Position numbers and translations under genes: made by a program. 64,000 bases of DNA from an uncultured delta proteobacterium (lineage in GTDB: Bacteria; Myxococcota_A; Polyangia; Polyangiales; Polyangiaceae). Below are positions 1 through 64,000 of the stretch, in pieces. Location of the stretch: assembly GCA_963850305.1 (NCBI GenBank), contig CAWKKR010000001.1, positions 704,001 through 768,000 on the forward strand, written 5' to 3'. Numbering within the stretch: position 1 is the stretch's first letter; each line of letters opens with the position of its first letter. The notes beneath the pieces were generated by a model. It was not told the origin of the DNA. It saw only the letters and a list, made by a program, of their open reading frames with translations, and made no database searches.

Positions 1-48
1 GCCCCGCGCGCCATGGTTCGCGTGACCGATCCGCGCTACCGTTCGAGC

Positions 49-396
49 ATGACCGCGGAACGTGCAGCCAGGGTGCCGCCCCGCATTCGGCGCGCGATCA
101 CCGAGTTCCGGCGGCTCGTCGAAGAGCGGTTCGGCGCGCGCGTCCACGATGTCCGCTTGTTCGGATCCTACGCACGGGGAGACTGGGGACCGGATTCGGA
201 CGCGGACGTGCTCGTCGTCGTGGACGGCCTCGTTCGCGCGGAGCAGACCGAGATTTTCGGAATCGCGGCGGACCTCTTCCTCGTTCACCTGGTCCGCATC
301 TCGCCATTCGCCGTCTCCAGGGAGGACTACGAGCACATGGTTCGCGGCCGTCTCCTCATCACACGTGAAATCGAGCGCGACGGAGTCGCGCCGTGA
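49..396 (+). CDS. MNT-type nucleotidyltransferase (antitoxin of an MNT-HEPN pair)
   Basis: LFGSYARGD...DSDADVLVV minimal nucleotidyltransferase motif; GTGA overlap with the HEPN gene; start could also be 13. Confidence 0.85.
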   Translation: MTAERAARVPPRIRRAITEFRRLVEERFGARVHDVRLFGSYARGDWGPDSDADVLVVVDGLVRAEQTEIFGIAADLFLVHLVRISPFAVSREDYEHMVRGRLLITREIERDGVAP

Positions 397-797
397 ACCA
401 GATCAACCCCGACGACGGCGTGAAGCTCGAGATCGAAAAGGGCGCCGAAGCCTTGCGCGCGGCCCGGTTATGCCTGGACGCTTCGCTCTGGAACGACGCG
501 GTCAGCCGGGCGTACTACGCTGCGTTTCACCACATCACCGCGTTGCTGCTCTCGGAGGGCGTCGAAGCGCGGACGCACGGCGGCGTGCATGATCTCCTCT
601 ACCTGCACTTCGTGAAAACGGGGCGTTTCCCCGCGGGCGAAGCGAAGCTCTTCTCGGCGCTCCAGAAGTTCCGTGAACAAGCGGATTACGCCCGGACCAT
701 CCGGTTCGACGAAGCCGGCGCGCGCGAGGAAGTGGAGCGCGCGCGGCAAATCAGCGACGCGGCCCTTTCGGCGATGCGCACGAGCGGGCTCGCGTAA
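393..797 (+). CDS. HEPN domain protein
   Basis: AVSRAYYAAFH...THGGV...REQADY HEPN signature; coupled to MNT gene. Confidence 0.85.
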   Translation: MNQINPDDGVKLEIEKGAEALRAARLCLDASLWNDAVSRAYYAAFHHITALLLSEGVEARTHGGVHDLLYLHFVKTGRFPAGEAKLFSALQKFREQADYARTIRFDEAGAREEVERARQISDAALSAMRTSGLA

Positions 798-849
798 CGC
801 CGCATCGAGCGCCGCCCACACCGGGCGGGTTTCTCGCCGCTACAGCGTG

Positions 850-1003
850 AGCCGGGCGCTTCGACGATGATATCCACGTCGGCGGTCGCTCGCGTCGGCG
901 CCCAGATCCCTCGCGCGATGCCCCCGATGAGGCACGCGCGCACGCCGAGACGCGGCTCAATCGCCGCAACCGCGGCGAGCAACCGGCCGACGGCGTCATC
1001 CAC
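850..1003 (-). pseudogene. N-terminal fragment of a nucleotidyltransferase family protein
   Basis: LIGGIARGIWAPTRATADVDII motif, then resemblance is lost. Confidence 0.55.
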
Positions 1004-1085
1004 GGCGACGTCCCGAGTTCTTGGCGGCGCTCGAGGAACGAAAGGCTACACGGATTCCGAGCGGGTTCCCCGATTCGGCGGGAGC
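1004..1085 (+). repeat. 82-bp segment repeated in inverted orientation at 47770-47851
   Basis: Direct comparison: GGCGA(C/G)GTCCCGAGTTCT(T/C)GGCGGCGCTCGAGGAACGA...CCCCGATTCGGCGGGAGC in both places. Confidence 0.85.
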
Positions 1086-1317
1086 GGTCGCCTCACCCCG
1101 ATACGAAGCGCCGCATGCGGCCTCGTGTGGATAACTCGCCGCCTGCAGTCCTTGCACCTGTGGCGCAAAGACAGCATCGCTCGGAGAATCACGCGGCTTG
1201 GGCGACGAGTCTTCCGGCGAACTGCCGCTGCCGAGTCCCGTCGGAGCTACCCCAGTTCGCTGGCTCGTAGCTTGCTTAGGGGACTCCTCCAAGTCCGCAA
1301 GCCACGGAGGTACCCGT

Positions 1318-1785
1318 ATGAAAACCGAAAAGCTCATGACTCGCGATGTCTGCACGTGCTCACAGGAAGACTCCTTGGAGGACGCTGCCCGTGTGATGTG
1401 GGACTCGGACGTCGGGTGCTTGGTGGTAACGGACGGAGAGCGGAGGCCAATCGGGATGATCACCGATCGCGACATCGCCATGGCCGCCTACACGCAGGGG
1501 GTGCCACTGCGTGACGCCTCGGTGGGGAGCGCCATGGCCCGCGAGGTAGTGACCTGCTCCTCCAGTACCTCGTTGAACACCGTCGAGAACAAGATGCGGA
1601 CCGCCCAGATCCGTCGAGTCCCCGTCATTGATTCGGACGGGAAGCTCATCGGCATCGTGGCGCTCGGTGACATTGCCCGGAGCGCCCAGTCGACCCCATT
1701 GCATGGGACCGAGATCCCGGGCGTCGCAAAGACGCTGGCAGGCATCACCGAACGGCGCTGGGCCGAAGCTCGGGTGGCGGAGTGA
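1318..1785 (+). CDS. CBS domain pair protein
   Basis: MTRDV...AARVMWDSDVGCLVV...GMITDRDI...IRRVPVID...GIVALGDI; GGAGG RBS upstream. Confidence 0.9.
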   Translation: MKTEKLMTRDVCTCSQEDSLEDAARVMWDSDVGCLVVTDGERRPIGMITDRDIAMAAYTQGVPLRDASVGSAMAREVVTCSSSTSLNTVENKMRTAQIRRVPVIDSDGKLIGIVALGDIARSAQSTPLHGTEIPGVAKTLAGITERRWAEARVAE

Positions 1786-1943
1786 TGCGGCCGACGCCGG
1801 TAGAGGTCCCCCGCGTGCGTTTGGTCGTCGTGGAAGACGGTGCGTGCGGGTTCGATTCCTACGTGAGCCCCGACGAGTGCGAAGAGACAATCGTCGTCGT
1901 GCAATGTGGCGGGGAACTCCCGAAAATGCTCTTCGCGGGTTGA
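1785..1943 (+). pseudogene. truncated hypothetical protein, paralog of 46983-47598
   Basis: RVRLVVVEDGACGFDSYVSPDECEETIVVVQC matches the N-terminus of the longer minus-strand copy. Confidence 0.65.
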
Positions 1944-2016
1944 CCCCGATGGCCTACGTTGATCACCCGTCGCGTCGGCGGAAGCAGGTAGGCATGGTTC
2001 AGCCCAGACTCGTCTC

Positions 2017-5000
2017 TTGAAGGACACTGCGGACGTCGCGTCCTCGTTCCCCATCATAGGTGTGGGGGCCTCGGCAGGCGGGCTCGCTCCCACGACGGAG
2101 CTCGTCCGCGAGCTCCGCGCGGCGCCGGGGATTGCGCTCGTGATCATCCACCATCTCGATCCGACACACGACAGTGGCCTGGTCGAAATCCTCTCGCGGG
2201 TCACCGTGCTGCCGGTGCTCGGCGCGGCCGACGGAGCTCGCGTCGAGCCCAACCACGTCTACGTGATGCCGCCGAACGCGGGGCTGCTCATCAATCGAGG
2301 GGTCTTGAAGCTCGTGCCGCGGATCGAGGAGCGCGGCCTTCACCTCCCCATCAATCGGTTCTTCGAGTCCCTCGCAGTCGATCGCGATCATCTTGCCGGA
2401 GGTGTCGTGCTCAGCGGCAGCGGCTTCGACGGAACCGAGGGCATCAAAGCCATCAAGCGCGAGGGCGGAATCACGCTCGCGCAGGACGCGACGGCCCAGT
2501 ACGGCAGCATGCCGGAGAGCGCGATCGCGACCGGGTGCGTCGACTTCATCCTGCCGCCTGGGGGTCTTGCCCGTGAGCTCGGACGCCTGGGTACGGAGGC
2601 GCACTCCCTCCGGGCAGTGCCGGCGTCCGGCGCCGACGAGCGCGACTACCTGCGGGTCCTTTCGGCGATGCGGAAGGCGACTGGCGTCGACTTCGCGAGC
2701 TACAAGCCAACGACGATAAGGCGGCGCCTCGAGCGGCGTCTCTTCTTCCACGGCATCTCGGATCTCCCCGCCTATCTCGACCTCCTCGAGCGCGATCCAG
2801 CCGAGCTCGCGACACTCTGCGAGGAAGCGCTCATCCACGTGACCGGCTTCTTCCGCGATCCGGACGCCGTCGAAGCACTCCGCACGCTGGTCTTTCCGAA
2901 ATTGTGCGAGGGCCGGCCCCGCGACGCTGCGATCCGCGTCTGGGTCCCCGGTTGCTCGACGGGCGAGGAGGTCTACTCGATCGCCATTTGCCTGCGCGAA
3001 TTCCTGGGCGAAGCGCGCCGCGAGCTGCCGATCAAGATCTTCGGAACGGACCTGAGCTCCGCGGTCATCGAGAAGGCGCGCGCGGGCAGCTTTCCCCCGA
3101 GCATCGAGGGTGAGGTCTCCGAGGAGCGCCTGCAGCGCTTCTTCTCCAAGACCGAGGGGGGCTATCAGGTTCGACGCGACCTGCGAGATCTCTGCGTCTT
3201 CGCGAAACACGACGTCGCGCGGGATCCACCCTTCGCCGCGATGGATCTGATCAGCTGCCGGAACCTGATGATTTACCTCGGGCCGGAGCTCCAGGATCGC
3301 GTCATTGCGCTGCTGCACTACGCCCTGAAGGAACCGGGGTTCCTTCTCCTCGGCACCGCGGAGACCGCGCGCGCCTTCCCGGGATTTGCCGTCGTGGACG
3401 GCAAGAACAAGATCTACGTGCGCACGTCGGCGGCGCCTCGCCTGGCATTCGATTTCACGGCGCCCCGCCCCATCGTCGACCGGCCGGTCTCTGGTCCTGG
3501 GGCGTCGGACTCCTCCGTTTCCGTCGCCGCGTCCAGGCTGCCCGGTCCCGCCGACGTTCACCGTGAGGCCGATCGGCTCGTGCTGGCGGAGTTTGCACCG
3601 CCGGGCGTCGTCGTGAACGATGACCTGGCCGTCGTTCAGTTTCGGGGACACACGGGCGCCTTCCTCGAGCACGCTCCCGGAGTGGCGACCCTGGATCTCC
3701 TTCGCACGGCGCGCGAGGAGCTGCGGCTCCCGCTCCGGCGCGCGATCGACCACGCTCGATCCACCGAGAGTCCCACCCGGGAGACGGGGATCGCGCTACT
3801 CGTCGGCGACAAGCGCCGCATCGTCGCGCTCGAGATCATCCCGTTCTCGGTCCGCGGGGCGCGGCAGGGATTCTTTCTCGTGCTGTTCCAGGACGTCACC
3901 CCCAACGACGAGGCCGGAGGGGTGAGCGCGGAGCGACCCGTCGCAAGCCCTGCCGGGAAGCCCGAAGGCGCGCTCGAGCACGAACTCTCGTCGACGCGCC
4001 AGTACCTCGAGTCGGTCATCGAGCAGCTCGAGGCAGCGAACGAAGAGCTCAAGGCGGCCAACGAGGAGATCGTGTCGAGCAACGAGGAGCTTCGGAGCAC
4101 GAACGAGGAGCTTCAGAGCGCCAAGGAGGAGCTCCAGGCGACCAACGAGGAGCTCCGGACGGTCAACGACGAGATGCGCGACCGGAGCGCCGAAGCAACC
4201 CGCCTCAGCGACGACCTCTTCAACGTGCTCATGAGCATCGACATCCCCATCCTGCTCGTCGGGCGGGACTTGCGCTTGCGGAGATTCACGCCGGCGGCAG
4301 GCGGGGTGTTCGGCTTGAACCCCGCCGACCTGGATCGTCCGGTGAAAGACGTCCCGCGAGTCGTGGCCGCGGTCCCGTCGCTCATGCCGACGATCGCGAA
4401 GGTGCTTTCGGACTTCCAGCCGGTGGTTCTGGCGTTTCCGGACGAATCCGGCCGGGCCTACGATCTCTCCGTGCGTCCCTATGTGACGCTCGACGGCCGG
4501 GTCGACGGGGTGGTGGTCGTCGCGCGCGACGTGGACAGCGAGCGGAAGGCCGCGGCACGAGTCCAAGCCGCGCGAGCCTACGCGGAGAGCGTCGTCGAGA
4601 CCATTCGCGAGGGGCTCGTCGTCATCGATCGGGAGCTCCGCGTCACCTCGGCGAATAGGTCCTTTCTGCAAATGTTCCGCTTCTCGTATCCCGAGATTCG
4701 AGGGCCGGCGTCTCGATGCACTCGGGCACTCCGAGCTGTCCGCGGCGTCGCTGGGGGAGCGACTCGGAGGGCTGGGCGCGGACGAGACCGTCGATGCCTA
4801 CCGCGTCGAGCAGCGGGACGCATCGGGAGACCCGGCGACGTTCTTGCTCCACGCTCGGCACATCGCAAACACGGGGCTCCTCCTCCTCTCGTTCCAGGAC
4901 ATCACGCTGTCCGAACAGGCCAAGGCCGCCGTCCAGTTTCGGGACGTCCTCGCCGGAGCGGCAGAAGGTGTCCTGATGGTCGACCGGTCGGGACGGATCG

Positions 5001-6025
5001 GCTTCGTCAACAGGGCGGCGGCGGGCATGTTCGGTTACGACAGCAACGAGCTCCTCGGAACGTCGGTCGACTTGCTCGTGCCGGAATCGCTGCGCGAGGG
5101 TCATGCGACGCACCGCGCGGACTACATGGTCGCGCCTTCGCCTCGCGTGATGGGGCGAGCTCGCGAACTGTTCGGTCGACGCAAGGACGGGACGGAGCTG
5201 CCCATCGAGGTGACGCTCAGCGCCGTTGCGAGAGAGGAGGGGCCCGTCGTCGTCGCCTTCGTCACGGACATCACCGAGCGACGGAACGCCGAGAAGGCAA
5301 TCCACGCGTATCAGGACGAGCTCCGCCGGATGTCCTTCGAAGCAGCGGTCGCCGAGGAGCGCGAGAGACGGCGCATCGCCGTCGAACTGCACGACCGGAT
5401 GGGCCAGGTGCTCGCCCTGGCCGAGATCAAGCTCACCTCCGTTCGCGGCGGACTCTCCGGCGAGGCCCGTTCCGCGGTCGATGGCGCCGTGGAGCTCCTC
5501 GAGCAGGCGATCGTCGACGCTCGGACGCTGATCTTCGACCTCAGCCCCCCGATCTTGTACGACCTCGGTCTCGAGAAGGCGCTTTCCTGGCTGGCCGAAG
5601 ACCTGGAGAGACGTCACGGGCTCGACGTCGAGATCACCGACGACGGGGCGGACAAACCGCTCGACGACGCCGCGAAGGGCGTCGTCTTTCGCGCCGTGCG
5701 CGAGCTGCTGATGAACGTGCTCAAGCATGCGAAGTCACCGGCTGCGCGGGTGTCCGTGATCCGGACGGACGATCATCTCCGCGTCGACGTGGAGGATCGC
5801 GGCGCTGGCTTCGATCCCGACGTCACGGCTGCGTCCGGGAGCGGCGGCGGCTTCGGCCTCCTCAGCGTCCGCGCCCAGATCTCCCGGCTCGGGGGCGTGC
5901 TCGACGTGAAATCCGGTCCAGGACGGGGCACGCTGGCGAGCGTTCTCGTTCCCCTGCAAGCGCCCGCTTCGCCGCCGGCGCAGGATCCACGCCTCGACCC
6001 GGCCGGCGGACGAGAGGCACCATGA
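2017..6025 (+). CDS. CheB methylesterase-CheR methyltransferase-PAS-histidine kinase (HisKA_3) fusion, frameshifted near 4700-4840
   Basis: GASAGG (CheB); RVWVPGCSTGEEVYS and DLISCRNLMIY (CheR); NEELQS coiled coil; PAS ([13 protein letters not shown]); ERRRIAVELHD...EDRGAGFD...GFGL in ORF 4844-6025. Confidence 0.85.
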
Positions 6026-6636
6026 GGGTCATTCTTGCCGATGATCACCGGATGATGCGGGAAGGACTGCGGGCGGTCCTCGAGAAAGCCGGCGTCCAGG
6101 TGGTCGGCGAGGCCGCGAGCGGTCGCGAGGCGATCGCGGAAACGAAGCGCCTCCATCCGGACGTCGTCGTCATGGATGTGGGAATGCCCGACCTGAACGG
6201 GATCGACGCGACCCGTCGCCTCGCGGCCGAGATGCCCAGCGTGAAAGTGATCGCGCTCAGCATGAACGCCGATCGACGCTATGTGAGCGCAATGCGGGAG
6301 GCGGGAGCGGCCGGCTATGTGGTCAAGAACTCCGCTTCGGACGAGCTCCTCACCGCCCTTCGGGTCGTGATTCGTGGAGAGAACTACTTGAGCCCGGCGA
6401 TCCCGGAGTACATCACTCCAGAGGCCGGATCGGAACGGCCGCTCAGCGCTCGGGAGCGAGAGGTACTGCAACACATCGCGGACGGCGATTCTTCCAAGGA
6501 GATTGCCGCGACGCTCGGGATCGCCGTGACCACCGTCGAGACACATCGGCGTCAGCTGATGGACAAGCTCGGCCTGCGGACCATCGCGGAGCTCACCAAG
6601 TACGCGATCCGCGAGGGATTGACGAGCGAACGGTAA
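6022..6636 (+). CDS. NarL/LuxR-family response regulator
   Basis: MRVILADDH...PDVVVMD receiver; LSAREREVL...SKEIA...TVETHR LuxR HTH; ATGA overlap with the kinase. Confidence 0.92.
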
Positions 6637-6733
6637 TCCCGTTGGCTGCCGCCACGGTGGCCACTGCGTTACGGCCGGGAAACATCGAGCCGCACCCAAT
6701 CGCCGATCCCAACCGGGTTCCAGGGAGGGGGTC

Positions 6734-8531
6734 GTGGATCATGAGGATAGGCACGGGCAGCCAATGAGGCACGCTTCCCGCTCGCCGATGGTCGACGTGG
6801 AGCTCCAGAACTTGCGCGCGGTGCACGAGGCGCTCGAACGGCGTTTTCAGGAACAAAGCCTGGACCTTTCTCGGAAACTCGAGGACCTCGAAAAAGAGAC
6901 TCTCGTCCGGAAGAATACGGAAGTGCTACTGCTCTCGTCGCGAGCGCAGGTCGTCGCGCTGCTGGAAGAGCGCGACGCCGCGCAGAGTACCCGAGACCTG
7001 CTCGACACCGCGCCGGACGCGATGGTCGTCGTCGACGGAGACGGCCGGATCACCTTGGTCAACATCCGAGCAGAGGCCCTGTTCGGCTATTCCCGCTCGG
7101 AGCTCGTTGGGCAGCACCTCGAGCTCCTGATTCCGGACCGCTTTCGTCGGACCCACGGGCGGCACGTCAGCGGCTTCTTCGCGAACCCGACCGTTCGCTC
7201 CATGGGGTCGGGTCTCGAGCTGCATGGCCGCCGCAAGGACGGCACGGAACTTCCGATCGAGGTGAGCCTGAGTCCGCTCGAGACGGGGTCCGGAACGACC
7301 GTTTCCGCGGCGATCCGGGACATCAGCGAGCGCCAACGGACGGAGGCCGCCGCCAGGCTCGCCGCCGAGCGTCTCGCGAGCGCCGTCGAGAGCATCCAGG
7401 ACGCCTTCGCGCTGTTCGACCGCGAGGATCGATTGGTGCTCTGTAACAGCGCATACCGGGGGCTCGGGGAGTCTCTCTGGGAGCCGGTCGTCGGCACGTC
7501 ATACGAGTCTCTGCTGGACGCGATGATGGGAGACATCCTGTTTCCGGACGAGACCGCGCGTGTGCGCTTCCGCGCCGAGCAGCTGGCGCGACGGCACGGC
7601 GACCTAGAGACGACATTCGACATCCGGATGCGCGACGGGCGCACCCTGCGCTTCGCGGACAGAAGGACGGCGGAAGGCGGAATTGTCACGACGATCTCGG
7701 ATATCACCGAGGACGTCCGTCTAGCCGATGAGCTCCGCGAGGCACGCGTCGCCGCCGACACCGCGAACGGTGCGAAGAGTGATTTCCTGTCCGGCATGAG
7801 CCACGAGCTTCGGACACCGCTGAACGCGATCCTCGGGTTCGCCCAGCTCCTGCAACGGGACAAGAAGGACCCCCTCTCGGACCGTCACCGGGATCGGGTC
7901 GCTCAGGTCCTCAACGGGGGCGAGCACCTGATGCGCCTCATCGACGACATCCTGGATCTGTCGCGCATCGAGGCCGGGGGCCTGTCGATCTCCACCGAGC
8001 CCGTGGCCGTGCTCGAGGTTCTCGAGGAGGTGAGGCAAACCCTCGCACCGATCGCCGCGGAGACGGGGATCCAGATCGACGTCGCGTGCTTCCCAGCAGA
8101 GCCCGAGTTGGTCGCGGTGGATCGGACAAGGCTCGCACAGAATCCTCATGAATTTCGGGTCGAACGGCATCAAATACAACCGGCCCCAGGGCAAGATGAT
8201 GTTCACCGTGCTCACACCGACGCCCGGCTTCCAGCGTGTCGCCGTTCGCGACACGGGCCTGGGGATCCCTCTGGACAAGCAGGACAAGCTTTTCCAGCCG
8301 TTTCAGAGAGCCGGACAGGAGACTGGACCGATCGCGGGGACGGGGCTCGGGCTCGTCATCACGCGGCGACTCGCCCGGTTGATGAACGGCGACGTCGGCT
8401 TTCGAAGCACCCCGGGCGAGGGCTCGGAGTTCTGGATCGACATGCCCGTTCACGAATCACGAGTGCCTGTCGTGGCTACTCGTCTCCTTCGTCCCACGTT
8501 CGGTCAGGAATCCGGGACGTACAAGACTTGA
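6734..8531 (+). CDS. PAS-PAS sensor histidine kinase, frameshifted near 8140
   Basis: PAS domains; [16 protein letters not shown]-box; N..KY, DTGLGI and GTGLGL boxes in ORF 8148-8531. Confidence 0.85.
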
Positions 8532-10180
8532 ACGGCCCCACGAGAATCGACGAGAGCACGTCTGGGGGGGCATTCGGCGAATTCGGGGGCAGTCAAGAGC
8601 CGCGTCGTCGTCGATCTGGCTGAATTTCCGTTGTGCGAAGGGCGGGACTCGAACCCGCACAGGAGTAACCCCACTAGCACCTCAACGCTCTTCGCCCGTC
8701 GCGACGTGTCGCTAACTGCTTGTTTTCTCGGCCCTCTGGCTCGGCGGTTCCGACCGTTCGCGCCCGTTTGAGGGGTGGTGGACAACGAGGTGGACAACGC
8801 CGGGCCGCAGTCCGGGCACCCCTCTCGCTCGTTCGGCGCGAGCTCCGGAATGGCATGAAGCACGCACGGGAACGGCTCGTACTCGAGATCCGCGAGCATC
8901 TGCGCCATGCGGGTGTAGCGGGCCAGCATCTGCGACGTTGGCGTGTGTCCCGTACGCTCCGTGATCCATAGGTCCGACTTTCCACCGCGCCTCGCCCACG
9001 TGCAAAACGTCGCCCGGCCGTCGTGAAACCGGATCGCTTGCACGTTCTTCGATTGTTTGAAGAGGATCTCCCGCGTTACGCCCGACGCTTTCAGATCGCG
9101 TCGGAGCACGTCCGCTTCGTCGTGCTCGATCTGCCAGGTTTCCTCGAATTGCCTCGGCCGTCCCGGCCGCCGCTCTTCCGAAACGTGCGGAGCGCCACGC
9201 ACGCTCCGAATTACCGGCTCGTCCCCTTCGGGTCGGCCGCAATGCTCCCACCACGCACGCAGCACCGCGAACACGCACGCCGGCTCGACGCGGAAGAAGA
9301 TCGGTGTGCCGTGGTCTTCGTCTTCCGTCGCATCGAGCCGCTGATAGCCCTTCTGGTGCAGCACCGAGACGGTACCGTGCTTCCAGTCCACGCCGCGCCA
9401 AGTGAAGGCGAGCAGCGTCCCCTTGCGCCATCCGAAGTAGGTCGCCAGCAGGTAGAGCACGCGCCGGCCGAGCGGGATCTCCGTGTTGGCAAGCAGCGCG
9501 AGAACTTCGGGCGGATAGAGGAAGTTATAGAGCTTCGGCGGATCCTTCGAGGCGCGGTAGGCCGCGAGCACAGGGTTCGTGCCCGGCGCTCTCAAGCCAA
9601 GCGGGATCTCTGCAATCGAGAAGATCCGCGAGAGGTACGAGTGCAAGTGGTTGCGCGTCCCGGCAGACGCACCGCCCTGCGACGCCATGATCCTCGCAGT
9701 GTCCTCGTGGATCACGTCCGCCGCCAGTAGATCGCCGAAGAGCGGCCCATGCGGGCCGCGCGTGCGCACCGAGTACGCTCGCTTGTTGAGCACCGCGTTC
9801 GCGTTGTAGCCGTTGGTATTGTACTTCGAGGACGACGGGCGCAGTCCGTTCACGGCGCCGTGCTTCTTGAAGAGGTCTCCGCTGAGCCACGCTTCGCCGA
9901 TCTCGCGAACCGTCGTGAGCTTCTTTTCCGCCACGAGCTTGCCGCGCCTAGTGTGCGGGTTCTTCTCGAGCAAGCGATCGATCATCGCGTCGAGCTTGCC
10001 GGTCTCGCGACCGCGCTTGAGGAACGCGTCGAGCTTCGCTCGCGCCTCTTCATCGCTGAGATTCTTGCCGAGCGGGATGCGCGGCCGCGATCCGTCCGAC
10101 TTCAGGACCTTCGCGTAGGCGCGAACGCCGCGTCGCTCGATCGTGCCCTGCCCGTCCGCCCGCCTGCCCTTCTCGCTCAT
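8504..10180 (-). CDS. int: tyrosine recombinase/integrase of the island
   Basis: Catalytic R (FGWRKG), HxxR (RFHDGR), H (RTGH), Y (LARY); reads through the att repeat. Confidence 0.9.
8633..8685 (-). repeat. att core: 53-bp duplicate of the tRNA-Leu 3' part
   Basis: Identical to 61872-61924 (GTGCGAAGGGCGGGACTCGAACCCGCACAGGAGTAACCCCACTAGCACCTCAA). Confidence 0.95.
8777..8800 (+). promoter_or_regulatory. putative integrase arm-type binding sites (tandem GGTGGACAACG)
   Basis: GGTGGACAACGAGGTGGACAACGC; inverted copy with 23/24 identity at 61782-61805. Confidence 0.7.
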
Positions 10181-10824
10181 GGCTCCCCCATACCGAGCGC
10201 GGCCAACTCGCGATCTATGTCGCCGACGTCAGTAGTCTTCGGCGGCTTGCTGCCGCTTGTAATGTAGGTATCGATCTCGGCGCGCCGCACGAGCCATTGT
10301 TTGCCTTGCTTCCGGGCGCTCGTAAACACACCCTCTCGGCAAAGGCGCAAATGCTTGCGTTTGCCGAGGGGGCTGTGCGTCTGGTCGATCCAGTCGGCAC
10401 CGGCATCTAAGGCCATGGCGACCGTCGCAGCCCGCTTCGCACGCGGCGACGTGTCTGCTCTCGCGCCGTCCATTCCGGCACGCTGCGACGGGGAATCGAT
10501 TTCCGTCGTAATAAATGCCTCGGGCGATTCGAGCCCGAGCAAAATTGTGGTTCGTGCGAGCGGGACTCGCGCGCCGCTCGCCGAAACGACGAAGGCACCG
10601 TCGAGCGCGGCGTCGTCCACGGGCTCACCCTGCTCGCCGACCCAGCGCGCCTTGCATGCGCGCAGGTCGATAGGATCGGTGAATTGCCAGTGTTTTGCAT
10701 ATCGCTTGCCAAGCATCGCTGCGAAATACGCCGGCGACCACTGGAAGACAGGCCCGCTCGCATCCGAGACGATGAGCGCCACGCGCCCTACCCGCGCCGC
10801 TCCGACTGCGATCCACTCGCTCAT
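10177..10824 (-). CDS. excisionase-like protein (C-terminal HTH) with N-terminal extension
   Basis: WIDQTHSPLGKRKHLRLCREG...ARKQGKQWLVRRAEIDTYI resembles Xis/MerR-type HTH; ATGA overlap with int. Confidence 0.6.
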   Translation of the reverse strand: MSEWIAVGAARVGRVALIVSDASGPVFQWSPAYFAAMLGKRYAKHWQFTDPIDLRACKARWVGEQGEPVDDAALDGAFVVSASGARVPLARTTILLGLESPEAFITTEIDSPSQRAGMDGARADTSPRAKRAATVAMALDAGADWIDQTHSPLGKRKHLRLCREGVFTSARKQGKQWLVRRAEIDTYITSGSKPPKTTDVGDIDRELAALGMGEP

Positions 10825-10832
10825 TACCAAGG

Positions 10833-10899
10833 ACGGTAGGTCCGTCGACCGCTTCGTGTCAATACACGACTTGACACCGTCTGGGGCGCCGCATAGTAG
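10833..10899. promoter_or_regulatory. back-to-back sigma70-like promoters / operator palindrome
   Basis: GTGTCAA-N8-TTGACAC at 10856-10877 gives TTGACA on both strands; minus strand TTGACA-18 nt-TACCGT ends 8 nt before the ATG at 10824. Confidence 0.5.
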
Positions 10900-10907
10900 G
10901 AAACGGC

Positions 10908-11129
10908 ATGCAGCAGCAGCGACGCCGTCGCTACACCCGAAACATCAACATCCGGCTACGCCCCGGCGAAAAAGACAAGATCGACGCCGCGGCGAAGGCT
11001 CTCGGTATTCCCACCTCGTGGTGGATGCGCCGCGTCTTGATGACGGCTGCGGCGGAAGTCGATCAGCGAGAGCAGGAGCAAGAAGACGTAACGCAGCCGC
11101 GTGCGAAGGCTGCGGGTGCTGCAAGGTAA
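10908..11129 (+). CDS. ribbon-helix-helix DNA-binding protein
   Basis: INIRLRPGEKDKIDAAAKALGIPTSWWMR: beta-strand-helix-helix pattern; divergent from the xis-like gene. Confidence 0.65.
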   Translation: MQQQRRRRYTRNINIRLRPGEKDKIDAAAKALGIPTSWWMRRVLMTAAAEVDQREQEQEDVTQPRAKAAGAAR

Positions 11130-11299
11130 AGAGGATAGGAGAGCGACCCGACAGACGCGATCGAGCTAAGCGTTTGCGCTGCGCCATGACGACAAATGTC
11201 AGGGCTCCGCCAGGGCCGGCGCATCATCCGACAGGTAGTTCCATGTGCGTCCATGGACCAGCGGTGCCCGGCTCCTGTGGGGGCTACTTCTCGCGTCCG

Positions 11300-11560
11300 C
11301 CGCAGGATGATCATCATCTCGTGAAAGGTGACTCCTCGTCGGACGAAGATCTCCGCTACCTTCGCCACGCTCGTGGAGCCGGGGGTGACTTGAGCAACCG
11401 CGTTGCGCCGAGGGCGCCTCCTCGACGGCGGGCGCCGGGCAGTCCGTAGAGCGGGCATGAAAGAGTAGATGCGGTCCAGGTAACGCCGCCTGGGCCACTG
11501 CCCGGACTCCCATCGCCGCACGAAGTCTTCCGGCACTTCGAGGGTGGAGGCCACGTCCTT
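11300..11560 (-). pseudogene. XRE-like HTH regulator fragment
   Basis: KDVASTLEVPEDFVRRWESGQWP resembles HTH_3. Confidence 0.4.
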
Positions 11561-11749
11561 CGAGGTCGACGGCACCCGCTTCGCCTATGTGTTCTACGAG
11601 AGCGGTCTGTCGATCAACGTGATGTACGGCCTCGACGGCGCGAAGAAGCGCGCCGTCGGGTTCAAGCTCTCCGTCGGCATGGACATGCCCGCCGAGCTTG
11701 CCACGCGCTTCAAGTTCGCCACGCAGAAGTCGAAGCTGGCCGGCACCAT

Positions 11750-12388
11750 CGCCGAACTCGACAAGCACAAGAACGCGGGGACGACGAAGGGGCTGAGGGA
11801 GAGAGCCCGCTCCAGAGTCAAATGGCTCGGCGACGTGCAGGACGGCAAGGTCACTTTGCGGTTCGCCGTGGAGTTCGGGGATCGAGTCCCCGATGACGTC
11901 TTCCTCGACCACGGACTCGACAAGGATCACCCAGATGACCGTCACATCGCCGGGATGCTCGCCCACGGCGATGGTTCAGCGGTTCGACAGAATCATCACC
12001 GCCGACATCGGCATGAAGACTCGGGTCCGAGGCAGGAAGCTTACTTGCGAAAGCCCCGATGACTCCAATCGACTCCCCGACGAGGTAATCCCGAAGTCGC
12101 CCAGCTAAAGAAGGAGAAGGCCGAACTCCTTCGGCAGGTAAACCGACGGCCGGACCTGAAGCTGACGTTCGAGGACGGGGCGAAGGTTCTCCACCACCCA
12201 ATCAAGCTCCCGGTGGAGGCAACCGAGAGGTACCTCCAGAAGGAGCTACTGGAGTACGAGCGAAAGAAGATTCATCCGATCGAGGCCCTCGAAGTCATCA
12301 ACGTGACCACGGGGAAGCCCCTCCGGGTCGAGGGGAACGCCAAGGACGCAGCGACGTACCTCGACGACTACAAGAAGTACCTTGCAGA
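11750..12388 (+). pseudogene. PIN-domain protein fragment, truncated by the IS66 end
   Basis: ELDKHK...LRERAR...DDRHIA...TADIGMKTR PIN-like acidic motifs; frameshifted; reading ends at the GTAA of the IS66 end. Confidence 0.5.
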
Positions 12389-12490
12389 GTAACCCGTGCA
12401 CGAACGACGTAGGGCGCGGCGCTTGCGGAAAGCGCGGCGAGAATGCGTCGGGGGATGACGCGGAGGAAGCGAGCGTGGTTCGTTCTCGGG

Positions 12491-13012
12491 ATGAGACTTC
12501 CGCTCGAAGGGACGCTGCTCGAGAAGCTGCGCAAGATCGAGGCGCTGCATGCCGGGACGAAGATCGACGGCGAGCGAGAGGCGGCGCGTCGGGCAGCAGA
12601 GCGGATTCGTGCGCGTCTGGCGGAGCTTCGGGGTCGAGAGCGAGACGAGGTGTTCCGGTATTCGCTGCCGGATCCGTGGAAGCGGAAGCTGTTCGTGGCG
12701 CTGTGCCGCCGGTACGGCCTGAAGCCGTATCGCGAGCCCGGGCGGCGATACAGCACGGTGCTGTTGCGGGCGCCGAAGACGTTTCACGAGCGCACGCTGT
12801 GGCCGGAGTTTCTCGCGCTCTCGGAGGAGCTCGACGCACACCTGCAGGAGCTGACGGACCGAGTGATCCGCGAAGCGATCGACGAGGACGTGAGCGAGGC
12901 CTCGGACGCGGAGCCACCGAAGGCGCTGACGGAGCGGCAAAGGACGGCGGATCAGCCGGCGAGTGCGGTCGGGGCGGAGAACACGGGCAGCGACGAGCAT
13001 TCGCCGACGTAG
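12491..13012 (+). CDS. hypothetical passenger protein inside IS66 (DUF2786-like N-terminus)
   Basis: LLEKLRKIEALHAG...GEREAARRAAERI; convergent with tnpC; 3' end also present in the second IS66 remnant. Confidence 0.6.
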   Translation: MRLPLEGTLLEKLRKIEALHAGTKIDGEREAARRAAERIRARLAELRGRERDEVFRYSLPDPWKRKLFVALCRRYGLKPYREPGRRYSTVLLRAPKTFHERTLWPEFLALSEELDAHLQELTDRVIREAIDEDVSEASDAEPPKALTERQRTADQPASAVGAENTGSDEHSPT

Positions 13013-14553
13013 AGCTCGGGATGAGCGGCAAGCATGCGATCGGGCAAGAGCTCGCGGAGCTTGCTGTTCGGCCAGCCCTGCACGATGAGCTTGCGTCACG
13101 AGATGGAGGTAGGCGCGCGGGTTGACGTCGTGCGCGATGCAGGTGCGCGACGATGCTGAGGATCGCTGCCGTGCGCTCGCCGCCGTCGTCGAGCCAGGTG
13201 AAGAGCCAGTTTTTTCTTCCGAGGACGAGCCTGCGCAACTCACGCTCTCGGCGATTGTTGGTGAGCTCGATGTTGCCGTCCTCGAGGAACAGCATGAGGC
13301 GCTTCCATTGCCGGTGCAGGTAGCCGAGAGCGCGTACCGAGAGGCGTCTTCGGTGGGATGAACCCACGGTGCTCGTCGAGCCAGGCTCGCAGCTTGTCGA
13401 TGATGGGCATGCTGTGCTCGCGTGCGCCGAGCGAGTCGCTGGTCGGCGGTGTCGCCGGCGAGTGTCGAAGCCGCTCGACCTCGAACAGAGGGGCGATGAG
13501 GCGGAGCGCTTCGAGCGCGAGCTTGTCGCCGCCGCGCGCCGCCTCGACGAAGCGTCGTCGGGCGTGGCTCATGCAGCCCGGGCGCTTGCCGCCGGCGCGC
13601 TCGATGCAGTTGGTGACGCTCGTGCCGTCGCACTGAACGGTGCGGCGACAGGTCGCCGAGGAAATCGCGCACGCTCTGGGCGTCTCCGTGCGCCGAGTAG
13701 AAGAAGCTGACCCATCGCGCGTTGGTCCAGCACCACATGGCTCCGAAGCGGATCCCCTCGGCGACGCTCGGATCGAGCACGGGAATGCCGGTCGCGTCCG
13801 TGCCGAGGTAGCCCGGGGCGCGAGTCTGCTCCGCGATGAGGGCCGCCACGGGCATCGAGCAGATCGATGTGAGCGTCGACGCTGCGTCCGAGCGTTTGCG
13901 GCGCGATCTCGACGCCGTCGCGGCTCGAAGCGCGTGCACTGTCGCTCGATGGGCTGGTGCTCGATGTACTTGTCGCAGGTCGCCTCGACGATGAGGGTAT
14001 CGCCGAGCTTTCCGCGCTCGACGATCGCGGGTGGCGGCAGGGCGGAGACGATCGTGTCGTCGGTCGGGACACGCGACGGTTTCGTCGAGGCGGTGCTCGA
14101 TGAAGATCCGTGCCGGGAGAACGTTGATGGTCTCGCACACCGAGTGCGCGATCGTCTTCATTTCCTTGCCGCACGACGGACAGATCCGCAGCGATGGCCG
14201 GGACGGAGATTCTGCACTTCGACGCGCGGGATGTGGGCGGGGAACGCGCCTCGGCCCCCACCGCCGTGGCGTCGCTTCTTTTCTCGATTGCGTGCTCCGC
14301 GCCGCCGGCAGCGGCTGGCTTTGCACCGGGCGCGACCAGCCCCATCAAAGGCAGCACGAGCTGGCGCTCGAGGCGCTCGAGGGTCTCCGAGCGCGGGCGC
14401 TTGCGGGTAAGATGCGCGACGCGCTTGGTCAGCTCCGAGATTGATGTCGCGCATGCGCGCGATGAGCGACGATGACGGCGACGACGAGCTCGACGAACTT
14501 CATCGCAGCCACCATCTTCTCGAGCCACGCACGAAGGTGCTCGACGTCGGGTG
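12952..14553 (-). CDS. tnpC: IS66 transposase TnpC, multiply frameshifted, start disrupted
   Basis: CPSCGKEM Zn finger, DATGIPVL, HARRRF, NNRRERELRRLVLGRKNWLF, DVNPRAYL. Confidence 0.85.
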
Positions 14554-14675
14554 TGGAGACGATCTTCGAAAAGCGCGGCGTTTCGATCGCGGGAACGGGG
14601 ATCGGGTGGTCGTGATGGAAGACGACGGCCCGAGGTCGTCGTGAGCGACCCCGGGCCGACGGTGTAGGGTCGTGC

Positions 14676-15536
14676 TCAGGCGGTCTGTTGCGAGGACTCG
14701 ACGGTGCGATCGGAGCGGCGGGACTTGCCGGTGATGTGGACGAGGAGGCCGCGGTGGACGAGGCGATCGGCGATGGCGGAGGCGGCGGCAGCGTTGTGGA
14801 AGAGCTTGCCCCAATCCTTGAAGGGCAGGTTGGTGGTGACGATGGTGGCGGCGCGCTGGTAGCGGCGGTTGAAGACCTGGTAGAGGAGGTCGGCGCCGCG
14901 AGCGTCGAAGGTAAGGTAGCCGAGCTCGTCGACGAGGAGGAGATCGTAGGCGGCCCAGGCGGCGAGCCGCCGGCTGCAGCGTGTTCCGCGCCTGGGCGGC
15001 GACGAGGTCGTTGACGAGGTCGGCGGCGGTGATGAAGCGGACGCGGTAGCCACGGAGGCAGGCGAGCTGTCCGATGCGCGTTGGCGAGGTGGGTCTTGCC
15101 GACGCCGGAGGGGCCGACGAAGACGACGTTGGCCTTCTCGCGGACGAAGTCGAGGGTGGCGGCGCGCATGACGAGATCGCGATCGATGCGGTCGGGGTAG
15201 TCGAAGTCGTAAGCTGTCGAGGGTGGCGAGCGGAAAGATCCGGAGCGCTTGAGGGCGGCGCGGGCGCGGTACTCGAGCTGGACGCGGAGCTCCTCGCGCA
15301 TCAGGTGGTCGAGGAGCGAGATGGGGCGACTCGTTGCGCGCGATGGTCTTCTCGAGCGACGGCGTCGAGCTCGCGGCGGCGTGATCGAGGCCGAGAGCGC
15401 GCAGGACGTCGTGGAGCGAGAACGTCGCCGAGTGTCTCAGGCGTCGGCCGGATCGGCTCCGTCGGCGAGTCCTCCGTCGTCGGTGGTACCGGAAGCGGGC
15501 GGATTTCGAATTCTTCGGGCTCTTGGAAGAGGGCAT
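14676..15536 (-). CDS. istB: IS21 helper ATPase IstB, frameshifted
   Basis: [11 protein letters not shown]alker [10 protein letters not shown] Walker [10 protein letters not shown]...ADRLVH; start approximate. Confidence 0.88.
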
Positions 15537-17003
15537 CGTAGGTCTCCAGATATGTGGGTCGACGTCGAGGCGTCGGCGGAAGCGTTGCCGGTGACGATGG
15601 GCTCCGGGGGCTCGCCGAGGCCGCGAGCGAAGCGGCTCTGGTCGACAGGGCGCGGACGTAGCGAGCGCCGAAGGTGCGGGCGGCGAGGGCACGCGCCATG
15701 CGCGGCGCCGACTCGGGCTCGCCGTAGAGGACGACGAGGCGGTCGAGCTTGTCGGATTTCGTGTTCGAGAGGTGGATGCGGCGGCGCGCGACTTCCTGGA
15801 GGTAGAGCCGGGCCTCGGTCGAGAGGCTCGCGAGGCGGTCCGTCCGTTTCGGGCCACGAGCGCCCGGCCGCTTGCTTCACGAGAGCGTCGATGTGCGCGG
15901 GATCCTCGATGGCGCGGCGGCGATCCCAGCAGCGGACATGCTCGGCGATGACAGCGTCGTCGGCGACGACGCGCACGCGAGATGTCGTCGGCTCGCACGA
16001 AGACGCTCCGTCCGACGAAGCGTGTGCGGGACGGAGTAGGCTGTTGGTGTCGAGGCGAACGCGGGCTTCTTGCGAGACGATGACGGGGACGACGAGGTCG
16101 GTGTCGGGCATGCGCTCGGGCAGCTGGCGGCAGGCGCGGCGCGCTCGACGCGGAGGCGATCGGCGGGGCGCTCGCGAGTGGTGGCGTGGAGGCGCTGATT
16201 GGCGACCTCGTCGCGCCAGCTGCGCGCCTGCGTGCGAAGGTCGTCGAGGGACGAGAAGGAGCGGCCGTAGAAGAAGGAGTGGCGGATGTACTTGATGATG
16301 GCTTCGACGCGGCCCTTGGCCTCCGGGTAGCGGACGGGGGCGGCGATGGGCTCGAAGAGGTAGTGCCCGGCGAAGCGCGAGGAAGCGTGGGATTGAACTG
16401 CACCGTGGAGCCGATGTGATGCAGGACGACGCTCTTGAGATTGTCGTAGAGGACCTTGCGCGGAACGCCGCCGAAGAACTCGAAGGCGCGCGCGGTGCAT
16501 GCGGCAGGAAGGTCTCCATCCGCTGGTCGAGGGAGAAGTCGAGGAAGAGGGCGCGCGACCACGAAAGCACCATCACGAAGACGCTGAGCGGGCGCTGCGT
16601 CGTGCCGATGCGCATGTGGCCGAACGAGCCCCAGTCGACCTGCGCTTGCTCGCCGGGCTCGACCTCGACGCGCAGGTAGGCCTTTCGCTTTCGAGGCCCG
16701 CGCAGCTGGGCGATGTACCGGCGGAGCACGGCGATGCCGTGCTGGAAGCCGCGCTCGCGAAGCTCGCCGAGGAGGCGCATGGCGGTGAGCTCGGGTAGTT
16801 CGTCGAGCCGCTCGACGAGGTACGGCTTGAACGGATCGACGACGCTCGCTTGCCGGAATCCTGCGCCGACTCGGCGACGTCGAAGACGCGCGGCGAACGA
16901 CGGAGTGGTGGACGCCGAAGCGGCGCGCGACGGTGCTCGATCGCGCCAGTGCTCGCCGAGCACGAGGCGGCGCATCTCGGCGCGGGTGCCCGCGTCGAAT
17001 CAT
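15437..17003 (-). CDS. istA: IS21 transposase IstA, frameshifted
   Basis: [39 protein letters not shown]. Confidence 0.88.
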
Positions 17004-17389
17004 CGCTGCCCCGTCGCCGTGAACGTGACCAGCCGCCTTCCCGATCCGAAATCGCCCAGCGGGTCGAGGAAGCGCCGCCGGCGAACGAGCTCGCGCGCCT
17101 CGGGGCGCGTCGCCCAGATCACCGAGACCTCGAAGCTACGTAGATCACCGACGAGGAGGGCCCAACGCTCGGGGTGCTGGCGGACGTCCGAGGCGTCCGC
17201 ATCGAGCACAGCGTGCAAGGGCAGCGCGTACCAAGTGGAGAGCGCCTCCAGGAGCGCCGGCACCGCCCTCTCCGACGCCGGCGGGCACGGCAAGATCGCC
17301 TTGAGCGTCGTGCCGTCTCGCGGCGCGGTGAGCATGATCCGAACCTCCGAACCTACCGGCTCGAGCGACATCCACAGCGGTGACCGCAT
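17000..17389 (-). CDS. hypothetical protein inside the IS21 element, coupled to istA
   Basis: Clean ORF (LKAILP...ALLEALSTW...LHAVLDAD) with ATGA overlap into istA. Confidence 0.6.
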
Positions 17390-17711
17390 AGACGAAGACC
17401 TCCACGCGGACTCGCGGCACGGGAGCGACCGCGGTCTGCACACCAGCAATTACCGGCGGCGACGGATCCCCGGAATGGTGTTGCGTCACGCGGTGCCGAG
17501 ATCGAAGGCGAGCGCGGTACGCACGCTGTCGGTCACGGTGATCCAGACGGCCCTCATCGCTGGCCTGGTGCGCTCGCCCCGCGACGCGAACCGCGGCTCG
17601 CCGCGCCTCGCTCGAACAGCGAGGTGAGCAATACCGGAAGCGACGATCGCAGGAACGGCAAAGCAAAAATTCTCCCTGACAGCGCGGGCAGCGCTTCGCG
17701 CGAAGCTCCAC
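17145..17711 (-). CDS. Cys-rich putative Zn-binding protein inside the IS21 element; 3' extent uncertain
   Basis: CPRC...CRSCDRRFRYCSPRC followed by Arg-rich GRLDHRDRQRAYRAR. Confidence 0.55.
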   Translation of the reverse strand: MELRAKRCPRCQGEFLLCRSCDRRFRYCSPRCSSEARRAAVRVAGRAHQASDEGRLDHRDRQRAYRARLRSRHRVTQHHSGDPSPPVIAGVQTAVAPVPRVRVEVFVYAVTAVDVARAGRFGGSDHAHRAARRHDAQGDLAVPAGVGEGGAGAPGGALHLVRAALARCARCGRLGRPPAPRALGPPRR

Positions 17712-17961
17712 GAGCGACGTGAATCGCCCCGGGAAATTGGACGTCCGACGCGACCCCGTGCGATGGGACGCACAGACTCTCGGACGACTTGGCGGTCGTC
17801 CTCGACGGCTCGGAGTGCGATTCCGGGCCGTCGCCTTTTCAGGGCGATCCTACGTCGCTACGATGCCATCCTCAGCTCGGCCAAAATTCCTGCGGCCGGA
17901 GGCTGCGGATCCCGACCAGCCCGCGCGATCGAAACGCCGCGCTTTTGGCAGATCGCTTCCA

Positions 17962-19349
17962 GTGCAGGTGCCACCGGCGTCGCACGTCTCCGCGCCGTTG
18001 CACGCATTGCCGTCCGAGCAGGACGTCCCCGCCGAAGCCGGCGTGTGATGCACTCCGGTGGCGGGGTCGCAGGTGTCGACGGTGCAGGGGTTCCCGTCGT
18101 CGACCGGAGGTGGCGTCCCGGCAGCGCAGGTACCATCGCCGTTGCAGGCCTCGCTGCCGTTACAGTCGTTTCCGTCCGAACACGACGTTCCTACCGAGGC
18201 CGGTACGTGGCTCACGCCGGTCGCCGGGCTGCAGGCATCGACGGTGCACGGGTTGCCATCGTCCACCGCGACCGCAGTGCCGCCGCAACTGCCCGTAGTG
18301 CAGACGTCACCGCTGGTGCAGGCGTTCCCATCGTTGCACGCCGTCCCGTTCGCCACGGCGACGTGCGTGATCCCGGTAGCGACATCACATGCGTCCACCG
18401 TGCACGGATTGCCGTCGTCCACGGGCGGTGCCGGGCCGGCAGCGCAGGCGCCGCTGCCGTCGCAGGTCTCGTTACCGTTGCAGGCGTTCCCGTCCGAGCA
18501 TGCAGTGCCTGCCGGCGCCGCCGGGTTCGAGCAAAGCTCCGTTGCGACATCACATGACCCGACCAGATGACAGGCGTCCGCCGCCGTACACACGATGCCC
18601 TGACACGACGATCCCAGGGTTGGCGTGACGGTTCCGCTGAGGGAGCCCGTGTAGTCGGAGCCTCCCCCTCCCCGCGCGCCCCCCGTGACGTAGGTCTTGA
18701 ACGCCTCGGACGTGCCGGCGTGATCCGAGTTCTGGTACGCGCTCACGTGGTTGTCGTCCACGGGCTTCACTCCGAGCGCGGTGTAGTCGATGCTGAACTG
18801 CGTGTAGACCGCGGCCGCCCAGAGCCAGTTCACGCTGACGCCGGCGGTGTCGCTCTGAAAGCTGCCGAGCCAGGTGACCGGATTGATGCCGCCGGGCAAG
18901 TTGACTGGGACCGAGTAGCTGAGCGCCGTGAGAAACACGTTACCCGAGAAATTCTTCGGCACGACCGTCACCCACTGGCCGAGCGTCGTGTCGAATTGGG
19001 TCGTCGCCGTCGTCGCAGCTGGATCGATCGTGATCTCCGCCGCGGGCACCGGGAGGTCGTAGCTCGCTCCATCGGCAGAGAACTGGATGTGCGAACCGTT
19101 GAAAAAGAGGTGGACCGGCGAAGAGCCGACGCCGTTCACTTTCACGACGCTCGTGAACCAGATGTGGCGTCCCGACGAGATCGCCGTCCCGTTGAAGTTG
19201 GACGCATTCGTCGAGACGGGCGGGGCGGTCACCGCCTGCGCGATCGTCCCCGCCCGCATGCCCGGCGCTGGTGCCGCGCGCTTGCCGCAGCCGATCGCCG
19301 CCAGTGCACACGCCGCAATCGTGATCCCAAGCTTCGCACCCGAGGGCAT
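17962..19349 (-). CDS. secreted Cys-rich repeat lipoprotein, 3'-truncated by IS21
   Basis: Lipobox-like AAIGC; beta-rich domain; repeated DDGNPCTVDAC...CSDGNACNG units. Confidence 0.75.
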
Positions 19350-20116
19350 TCTCAAGTCTCCTCACGGCGCTCCAGCGCCCCCGCGCAACCACGACGCGAC
19401 GAAGGCGACGCCTCCGCACGGCTCTCCCGTCCGACCGCAAGAGTTACACGATCCCCGGCCCGCTAGTCCAGACTGAACGCGCGCTGCTGCCGAGCGCCGT
19501 GGAGGGACACGCGCGCAGAATACGTCCACCCCTGTGGACGGAAGTTGATGGTTCGCTCGACGACGGGCGCAGGCGTCGATCTACCCATTTCCGGGCATCG
19601 CCAGGTCATTTCCGACCGGCGTCGCGATCACGACGAAGCCCGCTCATCGCTGGCGAGTACCTGATTTGGTACTCGCAGGGGCCAGTTCCGTGCCTGCACG
19701 CCCTTGCGTCTTCCCTTCACACCCCCGGCGTGAAGGCGCCCTCCGTCCTCAGGGTGTGCCAGTGAGCAGGCCACTGGGTGGTTCACGATGTTTGAAGAGC
19801 ACGCCGGGGTTCCCTTCGACACGAAAGGTGCCTGGCGCCGCTGTCACCGTCACAGGCATCGACCTCCGCGACGGCGGCCGAATTGTCGCCGGGGCCAAGA
19901 GAGGCAAACCAGCCCCCGCCGTCGACCCGCCGCTCCCCGCCGTCTCAGCGACCGCCCCGGGCCGTCAGGGACGGGGATTTTCGGTACATTCTGGTGTCGA
20001 CGCAACCGCCGGTAGCACGACGTCCCGAAGTTGTGGCAGTGACGCTGCCGCCCCGTAGCACGACGTCCCGGGTCGGCCCAAGTCCCCCTATAGATATAGA
20101 GTAGAGCTTGGAGAGC

Positions 20117-20540
20117 ATGATCGAATCCGAGCGCGCGCTTTCGCGGTGTTCCGCGCACGGGCTCAACCACGACCCGCGCGTCGCGGCGGGGTGCGTCCTT
20201 TGCCAGCGCGAGCGACGCTCGAAGGCGGCGCCGAACGCGAGTGGGCGCACGTGCAGTGCGGTGGCGCTCGTCGCAGTGCTCGCTGTCATCTTCGGGGGGA
20301 CGTGGTTCGCTTACTCGAAGGGGATCTGGGGAAATGTCGACGCGCCGCGCGTTGCGACGGTCTTCGGTGCGGTATTGACGCCGACCGCCCCGCCGAGTGC
20401 CACCAGTGCGGCTCGGTTGCCCGCCTTCGGCGGCGAATTCACGGCGCGGAACGCTTCCGGAAGGTCCGGCTACTTCTTCGTCCCGGCGCGGGCAAGCACC
20501 GGGGCACTGCCGCGGATGGTGGTGCTACACGGCACCGGAG
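20117..20540 (+). pseudogene. membrane-anchored esterase-like N-terminal fragment
   Basis: TM segment then YFFVP...LPRMVVLHGTG, joined abruptly to a helicase fragment. Confidence 0.4.
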
Positions 20541-20925
20541 CCGCTCGACCGCATGCCCGGCTTCGACGCGATGCGGATGTTCTACGTCGCGCTCTCGCGC
20601 GCGCAGAACCTCCTCGTGCTCGCGCACCCGAAGGGCCAGGGGCAGAGGGTCGACGCCGAGTTCCACCAACTGCTTCGAACCGCCCCGCCCATCGCGGGCT
20701 TCGACGTGCGCAGCGTACCGAAGGCGAAGCAGGAGCCCGACGCCGCCGTGCGCCGCTTCAGTTACACGAGCGACTTCCTCGCGTACCAGCGCTGCCCGCG
20801 CCAGTACATGCTCTTTCGAGCGCTACGGGTTTGCGCCGAGCCGCACGCAGACGATGTTCTTCGGCAGCCTCGTTCACGCAATGCTCGAAGACCTGCATCA
20901 CCGGATGATCGCCGCGCGCAAGGCA

Positions 20926-22600
20926 GATCGCGGCGAAAAATTCGGAAGTGCGCGAAGACAAAGGGGGAAGTGGCGCGCGAGGATGGAAATAATTTGGACG
21001 AGGTCCGTGTTTCGTCGGGAGTCGGCCAAGACCACCGAAAAAACGAGGACCTCGATGCGCGAGAGAATACACCTTCAAGCCCGGCTCGTTCCAACCATCA
21101 TCGAGCATGCCCACGCCGAGGAATTGAAACGGATCAGCGGACTGCTCGACTGCATGCCTTTGGCGGCCGAGTTCGTGCATGCCGATCTCGTCCACCCGAA
21201 GACGAAGCGGCTCGGACGCAAGGGCATGCCGGCGGAACAGGTCTTGCGCGCCATGCTCGTCAAGCAGATGAATGGCTTCAGCTACGACCAACTCGCGTTC
21301 CACCTCGCCGACTCCAGCTGCTACCGGTGGTTCTGTCGCATGGGCATCGGCGACCGTCCACCGAAGAAGTCCACCCTGCAGAAGAGTATCAAGCGGGTGC
21401 GAGCGGAGACGTGGGCGGCAATCAACGACATGGTTATTCGGAGCGCTGTCGCGGCCGGCGTTGAGACCGGCGACAGGATCCGGACCGACTGCACTGCCAT
21501 CGAGTCGGATGTCCACGACCCGACCGATTCGACCCTGCTCTGGGACTCGGTGCGCGTACTGGCTCGGGGGATGGAGACGGCACGCGAGGAGTTCGGAATG
21601 TCGTTCAACGACCGACGGCGCCGCGCAAAGCGCCGAATGGTGGCCATTCTCACCGCGAAAAGAATGGAGCGAAGAATCCCGCTCTATCGAGACCTTTTGA
21701 AGGTGAGCGTGGAAACCGCGGAGCAGGCGAAGCGGATCGCTGAGCGTCTCGATGGCGTGAAGGCCACCGACATGATGCAGATGCTGCGCGCGACCGCCAT
21801 CGCCGCGGAGCTGCGCCACTATGGCGATCTCGCTTCGCGCGTGATCAACCAGACGAAACGTCGTGTGCTCGGCGGGGAATCAGTTCCTGCCTCGGACAAG
21901 ATCGTGTCGATCTTCGAGCCGCACACCGACATCATCGTCAAGGACAACCGAGGAGCGGTCTACGGGCACAAGGTCTGCCTCACGACGGGAGCATCGGGAC
22001 TGGTGACGACTGTCGTCGTCGAAAAAGGAAACCCCGCCGACGTGACGCTGGCGACGAAGATGGTGGAGAGCCACTGCGCGCTGTTCGGAAAACCCCCGCG
22101 TCAGGTGAGCTTCGACGGCGGCTTCGCGTCGCGCAGGAACCTGGCCGAGATCAAGGCGCTTGGCGTCAGGGACGTCGGCTTCAGCAAACCCTGCGGCATG
22201 CGCATCACCGAGATGGTCAAGTCGACGTCGGTCTTTCGAAACCTTCGACACTTCCGAGCCGGCATCGAAGCAGGAATATCCTTTCTCAAGCGCGCCTTCG
22301 GCCTCGACCGCTGCACCTGGAGCGGCTTCGCTTCGTTCCGCGCGTACGTCGGAGGCTCGGTGCTCGCCTGCAATCTGCTGATCCTCGCGCGCCACCTGAT
22401 CGCCGCCCCGACGTAGCTGTCGCATCGCTTCCGCGTCCCTGGCGACTCGCGCGCAGCGCGAAGGTGTGCGCGGTCGACCAGAAATTCAGCCCTTCCGTGT
22501 CCTAGTCGTCGACTTCCGCCCCTCGCCGCGCGCGAGCCTCGATCGCGCGCGCGGCCCACGCTAGGATCCGGCTTCACCGGCGGCATTTTTCGCCGCGATC
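20926..22600 (+). mobile_element. ISNCY-family IS (ISDol1-like), copy 1
   Basis: 16-bp perfect TIR GATCGCGGCGAAAAAT; flanks AAGGC-A and AAGGCTA (probable 7-bp TSD). Confidence 0.9.
21055..22416 (+). CDS. DDE transposase (ISNCY)
   Basis: RTDCTAIES...PTDSTLL, YGHK, DGGFAS, FRAGIEAGISFLKR. Confidence 0.9.
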   Translation: MRERIHLQARLVPTIIEHAHAEELKRISGLLDCMPLAAEFVHADLVHPKTKRLGRKGMPAEQVLRAMLVKQMNGFSYDQLAFHLADSSCYRWFCRMGIGDRPPKKSTLQKSIKRVRAETWAAINDMVIRSAVAAGVETGDRIRTDCTAIESDVHDPTDSTLLWDSVRVLARGMETAREEFGMSFNDRRRRAKRRMVAILTAKRMERRIPLYRDLLKVSVETAEQAKRIAERLDGVKATDMMQMLRATAIAAELRHYGDLASRVINQTKRRVLGGESVPASDKIVSIFEPHTDIIVKDNRGAVYGHKVCLTTGASGLVTTVVVEKGNPADVTLATKMVESHCALFGKPPRQVSFDGGFASRRNLAEIKALGVRDVGFSKPCGMRITEMVKSTSVFRNLRHFRAGIEAGISFLKRAFGLDRCTWSGFASFRAYVGGSVLACNLLILARHLIAAPT

Positions 22601-22641
22601 AAGGCTAAGAAAGATGCCGCGAAGCAGGCGGGGGGTGCGGC

Positions 22642-22972
22642 ATGAGCTGGGAGACGCCCACGTCCGATGACGAACGCTTCCTGATGGATGCCTTTGAAGC
22701 GAACTTCGAGCGGCTGCGCGAGGAGAGCGGCAGGTCGCTCGCGCCGTTCATCAAGGAGTCCGCGCGCCAGCAGGTCCTGCTCTACTATCGACGCCTGCGC
22801 GAGCTCGCCGCGCAGGTCGAAGAAACCGAGGTGCGACTCGTGCTGCCCGAGCAGACGAGCCCGGAGGGCGCCAGTATACGCTCGAAGGCGTCGTCGATAT
22901 CGTCGAAGACGGCGACTCGACGGTCATGTACGACCTTAAGACGTACCTCGACGCCGACGCTGCGCGCGACCA
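22642..22972 (+). pseudogene. PD-(D/E)xK nuclease family protein, truncated
   Basis: TEVRL...LEGVVDIV...MYDLKT motif across a frameshift; ATGA overlap with the helicase end. Confidence 0.6.
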
Positions 22973-23696
22973 TGAGGTAGCGCGTCCCGCGCAGGAGGCC
23001 GTCGAGCGGGTCGGTCAGGCTCCTCGCCACCTGCTCCATCAAGGTGCCGTACATCTGGTGGACGATCCCCGCGATGTGCACGCGCCGAGTCTTCAGATCG
23101 ATCACGAAGAGCACGAAGTAGCGCACGAGGCCGACGTTGGTCACGACCTCCACCGTAAAGAAGTCCGTCGCCGCGACGGCGCCCCAGTGAGCCTTCAGGA
23201 ACGTCGCCCAGCTTGTTCGCTTCCCACGCTCCGGCGCGGGCTCAAGCCCCGCGTCCACGAGGATTCGCCGGATCGTGTTTCGCCCGAGATCGTGGCCGAG
23301 ATTCCAGAGTGCTCCGCGAATACGCGTGTAGCCCCAGGTCGGGTTCTCCGAGGCCATCCTGGCTACGAGCTCGGCGAGCGTTGTCCGCGTGCGCGGGCGC
23401 CCCGGGCCGCGACGCTCCGAGCCGTCATACTTCGCAGCCACCAGCTTCCGGTACCAGCCGAGCAGAGTGTCCGGCGTGACGATCCCCGCGATGCCTTGGA
23501 GACCGGATCGTCCAAGAGCCTTGGCTCGAACGGCCAACCGTCGGCGCTGGTCATCGGTGAGCCGCAGCCGTCCGCCGCCGAGCTGCTCGCGGAGGACGCG
23601 GTTCTCGGCCAGGAGGTAGTCGATCACGTTCTGCTGGCCACGGTGAATCCAACCGGCGACCGCGAGCACGCAGAAGCGAAACAGAACGGCGTTCAT
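22972..23696 (-). pseudogene. integrase-core (rve) transposase, 3'-truncated
   Basis: [39 protein letters not shown]; stops before the second catalytic Asp region. Confidence 0.75.
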
Positions 23697-23794
23697 CTTC
23701 CGGCCGAGCCTACCTGCTGATGGCCGCTCCCCGAACCCGTGCGAAACCCTGCAAATTCGGCCCGAAGGCGCTCGGTCGAGTTTCGGCACCATAC

Positions 23795-23927
23795 GAGGTC
23801 CACCCTGCACGGCCTCGAGCCGCGCCGCGTGAGCCGCGTCTTCTCCGCACGCGCGGAGGTCCACCCTGTTGCGCGACCCCACGGGCTTCCCGTTTGAGGT
23901 CTTCTCCGCACGCGCGGAGGTCCACCC
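23795..23927 (+). CRISPR. orphan type I-E-like CRISPR mini-array (2 full repeats, 1 partial repeat, 2 spacers)
   Basis: GTCTTCTCCGCACGCGCGGAGGTCCACCC at 23838-23866 and 23899-23927; 3' part GAGGTCCACCC at 23795-23805; 32-nt spacers, 61-nt period; internal hairpin CTCCGC/GCGGAG. Confidence 0.85.
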
Positions 23928-23991
23928 TACGGGTACAGCGGTCTAGGCGCAATCACCTCTAGTCGACAATCCTTCCGGGCTGCCCGACCAG

Positions 23992-25367
23992 CTAGTGGAG
24001 GATTGCCGCTTTGGAGGCGCACCCGAGCAAGATGTCGACGCGGGGGCCACTTCCGAGGCTCGGGTCGACGGACATGCTGCCGCCATCGCCGCTCGCGGCC
24101 TTCACTTCGCTGCAGGTGCCGGGACAGAGTTCGATCTTGGTCGGATTGTTGGGCTCATCGTAGTACCAGCCCTTGCCTCCGAAATTCGCGCAGTCGCTCG
24201 CGGAGGCGACCCGAAGGATCGTTTCCGCAGTGCCGTCGACGAAATTCACATTCACCTTGTCGCGGTCGAACTCTTGACCCGAAGGCGGCGCCGGAATGCT
24301 GAATTCGCAGGGCAGTTGAGTGGACTGGACCACGTTCTGGATCTCCGTCGTCGTCGAGACGGTCGTGACGGTATTTCGAATGAGCGCGAGCGCGTCATCG
24401 AGGGTCGTGCCGCCGGCCGTCACGTTGCAGGCTTCGTTACCCGCGACCGTCGGCGTGCAGTCGCTGTGCCCCGCAACGGCGATCGCGTCGAGCAGATTGA
24501 AGTCGGCTCCGTCCATGCCGATCGTGAACGTCATGATGCCTGCGTTCGCGTAGCCGTCTGCGACGATTCCGGTGAGCGTCGCCGTGTCCTCGGCGCAGCC
24601 GTTCGGGGCGCCGTCCGTGATCAGGACGACGACGCATTTTCGCCGGTTGTGTTGCTCGCCTGGTACTGCGTGCAAAAGTTCACGCCGCCTCGCAGAGCGC
24701 CCTCGATGGGGGTTCCGGCTGCTCCCAGCTCCGCCGCCCCCTCTCGCGCCTCCGGGGCCGTTCGAGCTCAGCGCGCTCGCAATCGCCTGGGATTGGACGG
24801 GATCCAAGATATGTCTCATGGGGACGACCGGCGTGTCGTACGCGCCGCCGGCACACGTTCCCGTGGCCAGCGGGAATAGACCGAGAGCGACGTCGAGGCC
24901 GTTCGAGGCCGGGGCGTTCACGAACGCATTGACGGCCGTGGTCGTCTGCGCCCACTTGCTCGAGCTCGCCCCGGATGGCGTGTCATTCATGCTCTCCGAG
25001 CGATTTTGAACGAGGTAGAGCGCGATGGGGTCGGCTGTGGTCACTGTGACGGGGACCTGCACGGTTTGCTGAGTGACTATCCGTTCCGCGGCCGCGGATG
25101 TCCCCGCGCAAGCCGCGTCAGGAACGGTTGTCGAAGTTCCTTCATCGAGGCCGCTCAGGCCGATGAGGCCCGAGATGGAGTTGTCGGCGCCCGCTGACCC
25201 CGAGCCGGACGCGGTGCTGCCCCCCGCGGCGCCTCGTTGCAGCCCAATCCGTCGTCACGAGCATTGCCGGCGCCCGACGAACATGCCGTCGAGACGGCGA
25301 AGAGTGCCGCCAAGGCCGCCACCCCGCACGGCTGTTCTGAGCTTCGTCCAGATGTCATTTTCTCCAT
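23992..25367 (-). CDS. vWA-domain lipoprotein, frameshifted
   Basis: STAC lipobox-like; degenerate MIDAS, VVVLITDGAPNGC, CEFSIP...DKVNV...GWYYD...LCPGTC. Confidence 0.7.
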
Positions 25368-25384
25368 CTCTTTTCATCGAAACT

Positions 25385-26182
25385 TCAGCATCGCCAAGCG
25401 CCGCCGTAGCAGCCGCACTCGCCGTTGCCGTACGTGCACGCCGTCCCTTCCGACGAGCACGAGTCGCCGTCCGTCGGTTGCTGCGAGGGGCACGCGCCGT
25501 TGGTTGCGCCCCCTGTCGAGCTATCGCCGCCGGTCGATCCGCCGTATCCGGACGAGCTGGCGCTCCTCCCGCCCGTGCTCCCATTCCAGCCGCCGGCGGC
25601 GGACCCTCCGGAGCCCGACGTCCATCCGCCGGCATTCCGTCCGCCGGCAGCGGACCCCCCGTACCCGGACGAGCCGCCGCTCCCCGCTCCACCAGCACCA
25701 GAGCTCCCAAGGGCCAACGCGCAGGCCCAGCTGCTCGACAGGCAGTAGCACGCAATGTTGCCGTAGATGCAACTCGTGCCCTCCGGCGCCGTGCACGACG
25801 TTCCGGCGACCGGTTGCTGAGAGGAGCAGTTCGCTCCGGGCGACGTCAGCGTGCCGCCAGTTCCCGAATTCGATGAACCCGCATTCGCAGCGGCGCCCGT
25901 ACCGCCGCTGCTCCCGTTCCAGCCTCCCGACGAATTTACGGCGCCGGTGACCCCGCCGGCGTTCCATCCTCCGGAGCCCTCGACTGCGCCTGTGCTGGAG
26001 GTCCCTGGTACGCCCGCGCTAGATGAAGAAAAGTCGGGTGGGGTGGACGCCGAACTACTCCCACAAGCTCCGGAGAACAGAGCGGCAATTACCACGAACC
26101 CGCGCGTACACGCGGCGCTCACGACGAGGGCGAAATGTCGTGATTGCAATCCCCGGTACGGTCGATGGCCACTGTTCGACAT
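25385..26182 (-). CDS. Gly/Ser-rich lipoprotein with two small Cys-rich domains
   Basis: SGAC lipobox-like; repeated C..QQP..G.SC...G..C.YG...C.C....W.C. Confidence 0.7.
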   Translation of the reverse strand: MSNSGHRPYRGLQSRHFALVVSAACTRGFVVIAALFSGACGSSSASTPPDFSSSSAGVPGTSSTGAVEGSGGWNAGGVTGAVNSSGGWNGSSGGTGAAANAGSSNSGTGGTLTSPGANCSSQQPVAGTSCTAPEGTSCIYGNIACYCLSSSWACALALGSSGAGGAGSGGSSGYGGSAAGGRNAGGWTSGSGGSAAGGWNGSTGGRSASSSGYGGSTGGDSSTGGATNGACPSQQPTDGDSCSSEGTACTYGNGECGCYGGAWRC

Positions 26183-26266
26183 GTTCGATTTGCACCTTCC
26201 GTTCGCGCCGTCAGTAACCGCACGCGCCCGAACGAATGCAATCGCTCGCTGCCTAATCCGCGTGTC

Positions 26267-27424
26267 TCACCGAGGCGACGTCGCGCCGGACGATTGGAGA
26301 AGAATGCGCCGAACTTCGTCTTGGGCCGGCCCGTCAGGGTAAGCCTTCAGATACTGCTCGGCTTCGCGCGAAGCTTCCTCGAGTCGTCCGAGCCGTTTGA
26401 GCGCCCGTATCTTGTTGAGCCGCACGTCCGGCTCGAGCGCGGTACCCGGAAACCTCGCCAGCAACTCGTCCAGATTTCGCAGGACCTCGACGTCATCGCC
26501 GGCTTTGCGCGCGTCGAGGGCCGCCTGGAACAAGCGATTTTGACTGGCCAGGGCTCCTCGACGAGTCGGCCTGCGACTCACTGAATGCGGCAGCTCCGCT
26601 CCGTCCTTCGCTCGCTCGAAACCGGGCACCACGGCGCTGGCAGCCTCGGTCGAGTCGGCAGGCTTCGCGGCAATAGACGACCAGCTATTACCTGCCGCGA
26701 TGAGTTGCTGCTCACCGCCGTGCACGATCAGCACCGATCCGCGAGTCACTACGACCGAGGTTATCGTTCCGGGGGCGGGTTCGGCAGGTTCGACGCGAAC
26801 GGAGAATTTGGTGCCGTGCACGATGACCTGCGCGTCGGGGGTCGTAATGGCCACCATTCGCGGCCCACCGGGGTTCGGCACGGACACTCGGACGGACCCG
26901 ATATCGAGTCGAATCCGCTGCTCGACCGTGCGTGCAGTGTCGACCCACGCCTGCGTCGCGAACCCGAGCTCCATGCTCACGCCGCGCGGCAGCGCGAGCA
27001 GCCCGCGGCCATCCGGAGCGGTGCGAATCTCCTCACCCTCCAAAACTGCAACGCGTGCGCCGGCGGATACGGCCTCCTCGTGTCCAGGTTGCGTCGCGAC
27101 GACCACGCCTGCGGTCACGCGCAGCTCGGCCGGAGCCTTCGCGACGGCATCGGACGAATCCGCGTGAGAGCGAGTCGGCCTCCGGACCTCGAACTCACGC
27201 CAGCCCAGACCCATGAGACACACCGCTGCAGCAGCCGCCGCGCTTCGCGCGAGCCAGTGTAGGCGCCGGTGTCGGCGCGTCTCTCGGGCCATGGTCCTCA
27301 CCGTCGCCGCGACCGCCATTCGCCGACGCGCTTCGTCGGCCGCGCGCGACTCCTCGGGGACCGGTCGTCGACGCAGCTCTTCGAGCAGCTCGAGGGGCGG
27401 TTCGGGATGTTCGACGCGGGTCAC
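26267..27424 (-). CDS. FecR-domain anti-sigma factor with C-terminal TPR-like region
   Basis: TM helix; ITTPDAQVIVHGTKFSV FecR motif; YLKAYPDGP. Confidence 0.8.
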   Translation of the reverse strand: MTRVEHPEPPLELLEELRRRPVPEESRAADEARRRMAVAATVRTMARETRRHRRLHWLARSAAAAAAVCLMGLGWREFEVRRPTRSHADSSDAVAKAPAELRVTAGVVVATQPGHEEAVSAGARVAVLEGEEIRTAPDGRGLLALPRGVSMELGFATQAWVDTARTVEQRIRLDIGSVRVSVPNPGGPRMVAITTPDAQVIVHGTKFSVRVEPAEPAPGTITSVVVTRGSVLIVHGGEQQLIAAGNSWSSIAAKPADSTEAASAVVPGFERAKDGAELPHSVSRRPTRRGALASQNRLFQAALDARKAGDDVEVLRNLDELLARFPGTALEPDVRLNKIRALKRLGRLEEASREAEQYLKAYPDGPAQDEVRRILLQSSGATSPR

Positions 27425-28083
27425 TGCGTTCTCCCTTCGGAAGCCAAGCCGAGGGCTTCTAGTCGATGCCGCAATTCGACGCGGCCGCGAAACAGCCGCG
27501 ATTGAACCGCGGGCCGCGATTTGCGCACCATGAGAGCGATCTCCTCGAGACTGTGCCCGAGCACGTCGTGCAAGAGCAGAACCTCGACCTGCTTTGGATT
27601 CATGCCGGCAAGCTGTTCATGCACTCGCCCCAGCTCAGCGCGCGCCTCGAGCATCCGGAGTGGATCGGGGCCTCCGTGAACTTCCTGGGCTGCATCGAGC
27701 TGCGTTCGGTCAACGACGGAGCGCTCCCTCCTGCGCGACCGCAGCGCGTTCAGGCCCACGTTCGTCGCGATTCGTGAGGCCCACGTTTTCAGGCTGCAGC
27801 CTCGTTCGAATGTTCCGCGCTTCAGGGTAACGATGATCTGCTCGAAGGACTGCTGGACGAGATCGTCGTGATCGGGTCCACGCTGGCCGACGACGCGATA
27901 CAAGGTGTGGTCGACGGCGCCCACGAGCCGATTGGAGAGCTCGGACGCCACTCGCGTGTCTCCACGCTGAACCGCCGCGATGATGGCTTGGTCGCTGATG
28001 ATGGGAACCCCGTCCGGTGCGCTCGAGCCTCCGGAAATCACCTGGAAGAGCGCGCGAGAGGAAGCGGTTCCGAATCGCGGCAT
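27421..28083 (-). CDS. ECF RNA polymerase sigma factor
   Basis: DDLVQQSF...LKTWASRIATN (sigma2); LEEIA...AVQSRLFRGR (sigma4). Confidence 0.88.
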   Translation of the reverse strand: MPRFGTASSRALFQVISGGSSAPDGVPIISDQAIIAAVQRGDTRVASELSNRLVGAVDHTLYRVVGQRGPDHDDLVQQSFEQIIVTLKRGTFERGCSLKTWASRIATNVGLNALRSRRRERSVVDRTQLDAAQEVHGGPDPLRMLEARAELGRVHEQLAGMNPKQVEVLLLHDVLGHSLEEIALMVRKSRPAVQSRLFRGRVELRHRLEALGLASEGRTQ

Positions 28084-28197
28084 GTCGCCTGGATAGTAAC
28101 CGCACGCCGCCGGCCGAATGCATCGGCCATCCGAATCGCAGCCGGGGGAAGCCCGGAAACAGGGATCTGCTCGTGAGCGGCGTCGGGTATCTTCGGT

Positions 28198-29361
28198 TTG
28201 CCGATGCCGATGCCTCAAATCGCCGTCGAAATCTCGGCGCCCTACGAAGCCGCGACGGATCCGGGCGAAGCGCGAGTGCAGAGCGAGAATCGGGTTCGCG
28301 AGCTTCGCCGCGCGCTGCTCGCCGCGTGTACCGACACTGCCGGCGTCGCCGAGTGCGTCGATTCCGACGAGGCACCCGCCGCGGTCGCGGTGGCCTTGGT
28401 AATTTGGCGACGGCGCAGCAGCGTGCACATCGAAGTCAGCTCGAAGCGGGTCCAGGAGGGGCAATGGACGGAGCGCGAGTTGCAATTCAGCGCGGCGGAC
28501 GCGGCCATTGAGCGATGGCGGACCGCCGGGTACGCCGTCGGAACCGTCGCCGGTGAACTGGTGAAGCTGGAAAGCCGCCAGAAGCGCGGGCTCGCCGCTT
28601 CCCCGGCCGGGGAAACCGCGACGAGCGCGTCAGGGGACACGCAGCGTGCAAACAGTGAAGAGCCACCCGGGAGAGAAGCGGAACAGGCTCCGTCCGATCC
28701 CGAGCGCGATCACGGTGGAGGCAAGGACGCCGGCCATGCCGAATCGCCCGGTAAGCGGGATACGGTGGGCGCGGAGGCACCGATCCAGATTGCACGGCGG
28801 GACCATTCGGCGAACGCGGCGGACTGGAAGCCGCCGGATGATTCCACGCGCCTGGAACGCCTGCTCTGGTGGGCAGAAGCAGGCGCTCTCGGCGGCCCGG
28901 GACCCTACGGGAGTGCGCCGAGGTTCGGTGCGTACGCCAGGGTGAGCCGCGTCTTCCAGGGACCGCTCTTGACTGCATCGCTCGGCTACGCGGCGTGCTC
29001 GGACGATCAGCGGGGACTCTCCGCGCAGTGGATCACTGCGTCGGCGGGCGCGGGGTACGCAGCGTTCATCGGCGCTCGGTTCGTGCTCGACCTTCGCGCC
29101 GAGATTGCCGTCGAGCACCTCTCCGCGTTCGTCGACGACACGCCTTCGAGTCGTTCCGACACGGCCGGGCGCTGGATGCCTGCGGTTCGAACGGGTGGCG
29201 AGGTTGCGTGGGCGCCGTTCCATTACTTGGCTGGGTTCCTCGGTGCCGAAGCGATGCTCCGCCCCGCCATCACCGACGTCATCGTCCGCGACGAGCGAGT
29301 CGGCTCGGTCGGGTCCATCGACTACTCGTTGCTCGGCGGGGTTCGCATCCTGTTGCCGTAG
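28198..29361 (+). CDS. hypothetical protein with C-terminal beta-barrel-like region
   Basis: Amphipathic beta-strand pattern in the C-terminal half; divergent from the sigma factor. Confidence 0.55.
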   Translation: MPMPMPQIAVEISAPYEAATDPGEARVQSENRVRELRRALLAACTDTAGVAECVDSDEAPAAVAVALVIWRRRSSVHIEVSSKRVQEGQWTERELQFSAADAAIERWRTAGYAVGTVAGELVKLESRQKRGLAASPAGETATSASGDTQRANSEEPPGREAEQAPSDPERDHGGGKDAGHAESPGKRDTVGAEAPIQIARRDHSANAADWKPPDDSTRLERLLWWAEAGALGGPGPYGSAPRFGAYARVSRVFQGPLLTASLGYAACSDDQRGLSAQWITASAGAGYAAFIGARFVLDLRAEIAVEHLSAFVDDTPSSRSDTAGRWMPAVRTGGEVAWAPFHYLAGFLGAEAMLRPAITDVIVRDERVGSVGSIDYSLLGGVRILLP

Positions 29362-29464
29362 TGGCTCAGGATCGGTCGACGAGCCGTATCACACCGGAAC
29401 GCATCGATCGTCAGTCGCTTGGCATCGAGCGCCGGGGTCCACGGTCCTTGTCCAGCAGCAAGCA

Positions 29465-30065
29465 CTACTCGCAGCGAAATCGCGAGGGATCGCAGAACGG
29501 CTGGTCGTGACCGCAATCGGCGTTGCCGACGCACTCCACGCACTGTCCCGATTCGGGGCGGCAGAACGGCGCGTACCGAGAATCGCACATCGAGTCGTCA
29601 CGACACTCGACGCAAAGGCTGCGACCGACATCGCAAACGCGCTCGTCAATCTGCCGGCAATCGTCGGACGTCGTGCAAGCTAGCGTGCACACTTGCGCGA
29701 CGAGATCGCAGATTTGCGGCGAGGCGCAATCCGCGTCCGACAGACACTCGACGCATTGCTGGGTCGAGACGTCGCAGTGCGGCCGGTACGAGCCGCAATC
29801 CGAGCTCTGCGCGCACTCGGTCTCGGACGAGAAAACATTCGCCCCTGCATCGCCGGCATCGGGCGTCGCCGTGGGCCCGGTCGAACTCGGTTTGGGAACA
29901 TTCGCCCCTGCATCGCCGGCGTCGAGTGTCGCCATGGGCCCAGTCGAGTTCGGTTTCGGTGACAGTACTAGCGACACTCGATCGCACCCGTTCGCGAGCA
30001 CCAGGCAAACGGCGACACGGACCTTGTCGAGACGACGTGCCACGGCTGCAAGGCTACGCCTCACT
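29465..30065 (-). CDS. Cys-rich lipoprotein
   Basis: ANGC lipobox-like; 21-aa tandem repeat; CVEC..D.DC units; ends approximate. Confidence 0.6.
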
Positions 30066-30129
30066 ACAGAGGTGGGCCAGCGTCTACACTGCGAACACGT
30101 CACCGATGCGGCCGAGCCCCCCTCTCGCC

Positions 30130-31167
30130 CAGGGCAATCGCATCTTCCAACGCCTACCCAGCGAGTACGTGAAGCAGGAATTCGTGGTCCCATCCCGCTT
30201 GGAGCCGTCGGGTCTTGATGCCAACCTTGCTCTGGACGTTCTTGAGCAGGTTCATCGTGAAGTGACGTAGCACTGCGAAGTTCTCCGCCGCGTGGCCAGC
30301 CCGGATGCGGCAGTCGTCCTCGCGGAAGGCGAGGTCGAGCACCCAGTGCAGGCGGTTCTCGATACCCCAGTGCGCTCGAACGGTTGCCAGGGCCGTCTTC
30401 GCTGGCAGGCGTTTCTGCGAGGAGATGTAGTAGCGCTGCTCGGTGGAAGTCTTGTCGCCAACGGTACGGTCGACCTCGACGAGCACCACGCACCCGAGCT
30501 TCATCCAGTCGGCCCGTCGTGAGATGAGGGCAAGATCGTAGCAGGCCAGACAGCGTCGCACCTCGGTGCGACCGTGGCCCTTGTTCGTCGTCTCTGCGAA
30601 GTCCGCGATGTCATCGAAGTTCGGGTCGTCGGTCGCGGCATCGAACGCTGCCTTGATGTCGGCGAGGAGCGTGGGCTGGTTGTCCTTGACGGCCAGCATG
30701 TAGTCCGCGCCGCCGCGCACGATCTTCTCCGCGATTTCCTTCTGGCAGCCCATCGCGTCGATGGTGACGACCGCCCCTTTGATATGAAGAACCTCGAGCA
30801 GTCGAGGGATCGCGGTGATCTCGTTCGACTTCTCCTCCGTCTTGACCTGGCCGAGAACTACGCGGTTGCTAGCCGCCCACGCGCTCACCATGTGAACGAA
30901 CGCCTTGTTGCCTGCGTCGCGGAACGAGCGGCGCAGGGTCTTCCCGTCGATGGCGACGACTTCTCCGTTGGTAACCTCGACCAGCGTCTCAACCCACAAG
31001 CGAAATGCCTCCTGCAGGGCCGAGGAGTCGAGCATCGCGAAGACGCGCCCGAACGTGTCGTGGGATGGGATGCCGTTCTCCAGATCAAGGAGCGTGGCAA
31101 GGAACTCCTTCTTGGAGCGCCCGAAAGCCTCGATGGTCGTGAAGGAGTCCGCACCGCATAGGACGCC
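30130..31167 (-). mobile_element. ISAs1-family transposase, 5'-truncated by a second ISAs1
   Basis: PSHDTFGRVF, AIDGKTLR, KSNEITA, DAMGCQ, HWGIEN; IR CAGGGCAATCGCATC at 30130. Confidence 0.88.
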
Positions 31168-31452
31168 CAGGGCAATCGCATCAAATGCCGTCACGACATG
31201 ACTCCCAAAACACGGAGGAGGTATCCGTCGTGCCAGCCTGCGAGCAGGCGCTTGTTCTTCACGCCGAGCTTCTTCCCATCGAGCCCACCGGGAACGGCCT
31301 TGAGAAGGTTGAGGGCGAGGTGGCGGATGACAGCAAAGTTCTCGGCAGCATGACCGGCGCGAACACGACAGTCGTCTTCGCGGAATGCGACATCGAGCAC
31401 CCAGTGAAGTTGATTCTCGATTCCCCAGTGAGCGCGGGTAGCGGCCAGTGCG
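31168..31452 (-). mobile_element. 3' remnant of a second ISAs1
   Basis: HWGIENQLHWVLDVAFREDD; same IR CAGGGCAATCGCATC at 31168. Confidence 0.8.
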
Positions 31453-31508
31453 CCTTCAAAAAAGTTCGAGGGAAGCCGAGCTCGTCCCGAGCTTCGCCCG
31501 GCCCCGGG

Positions 31509-32807
31509 CTAGTGGATCATCTCGACCTTTGTCGGGCACCCGAGAACCACCTGGACCGTACCGCCGCCCTGAGCGAGCTTCTGGCACGTGTTCGGGCAGA
31601 GCGTGAGCTGCGTGTCGCCCTGGTCGTAGAACCATTCGTCGTTGGCGGACGTGTCGCCAACCGCCGCGCAATCGGTGGACGCGCTCACCTGGTACACATC
31701 GGTCGCCGCGGCGTTCGGCGCCGAGTACGTGACGTTCACTTTTGTCGGATCCACCGTACCGTCGCTCGGCACGCCGAAGTCGCAGGAGATCGCTTGACCG
31801 CGAATCTGATCGAGCGCCGCGGCAAACTGTTGCCCGACGTTCCCGCCCGTGTCGACGATGAACGCGGTGCCCGTTCCGCCCGCCGCGGCCAGAGCGTTCA
31901 GCGACGTGAGCGAGCTGCCGACGCCGATCACGAACGTCGGAATCGAAGGGACCGGGGGACTCGCCGTGGGATTGCCCTGGAGGGCAGGCGCGACGAGATC
32001 GCCCGCGATCGTGCCTTTCGTCGTGGCGTCACCGACGACGTCGTCCGCGTCGCATCCGTTCGGATCGCCGTCCGTCGCCAGGACGACGACGGTCTTCTCG
32101 CCGGGGTGCGCGATCGCCCAGCCCGTCGCATATTGATAGGCGCCCTGCAACGCGGGGTACGTCGGCGTGCCGCCGCCGGGCCCGTGGTTGTTGAGCGAGG
32201 TGGTGATGTTCGGACCGACGCCGGGCAAGAGCCCGATCGGCACGTCCGGAGTCGCGTAATCGGACACGGTGCAAGAGCCGCCCGTGTTCGAAAAACAGAT
32301 GTTGACGAACGGAATGCACGTGCAGCCGGACTGACCCGACGTGCACGTTCCCCCGCCGGTACTCCCCGTATACGGAAAGTATCCGATGCCCGCGCTCGTG
32401 CCTGTGTTCGTAGGGTCCGCGACGAACCCCTCGAGCGAGCCCGACACCGCTTGCCACTTCGACGGACTGCCGTCCGCCATCGAACCGGATTGATCGACCA
32501 GAAAATACATGTCGAGCGGCTGGCGTTCGCCTTGATGGATTTCCGTTTCGCACCCCGAGTCGGCGTTGAGGCCACCGCCGCCGCTCGACTCTCCCCCGTT
32601 CGAAAAGAGACCGCCACCGAAGCTCGTGTCGCCGCCGCCGCTCGTGGAGCCCGTGCTGCCCGAAGAAGAACCCGATGACGATCCGCTTCCGCCCCCGAGG
32701 CCCGTTTGACCCGACGACGGCGAGCACGAAGCCAGCCACGACGCGGAAGCGAGCGCCGCGAGCAGAGCCAGCGGCGCGTACGGTCTTTCGTTGCGAAAGC
32801 TATGCAT
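31509..32807 (-). CDS. vWA-domain lipoprotein, paralog of 23992-25367
   Basis: LASC lipobox; DQSGSM MIDAS, GGTPT, LATDGDP, KVNV. Confidence 0.85.
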   Translation of the reverse strand: MHSFRNERPYAPLALLAALASASWLASCSPSSGQTGLGGGSGSSSGSSSGSTGSTSGGGDTSFGGGLFSNGGESSGGGGLNADSGCETEIHQGERQPLDMYFLVDQSGSMADGSPSKWQAVSGSLEGFVADPTNTGTSAGIGYFPYTGSTGGGTCTSGQSGCTCIPFVNICFSNTGGSCTVSDYATPDVPIGLLPGVGPNITTSLNNHGPGGGTPTYPALQGAYQYATGWAIAHPGEKTVVVLATDGDPNGCDADDVVGDATTKGTIAGDLVAPALQGNPTASPPVPSIPTFVIGVGSSLTSLNALAAAGGTGTAFIVDTGGNVGQQFAAALDQIRGQAISCDFGVPSDGTVDPTKVNVTYSAPNAAATDVYQVSASTDCAAVGDTSANDEWFYDQGDTQLTLCPNTCQKLAQGGGTVQVVLGCPTKVEMIH

Positions 32808-33182
32808 GATTTTGACTCCTCGACGCCTCGAATCACCTTGCCTCGCGCCGGCCAGGTTGCACGACGAAGTCTAGTCGACCAACCAACCGAACGCCTGCGG
32901 TATTCCGTTTCGGAGACAAGGCCGTGCAAGTCTCGCCGCCGGGAGCCGTGAAGCCGTCGCCGCCGTCAACCCGCCGGTCCCCGCCGGTCCCCCGCCGTCC
33001 GCGAGCCGTCACGAACGGCGGATTTTGTTGCACTTTGAGAATGTTCGGCGCCGCAGCAGGGGTGCAGACTGCCGCGTGACCGAACGCCGTAGCGATGATT
33101 CCGGGCTCGCGATCGCGGCCATCCTCGCTGTCATCGCGATCGGTGCGCGGCGCACGCGCCGTTGGGGCCAGGGCGCGACGTC

Positions 33183-33770
33183 TCAGCAGAGAACGAGGCA
33201 CGCGTTCCCGTACGCGGATTGGGTGCAGGTCGTACCGTACTGCGTGCAGTAGGCGTCGCTCTGACAGAGCGGCGGAAGCCCGTTGATTGTCGCGCAATAC
33301 GAGATCCCGAACGCGAGCGGCGAACAGACGAGCGTCCCGGGGCATTTCGACGGCGTCCCGCCCGCTCCGCTCATTCCGCCCGCCGATGACGCGCCACCGA
33401 ACACCGAGCCGCCGGCGCCGAAGTCCGCGCCGCCCTGATTGCCCGCGTCGAGCTCGACGCTGTTGAAGCCGCCAGAGCCGAGCTCCGCACCAGCGAACCC
33501 GCCCGCGTTGAGCTGCGAGCCGCCGATCGAGCCATTCGAGCCGCCGGCCCCCGACGTCTCTTCGAACGGTGCCCCGCCGGAGGCATAGTCGAACGTCCCA
33601 CCCGTGGCCGCACCGCCCGCGGCCCCGCCTTGCCCGGCCGAGAAAAGCCCGGAATCCGAACCACCACTGCCGCACGCGATCAGCGTGAACAGCGCGAACG
33701 CCCCGACTACCGGGTTCTTCCAGCGGCAGGCATGAGTACGACGACGACGGTCGGAACGTGACGGACCCAT
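33183..33770 (-). CDS. Gly-rich lipoprotein with Cys-rich C-terminus
   Basis: LIAC lipobox; Gly/Ser linker; Cys-rich C-terminal domain. Confidence 0.65.
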   Translation of the reverse strand: MGPSRSDRRRRTHACRWKNPVVGAFALFTLIACGSGGSDSGLFSAGQGGAAGGAATGGTFDYASGGAPFEETSGAGGSNGSIGGSQLNAGGFAGAELGSGGFNSVELDAGNQGGADFGAGGSVFGGASSAGGMSGAGGTPSKCPGTLVCSPLAFGISYCATINGLPPLCQSDAYCTQYGTTCTQSAYGNACLVLC

Positions 33771-33974
33771 CGGATGAACACCGAGGGTAGCAGCGAATGA
33801 TCACGCACGCGGGCCGCCATTCCGAGATCGCTCACACTCGACCCTACAACCGATCCAAGAATCCGACATCGTTCGCGTTCGCGCGATGCGTTCCGCCCGT
33901 CGAGACGCCACCGTCCACGGGGATCACGGCGCGCCCGACTGCGCCTTTCCGATACAGCTTCGACTCGGGATCGG

Positions 33975-34290
33975 TCGAATCAGGCGCGCGTGTCGCGCCT
34001 GCTCGACGACGCGACGGAAGAACTCGCGGGCCACGTCACGCTCCATGATCCGCTCCCGATTCTTCGAGAACGTGCTGTGGTCGAACGGCATGCGCGTCAT
34101 GTCCATGTCGAGAAACCACCGGAAAAGCATGTTGTATCCGAGCTGCTCGCACAGCATCCGCTCGCTCCGAAGCGAGTAGAATGCGATCAGCAGGGCCCCC
34201 TTCAGCAGCGTTTCCGGCGGCACCGAGTCCCTTCCGCTGCTTGCGTACATCTCGTCGAAGCGGCTCGACAGCTTCTTCAGCGTGCCGAAG
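33975..34290 (-). pseudogene. IS5-family transposase internal fragment
   Basis: GRDSVPPE...RSERMLCEQLGYNMLFRWF...DHSTFSKNR. Confidence 0.75.
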
Positions 34291-34839
34291 AAGTACTCCT
34301 GCATCGAGTCACTCCGGAGCCCAATTATGGGCGCGATGACCCAAGCCGAGCTGTCGGGGCCCCCGCCCGAGAATCCACGCGCTCGTCTGACCGAGTCCGG
34401 TCAGGGTGCCACCGACGGAGAAGACGTCCGTGAGCCAGTATTCACTGGCGACGCCGGCGCGACCTCCGATGCCGAGACTCCCCCCACCGGCGCGCACTTC
34501 ACGGCCGGCGCGCCCGTGGAGCTCTGGTCCGACTCCGTGGGCACTTGGCTCGGCGCGGAGTGGGCGAAGCTCCCACTCCATTACGACATCGACGTCACCC
34601 AGGGCGGCAAGCTCGTGGGCCGTGCGTCGTGCGACACCGACACGGAGGACGGCACGAGCGTCTGCGGCGTGGAGTCGAACGCCGGCGGGCGGCACCACGG
34701 AGACTGCGAGGTGCACATGATCTGCGACCTACCGAAGCTCGCCCCGGGCGACGTGACGCTCAAGGTGACCGGTCGCATCGCCGACCCCTCTCGCGTGAAG
34801 AGCTTGACGCGCATGTCGCTCAACGTGCGCGAGAAATGA
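34282..34839 (+). CDS. hypothetical protein, possibly a fragment
   Basis: ORF with protein-like C-terminal half; no family recognised. Confidence 0.35.
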   Translation: MPKKYSCIESLRSPIMGAMTQAELSGPPPENPRARLTESGQGATDGEDVREPVFTGDAGATSDAETPPTGAHFTAGAPVELWSDSVGTWLGAEWAKLPLHYDIDVTQGGKLVGRASCDTDTEDGTSVCGVESNAGGRHHGDCEVHMICDLPKLAPGDVTLKVTGRIADPSRVKSLTRMSLNVREK

Positions 34840-34849
34840 TGCGCTTCTA

Positions 34850-35050
34850 CTAGGAAGGGGGGCGTTGCCCGCCCCCCGGGGCTTGCTACGCAACCCCTCC
34901 CCCCGGTACTCGCTGCGCTCGGTAGCTCCGCACCTCTTCAATCCCTCGGGGACGACGGCGTCGTCGATGCGGAACTACTGAAAACAGCCAGGCGGCGGGG
35001 GAGCGGTCGCGAAACCGCGGGGGCAAGGCTGGCAACGCCCCCTTTACTAG
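34850..35050. mobile_element. candidate MITE (201 bp)
   Basis: 18/20 inverted ends CTAG(G/T)AA(G/A)GGGGGCGTTGCC; CTAG at both termini; no internal ORF. Confidence 0.55.
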
Positions 35051-35280
35051 GGCCGAGGGGGCTCGGAGATCCGCGGCGCGCGGTCGACACCGCGTGCTCT
35101 TCGGGCATTCATCGTCTGTGACAGCACGTAGCCGAACGCTGCCGCGAGGAGCATGAGGAGGACCACACGTACCACTCCACCGCGCGGCGGCGGCTGGCGA
35201 ACCCGGACGATTCGAGTTTTTCCGGTGGCCTCGTGAGAAGGTCCCGGCGCTTCACCTGCCATCTGAACGCCCGTGGCCAA
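35047..35280 (-). CDS. small single-TM hypothetical protein
   Basis: VVRVVLLMLLAAAFGYVL hydrophobic helix. Confidence 0.35.
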   Translation of the reverse strand: MATGVQMAGEAPGPSHEATGKTRIVRVRQPPPRGGVVRVVLLMLLAAAFGYVLSQTMNARRARGVDRAPRISEPPRP

Positions 35281-35454
35281 GGGAGGGATGGCGCAGGTCT
35301 GGGCGGCGCGCCTCCAGGGCCGGCGGCCGAATCAGCGCCCCGACCACGACCGTGATCTCGTCGATCTCGTGGAGCCGTTCAAGTCCTCTACGTACCGGAT
35401 TCCTGGGCGGTCCTGCGGCGGAGGAGCCGAGTAGCCACGATAGGGGCCGCCGGT

Positions 35455-38400
35455 TCACGGGTACGGCGGATAGTCCGCACGCACGTTCGCGCAGGTAGCG
35501 GCGTTGCTCATCTTCTCGGCCTGGAACGTGGCGCCCTTCGCGGCGCCGGCGCTCGGGAGGACGTAAACCGGGCGATTGTTATCGACGAAGGTCGATTGGA
35601 AGGCGTTGCACGACAGGCCCGTGCCCGCGACTTCGCAGCCGAGAACGTGGTCGTCTTCCTGCGACACGGTCGCCGACCCCGAAAGGTGCGTGCAGTCCGT
35701 GAGCGTTCCGCTCAACGCCGCCGTCTGCCTGAGCGCCATGTCGACGTAGTCCGCTGGAGTGCCCCCAAAGGCGGCGGTAGTGGGCACGTTCGTTGCGGCG
35801 GTGACGCCAGGCATACCGTCGCCGTCCTGGTCGACCTCGGTCACTCCGGCCGCATTCAGCGGGCCACGCTCCGGTCGCAGGAGCACGTCATCCCGATGAG
35901 CGACGTGAACGCAGCGTTGGTCTTGTACGTCGCGCCCGCCTTCAAGGTCGAGAAGGTCGTGGCCACCGCGGACGCCGACAGGTAGTCGCTGTCGAAGAGC
36001 GTCGTCGGGAACGTGATGAAGTAGGTCGTCGTGCCGGCCGCGCTGGCCGTGCTCGTGAAGGTTGGGAACGAGATGCCGCACGGCAGCACCGTGGTGGCGG
36101 TACCGGACGCCGTCGAGGTGACGAGCGACCAGACCTGGACGTTCCCGGCCCCTTCGCCAGGTTGAGCGTTCCCGGCCCACGTCACCGGCACGGTGAGAAG
36201 CATCGCCCACGAACCGTCGACGTCGCACTGGTTCTGGCAGTTCGCATCGCACGTCGGCGTGTTCGGCGGCTCGCACTGCTCGCCGGTTTCGACCACGCCG
36301 TCACCGCACGCGACGACGCAGGATCCGCTCTGACAGACCTTCCCTACGCCGCACGTGACCTCGTTCTGGGTCGGGTCCGCGACGGCCTGGCAAAGGTGAC
36401 CGCTCGTGCACGTCTCCATCTGGCAAGCTGGAGCCGCGCTGCAATCGGTTGCTGGATCCGCGCACGTGAGAGGTGCAGTCGTTGTTGCAACCGTCGCCGT
36501 TCACCTGGTTGCCGTCGTCGCATTGCTCGCCCGGATCGACGATGCCGTTGCCGCAGGCGATGATGCAGGCCCCCGCGCTGCAAACTTTGCCCGACGCGCA
36601 CGGCTGGTCGTTTTGCGTCGCGTCCACCGCGTTCTGGCAGACGTGGCCGGCGGAGCACTGCGCGACGTAGCAGACGGGGGCCGCGGTGCAATCGGTCGAG
36701 GGGTTCGCGCAGCTGTACTGGCAGTTGTTGTTGCAGCCGTCGCCGTTCACCTTGTTGCCGTCGTCGCACAGCTCGCCGTCGGCCGCGTCCACCAGGCCGT
36801 TGCCGCAGGAGTTGATGCAAGCGCCTGCCGAGACAGACGAGTCCGCTGCCGCAGGCGTGGTCATTCTGGCTCGAATCGGGGGAGGACTGGCAGATGTGCG
36901 ACGCGCTGCAACTCTCCGTCTCGCACGGGACCGGGGTGCAATCCGTCGCCGGGGTGGTGCAGCTGTACTGGCAGTTGTTGTTGCAGCCGTCGCCGTTCAC
37001 CTTGTTGCCGTCGTCGCAGACCTCGCCCGGATCGACGTGACCGTTGCCGCACGAGTTCCCGCAGGCGCCGTTGGTGCAGACCTCCGAGGAGCCGCACGAG
37101 TTCCCGTTCTGGCTCGAGTCGGCGACTGACTGGCACAGGTGGGTCGTCGCGCTGCAAGACCACTTGTCGCAGGTGCCGGCGTTGCCGGAGCAATCCGTCG
37201 CGGGAGTCGAGCAAGTGAACACGCAGTTGTGCTGGCAGCCGTCGCCGTCGGTAGTATTTCCGTCGTCGCACTGCTCGCCCGCGTCGAGGATGCCGTTGCC
37301 GCATGCGTTCACGCAGGAGCCGGTGGCGTTGCACGTCAGTCCGCTACCGCAACTCTTGTCGTTCGCCGACGGATCCGCGACGGCCTGACACACGTGGCTA
37401 TTGGCGTTGCACGCCCACTTGTCGCAGTCGGGCGTCGTGCCGTTGCAATCGGTTGCGGGGTTGGTGCAGCTGTACAGGCAGTCGTTGTTGCAGCCATCGC
37501 CGTTCGTCTGGTTGCCGTCGTCGCACTGCTCGCCATCGGCCGCGTCCACGATGCCGTTGCCGCATGCGTTCGCGCACGCTCCCGACGAGCACACCTTCTT
37601 CGTGCCGCAAGACGTGTCGTCCTTCGACGTGTCGGCGACGCTGCTGCAAACGTGGGCGAGCGAGCACGTCTCCTTCTGGCACGCGGGGGGCACGGAGCAA
37701 TCCGTGGCCGGCGTCACGCAGCTGTAGGCGCAGTCGTTGTCGCAGCCGTCGCCGTTCACCTGGTTCCCGTCGTCACAGGTTTCGGTCGGTTCGACCACCC
37801 CGTTGCCGCAAACCGCGGCCGTGCACGTGCCGGTCTTGCAATAGGAGTGAGCGCCGCACAGCGTGTCGTCGGGCTTCGCCGTCGGTGTCGGAGCAGACGT
37901 GCGTGCCGTCGTTGCACGTGGTCGGCGTTTCGCACGGCGTCTGCAGCGCCGTGCAGTCGCGAGTCGAGTCGGTCGAGACGCACGAGAATCTGCAGTTGTT
38001 GTCGCAGCCGTCGCCGTTCACGAGGTTGCCGTCGTCGCATTCTTCGGGAGCCACCGTGATGCCGTCGCCGCACGACGACAGGGTACAGAGTCCGCTCTTG
38101 CAGACGCTTCCCGTCCCGCACGGCGTTCCATCCGTGAGATTCGTGCCGGGCACGCACGTGTGACCCGAGCCGCACGTCTCGACGCCGTCGCACGGCAGAA
38201 GGTCGTTGCACAGAGCGTCGCCGGTTCCGGGCAAGCAGAACCAGTGACAGGTCTTCGTGCACCCGGTCGTGCCCTGCACGGCAGGATCGCAATCCTCGCC
38301 TGGATCGACGACTCCGTTGCCGCACTTCTTGCCGGCATCGGCGGCGTCCGTTTCGCCGCCGGCGTCAGACGGCCGGCTGGCATCCGGGCCCGTAGCCACG

Positions 38401-38767
38401 CCGCCCGTGCCTGCAGTCGCGGCATCGGCGGGGGACGCGTCCTTTGCGAGCCGGCGTCGCTTCCTTGGTTGATCCCGCCGGTGCCCGTTGCTCGCGCATC
38501 CGTTTGCGCGTCCGTCAGCGAACCCCCGTTCGTGCCACCGCCGGCGATCGTTCCGCCAGTGTTTCCGGAACCGGCACTGGCGGGCGCGCCGCCGCCCGCT
38601 TGTCCGTTCTCACCGCCCGTCGCGAGCGAGCCCCCGAACGCACCCGTGTTGCTCGATCCGCCGGTGCCGTCGTTGAAGAGATTCGCGGCCGAGCCGCCAG
38701 AACACCCGCTCAACGCCAGCAAGGCACCGCCGGCAACCGGCAGCCACAAGAACTCCATCCTGCGCAT
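35455..38767 (-). CDS. large lipoprotein with Myxococcus cysteine-rich (DUF4215-type) repeats, frameshifted
   Basis: LSGC lipobox; many CGNG.VD.GEQCDDGN..NGDGC..C units across ORFs 37773-38399, 36344-37798, 36301-36864, 35856-36419. Confidence 0.8.
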
Positions 38768-39391
38768 CGAGCGACTCCTTGCCTGACGGAAGCTGAAAGA
38801 ATCCGGAAAGGCGATCGTACGCATATCCGCGGTGGCGAAGAAGATGGGAAGGGCAGCTCACGTCACCGGGAGCAGGTCCATTTCCAGACATGTAGGCGTC
38901 GCGAGGGCGCGACGTGATCCTCTTCAGAGCGTCGCCGGATTCGGGACGCTCGGGCAGATCGGCGGTTCACTCAATATCTACAACAACGCGGCGCTCGCCC
39001 AGTTCGACGGCATCGACAAGCTCACGGCAATCGGGCTGAACCTGGTGCCGTCCCCGTCCCGGCAACACGGGGCAACACGGGGCACGAAGAGCCCGCGTCA
39101 CCTACATTGACCTACACGCCCAAAAACTCAGGCTTATAAGGTTGGACGGTCAAGGGGCAATCGGGGGCGATCGAGAGCCTCTACGGCGCCGTTCGACATC
39201 GAAACACAAGGTAATGTGCGTGGGTTAAACGTGGCTCATGGTATGGCTCAAGTAAGGTAATGAGCGTGGGTTTTCATGGGTTTTCACCAGGAATTATCCA
39301 CGAAGCCTCATGAAGCGACCACTCTTGCCGCCTCGCCCAGGCACCTTCCCTTGGCGCGCATGTCATACATGCGGCGTGGGTCGCGGCCGCG

Positions 39392-40663
39392 TCAGGAGAG
39401 CGACTCGAGCTCGCGGTTCGTCGTCTCGGGGAAGAGGAACACCACAACGGCGCCGAGCGCCGTGACGCTCGCGACCCAGGGGATCGTCCGGGCGAGTTCG
39501 CCCGGGCTCTGGATTACCCAGCCGAGGACGAAGAGCCCGAGCGCGGCGCCGACGACGTCGAGGACTGCAAAGAGACCGGAGGCCGCGCCGCGGGAGCGAG
39601 TCGGAAACAGCTCGGTGGCCTGAGCGCGAAGAATGGCTCGGCCGCCCTGCGACGAGAACACGCACGCGGTCCAGGCGAGCGGCAGTGCCGCGCCCTCGCC
39701 ACGGTAGAAGATCGTCGCGAAGAGCGGGAACGACGCGAGCTGCGCCGCACCGACAATCCTCCGACCGAAGCGATCCGCGAGCCTTCCGGAGACAAGGTTT
39801 CCGATCACGCCCGCACCCCCCGACGCGACGACGAGGGCGGCGTACTTCTGCGGCGACCAGCCATGGACGGTCTGGGTGAAATACCCCGTGAACTGGAACG
39901 TCCCGATGATCCCGAACGACGGGAGGAGACCGCCGAGCGCGATCCCGACCGCGCGCAAAGGTCGCTCCTCTCCTAGCGCGCGGAGCGGCCGAAGCACGGA
40001 CCCGAGGCCGGCGAGCGGCGCGCCCGCGATCGATCGCGCGTGCTCTTCGAACCGGTGTGTCTCGGTCATGCGCTTCGAGAGGCCCGGATAAAGCAGCACG
40101 GCCGTCAAACCGACGGCATAGAGAAACCGCCACCCGAACGGGAGGTGGTCGACGAGCGCGAACAACACTGCCGAGAAGCCGTACCCGGTGATCGACAGCG
40201 CCCCGAGAAGTCCGATGCCGAAGCCACGATGCGCGGCGGGGAACTCTTCGGCGACGATGACGAAGCCGACCGCCGAACCCGTCACGAAGAATGTCCGGGA
40301 GAGCATCTGCGCCACGACGAACTCCGTCTCGGTACGGCAGAATGCCGAAGCGAACGTGAAGAGTCCGATGGCGACGACGGAAGCTAGGAAGACCCATCGT
40401 CGCCCGACCCTGTCCGCGAACGGAAGGAACGCGAGCGCCGGGAGGGCGCCGAGCCGGATGGTGCCGAGCACGCCGGGCAGTGCCGTCTCCCGGATGTCCA
40501 GGTCAGCGGAGATGTGCTTCAGCGCCGACGTGAGCGTCGCGACGTCGTACTCCTCGAAAAAGGAGGCGAGCGCGACCGCGAGGAGCAGCGCCAGGTGCGA
40601 GTCGAGAACGCCGTCCGGCACGCGCACCGCGGCCCGAAAAGGACGGAAGCCGGCACGTTCCAC
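39392..40663 (-). CDS. MFS transporter
   Basis: ADRVGRR and LADRFGRR motif A, EEFPAAHRG, ELFPTRSRG; many hydrophobic segments. Confidence 0.9.
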   Translation of the reverse strand: MERAGFRPFRAAVRVPDGVLDSHLALLLAVALASFFEEYDVATLTSALKHISADLDIRETALPGVLGTIRLGALPALAFLPFADRVGRRWVFLASVVAIGLFTFASAFCRTETEFVVAQMLSRTFFVTGSAVGFVIVAEEFPAAHRGFGIGLLGALSITGYGFSAVLFALVDHLPFGWRFLYAVGLTAVLLYPGLSKRMTETHRFEEHARSIAGAPLAGLGSVLRPLRALGEERPLRAVGIALGGLLPSFGIIGTFQFTGYFTQTVHGWSPQKYAALVVASGGAGVIGNLVSGRLADRFGRRIVGAAQLASFPLFATIFYRGEGAALPLAWTACVFSSQGGRAILRAQATELFPTRSRGAASGLFAVLDVVGAALGLFVLGWVIQSPGELARTIPWVASVTALGAVVVFLFPETTNRELESLS

Positions 40664-40772
40664 TTCGTCCAGGGTACTCGAGCCAAGGGTCCAGACGCGT
40701 GACGTAGCCGATGGAGCCGTGCAGCGTCACGCCGTCGTAGTGCCCGACGAAGCCGGCTAGACTCCGTGTTCG

Positions 40773-41849
40773 ATGGCGATGTCCCTCCACCGGCAGCGGG
40801 ATACACGGGTTCCGTGGCTCCTCCTCGTTGCTGCCTGCTCGGCGGCGGCGACAGGGGCCTGCGGGCGCATCGGCTACGAGTTCGTCCCCGGCGCGACGGG
40901 CAACGGCCCGGGCGGTCCCACCGGTGCCGGCGGTCTCGTGGGGGGCGCGGGCGCGGGAGATTCCGGGCGAGACGCATCGGCGAGCGACGCTGCCGGGTCG
41001 GGTGGAGCATGGAAGGACGCGGGAGACGGCGGGAGCACGGCCGGGGCCGGGGGAGCGGGAGACGCCGCGTCGGACAGCGGAGGCCCCGGTGTCGAAGGGG
41101 GGCTCGGCGACTCCGGCAGCGGCGCTCAGGATGCGGGGCCGCCGCCGTGCATCCTGTCGCCGCAGGATCTCCCGGACTGGTGCCAGCAGATCCCCGAGCT
41201 CGCCGCGCCACCGGTGATCGACGGCGCGCTCGAGTGCCCGCTCGCGCTCCGGCCGATCACCCCGCTCGGCTGGACTGCAGGCGGTTCTGCCGATGTCACG
41301 GTGGAGTATGCCATCGCATGGGCGGCGAGCGGGCTCTACTTCTTCGTCCGGGTTCACGATCCCGCCGTGGTGCCGGCGGCGCCGACGGAGTTCGTTTGGG
41401 AAGGAGATGCCGTGGAGCTCTTCGTGGACAACGACGGCGCGTACACGCAGGCGCCGGCCTTCGACGCCGAGGGGACGCGCCAGCTCATCGTCGCGGCGCC
41501 GGATCCGGCGGCGAGCGGTCCGTCGACGCGCGGAGTGATCTACCTCCAAGGAGGTGGCGCCAGCGTCCCCTGGACGTCGAGCACGTTCGCGAGCTTCCTC
41601 GAGCCGGACGGGTACGCGGTGGAGGCCTTGGTCGTCGCCGCCGACCTGGGGCTTGCGACATGGAGCCTTGCCGCGCAGGCCAGGGTCGGCTTCGACGTGG
41701 GCGTCGACGTGTCGTTCCCCACGGCAGCGCAGACGGGTCCCGAAGGTCACCGCATGGGCCAGTTCTTCCTGTCGCTCGCGCCCGCGGCCCCTCTCGAGCC
41801 CTACCAGAACGTGGGCGCATTCTGCGATCCCACGCTGGTCGCACGCTGA
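40773..41849 (+). CDS. lipoprotein with CBM9/DOMON-like sugar-binding domain
   Basis: TGAC lipobox; PVIDG...W...GLYFFVRVHD...WEGDAVELFVD...GYAVE...VGFDV. Confidence 0.7.
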   Translation: MAMSLHRQRDTRVPWLLLVAACSAAATGACGRIGYEFVPGATGNGPGGPTGAGGLVGGAGAGDSGRDASASDAAGSGGAWKDAGDGGSTAGAGGAGDAASDSGGPGVEGGLGDSGSGAQDAGPPPCILSPQDLPDWCQQIPELAAPPVIDGALECPLALRPITPLGWTAGGSADVTVEYAIAWAASGLYFFVRVHDPAVVPAAPTEFVWEGDAVELFVDNDGAYTQAPAFDAEGTRQLIVAAPDPAASGPSTRGVIYLQGGGASVPWTSSTFASFLEPDGYAVEALVVAADLGLATWSLAAQARVGFDVGVDVSFPTAAQTGPEGHRMGQFFLSLAPAAPLEPYQNVGAFCDPTLVAR

Positions 41850-42181
41850 AGGTCGCGTGCCTCCAACGGCATTGGATGGCGGTTTCGTCGTTCTCCTCGG
41901 CGTGACATTCTTCGTGTGGCGGGGCTGCAGCTCTGGCGGGGCGAACGACGAGGGATGGAGCGACACGGCGGGAATGTGGTGAAAACGTCGGAGGGCTCCA
42001 GCAGCTTCACGAGCACGGCCTTCTGCGGGGGGTCGACGCCGTTCGCGTTGTTGGCCCATACGACCCGCGGAGATCCGGGTGCTCGCACGGTGCCGTGCGG
42101 CAATGAGCGAGAAACAAGCCGGAATCAAGGGCTCTGACAGAGTCAGAGGGCTATGGGCGCCTCCGATGGCTCGGTGAATCC

Positions 42182-42923
42182 GTGAACGGCCCAGTCTCGC
42201 GCCGTCCGACGATGCCCGATACCGTGAGAGCGTTCGCGGACGCCATGCCCGACACGTACCGACGGCGGCACGCGGCTTCCGAGATCGAAGCACACTCCGC
42301 GATCGTCGGGCGTCGCGGTGGAGCGCTGGTGCACGTCGAGTCATGTCCGGGCCCCGCCGAAGGGGGGAACAGGACGTGGCTTTGCGTCGTTACCGACGAC
42401 AAGCCCCGGACTCCTGTCCTTGCTATCCGCCGCGCTCGCCGCCCAATCGCTGGACGTGCTCGCTGCCCGCATCTACGGTCGTCGCCGTCCGGGCAGGTCC
42501 GAAGAAGCTGTCGATCTCTTTCTCGTGCGGCGCCTGCGCACGTGCCACAACGCTCCGATCGACGCGAAGGAACTCGTCGCGATCCAGGGTTCGATGGCAG
42601 GGCTTCTACGCGGCGAGGTGCCGATCCCTCGCATCGAACGGCACCCCCCGAACACCTCGCGTCCGGCTCGGACGGCAGTATATTTCCGCGACGACGACCC
42701 CGAGCTACTTCTCGTCGAGACGCCGGACCGCCCAGGCATCCTCCTCGCAATCACGCTCGCGATCTTCCGCGAGCGGTTCAGCATCGCGCACTCGAACATC
42801 GCGACGTTCGCCGGCACCGCCTGCGACGAGTTCCGCCTCCGCGAGCTTGACGGTTCACGTCTGACCGACGGCCGGAAAACCGCTGTCGTCGAGAAGATCC
42901 GCGCCGCGCTGACTGAGCATTGA
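42182..42923 (+). CDS. stand-alone GlnD-like tandem ACT-domain protein, frameshifted near 42410
   Basis: MPDTY; DDKPGLL...AARIY...AVDLF; DRPGIL...IATF...DEF. Confidence 0.65.
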
Positions 42924-44024
42924 AGGTTCGCTGGGCCGCGCGTCGCTCCATCGTGATCGAAAGCACGGATGGGGACGCGCCGCGAGGTCTCCGAAGCCAA
43001 CGCCGAGCCGCCGACAGATTCCGCGACCGTGTGCCGTAGCGGGCCTCGCAGACGAGGTAGAGCGTTTCGCCGTCCGGGATGCGCTGCGCCCTCATTCCGG
43101 CGGAGGATAGACGACACGCCCCGCAAACACCCGACGGATAGCCGACATCTATGCGACGAGCACGCGGCGCCGCCTCAGGACGGTGGAGCGCGTCGAATGA
43201 AACCGATCATCCCGACGCCGTTGCGCGTCCGGACGACGACGTCGAAGCGATGACGACGGCCGACGAGTTCGAGGGCGCGAAGGACCGTCGTCGCGTCGTT
43301 TTGCACGACCCACCCGTGGCCAGCCCCTGTCGGACGACCAGATCAACGACGGTCTGCGGTTCTTGCGGAAATGGCACGACGAAAGTGTTGCCTCCCATGG
43401 GGGTCAGCACGCTAGCCGTTCGTGTCGAGCGCGGAAAACCTTGCGGAATTTACGTCGGTTCTGTCGGCTGCCCGTGACCTGGCCACCGCCCCGGTCGTCG
43501 AGACGCCAGCCAGGTCACCCGTGCTCGACGACCCGCACGCAGTGAGCAGCGCACCGACCGCGGCCCTCCGGACGCGGGCAAGGCGGGGCACGGTCAGAGC
43601 AAACATGACGGGGGCTATCGACTGGCAGGACGACGATCGTCTAACGGCGGGCGTCCGGGTTCTTTCCTCGATTCAGCAGGACGGCCAGCTCTCGAAGAGC
43701 GCTGCGAGCTTCACCCGGATCGGAAAAAGCAGCAATCAGGTGTGCCAGGCCGGGGGCCTCTTCTCGGAACTCGTCGAGCCGGGCGTTCGACCACAACCCA
43801 GCATTCTCTGCGTTCCGGCAGCGCCGAGCAGGGCTTAGCAGAGAGCGCTGACACTGCGAGCGTCGCTATGCCCTTCACCTGCTAGGTCAACGGAGGCGCA
43901 TCTTTTCATCTTGGCCGCACGGCGAGGAGCGGCGTCCCGAGGCGTTCACGGAGAGGGCGACTCTGACGCCGCGTTCCATCTGGCATCGGATCGGCTAGAA
44001 AGCAGAGCGCCGACCGTACCCCTT

Positions 44025-44555
44025 GTGAGATTATTCGATACGTTGCCCGAGAAACGTCTCGCACTCATGCCGCAGGGGATGCCGGCTCGTCATCAAGTCC
44101 ACGAGTCGCTGCTAGAGCTTCTGCTGGCATGCGGAGCTGACGTGAACCGGATCATCGATTCGTCCCAGGGGAACGTCGACGGGTTCGCACGCCACATTGC
44201 CCGAGCGCGGATGCTACCGACGACGCCGGAGCCACTCGTCGTGCTCACGAAGACGAGCCCGGTGGCCCTATCGGTGTTCAAGGTCCGTCGGGTTCTCGAA
44301 GACGCGCTACCTTCGCTGAAGCACGCGCCCTGGATAGTCTTTCACGATCCGGATGACGATCCATTCTTCGGCAAGGAGGCCCAGGCGACGGGGGCGCTGG
44401 ATGCCTCCATTGACGCGGCTCCGATCTGGACGACGTTCGGCTCCGGTGAGTACCTCGTCCTGGTCCCCGGCGTCGCCAAGGCTGATTTGAAGGCCCGCAT
44501 CGCCGATCTCCTGGTGTTGGCTGACACGGCGGCTGGAACCACGAAGCCACCGTAG
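44025..44555 (+). CDS. hypothetical protein
   Basis: Protein-like ORF; no family recognised; start uncertain. Confidence 0.35.
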   Translation: MRLFDTLPEKRLALMPQGMPARHQVHESLLELLLACGADVNRIIDSSQGNVDGFARHIARARMLPTTPEPLVVLTKTSPVALSVFKVRRVLEDALPSLKHAPWIVFHDPDDDPFFGKEAQATGALDASIDAAPIWTTFGSGEYLVLVPGVAKADLKARIADLLVLADTAAGTTKPP

Positions 44556-44620
44556 CGGGGCGCAGTTCACCGGAATGCCCAGGTGGGCGTCATCGCCCCT
44601 CCAGCAATCACGTCGTGTCG

Positions 44621-45012
44621 TCAATCGGCCCGCTTTGGTCGAAGCGGTGGCCCGATTCGTTCTTCGTCGTCATCGACATCGGCGGGCGGAGGTTCCGATG
44701 GCGAGAACATCGGTGGCTCGACGACGGTGTGCTCGGCGGTGTCGTCGAAGCGAGCGAGGGGAGATGCCGAAGGAACGAGCCGCTTCAGATCCGGCACGAC
44801 GTCGGGATTCGACTCCTCGTTGGCCTTTCGCTCATTAAGGGCCGCCAAGAATTCTGGGCATCTCCCCGATCCACTTCCAGCGAGCCTCTCCGACGGGGCA
44901 GATCAGAGCGTGCTTTGGAACCTTGCCGGACACGAATCCCCTGGATCATCAGATCCGTGCTCACCGGGCCGACGGGCACTTGGCCGTCTGGAGCTGTCAC
45001 CCACCATTGCAT
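44621..45012 (-). CDS. GYF_2-like domain protein, frameshifted
   Basis: WWV...VGPVSTD...W pattern plus low-complexity tail. Confidence 0.5.
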
Positions 45013-45286
45013 AGGAGACGAATCCAAGCGTACCACCCGGCTCAGCGCGTCGACCAGTTGAGGGCAGCAAGAATTCGTTCTGCCCGATCCGAGTGACAAA
45101 GCACCCAGCACGACAGCATGCCCCGGCGGTGCCCCGCGCTTCTTCGACGCCGCGGGTCGCGGGAAGCGACGGTACAGTGGCGCCAGCACGACCCGATCAT
45201 CCTCGGTCGGGCCAAAGACGTGGCCCCTGCTCACTGGAGCTGCCCTCCCATGGCCCTGGGGGCCTCGCCGCCACAGCGAGGCCCTC

Positions 45287-46507
45287 TCATCGACCGCCGA
45301 CCGTGAGCCACTGCACTACCACCGGACCTCGGGAAATGGCCTTCCCGGGCTTGGCGAACAGGTAGCCCTGGAGCAGATCGCACCCCAGCTCGATGATCGT
45401 GTCCCGCTCCTCGGCCGTCTCGATGCCCTCGGCGACGACGGCGATCCCCAGGTCCTTGCACAGGGCGCTCATGGACCGCACGAGCTTCTGTTTGACGGGG
45501 CAGTTGTGAACATCCCGCACGAGCGACATGTCGAGCTTCACGAACTCGGGTTCGAGCTAGGCGAAGCTCGTGAGCCCCGCGTAGCCCGCCCCAAGGTCAT
45601 CGATGGCGATGCGGAAGCCCATCTCCCGGAGCCGTCGCCACCCTCGGAGCGTGCGTCCTCGACCCGCGTCGAGCGACGCACGCTCGGTGATCTCCAGAAC
45701 GACCCGAGGGGCGATCGAGGTGAGCGGTGCCGATGGCGTCGCCGAGCATTTCGTCGTTCAGATCGCTCGCATGTAGGTTCACGAAGAGCAGCGGCGCGGG
45801 GGGCAGAAGGCCCATGGGCTCCGGCGCCTTCGAGCGAACGGTGCGGCCCACGTCGTCGAGCCTCCCGAGCCGTTCGGCCGCGTCGAGAACGGCCCCTGGA
45901 TGCGGGAGGGCTGGCTCGCTGCTGCGAAGGAGGGCCTCGTACCCGAAGAGGTTGCGCGTCGCGGCATCCACGATCGGCTGGTAGGCCATCCACAGGGTGT
46001 CAAGGGCCCGGTCGAGGGTCACCGCGAGGCCAGCCCGGTCGCCTGCTTCGGGGCGCCCAGTGTCGAGAACGCGGATCGAGTCCCGTTTCGCTTTTCCGAG
46101 CCCGCCGATGCTCACGGCTCGACGGATCTGTTTTCCAGCTTCTCCAAATCGAGTGGTTTGATCAGGTAGTCGAACGCACCGTAGCGCATGGCGTCGGCGG
46201 CCGACTCCACGCCCGGTATGCCCGTCATGAGGATGACCGGAACGTCCAGGTCGTGTTCGCGGACAGCGTTAAGTAACGCGATGCCGTCCATCCCGGGCAT
46301 CGAGATGTCGGAGAGCACGACGTCGAAGGGCGCTTCGTCGTCGAGTAGCCGCAACGCCCGTGCCCCGTCTTCGGCAGCGCTCACGTCGAACCCGGCTTCT
46401 CCAAGTACCCGAGTGATCGCTTGCAGTGCCGGCGGTTCGTCCTCGACCACGAGGATTCGTGGCCGTGACGCCTCCAACGGTCGCGAATGAACCAAAGCCC
46501 CGGGCAT
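45287..46507 (-). CDS. response regulator with EAL phosphodiesterase domain, frameshifted
   Basis: REC (ILVVEDE, DISMPGMDG, KP); YQPIV, YEALLR, FVNL, DDLG, KLD, VAEGIE, QGYLFAKP. Confidence 0.85.
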
Positions 46508-46982
46508 CGTGATCCCTTCCCTCGGAACGATCGATCAACGACAAGCCTAGCACGCCGTGGCTCGCTCTGCCGGACAAGGCGACCGCACAGGGTAGTAGCC
46601 GCGCCTACCGCGCATCACTCTCGCTCGCTCGCGCTCCGCAGACTTCGCGGACCGGAGGGAACGTTCGGCGACACCGGCATGTTGCGTCATGCTCACCGAG
46701 CGTGCTTCCGTTTTCTCGCACGTTCAGAGCGTTGGTTTTTGGCCGAGCTTGGTTGTCGCAGCGGAACCGATATCCTCCGTGGAGGGTGCGAAGGAGCACC
46801 AGGTCATCCTCGCTTAGGCCCGCTGTGCGCCCTGGTCATCGCTCCTCGCGAAGATCACCGCGCCTCGGATTCATGTGCTCCCCGAAACGTCCGTTTGCCG
46901 GAAGGCCGGTGGCGTTATCGTTCACGAACATCGTGGCGCCCGACGTGTGGCCGGGCTCGTGGTGACTCTCTATACCCGTCTC

Positions 46983-47598
46983 TCAGCTCACCATCGCTGC
47001 ATGACGTCTCACTTCCAGCAAAGCCCCTTCCATGTCGAGCGCCAGGTCGGGCCGACCTCGGTGGCGCTCAGGTCTCGACCGCGGCAGGAGTCTGCTCTTG
47101 CAAACGGGCATCGCGGAAGGCTCCTTTCGCACACCAAAGCGGATGCGGATGGGCACGGAGGAGCTTCCCGATTCGCCGACGAGCACATCGACGAGTGCCA
47201 TGAGTTCGTGTCGGAGGCTATCTTCAGCGCCGCCGTCGATGGCCAGGACGAGTTCGGACGTATCCCCGAGATTAAGGTGTGCATGCACGAGGAGCGCCCG
47301 AGCAAGCAAATGGCGAGCGGCCATCGACTGATCGTCGAGACGGGGAGCCACGACCATAATGGCTTTCCCGACGGCGCGGGAGGACCGTTCGAGGACTGAG
47401 ACCCGCCGTATCGTCCGACGGGAAAGCTCGATAGGGTAGCTCCCCGTCACATTGCACGACGACGACTGTCTCTTCGCACTGATCGGGGGTGACGAAGGTG
47501 TCGAACCCGCACGCGCCGTCTTCCACGACGACCAAACGCACGCGCAGGTCTTCTGCGGACGTCGGCAGCACAGCCCTGAGCGCCATCGGCCGCATCAC
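46983..47598 (-). CDS. hypothetical protein downstream of the CBS remnant, frameshifted
   Basis: ORFs 47272-47598 and 46983-47450; N-terminus paralogous to 1785-1943. Confidence 0.55.
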
Positions 47599-47769
47599 TC
47601 GGCCGCCCGAGCTTCAACCCACGTCGTTCGGTGATGCCTGCCAGCGTCTTTGCGACGCCAGGGATCTCGCTCACGCGCGAGAGGTTCGACTGGGCGCTCC
47701 GGGCGATGTCACCGAGCGCCACGATGCCGATGAGCTTCCCGTCCGAATCAACGACAGGGACTCGACGGA
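47595..47769 (-). pseudogene. 3' remnant of a CBS protein gene, paralog of 1318-1785
   Basis: ALGDIARSAQS...EIPGVAKTLAGITERR nearly identical to the intact copy. Confidence 0.8.
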
Positions 47770-47864
47770 GCTCCCGCCGAATCGGGGAACCCGCTCGGAA
47801 TCAGGGTAGCCTGTCGTTCCTCGAGCGCCGCCGAGAACTCGGGACCTCGCCATTCTACTTTCAG

Positions 47865-48407
47865 CTAGCTTCTCCAACAACGGGGCAGATCAGAGCGTGC
47901 TTCGGAAGGACGCTCGCCTCCCCCCTCGCTTCCCACAACGCGAACATGGCCTTCAGCCTTGCCGAGTGCCTTCTCACGAGGGCCGTGGCTGTCTCCCTCG
48001 GCATTTACCACTATGACGTCTGCCTTGACGGCGTCTGCGGCGGCCTCGAATTCGTCGGGGTTGGTCGAGAATACCGGTTCAGAGATGAGCACTGCGAATG
48101 GCCCCAATCCGAGGATGACCGTGCGTGCGTTCACAACGTCGGCGCTCTCCACGGCTGGTGCCTCGCGGCGGTGCCGCACCATCTCGGCACAGGCGACGAC
48201 AAGTTCTTCCCTTGGGGTCACCAGCACGACCACCGGTACCCTCCTCGCTGGCGTCCGTCTGATTCGACAACCGCGGACGTGCGATCCGAAACCCCCGAGG
48301 CCGGCGCGATCGGTTCGCTCCGCCCGGTCTCCAACCCGGCGTTCATGTCGTTGTTCACCATGTGCTTCTCTCTGAGCGGGGATGTCCTGGAGTGTCTGGT
48401 TCCTCAC
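47865..48407 (-). CDS. hypothetical protein
   Basis: ORF directly downstream of the EAL gene on the same strand. Confidence 0.4.
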   Translation of the reverse strand: MRNQTLQDIPAQREAHGEQRHERRVGDRAERTDRAGLGGFGSHVRGCRIRRTPARRVPVVVLVTPREELVVACAEMVRHRREAPAVESADVVNARTVILGLGPFAVLISEPVFSTNPDEFEAAADAVKADVIVVNAEGDSHGPREKALGKAEGHVRVVGSEGGGERPSEARSDLPRCWRS

Positions 48408-48414
48408 GCGGGTG

Positions 48415-49293
48415 TTACGTGGCCTTGTCAGACGCGGGGACGAGCGAGGCTGGGATGGGGAACGCCGGGCGGGCGAACAGGTACCCTTGGCCGTAGTGGA
48501 CCCCGCAGTCCCGGACAGCCCTGTACTCCTCGACCAGTTCGATCCCCTCGGCCACGACCGTCGCTCCCATCTCGCCGCAGAGCCGGGTCAAGCTGGCCAC
48601 GAGCTGCCGCTTCCTCGGCTTCAGATGGAGCCCCTGGATCAAACTCACGGTCGAGCTTCACGACCTTCGGTTCGAGGTCTGCGATGTCGACTGAGGTTCG
48701 AATACCCGGCACCAAGATTGTCCACGACGAGGTGAACCCCACCCCGCGAGCGGACCTCTCGGAGCACGCTGTGACAGAGATCGAAATACTGGGAAGGGCA
48801 CGCTCTCCGTGATTTCCAGATAGACATCGCTGCCGTGCGTGTAGATAGGATCATCTGGACGGACGAGCAATGGCTCGTTCAGCTCGGCGGGATGGACGTT
48901 CACGAAGACGGCCCCTTCGCCGCATACCGACAGCGCCACCTCACGGATTAACCTCCCCAGCAGGCCCGTGCAACCGGCGAGCGATGCATGGGCGAAGAGC
49001 TTCTCAGGGTTCTCGTAAGCTGGGACGCTGCACCGGACGAGGGCTTCGGTGGCGAACTCCACTCCGCTGACGAGCGACACGATGGGCTGGAACACCACGC
49101 TCAGGCTGTCGGACGGGACGGTGCTTCCGAGGAAAACGCCGCTCACTGGTCTATTGGGTGGTGCGCTGCGAGCGTTCGACAGGAAGTTGATGCCCGAGCT
49201 GACCTGGTACCCCATGCGTCCCAGCCGCCCGAGCCGGGGAGTCTCGGGGAGTTCGTCCACCCCCTCGGTGTTCTTCGTGCCGCCCTTTGTCAT
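48415..49293 (-). CDS. stand-alone EAL domain protein, frameshifted
   Basis: FQPIV, TEALVR, FVNV, LEITE, VDNLGAGYS, VKLD, VAEGIE, GQGYLFARP. Confidence 0.82.
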
Positions 49294-49654
49294 CCCTGGC
49301 TGCCGTGTCCGTGGGGTGAGTGCTCCAGATCAGTCACGAAGCTGAAGACGATAGCCGGCCAGCGGGCCGCCTGAAATGGCCACTGTGTTCCGCTGGCTTC
49401 CCGTCCGAAGCGGGCGATCTCGCCGACGGATTACCGGAGGAGACGACAGCGGTTGTTATCGGCCAATGTAGGCAAGTCACGCCACCGGCAACGCCCTGGC
49501 GAGTGAAGCAGGCACCGGTCAAGCACACCGACGGCACGAGCCCAACAAAAGAGAATCCTAAGATGGGAACATGAGTGAGGAACCATTCGACCGGATCGCT
49601 CTCGCGGTCGACGGAGACGTCACCCCGACGCGCACTCGACCCGTGCGCCTCCCG

Positions 49655-50912
49655 TCACGGGCACGTTTGCGGCGCCAGCGAGCACTTTCTGCCGATGCAA
49701 TCCGCAAACGTGTCGCAGGTCGTCGCTCCGGGCAAGAGCGAGACCGTGCAGGCGGCGCCGTCCGCGAGCACGGTTGGGCAACGCTCCCCGATTGCGAGAC
49801 ACTGACCCACCCGGCACGCCGCGGTGGCGGTGCACACTTCGCCCGGCTCGATGTAAGTCAACGTCGCGCACGCTCCTGTACTGCTGGGTTGGTGACCTGT
49901 TGCCGCAGCCCAGGCCGGGGGCGCAATCGACGTTCGTCACGCACTGAGCTCCCGCCTGACCACCATCCGAGCAGGTGAAGACAGGAGAGCTGGCGGCAGC
50001 GTCTGGAGCTGAGCCCGAGGCGACCGTCGCCGCGCAAATCAGCGGGGCCTTGCACGCTCTCGGCGCGGGCTGGCCGGCGCCTCCGAGGTCGGTCTGCTGA
50101 TCGCACGTCGCGCCAGCGCCGACCACGTCGAGCGCCTTGCACGTGCCGGTGCAGGAAGGGCCGGTGCCGCACCCGCTCGACTCCTGGCAGTAGAGTCCGC
50201 CGGCACACTCCAGCCAGACGGAGAGGCTCAACGGATTGCAAGCCTCGCCCTCCGCGTGGGGTACCGCATTGCCTGCCGGCGGCGTCCCCGGCAGAGGCGG
50301 TCCGGACGTCGCGCGAGTCACGCACGTCCCGCAGCCGACGCCCTGCGCCGCGCAGTCGCCATTCAGGCACTGCTCGTTCGCGACGCACGCGGAGCCGTCC
50401 GTGAGAGTCCCGCGCGGGAACGTGCAGTCCAGACTGGCGTTGGGGACGCCGCCGGGCCCTTCGGCGTTCCCGTCTGCCGAGCAGCCGCGCGCTTCGACGG
50501 CTGCGACGCACGCATCGATCGCGTCCGGGGTGAAACCGGTGCCGGGCAAGGCCATCCGCGCGGCGCACACCGTCGCGTAGCGGCTCCGGAGGCGCGCGAT
50601 CCCGCTCGCGGGCAGAAGAACGCTCGCGTTGCCGCTGGCGTCGTCTTCGCACGGGAGGAGGACAGTCTCGAAGTATTGGTCGCAAGCCTGCGCGGGGTCG
50701 CCGACTCCTCCGCCGTCGGTCGCACCGCTCGCGCCGCCGCGGTTCGCGCCGTCACCGTTCGCGGCGACGCCGCTGTCATTGCTCTCGCTGGCGCCGCCAC
50801 CGGAGCCAGTGAGCGGTGCGCCGGTCTTGCCCGCGGTAGTCCCCCCGCAGGCGACGGCCCCGATGAGCGCCAGAGTCATCGCAACATGATGAGAGCGGAT
50901 CGATGTGTGCAT
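49655..50912 (-). CDS. Cys-rich lipoprotein, frameshifted near 49860-49890
   Basis: AVAC lipobox; multiple G..C.....C..GL.C modules. Confidence 0.7.
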
Positions 50913-50939
50913 TGGAAGATTTCCTCTGAGGTTGGGCGG

Positions 50940-52160
50940 TAAGTAGAGAGAGCGTGGAGGTGCGCAGCCGATCCGGAATCAGGGCAGCGTGATGCTGATT
51001 GAGTCGAGCCCGTTGATGGCCAGGACCCGCAGCGGGTGTGTGCCGGCCTCCTGGGTGAGCACCCGAGAGTGGCCTGCGTAGAGCGTCGCGCTGCCTGGCG
51101 GAAACCCCGTGAAGAGCTCGGGAGGAGAGCGTCGCGTCCGGCGGCCCGGGGAAATCGCAGAACCCCTGGACTCCGCTGAAGGAGCCGGGAACCGGGTAAT
51201 ACTCAGCGCCGACCGTGACCGTCTCGTCCGTCGGTACCCACGTCACGCCGAGGCCCAACGCACGATCGATATGTGATTGCTGCCAGGTTCGTCGGATTCG
51301 GGAGACGTGAGCGCGAGGGCCGTCGGAAACGTGAGCAGCGAGGCGAACGCCGGGACGGTCGAGCCTGACGCGCTGATTTGGAGCACGTCGCCGGGATGCC
51401 AGCGCTGCGCGGAGTCGCTGTAGGGCGCGTATACCCCGAAGCCATCGGGTGAAAGCACGACGTCGGCCCCGGTGCCGCCGTGGACGGTGACCGTGCCCGC
51501 CGAGACGCCGGTCAACCCCACGACGGGCCCCGCCTTCAACAGACAGTCGATGACCCTGCACGTTCCGAATTCCGTGGTCGAACAGCGTGGCGGGAGCAGA
51601 CCGAGCACGAGGGCGTTCGAGTAACCCCCGATGGGCGCAGCGGACGGGAAATCTCCCAGGGAGACCATCATCGGCGCGGTTGCCTCCGCTGCGGCAGCGT
51701 CACCTGCAGCGCTGGCGTCGCTCGCAGCGTTCGCGTCGCTAGCGGTGCCGCCATCGCTTCCGCTGCGGGTCGCAGCGTCGGAGCTGCCCGCGTCCGTGGT
51801 GTCGGAGACGTGCCGCACGCAGGCGCCGTCCCGGCAGTCGTTTCCCGCCGTGCAGTCGCTCGTCGCCTGACACCCGGCGAGGCAGAGTCCGGCGGTCCCC
51901 GCGGGCAGGGCAGGGCACGCGCTGAGGAGGGTGGCTCGTGGAGCGCAGGTCGCGCTCGACCCCAGGTCGCTGCACGACGCGCTCGCGCTGCAGGAGCGCG
52001 TGCAGAGCCCGCACGCACACTCGAGCCCTGAGGTGCAGTCGGCGTTCACATGGCACAGGCTGAGCCAGTTCGACTCGCCACCCCGGGTCTGCGCGGGCGA
52101 ACCGCAACCTGCGAAGAGAAGGAGCGCGGCTACGACGGCAACGACGATTCGAGCAATCAT
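50940..52160 (-). CDS. Cys-rich lipoprotein, frameshifted; 3' end approximate
   Basis: FAGC lipobox; GESNWL..C...ADC..GLECACGLCT; DAG-rich linker. Confidence 0.65.
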
Positions 52161-53151
52161 GTGTCTTCCCCGTCCTCGTCGGCGTCGAGCATTGCTTGCC
52201 CGACGTACGCAAGCAGTCGGTAAGCGGAGCTCGGGATCGAGCCGACGCTCGTGTTGTGCGCCTGGATCTTCTGACGCAGCGAGACCCCGATCTCGCGCGT
52301 CATCCGGAGGAACGCGAGGGCCTCCTCGGCGTGCGGGTGCCCTGGCCAGAGCTCGAAGATGTACGTGCTCCCGCCCGTGTGATCGTCGCGAGACGCCCGG
52401 CGCGAGCCCCGGCGGAGCTTCGTCGTGATCGCGGTCACGACGGCCTGGTAGTGGTCGAACACGGCCGCTTCCCACCCGGAGGGGCTCTCGAGAGGGATCA
52501 GGTATTCCCGACTCGTGTAGGTGCCGTCGGCGCCCCGTGCGGCGCGCCCGTCTCGCACGAGAACGGCCAGGGCCGCTTCGAGATCCTCGGCCGGCGCCGG
52601 GACGTGCTGCGCGAGCTCGCTCGATGCGAGGGGGCCCCAGTGATGGACCGCAACCCAGACCAGATCGGCGAGGCGCTCGACGCTCGACGTTCCGTCGGCG
52701 GCGATCAGATATCTGCCGGTTCCGAGGCGCGGAGCACGATGCGGTCGCCCGAGCCCGTGGCAAACACGAGCCCGGTCTCGATGAGGTCGCGCAGCACCGA
52801 CCGCACCACGACGTCGTCGTCACGGGAGAACCGCACGAGCACGTCGATCTTGCGCACCGGGCCCACGCTCTTCACGTGGCCCAGCACGGCTTCCCACAGG
52901 GACTGACCCCGGATCGTGCTGCTCTCCGAGAGCCGGCGCACGGTCTTGTGATAGTTGCGGAGCGAGAGCCCGAACATGTCCGCGATGACCTTGTTGCCGA
53001 GGCCCTGCTCCTTCAGCTCGTTCACCAGATCCTGGAAGATCTGGTTCGCCGTGTGAGCGAGCGTTGCCCGCGCCCCGCTCGCCGTCGCGATCTCGGCGAT
53101 GAGCACCGTCGTCTGGCGAACGATGGCGTCGATGAGCAGGTTGACGTTCAT
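52157..53151 (-). CDS. hypothetical protein, possible HTH regulator, frameshifted
   Basis: GLGNKVIADMFGLSLRNY HTH-like segment; ORFs 52705-53151 and 52157-52558; ATGA overlap with the lipoprotein gene. Confidence 0.6.
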
Positions 53152-53385
53152 GGAGGGCTCGTCATGGGTGGGATAGCGAGAGGCCGATCCGACCGACGTC
53201 CCCCTTGTACCCGCGCATCCCGCGGGGAGAGCAGTGCCCGATCGGGCACCACCCCGATTGGGGGCGCCGCGCGGGTCCCGCGGGATGAAATTCCCGCATG
53301 ATCTTCGGGCGCCCGAACTTCCGGCACCGAACCCCTCGGGCTCACCGCTTTTCGGGAGATCGCTGAGAGGCCGCACAAGGAGAAA

Positions 53386-53760
53386 AGGAAAAATTGGCTC
53401 TTTACCTGGCTCGACGACGGCGGCGAGCGCACGGCAGCAATCCTCAGCATCATCGCGACTTGCATCGCCCACGACGTCAACCCCCGCGCCTACCTCCATC
53501 TTGTGACGAAGCTCATCGTTCGGGCCGCCAGGGGCTGGCCGAACAGCAAACGTCTGCGAGCTCCGGCCCGAGCGAATCCTCGCCGAGCATCCCCGAGCTC
53601 TATGTCGGCGACCGCTCGTCGTTGCCCGCGTTCTCGGATCCGCCGTCGCTTCCCGGCCGATCCGTTGCCCCCTCCGTCAGCGCCTTAGGTGGCTCCGCGT
53701 CCGAAGCCTCGCTCACGTCTTCATCGGAATCGCTTCGCGGATCACTCGGTCCGTCAGCTC
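53386..53760 (+). mobile_element. second IS66 remnant (tnpC 3' end plus passenger 3' end)
   Basis: Diverged inverted copy of about 12850-13220 (RKNWLFTWLDDGGERTAAILSI). Confidence 0.75.
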
Positions 53761-53999
53761 ATGGCGACTGACTCCATCCCGCACAGCTCGTCAGAAAACC
53801 GCTCACGCTCGTCGCCTGAAGAAACGCTGGGGCCCGCAGCAAATCATCGATCACGCCGTCGACGTCGAAGAGAAGGACCGCGCCCGCCGTGGACTGGAGC
53901 GAGACGCTGTGCCCCGCAGCCGGCACGAGCGGTTCAAGCCGGCCGAGGACTTCCGGATAGCGGAACGCGGGTGCACGCCAGAAGCCCCACCCGTATCCC

Positions 54000-56847
54000 A
54001 GAGCAGGCCAGGAACGGATTCCGCGCGGAGGCCTGGTGAGCTGAGTCGAGAACGAGAGTTCCCGTGATCGAAGAACGAGACGCTTGCACACCGTGCCTGC
54101 AGATCGGCGCGCGGCCGGTCCGGGTTGCGCCATAGCCGAGGTCCGGTTGCGGATCGCTTCCCGAAGCCTCGCTGGGTGAAGAACAGCATCCGTGCTCCCT
54201 CTGGCGAACGCCCTCCGGATGTCCGATCGGTGCCCTCGACGATGGGAACCGGCAGGCGTGGCCGCATTCGCCCGGGAGCGACGGGAAAGTTACGGCGGGT
54301 ATCCCGAGGTGTTCCACTTCATGGCCCGGGGCGCCTGGACGGCGCTCGTCGGTCATCCGCGTGTCTTCGTCGACGACGAGGAGCAGCCGAATCGAGGTGG
54401 CTCGCGGAACGGTGCAGGTCGTCGCGCGCTCGAAAGGGGACGCGTTCGTCGTTGCGCTCGAGCCCGCCGACGTTTCCGACGAAATCACGATCCGCCGCGA
54501 CGGAATCCGGATCGTGGTATTCGATCCCACCGAGGCGGTGCGCGGGCTCGCGCAGATCATCGGCACGGGTCTCACGCTTCCGGAGAGTGGCCGAGCCCGG
54601 GCGCTTGAGGCCCTCGGCGGCATCGCGCACCTGGTGCCCGTACAGAGCTCGGAGCAGAGCAAAGCGCGACGGGGTTCGTCGGATTCGACGCCCTGGGCGC
54701 GGCTCGTGCCGCGGGGCTCAGCGATATCGATCACGGTGACGGTGCGTCCTCTCGGAGGTGGCGGCTCGCACGTCGTGCCCGGGCTCGGCGCAACCACGCT
54801 GCTCGGGCGAGTGAACGGCGAACCCGTCCAGCCCGAGCGTGATCTGAAGGAGGAGCGACGGCTCGTGCGGTCCGTGATCGGAAGCGGTGGGGTTGGCCGA
54901 AGGCGAGGCGCTGGGCAACCCCGTCACGCTTGAGGATCCGGAAGCATGCCTCGAAGCGATCTCCGCGCTTCGTGCGCTCGGCCCGTCTGTTCACGTCGAG
55001 TGGCCTCAGGGTATGCCCCTCAGAATTCGTGGGCGCATCGGGAGGAAAGCACTCCGGGGGCGGCTCACCCAGGGCGTCGACTTCTTCCTGGCGACCGCAA
55101 CGTTCGCCGTCGATGACGACCTGTCTGCCGATCTCGAAGCCCTCCTCGCTCTGGTCGCTGAGCGACCAGGGAAATTCGTGCGTCTGGAGACTGGGGGGTA
55201 CGTGGAGCTTGAGCACGAGCTGCGAGAGTTGCTCGAATCGCTCTCTGCCGTTCGTGCAGAGGGGCGGGCACAGACCCGAGGCGCGGTGATTCCGAAGAGC
55301 GCGATCGGTCTGCTCGACCGGCTCACCGAGGCCGACTCCGGGCTCGCGCTCGACGCGGGAACGGCTCGCTTTCGAGAGCGACTCCTCCAGGTGACCGAGA
55401 AGCGGTTCCGAGTTCCTCGCGGGCTTTCGGCGGAGCTCCGCCCGTACCAGCGCGAAGGGTTCGAGTGGCTGTGCCGCCTCGCCGAACTCGAACTCGGCGC
55501 GTGCCTGGCCGACGACATGGGCCTCGGCAAGACGGTGCAGGCGCTCGCGCTGCTGCTCGCGCGCGCGAAGGAGGGGCCTGCGATGGTGATTGCGCCGACC
55601 AGCGTGTGCCGCAACTGGCAGGACGAGACGTGGCGGTTCGCGCCGTCCCTGGCGGTGCACTGGCTCGCGGACGCGACGGACCGGCCGGCGCGCATCGCGG
55701 CGATGAAGAGCGGCGAGGTGCTGCTCGTCTCGTACGGCCTGCTGGCCGCGTCGGGCGAGGCGATTGGCGCGCAGCGCTTCGCCACGGCCGTCTTCGACGA
55801 GGCCCAGCCCTCAAGAACCCCGACACGCGCCGCGCCGCCGCGGCCCGGCTCGTGCGCGCCGACACCGTCGTCGGCCTCACCGGCACCCCGCTCGAGAACC
55901 ACCTCGGCGAGCTTCACGCGCTCTTCGACGTCTCGCCCCCGGCCTGCTCGGCAGCCGCGAGAAGTTCGCCCGCGCCTTCAGCGGCCCCATCGCCGGCGGC
56001 GACCGGCGCGCGACCACGCAGCTGCGCGCGCTCGTGCGTCCGTTCCTCCTGCGGCGAACCAAGGCCCAGGTGCTCGACGAGCTGCCCGACAAGACCGAGA
56101 TGACACGCGTGGTCGCCACCGAACGACGAGGAGCGGGCCTTCTACGAGGCGCTGCGCCGTCGCGCGGTCGAGCGCGTCGAGCAGGCGGCGGCGACCCGGG
56201 GCCCGCAGGCGCGCATCCAGGTGCTCGCCGAGATCACCAAGCTGCGCCGCGCCGCCATCATCCCGCGGCTGAGTCGCGGGCGACGACGCTCCGGCCGGCG
56301 CCAAGCTCGACGCGCTCGCCGAGCTCGTGGCGGAGCTTCGTGACGAGGGGCACCGCGCGCTCGTCTTCAGCCAGTTCCTCGAGATCCTCGACGGCGCCGG
56401 TGAGCGCCTCGCGGCAGACGGAGCGCGGTGCGTGCGCCTCGACGGGTCGATGAACGCGGCCCAGCGCCGGCCGCGGTCGACGCGTTCCAGGCCGGCCAGG
56501 CCGACGTGTTCCTCCTCAGCCTGCGCGCCGGCGGCCTCGGGATGAACCTGACGGCGGCCGACCTCATCCAGTCCCGTGGTGGAACCCCGCCGTCGAGGAC
56601 CAGGCGACCGACCGCGCGCACCGCATCGGCCAAACGCGGCCCGTCACCGTCGTGCGCCTCGTGACGAGGGCACCATCGAGGAGCGCGTGCTGCGACTGCA
56701 CGCGAGAAGCGCGCGCTCTACGCCGACGCGCTGCTCGACGACACGGCCCGCAGCGCGACGCTCTCCGTCGAAGAACTGCGCACGCTGTTCGACGGCGGAG
56801 TCTTTGAACCAGACGTGTCTCCCCGATCCGTCGGACGGGCTCGGTAG
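54000..56847 (+). pseudogene. SNF2-family helicase, 5'-truncated and frameshifted
   Basis: [66 protein letters not shown]. Confidence 0.85.
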
Positions 56848-56986
56848 CCGGGGAGAACGCAGCCGTCCAACGCCAAGGGGGGGCTGACGGGAAATCTGCA
56901 TGTCTCGCCGAGGGCCCTGCCGGCGGAGACGCAGCCGAAGCGTGAAAACGCCCCCATGGCCTGCGTCTGCCGGTCGCTCTAGACTA

Positions 56987-58663
56987 GATCGCGGCGAAAA
57001 ATGCCGCCGGTGAAGCCGGATCCTAGCGTGGGCCGCGCGCGCGATCGAGGCTCGCGCGCGGCGAGGGGCGGAAGTCGACGACTAGGACACGGAAGGGCTG
57101 AATTTCTGGTCGACTGCGCACACCTTCGCGCTGCGCGCGAGTCGCCAGGGACGCGGAAGCGATGGGCGACAGCTACGTCGGGGCGGCGATCAGGTGGCGC
57201 GCGAGGATCAGCAGATTGCAGGCGAGCACCGAGCCTCCGACGTACGCGCGGAACGAAGCGAAGCCGCTCCAGGTGCAGCGGTCGAGGCCGAAGGCGCGCT
57301 TGAGAAAGGATATTCCTGCTTCGATGCCGGCTCGGAAGTGTCGAAGCTTTCGAAAGACCGACGTCGACTTGACCATCTCGGTGATGCGCATGCCGCAGGG
57401 TTTGCTGAAGCCGACGTCCCTGACGCCAAGCGCCTTGATCTCGGCCAGGTTCCTGCGCGACGCGAAGCCGCCGTCGAAGCTCACCTGACGCGGGGGTTTT
57501 CCGAACAGCGCGCAGTGGCTCTCCACCATCTTCGTCGCCAGCGTCACGTCGGCGGGGTTTCCTTTTTCGACGACGACAGTCGTCACCAGTCCCGATGCTC
57601 CCGTCGTGAGGCAGACCTTGTGCCCGTAGACCGCTCCTCGGTTGTCCTTGACGATGATGTCGGTGTGCGGCTCGAAGATCGACACGATCTTGTCCGAGGC
57701 AGGAACTGATTCCCCGCCGAGCACACGACGTTTCGTCTGGTTGATCACGCGCGAAGCGAGATCGCCATAGTGGCGCAGCTCCGCGGCGATGGCGGTCGCG
57801 CGCAGCATCTGCATCATGTCGGTGGCCTTCACGCCATCGAGACGCTCAGCGATCCGCTTCGCCTGCTCCGCGGTTTCCACGGTCACCTTCAAAAGGTCTC
57901 GATAGAGCGGGATTCTTCGCTCCATTCTTTTCGCGGTGAGAATGGCCACCATTCGGCGCTTTGCGCGGCGCCGTCGGTCGTTGAACGACATTCCGAACTC
58001 CTCGCGTGCCGTCTCCATCCCCCGAGCCAGTACGCGCACCGAGTCCCAGAGCAGGGTCGAATCGGTCGGGTCGTGGACATCCGACTCGATGGCAGTGCAG
58101 TCGGTCCGGATCCTGTCGCCGGTCTCAACGCCGGCCGCGACAGCGCTCCGAATAACCATGTCGTTGATTGCCGCCCACGTCTCCGCTCGCACCCGCTTGA
58201 TACTCTTCTGCAGGGTGGACTTCTTCGGTGGACGGTCGCCGATGCCCATGCGACAGAACCACCGGTAGCAGCTGGAGTCGGCGAGGTGGAACGCGAGTTG
58301 GTCGTAGCTGAAGCCATTCATCTGCTTGACGAGCATGGCGCGCAAGACCTGTTCCGCCGGCATGCCCTTGCGTCCGAGCCGCTTCGTCTTCGGGTGGACG
58401 AGATCGGCATGCACGAACTCGGCCGCCAAAGGCATGCAGTCGAGCAGTCCGCTGATCCGTTTCAATTCCTCGGCGTGGGCATGCTCGATGATGGTTGGAA
58501 CGAGCCGGGCTTGAAGGTGTATTCTCTCGCGCATCGAGGTCCTCGTTTTTTCGGTGGTCTTGGCCGACTCCCGACGAAACACGGACCTCGTCCAAATTAT
58601 TTCCATCCTCGCGCGCCACTTCCCCCTTTGTCTTCGCGCACTTCCGAATTTTTCGCCGCGATC
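56987..58663 (-). mobile_element. ISNCY-family IS, copy 2 (inverted relative to copy 1)
   Basis: Same 16-bp TIR; perfect 7-bp TSD TAGACTA. Confidence 0.92.
57173..58534 (-). CDS. DDE transposase (ISNCY)
   Basis: Matches 21055-22416 apart from two amino-acid differences I noticed (S/T, N/K). Confidence 0.9.
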   Translation of the reverse strand: MRERIHLQARLVPTIIEHAHAEELKRISGLLDCMPLAAEFVHADLVHPKTKRLGRKGMPAEQVLRAMLVKQMNGFSYDQLAFHLADSSCYRWFCRMGIGDRPPKKSTLQKSIKRVRAETWAAINDMVIRSAVAAGVETGDRIRTDCTAIESDVHDPTDSTLLWDSVRVLARGMETAREEFGMSFNDRRRRAKRRMVAILTAKRMERRIPLYRDLLKVTVETAEQAKRIAERLDGVKATDMMQMLRATAIAAELRHYGDLASRVINQTKRRVLGGESVPASDKIVSIFEPHTDIIVKDNRGAVYGHKVCLTTGASGLVTTVVVEKGNPADVTLATKMVESHCALFGKPPRQVSFDGGFASRRNLAEIKALGVRDVGFSKPCGMRITEMVKSTSVFRKLRHFRAGIEAGISFLKRAFGLDRCTWSGFASFRAYVGGSVLACNLLILARHLIAAPT

Positions 58664-58682
58664 TAGACTAAGCTGGCGCTCC

Positions 58683-59021
58683 ATGCAGGCCCTCGAAGCC
58701 ACGCTGCCTCCCTTGAAGGAAGATGCCGACGGCGTGCTTCGCGTCGCGGGCACGCGCGTCTCGTTGGACTCCATCGTGGCCGCATTCGACATGGGCGCGA
58801 CGGCCGAGGAAATCGTCGACCGATACCCGTCGGTCGGTCTCGCGAGCGTCTACGAGGTCATCGGCTATGTATTGCGACACCGAGGCGCCATCGACGCGTA
58901 CCTAGCCGATCGCGAGCGTCGGGCTGCGCAGGTCCGGACCGACATTGAAGCGCGCTTCCCGCCGGGTGGGGTTCGCGCTCGCCTGCTCGCTCGGCAGGGC
59001 GGTCCCGGCGCTGCACAATGA
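58683..59021 (+). CDS. DUF433-family antitoxin
   Basis: RVAGTRVSLDSIV...GATAEEI...YPSV.LA.VY. Confidence 0.85.
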   Translation: MQALEATLPPLKEDADGVLRVAGTRVSLDSIVAAFDMGATAEEIVDRYPSVGLASVYEVIGYVLRHRGAIDAYLADRERRAAQVRTDIEARFPPGGVRARLLARQGGPGAAQ

Positions 59022-59371
59022 TTCGCCTCGCTGCGGACGAGGATCTCGACAACGACATCGTGCGAGCCCTGCGCCGGCGCCTGCCCACCGCGGATGTGCT
59101 GCGAGTTCAGGACGCGGGCCTCAGCGGGCACGGCGATCCGGCCGTCCTCGAGTGGGCGGCTACCTCGGGGCGCGTATTGATCACGCATGACGTCTCGACG
59201 ATGACGAAGCACGCCCTCGACCGCTTGCGCGAGGGACGGAGCATGCTTGGCATCATCGTGATCCCTCAGCGAACGGCAATCGGCGCCATCATCGAGGACC
59301 TTGTGCTTCTCGTGACATGCAGCGTGGAGGAGGACCTGGCGGGGCAGGTCCTGTTTCTTCCGCTGCGATGA
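59018..59371 (+). CDS. DUF5615 PIN-like toxin
   Basis: RLAADEDL...GLSG..DP.VLEWA...GRVLITHD; ATGA overlap. Confidence 0.85.
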   Translation: MIRLAADEDLDNDIVRALRRRLPTADVLRVQDAGLSGHGDPAVLEWAATSGRVLITHDVSTMTKHALDRLREGRSMLGIIVIPQRTAIGAIIEDLVLLVTCSVEEDLAGQVLFLPLR

Positions 59372-59531
59372 GTGGAAGCAATCACGAGGATGCGCTGCTT
59401 ATGCGGTGCTCGGCTGAAGCAGCGGAATGGAGCGATCGTCTCCAATGCTGCGACAGGCCGCGTGGGGAGCTTGACCGGTCCCACTGGCCCTTGAATGGAG
59501 CTACCCTTGGTAGAATGGCCAGTGGAGCGCC

Positions 59532-61065
59532 ATGAGCTGCCGCAGGGAGCTTTCGATGGCGCTATGCGGGTTCGCTGCGGGCTGCGGTGGGCGAAGCGGT
59601 CTCGATGTCCCGGGGGCTGCCGCTTCGGCCAGCAGGGACGTCGCGACGGTTAGCGCCGGCCCCGTCGAAGCCGGCTCGTCGTCGAGCGGCGGCGGAATCC
59701 GGCGGGAGCAGTTCCAGCGGCAGAGGCTCAGCATCAGGCTCGAGCTCCAGTTCCGGCTGGAGTAGCGGGCCCACGAGCGACAGCGGAGACTTCAACGGTG
59801 GGCCCGACCGCGTAGCCACCGGTGATGCTGGTTGCTGCAACGCGAAGACGTGTGCCGACTACCCGGCGGGGACCTGCGGAGCGCAGAGCGACGGTTGCGG
59901 CGGCCTGACCCGGATTTGCGGCACGTGCGTCAGTCCTCAGTCCTGCGGGGGCGGCGGCGAGCTGAGCATCTGCGGAGTCGACCCTACGGAAGCGTTCGTC
60001 TACGTTTGCAATCCGATCACCTGCGCCGCGGTCGGCCCCTGTGGCCCGGCGGCAGACGGATGCGGGGGCGTCCTCATGTGCGGCACCTGTCCGCGGGCCG
60101 CGTACTGCAACGGGGGTGGACCGGACGCTGGACAGACGCGTGTCCCGAGGCTGGTGCTGTTCGGCGGGACCGACACTGGAGCGCCTTACAGCGACGGCGA
60201 CGCTCCCCTTGGCGATACCTGGACCTTCGACGGCGCGAGCTGGACCCGGTTCGACGGGATTGGGCCGACAGCGCGCTACGGCCACGCGATGGCGACGCTC
60301 GGCAACGTCGTCGTGATGTTCGGGGGGCTCGTCCTGACGAGCTACTACGGTGAAGTCGCTCTGGGCAATGACACCTGGACGTTCGACGGTACCCAGTGGC
60401 GGCAGGTCGCTAGCACGGGGCCGTCGCCGCGGTGGGACGCGGCGATGGCGACGCTCGGCAAGCACGTCGTGCTCTTCGGCGGAACCACCTACGGCGGCGA
60501 CGACGCGTATGACGATACGTGGACCTTCGATGGAACGAGCTGGACGCAGGTCACGGGCGCGGGCCCTCCAGGACGCTACAGCGCCGGCCTGACGACGGTG
60601 GGAGGCGAAGTGGTCCTCTTCGGTGGCATCGCCAGTCCCCTCGGCTCCCTCGTCCCCGCGTTCTTCAACGACACGTGGACCTTCGACGGCACGACCTGGA
60701 CCCAGGTGGCGAGCGACTCCGGCTCCTCGCCACACCCCCGGTACGCGCCGGCCATGTCGGCTCTGGGCACCCGTGCCTTACTGTTCGGAGGCACCTACGA
60801 CATGAGCTTCCAGCTCGTATTCGTCGACGACCTCTGGACGTTCGACGGCAGCAGCTGGGGGATGAGCATCTTCGACGCTTCCGCCGGACCGCCAGTACGC
60901 CAGTACCCGTCCGTCGCGACGCTGGGAGGGAGCGTCGTTCTTTTTGGAGGCCAGCACTCCACCTTCCTGAACGACACATGGTCCTACGACGGCTCAAGCT
61001 GGACGCAGGTGAACGTGCCTGGGCCGACGGGGCGCGCGGTCGCGGCGATGGCGGCCTTGCCGTAA
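59532..61065 (+). CDS. lipoprotein with Cys-rich repeats and Kelch-like beta-propeller, frameshifted near 59700
   Basis: AAGC lipobox; CG...DGCGG...CG.C; repeated LFGG...DTWTFDG..W. Confidence 0.82.
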
Positions 61066-61149
61066 CCCTCGGCGGCGCGCGGACCGCTCGCCTTCGCGAG
61101 CGCCTGCGCACCCACGTAGGCCAAGCCACGCGCAATAGTAGAGGATCCG

Positions 61150-61281
61150 TGCCGCTCGCGGTAACCTTGTCGACCCGCTGCACGTACGACGCCTTCTCGC
61201 GCACGAGCTGCTTTCGGATGCGCGTCAGGTCTCGCAACGCTTGCTCGCGTCCGGCGCATCGCGAATGCAAAATCTCCACGG
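61150..61281 (-). pseudogene. internally deleted IS110-family transposase remnant
   Basis: EILHSRCAG joined directly to ALRDLTRIRKQLVRE...QRVDK. Confidence 0.55.
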
Positions 61282-61379
61282 GCTCGCAGCACCAAGTTCA
61301 ACCGACCTCGATACCGACGCTAAATGAAGAGTAACTTGTCTTGCTCGGTTCACGCGTTGAGCGTGCGGTCGGCTCGACG

Positions 61380-61634
61380 CGGTCCCCGCTCGTCGGCGGC
61401 TCGGGCTCGCTCTTCGCGCTGCTCGTCGTCGCCGCTACGGTCGACGGCCCGGGGATGCTCGCGTTCGTCACGGTGCTCGTGCTCGCCGTGACGAACATCG
61501 CGCACGCCTTCGGTGCGCCATGCGACGCTGGCGTGAGTTTCGGGTGCCACATCGAGGGCCTCGTCCTCGGAGCGGTCGTCGTCGTGCTGGCGCGCCTGCT
61601 TGGTGGCGATCTCCGCCGTGCTGTCGCTGTCTAA
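61380..61634 (+). pseudogene. rhomboid-like membrane protease C-terminal fragment
   Basis: VGGSGSLFALL and HIEGLVLG motifs. Confidence 0.4.
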
Positions 61635-61781
61635 GCCTTGACGATTTTCAGCGGCACGACTTCGCCAGGTACCGTCAGCAGACCGCGCGCCGCGCGGAGG
61701 AGCGACTCGACCTCGGCTCCGGCCCCAACTCGCGCGAGCGCGGCGGCCTGCTCCAGCAGCGAGGCGGCGGCTTTCCGCCGC

Positions 61782-61805
61782 GCGTTGTCCACTTCGTTGT
61801 CCACC
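61782..61805 (-). promoter_or_regulatory. putative integrase arm-type binding sites, tRNA-proximal end
   Basis: Reverse complement GGTGGACAACGAAGTGGACAACGC matches 8777-8800. Confidence 0.7.
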
Positions 61806-61872
61806 AGCCCCGTCGGCGCGCTCCCCGCCGGCGCGCCGTGCTCCGTGGATTCTTCTTTTATTTCAAGCGGAG

Positions 61873-61955
61873 TGCGAAGGGCGGGACTCGAACCCGCACA
61901 GGAGTAACCCCACTAGCACCTCAAGCTAGCGCGTCTGCCATTCCGCCACCTTCGC
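61873..61955 (-). tRNA. trnL: tRNA-Leu(GAG)
   Basis: GCGAAGG/CCTTCGC acceptor stem, anticodon loop TTGAGGT, long variable arm, GGTTCGAGTCC T-arm; CCA not encoded. Confidence 0.95.
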
Positions 61956-62042
61956 GTGGGGCCGGGCTTGGACGCCCGGGGTCCCGGAAAGTAGGCGGTC
62001 GCGCATCAAAGTCAAGCGGATGCGTCGGGCAACGGGTGGGAA

Positions 62043-63197
62043 TCAGACGGTGGTCTGAGCGATCACCGTGAGGGCTTCCACAATCTCCCGAACCTCGAAG
62101 GGCTTCCGCACCCACGCGGCGATGTTTGGCGCGGCCACGTTGGGCGCCACGGAGCCGCTGATGATGACGACGGGGCATCCAGGGCAACGCTGCTCGATGG
62201 CCGCCAGTACGCTCCCGGGGTTCGTACCGAGCGGCGAGAGGTCGAGGAGGAGGACGTCGAAGACGCCTTGCTGCAGCAGGGCCGTTAGGTCTCCAAGGGA
62301 GCCGGCGTTGCAGACGACGGCTCCCCGCGCAGTGAGCCCGACTTCGACCAGGGTCTGAACGGCCTGGTCATCTTCGAGGACGAGGACGCGCATGCCGTCG
62401 AGGGCGGGCGGAGGGATGCTGCGGTATGCACGCGACGGAGCGTCTCCCACCGGCCAGTCGAGGACGAACTCGCTGCCGGTCGACGCGGTACGACCCAGGA
62501 ACAGACGCCCGCCGTGAGCATCCGCCAGGGACCGTGCGTGGCGCAGACCGATGCCCGCGCCGCCGGGTCGCGTGGAGTCGGGTGACTGGAACAACGACGG
62601 CACACGCGCGGGCTCGATGCCCGGTCCGCCATCGACGACTCGAAAGCGCATGTGGTCGTCGGACGCCTCGACCGCGAGAACCACCGCGCCACCCGCCGGC
62701 GTGAAGTGAACGGCATTGAGTAGCAGGTTGATGAGAATCTGTTGCGCGACGTGCGCGGAATTGACGAGCAGATCGTTCGTCGCATGATCATCGACTCGAA
62801 CGCGAACGGAGCGGCGGGCGGCTTCCTGACCGACGCCGAGCAGCGCGTCGCGGGCCACGGAGAGCGCACTTCGCGCGATATTGCCGCCGTCGATCTCGGC
62901 GCCGATGGCGCGACGTGCGATGTCGTGGCCCAGCCGCGCGTGCGAAAGCGCGACGTCGATCGCGTCGTGCGCCGCGCCCTTCGGTACCTGGTCCTTCGCG
63001 GCGTCGAGCCAGCCGAGCACGACGGTGAGCGTGTTCGATACTTCATGCAGCGCGCCGGCGAGATCTTCGCCAACTCCCTTTGGTGGGGATGCGTGCTCCG
63101 GCCGAACACGTTTCACGGCAGACACACTATTACAGCGGAGCACGATGAACCAGTGGCTGGTTACATCTTCTCTAGTAGACCCTGGCGGGCGCTCCAC
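62043..63197 (-). CDS. hybrid sensor histidine kinase/response regulator
   Basis: LHEVSNTL, NLLLNA, DGGPGI, GAGIGL, C-terminal REC; true start may be later. Confidence 0.85.
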   Translation of the reverse strand: MERPPGSTREDVTSHWFIVLRCNSVSAVKRVRPEHASPPKGVGEDLAGALHEVSNTLTVVLGWLDAAKDQVPKGAAHDAIDVALSHARLGHDIARRAIGAEIDGGNIARSALSVARDALLGVGQEAARRSVRVRVDDHATNDLLVNSAHVAQQILINLLLNAVHFTPAGGAVVLAVEASDDHMRFRVVDGGPGIEPARVPSLFQSPDSTRPGGAGIGLRHARSLADAHGGRLFLGRTASTGSEFVLDWPVGDAPSRAYRSIPPPALDGMRVLVLEDDQAVQTLVEVGLTARGAVVCNAGSLGDLTALLQQGVFDVLLLDLSPLGTNPGSVLAAIEQRCPGCPVVIISGSVAPNVAAPNIAAWVRKPFEVREIVEALTVIAQTTV

Positions 63198-63209
63198 CGA
63201 CGCGGCGCA

Positions 63210-64000
63210 TCATGGGGTCGTGCCGAGGGTGGAGGGGAGCACCAGGTCGAATTTTGCGTCGGGTCCTGTGCGGGTTTCCGCAATCTGCAGGACGGAGCGG
63301 ATACACGGCGCAGGCTTTCCGCTGACCACCGGGCTGCCCGCCGCTGCACAGCTGGGCAGTCCTTGAGGCTGGAGGATGGGGACGCCGTCGGCATCGCGAA
63401 CGACGAATGCCTGGATCAGAGCGCCGGGCACCGGCACCGGGCTCTGGTGACCGACTGGAATTTCGACGATGCCTCGTTCGATGATCGGAAGTGGCATCTG
63501 CAATCGGCCGAGGCTCACGGGCCCGGAGACAGTGATGTCGGGCTTCACGAGCCAGGGAAGATCACTGCCGTCGGGTGGACGGATCGAGACGTCGAAGAGG
63601 GCTCCATCGTCCGGGGTACACCCGCCGCAATCGACACCCGTGAGGTCGAACCTCCCCGCGTCCACGATGCCGCTCGCCGGTTGCGGAACGAACGCGTCGT
63701 CGCCGAGCGCGAGGTCGAGAACGCCGAGCGGCTCGGCCGCACAAGCGCTCGCGTCGATGCCTGATTCGCACCGACGCGTGCCGCTGCTTGCGGGCACGGC
63801 CTTGACGGACGCGACGTCGAGCGCCTTGCCGCCCACGGGCGCCGTCACCGAACCGGTGATGCTTGCCGAAGAGGGCACGAGGATGGTGCGCCCGCTGACT
63901 GCGCCGCAACTGTCGGGGGCGCCCGGCTGGCACGCTACCGTGAGCGACGTCTCGGTCGATGCGAAAGCCGAACCTGCTTGCGGCACGATGCGCACACGAT
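63210..64000 (-). CDS. hypothetical protein, runs off the window
   Basis: Open frame 63210-63995 with beta-rich composition. Confidence 0.55.
   Translation of the reverse strand, partial: RVRIVPQAGSAFASTETSLTVACQPGAPDSCGAVSGRTILVPSSASITGSVTAPVGGKALDVASVKAVPASSGTRRCESGIDASACAAEPLGVLDLALGDDAFVPQPASGIVDAGRFDLTGVDCGGCTPDDGALFDVSIRPPDGSDLPWLVKPDITVSGPVSLGRLQMPLPIIERGIVEIPVGHQSPVPVPGALIQAFVVRDADGVPILQPQGLPSCAAAGSPVVSGKPAPCIRSVLQIAETRTGPDAKFDLVLPSTLGTTP

Follow-up and report, generated by a model that had tools for sequence, protein, structure and literature searches.

The window examined in the current work, a stretch of 64,000 nucleotides, carries on its minus strand a tyrosine integrase gene (int, 8504..10180), the product of which is 558 aa long in the integrated form and matches the phrog_1 integrase profile of PHROGs (E 7.5e-25) as well as PF00589, the latter with an E value (8e-6) narrowly short of the curated cut-off. 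The conserved domain of Int stops at an IPEL motif (residue 447, at about 8840), and all members of the presumed catalytic set (R252, K277, H386, R389, H412 and Y422), whose R-K-H-R-H-Y roles we assume from general knowledge of tyrosine recombinases, are located upstream of the att core. Following an unconserved linker, the Int open reading frame, running from 10180 to 8504, reaches the core at V499, reads it in frame and continues for 42 codons beyond it. This core (8633-8685, minus strand) is an exact duplicate of the 3' 53 bp of tRNA-Leu(GAG), the intact gene of which is present at 61872-61955 on the minus strand and contains the second core (61872-61924, minus strand). The tRNA gene and its displaced 3' fragment have the same orientation at opposite ends of the 53.2 kb island interior (8686..61871), as in a tRNA island. 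Two GTGGACAAC repeats in the int linker (8778..8798), which we infer to be an arm-type site, have inverted partners in two GTTGTCCAC repeats at 61784..61804. The start of int is overlapped by a further minus-strand ORF (10177..10830) with an HTH_17 domain (E 1.9e-4, below cut-off), the product of which, being positioned as uoi in Mx8, is likely an excisionase.

The island encodes IS21 and DDE transposases, FecR, MFS, fragments of EAL, and also Kelch and SNF2-domain proteins (Pfam). Phage structural or conjugation families were absent from the subset of island ORFs that was scanned (45 ORFs with Pfam and 22 proteins with PHROGs), and the capsid, terminase and tail genes by which a prophage would be recognised were not found in this subset either. 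The 5' flank of tRNA-Leu(GAG) is syntenic with congeners, and a matching 3' flank was seen in none of the congeners compared. The element reads as a 53 kb tRNA-targeting tyrosine-integrase island, of the non-phage kind proposed in the initial annotation.

That annotation had also placed the att core inside int and proposed that integration swaps the Int C terminus, the 558 aa integrated form alternating with a 518 aa joined form ending in SHSA. Both forms were reproduced, in silico joining of the island ends giving the 518 aa product with its TGA at 61865-61863, and the att-in-int geometry bears out the tail exchange. The integrated tail is long because the tRNA of this genome has TTA where four congeners have TAA, and its stop codon is carried by a dispersed repeat (8466..8590) with five further copies in the genome. 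A possible role of SHSA as a degron was dropped, the ending being unconserved.

At the island end opposite int, the minus strand holds a far-end Int C-terminal module (61631..61870; 79 codons) comprising a linker, a helical hairpin, VVPL and a basic end; its frame is +1 with respect to that of Int. This second open frame (61870-61631), coding for a conserved module, had been missed by the initial annotation. The module matches the fused tail of P0023 (E 5e-6) and its counterparts in the two close relatives G410 (E 8e-17) and G406 (E 2e-18); it scores 3.1 bits on the family profile (hhalign P 0.7), and its direct profile comparison with alignment A3 was non-significant; its putative family membership rests on P0023, G406 and G410. 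A single-sequence search with it recovered neither a longer nor a viral relative, and a single-sequence genome search gave weak matches only, the top one having no tRNA piece nearby. In G410, which is 66% identical and has the same tRNA and the same core frame, Int joins in frame to the ortholog of this module, the two island ends being on separate contigs. G406 has several int frameshifts, stops within both cores and a module that is out of frame. In the present copy as assembled, one additional base after the core puts the module out of the Int frame, and this accounts for the short attP tail. The spacing from core to arm is 64 nt here versus 63 in G099. Most simply, the extra base would lie within the first nine island-side bases beyond the core (61863..61871, minus strand), which form the two codons and the TGA that end the joined form; alignment with G099 allows 40 equally good placements.

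The Int family to which this integrase belongs is found in Polyangiaceae, is remotely related to Mx8 Int and keeps its frame open into att. Where the core is a 3' tRNA fragment read in sense, 26 of 27 non-redundant homologs are open to att versus 13.7 expected from shuffles, with a single stop among 1,363 int-frame codons, while the other two frames are open in 21 (the +1 frame) and 7 of the 27. Where a whole tRNA is read in antisense, 57 of 71 non-redundant homologs are open versus 39.4 expected, and 14 integrases terminate before the tRNA; in 53 the int frame continues as far as the anticodon loop, compared with 19 and 17 for the other two frames. The relatives compared are not independent. 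Read-through into att exceeds chance at the family level, and most homologs do stay open through their att core, as that annotation had suggested checking.

A far-end module is likewise conserved in relatives, as a helical hairpin of ~55 aa with a VVxL/basic end encoded at the island end opposite int. Among 33 reconstructed islands, 10 of them with ends on different contigs, the module scored at least 10 bits (leave-one-out) in 28; of these, 26 share the frame of Int and 25 give a stop-free fusion (25/33 of all reconstructions), the exceptions being five islands without a clear module, two with the module in another frame and one with a stop in the core. A held-out set of 20 same-contig pairs was picked by position, and after setting aside two training duplicates and two pairs without a shared repeat, the fusion was in frame in 16 of the 16 remaining islands, the chance of such a frame match at one in three being about 2e-8. 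The excised form extends 78-149 aa beyond the junction in 26 of the 33 relatives, and integrated tails, where the junction was reached, span 7-451 aa; the integrated tails of relatives are arbitrary, the predicted domain-bearing form being the excised one. The best 30 module matches (nine of them training elements) include 27 located 88-212 nt past a tRNA piece, and all 27 are open back to that piece. The split module is present in 108 of 201 family genomes, and Int-plus-module frames that are naturally fused in the DNA occur at ten loci (20.9-74.7 bits) and in five of the six matches exceeding 200 aa among the best 150 database matches of the module. The accompanying tree is a quick version that leaves out L083 and partial domains.

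The module can be predicted with confidence to fold as a helical hairpin: an AlphaFold model of one family member has helices at residues 5-26 and 29-48, with pLDDT 95-98 over the block of residues 11-40. A fold search retrieved generic hairpins only, at a top Z of 7.0 and none at 8 or above. The UVR hairpin of UvrB/UvrC and McsA is similar in geometry to the module (rmsd 0.6 across 38 residues at Z 5.8 for 2nmv_B, and rmsd 2.0 across 47 at Z 5.9 for 8wtb_B), at a middling score that many unrelated hairpins tie. Searches of Pfam and of PDB sequences with the module alignment did not find a shared family, and a predicted module homodimer, at a score of 0.04, carries no weight in the argument.

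The reading that best accommodates these observations, to which we assign a probability of about 0.78, is that int spans the att core and that a conserved module at the opposite island end would be joined to Int on excision and lost on integration, the module being one base out of frame in this copy. The SHSA stop would then be a frameshift or an assembly error, because the orthologous module sits one base out of frame. Within this reading, an assembly error, in which case the island is intact and its excision would yield a fused Int of about 595 aa, is put tentatively, at slightly under even odds, against a real inactivating frameshift. Int and module are each intact, the two att cores remain identical, differences between the module and its G410 ortholog fall mostly at third codon positions (33, versus 14 at first and 13 at second positions), and near-identical repeats in the assembly, 52 pairs aligned over 78,874 bases, contain 86 gap openings, although such gaps may reflect true divergence. 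Against an error, the island is rich in IS elements and gene fragments, like decaying islands, and real out-of-frame or stopped copies exist in relatives (L081 and L214).

That the module is instead a separate small protein, for instance a directionality factor, with the fusion being incidental, would agree with the size of its database matches, 144 of the best 150 being no longer than 200 aa, and with their clustering in the ESM Atlas as Myxococcota hypothetical proteins. We regard it as improbable in view of the frame match across att in the held-out islands and of the scarcity of ATG codons, an ATG between tRNA piece and module being found in just 6 of the 27 copies mentioned above (GTG and TTG starts uncounted); moreover, the VVxL end directly follows the catalytic domain in 11 of 34 non-split integrases. 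The initial view of the 518 aa SHSA and 558 aa forms as two regulated isoforms, both of which are read literally from the assembled sequence, is more doubtful still: neither tail is conserved, congeners have a stop codon within the core, the long tail terminates in a dispersed repeat, right behind the stop there is an orthologous module offset by one base from the Int frame, and it is the excised form of relatives that would carry the module. Least probable of all, by a little, is programmed +1 frameshifting at GCT-TGA yielding a low level of fused Int. The arrangement recalls that of prfB, in which a TGA stop is preceded by CTT and the functional frame is at +1; here it is GCT that precedes the stop, the site is unconserved in G410, and relatives fuse without any shift.

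Under the preferred reading of a module joined on excision, integration would likely shift Int from an integration-proficient to a weaker form. If circles form and the fused Int is produced from them, the hairpin and VVxL end may favour contact between subunits or help synapsis at attP, and clipped Int together with the upstream HTH protein may be enough for excision; this functional part we hold to be somewhat on the probable side. Evenly poised is the broader proposal of a Polyangiaceae integrase family circularly split by att, in which addition of the hairpin module in the circle only would act as a directionality switch. The inverted arm repeats would here allow the core to flip inside int with the frame intact, so that, at many tRNA targets, lineages could shift from reading in sense to reading in antisense and back. 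Small ORFs now without annotation, in about 1,400 clusters, would gain an identity as Int module, and if the circular split holds, over a thousand orphan hypothetical proteins would be this module. Integrases mined from such genomes in integrated form would be clipped, which is relevant to integration tools for Sorangium-type hosts, and the role of the attP-specific tail becomes testable with many natural pairs.

In the SSV1-type split the catalytic part is removed, whereas all catalytic residues are retained in the integrated form here. SSV1-type archaeal integrases are listed with Mx8 as having att inside the integrase gene (PMC4383910). Streptococcal ICEs in rumA, likewise non-phage, are described in PMC4701971 as having att in an integrase gene whose product has an altered C terminus after excision, unlike the island in using a serine integrase and a non-tRNA target. 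According to the same source, the Mx8 integrase has a 112-residue tail swapped for 13 residues, with lowered activity (PMC4701971). The parallel with Mx8 drawn in the initial annotation holds, Mx8 IntP/IntX (to which the Mx9 integrase is reported to be similar) being a remote homolog (hhalign P 98.8, E 7e-17, 23% identity) with attP inside int downstream of the catalytic residues and with an HTH gene overlapping the int start; a single Int query yielded nothing from viral contigs and did not pick up Mx8 from a phage collection. When excised, Mx8 Int carries about 100 aa of tail; the long attP-specific tail is absent from the island as assembled and present in its relatives. Mx8 is a phage that apparently uses a tRNA T-arm in antisense (a weak match), whereas the island reads its tRNA in sense and phage genes were not found among its scanned ORFs. 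An attP within int is known from Mx8; the family-wide split module in non-phage islands was not found in a literature search, though the original Mx8, Mx9 and TIGER reports may cover part of it. A phage oddity would thereby extend to a family-wide design of non-phage islands, in which the part that is swapped is no arbitrary tail but a folded module that is conserved. No match was seen between the Mx8 IntP tail and the hairpin module (5.1 bits; hhalign P 0.3), and unlike that tail the Polyangiaceae module is kept across a whole bacterial family, with many tRNA targets and in both core orientations.

The only tRNA gene found by ARAGORN in the window, tRNA-Leu(GAG), lies on the minus strand at 61872-61955, and a second copy of the att core, being an exact repeat of its 3' 53 bp, is located at 8633-8685. 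The ORF of the tyrosine integrase gene int (10180-8504, minus strand; 558 aa) enters this core in frame at V499 and runs 42 codons beyond it, as the initial annotation had described in placing the att core inside int, while in silico joining of the island ends reproduced the Int of 518 aa ending SHSA. The last presumed catalytic residue of Int is Y422, and conservation stops at residue 447 (26 aligned homologs). Pairs of GTGGACAAC repeats are present at both cores, the two flanks being inverted relative to each other, and an HTH_17 gene overlaps the start of int. No phage structural or conjugation families were found among the window ORFs scanned, which agrees with the earlier designation of a non-phage island, and the named Int relatives belong to Polyangiaceae and other Myxococcota, the host being probably one of the Polyangiaceae.

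Inside the island, a DDE insertion sequence is present twice in opposite orientations (20925-22607 and 56980-58664), the copies being separated by 5 substitutions and, in a C run, a gap of 2 bases, and cysteine-rich (DUF4215, Dicty_CTDC) and Kelch repeat proteins (36271-38343, 17999-18520 and 60212-61018) resemble typical myxobacterial surface cargo. The island and its left-hand DNA have IS-like pieces in common (1004-1921 versus 47435-47851). In two relatives, the DNA following tRNA-Leu(GAG) maps 113 kb further left (C1:599400 of G000, the window's own genome), so that the supposed ‘host flank’ probably belongs to a larger variable region. In one congener, the same tRNA-Leu(GAG) carries an element of 16 kb (loci L296 and L305, G193:C124:35666-51527) with a displaced 5' fragment, which is the rarer arrangement.

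From 209 loci, 206 integrase ends were recovered and clustered at 95% identity into 163 clusters (167 rows by class, 40 of which have no nearby tRNA piece and 6 of which are cut or unclassified), and the number of open frames expected between the conserved Int end and att was derived from dinucleotide shuffles. In the class with a sense 3' tRNA fragment, to which the window belongs, the Int frame is open to att in 26 of 27 rows versus 13.7 expected (other two frames: 21 and 7), and in the class facing a whole tRNA antisense it is open in 57 of 71 versus 39.4 (other frames: 46 and 33), these counts taking in related integrases that are not independent of one another, and one antisense row, L083, coming from the unpublished genome G173. 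As far as the anticodon loop, the antisense Int frame is open in 53/71 rows versus 19 and 17 in the other frames. Clustering at 70% gave 19/19 open versus 9.9 expected and 27/36 versus 18.5; in two small classes (11/14 and 6/9 open) the result was not significant. Most Int homologs thus also stay open through att, and in the two large classes read-through exceeds what chance would give, notwithstanding the caveat that it comes easily in GC-rich DNA. In a quick tree, sense and antisense orientations are interspersed, with strong branches requiring at least six changes; the integrases that stop early are gathered in a few clades.

In the relatives, a split integrase architecture with in-frame fusion is shown by joining island ends in sequence. 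Far ends were located and joined near the anticodon loop for 33 islands (10 pairs across contigs), and the excised tails have in common a module in which two helices precede a VVxL motif and a run of basic residues (alignment A3, hairpin model). Scored by leave-one-out profiles with a threshold of 10 bits, the module was present in 28 of the 33 islands; in 26 it shares the Int frame, and 25 give a fusion free of stops. Since the profiles were trained on in-frame tails of at least 60 aa, with four elements excluded by name, a held-out test was run on 20 same-contig pairs chosen solely by the positions of integrase and module matches: two proved to be duplicates of training elements, another two lacked a shared repeat, and the remaining 16 all gave in-frame fusion without a stop, 3 of them at repeats without a tRNA match. 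Of the 30 best module matches, 27 sit just beyond a tRNA piece with no stop in the frame between the two, and natural fused integrase-module reading frames exist in DNA. The module's terminal motif, defined after the data were seen, stands at the end of 13/26 excised tails and 0/28 integrated ones, compared with 1.6% of random frames, and directly follows the catalytic domain in 11/34 early-stopping integrases. Tandem island arrays occur at one tRNA (L212-L213, G072:C13:350454-373343; L219-L220; L242; L245), where adjacent island ends can make a fused integrase in place.

Past the SHSA stop of the window's joined form, there is coding capacity in the +1 frame for 79 residues, the last of which form a VVPL motif and lysines. 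This copy does not score with the general profile (3.1 bits; hhalign P 0.7); it matches the tail fused to the homolog P0023 (E 5e-6 in a set of 15 sequences), a tail that scores 29 bits on the module profile, and it matches the far ends of the islands closest to the window's, namely G410 (E 8e-17) and G406 (E 2e-18). The G410 join, made from ends on separate contigs, passes through the core in the frame that the window uses and enters the module without a shift, its integrated form ending at a stop inside the core; G406 has frameshifts at several places and stops in both cores. Differences between the window and G410 modules fall mostly at third codon positions. The core-to-arm spacer is 64 nt in the window versus 63 in congener G099, in which the close integrase runs through a homologous spacer towards an antisense tRNA; this suggests that an inversion between arm repeats relates the two arrangements. 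As a TAG interrupts the +1 frame within the core, an apparent single extra base would most simply be placed in the few bases between core and TGA; in near-identical repeats of this assembly, a gap occurs roughly every 900 aligned bases. Judged by these comparisons, the window's module copy is a real member of the split-integrase family, frameshifted as assembled.

By the same kind of comparison, the window's long integrated tail is incidental, because the core codon that is TTA in its genome is TAA in four congeners and in two further members of the family, five close Int homologs terminate within the first third of the core or just after it, and the tail's stop codon falls within a dispersed repeat. 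Of the proposed 558/518-aa tail swap, the exchange of tails at a core inside int stands; neither of the two tails is the conserved one. The repeat (≈75-130 bp, 74-84% identical, at least 6 genome places) has copies at window 8466-8590, 35351-35444 and 11269-11307 and at G000 C3:107597, C8:4942, C8:23397 and C8:590873.

The module profile matches 108/201 family genomes at E 1e-4; at E 1e-6 it matches 6/18 family genomes and 0/232 from elsewhere in the phylum. It also matches 1,408 protein clusters, mostly short orphans. Three further copies in G000 (C1:11355-11480, C1:189-305 and C2:23049-23189) adjoin tRNA-Arg and tRNA-Glu pieces, which suggests other islands of this integrase family there. 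The integrase homolog P0023 has two tandem hairpin copies fused directly after a short linker, and more distant tyrosine recombinases (P0075, P0135, P0149 and P0056) bear the module at their C terminus, so that its occurrence extends beyond the IPEL-ending group.

We propose that the circle makes full-length Int, whose hairpin and terminal motif would aid subunit contact or synapsis in integration; integration would clip both off, lowering activity and stabilising the island, and the clipped Int may carry out excision with the HTH protein. Support comes by analogy with the Mx8 and Tn1549 integrases. Integration exchanges a 112-residue tail of Mx8 Int for 13 residues with lower activity (PMC4701971) and alters its site preference (PMC6070905), the tail being reported as dispensable for excision (Tojo and Komano 2003). 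In the Tn1549 integrase, oligomerisation and activity are governed by segments at the C terminus (PMC5871717). The direction of the effect of clipping is not certain, because short truncations raised Tn1549 integrase activity in the latter work.

A full-text literature search, whose reach did not extend to the primary Mx8, Mx9 and TIGER papers, found no description of this integrase family or module. An att site inside int is already known for Mx8 and SSV, as PMC4383910 states, bearing out the Mx8 precedent invoked initially. Mx8 Int is a remote homolog of this integrase family, but its tail has no match to the module.
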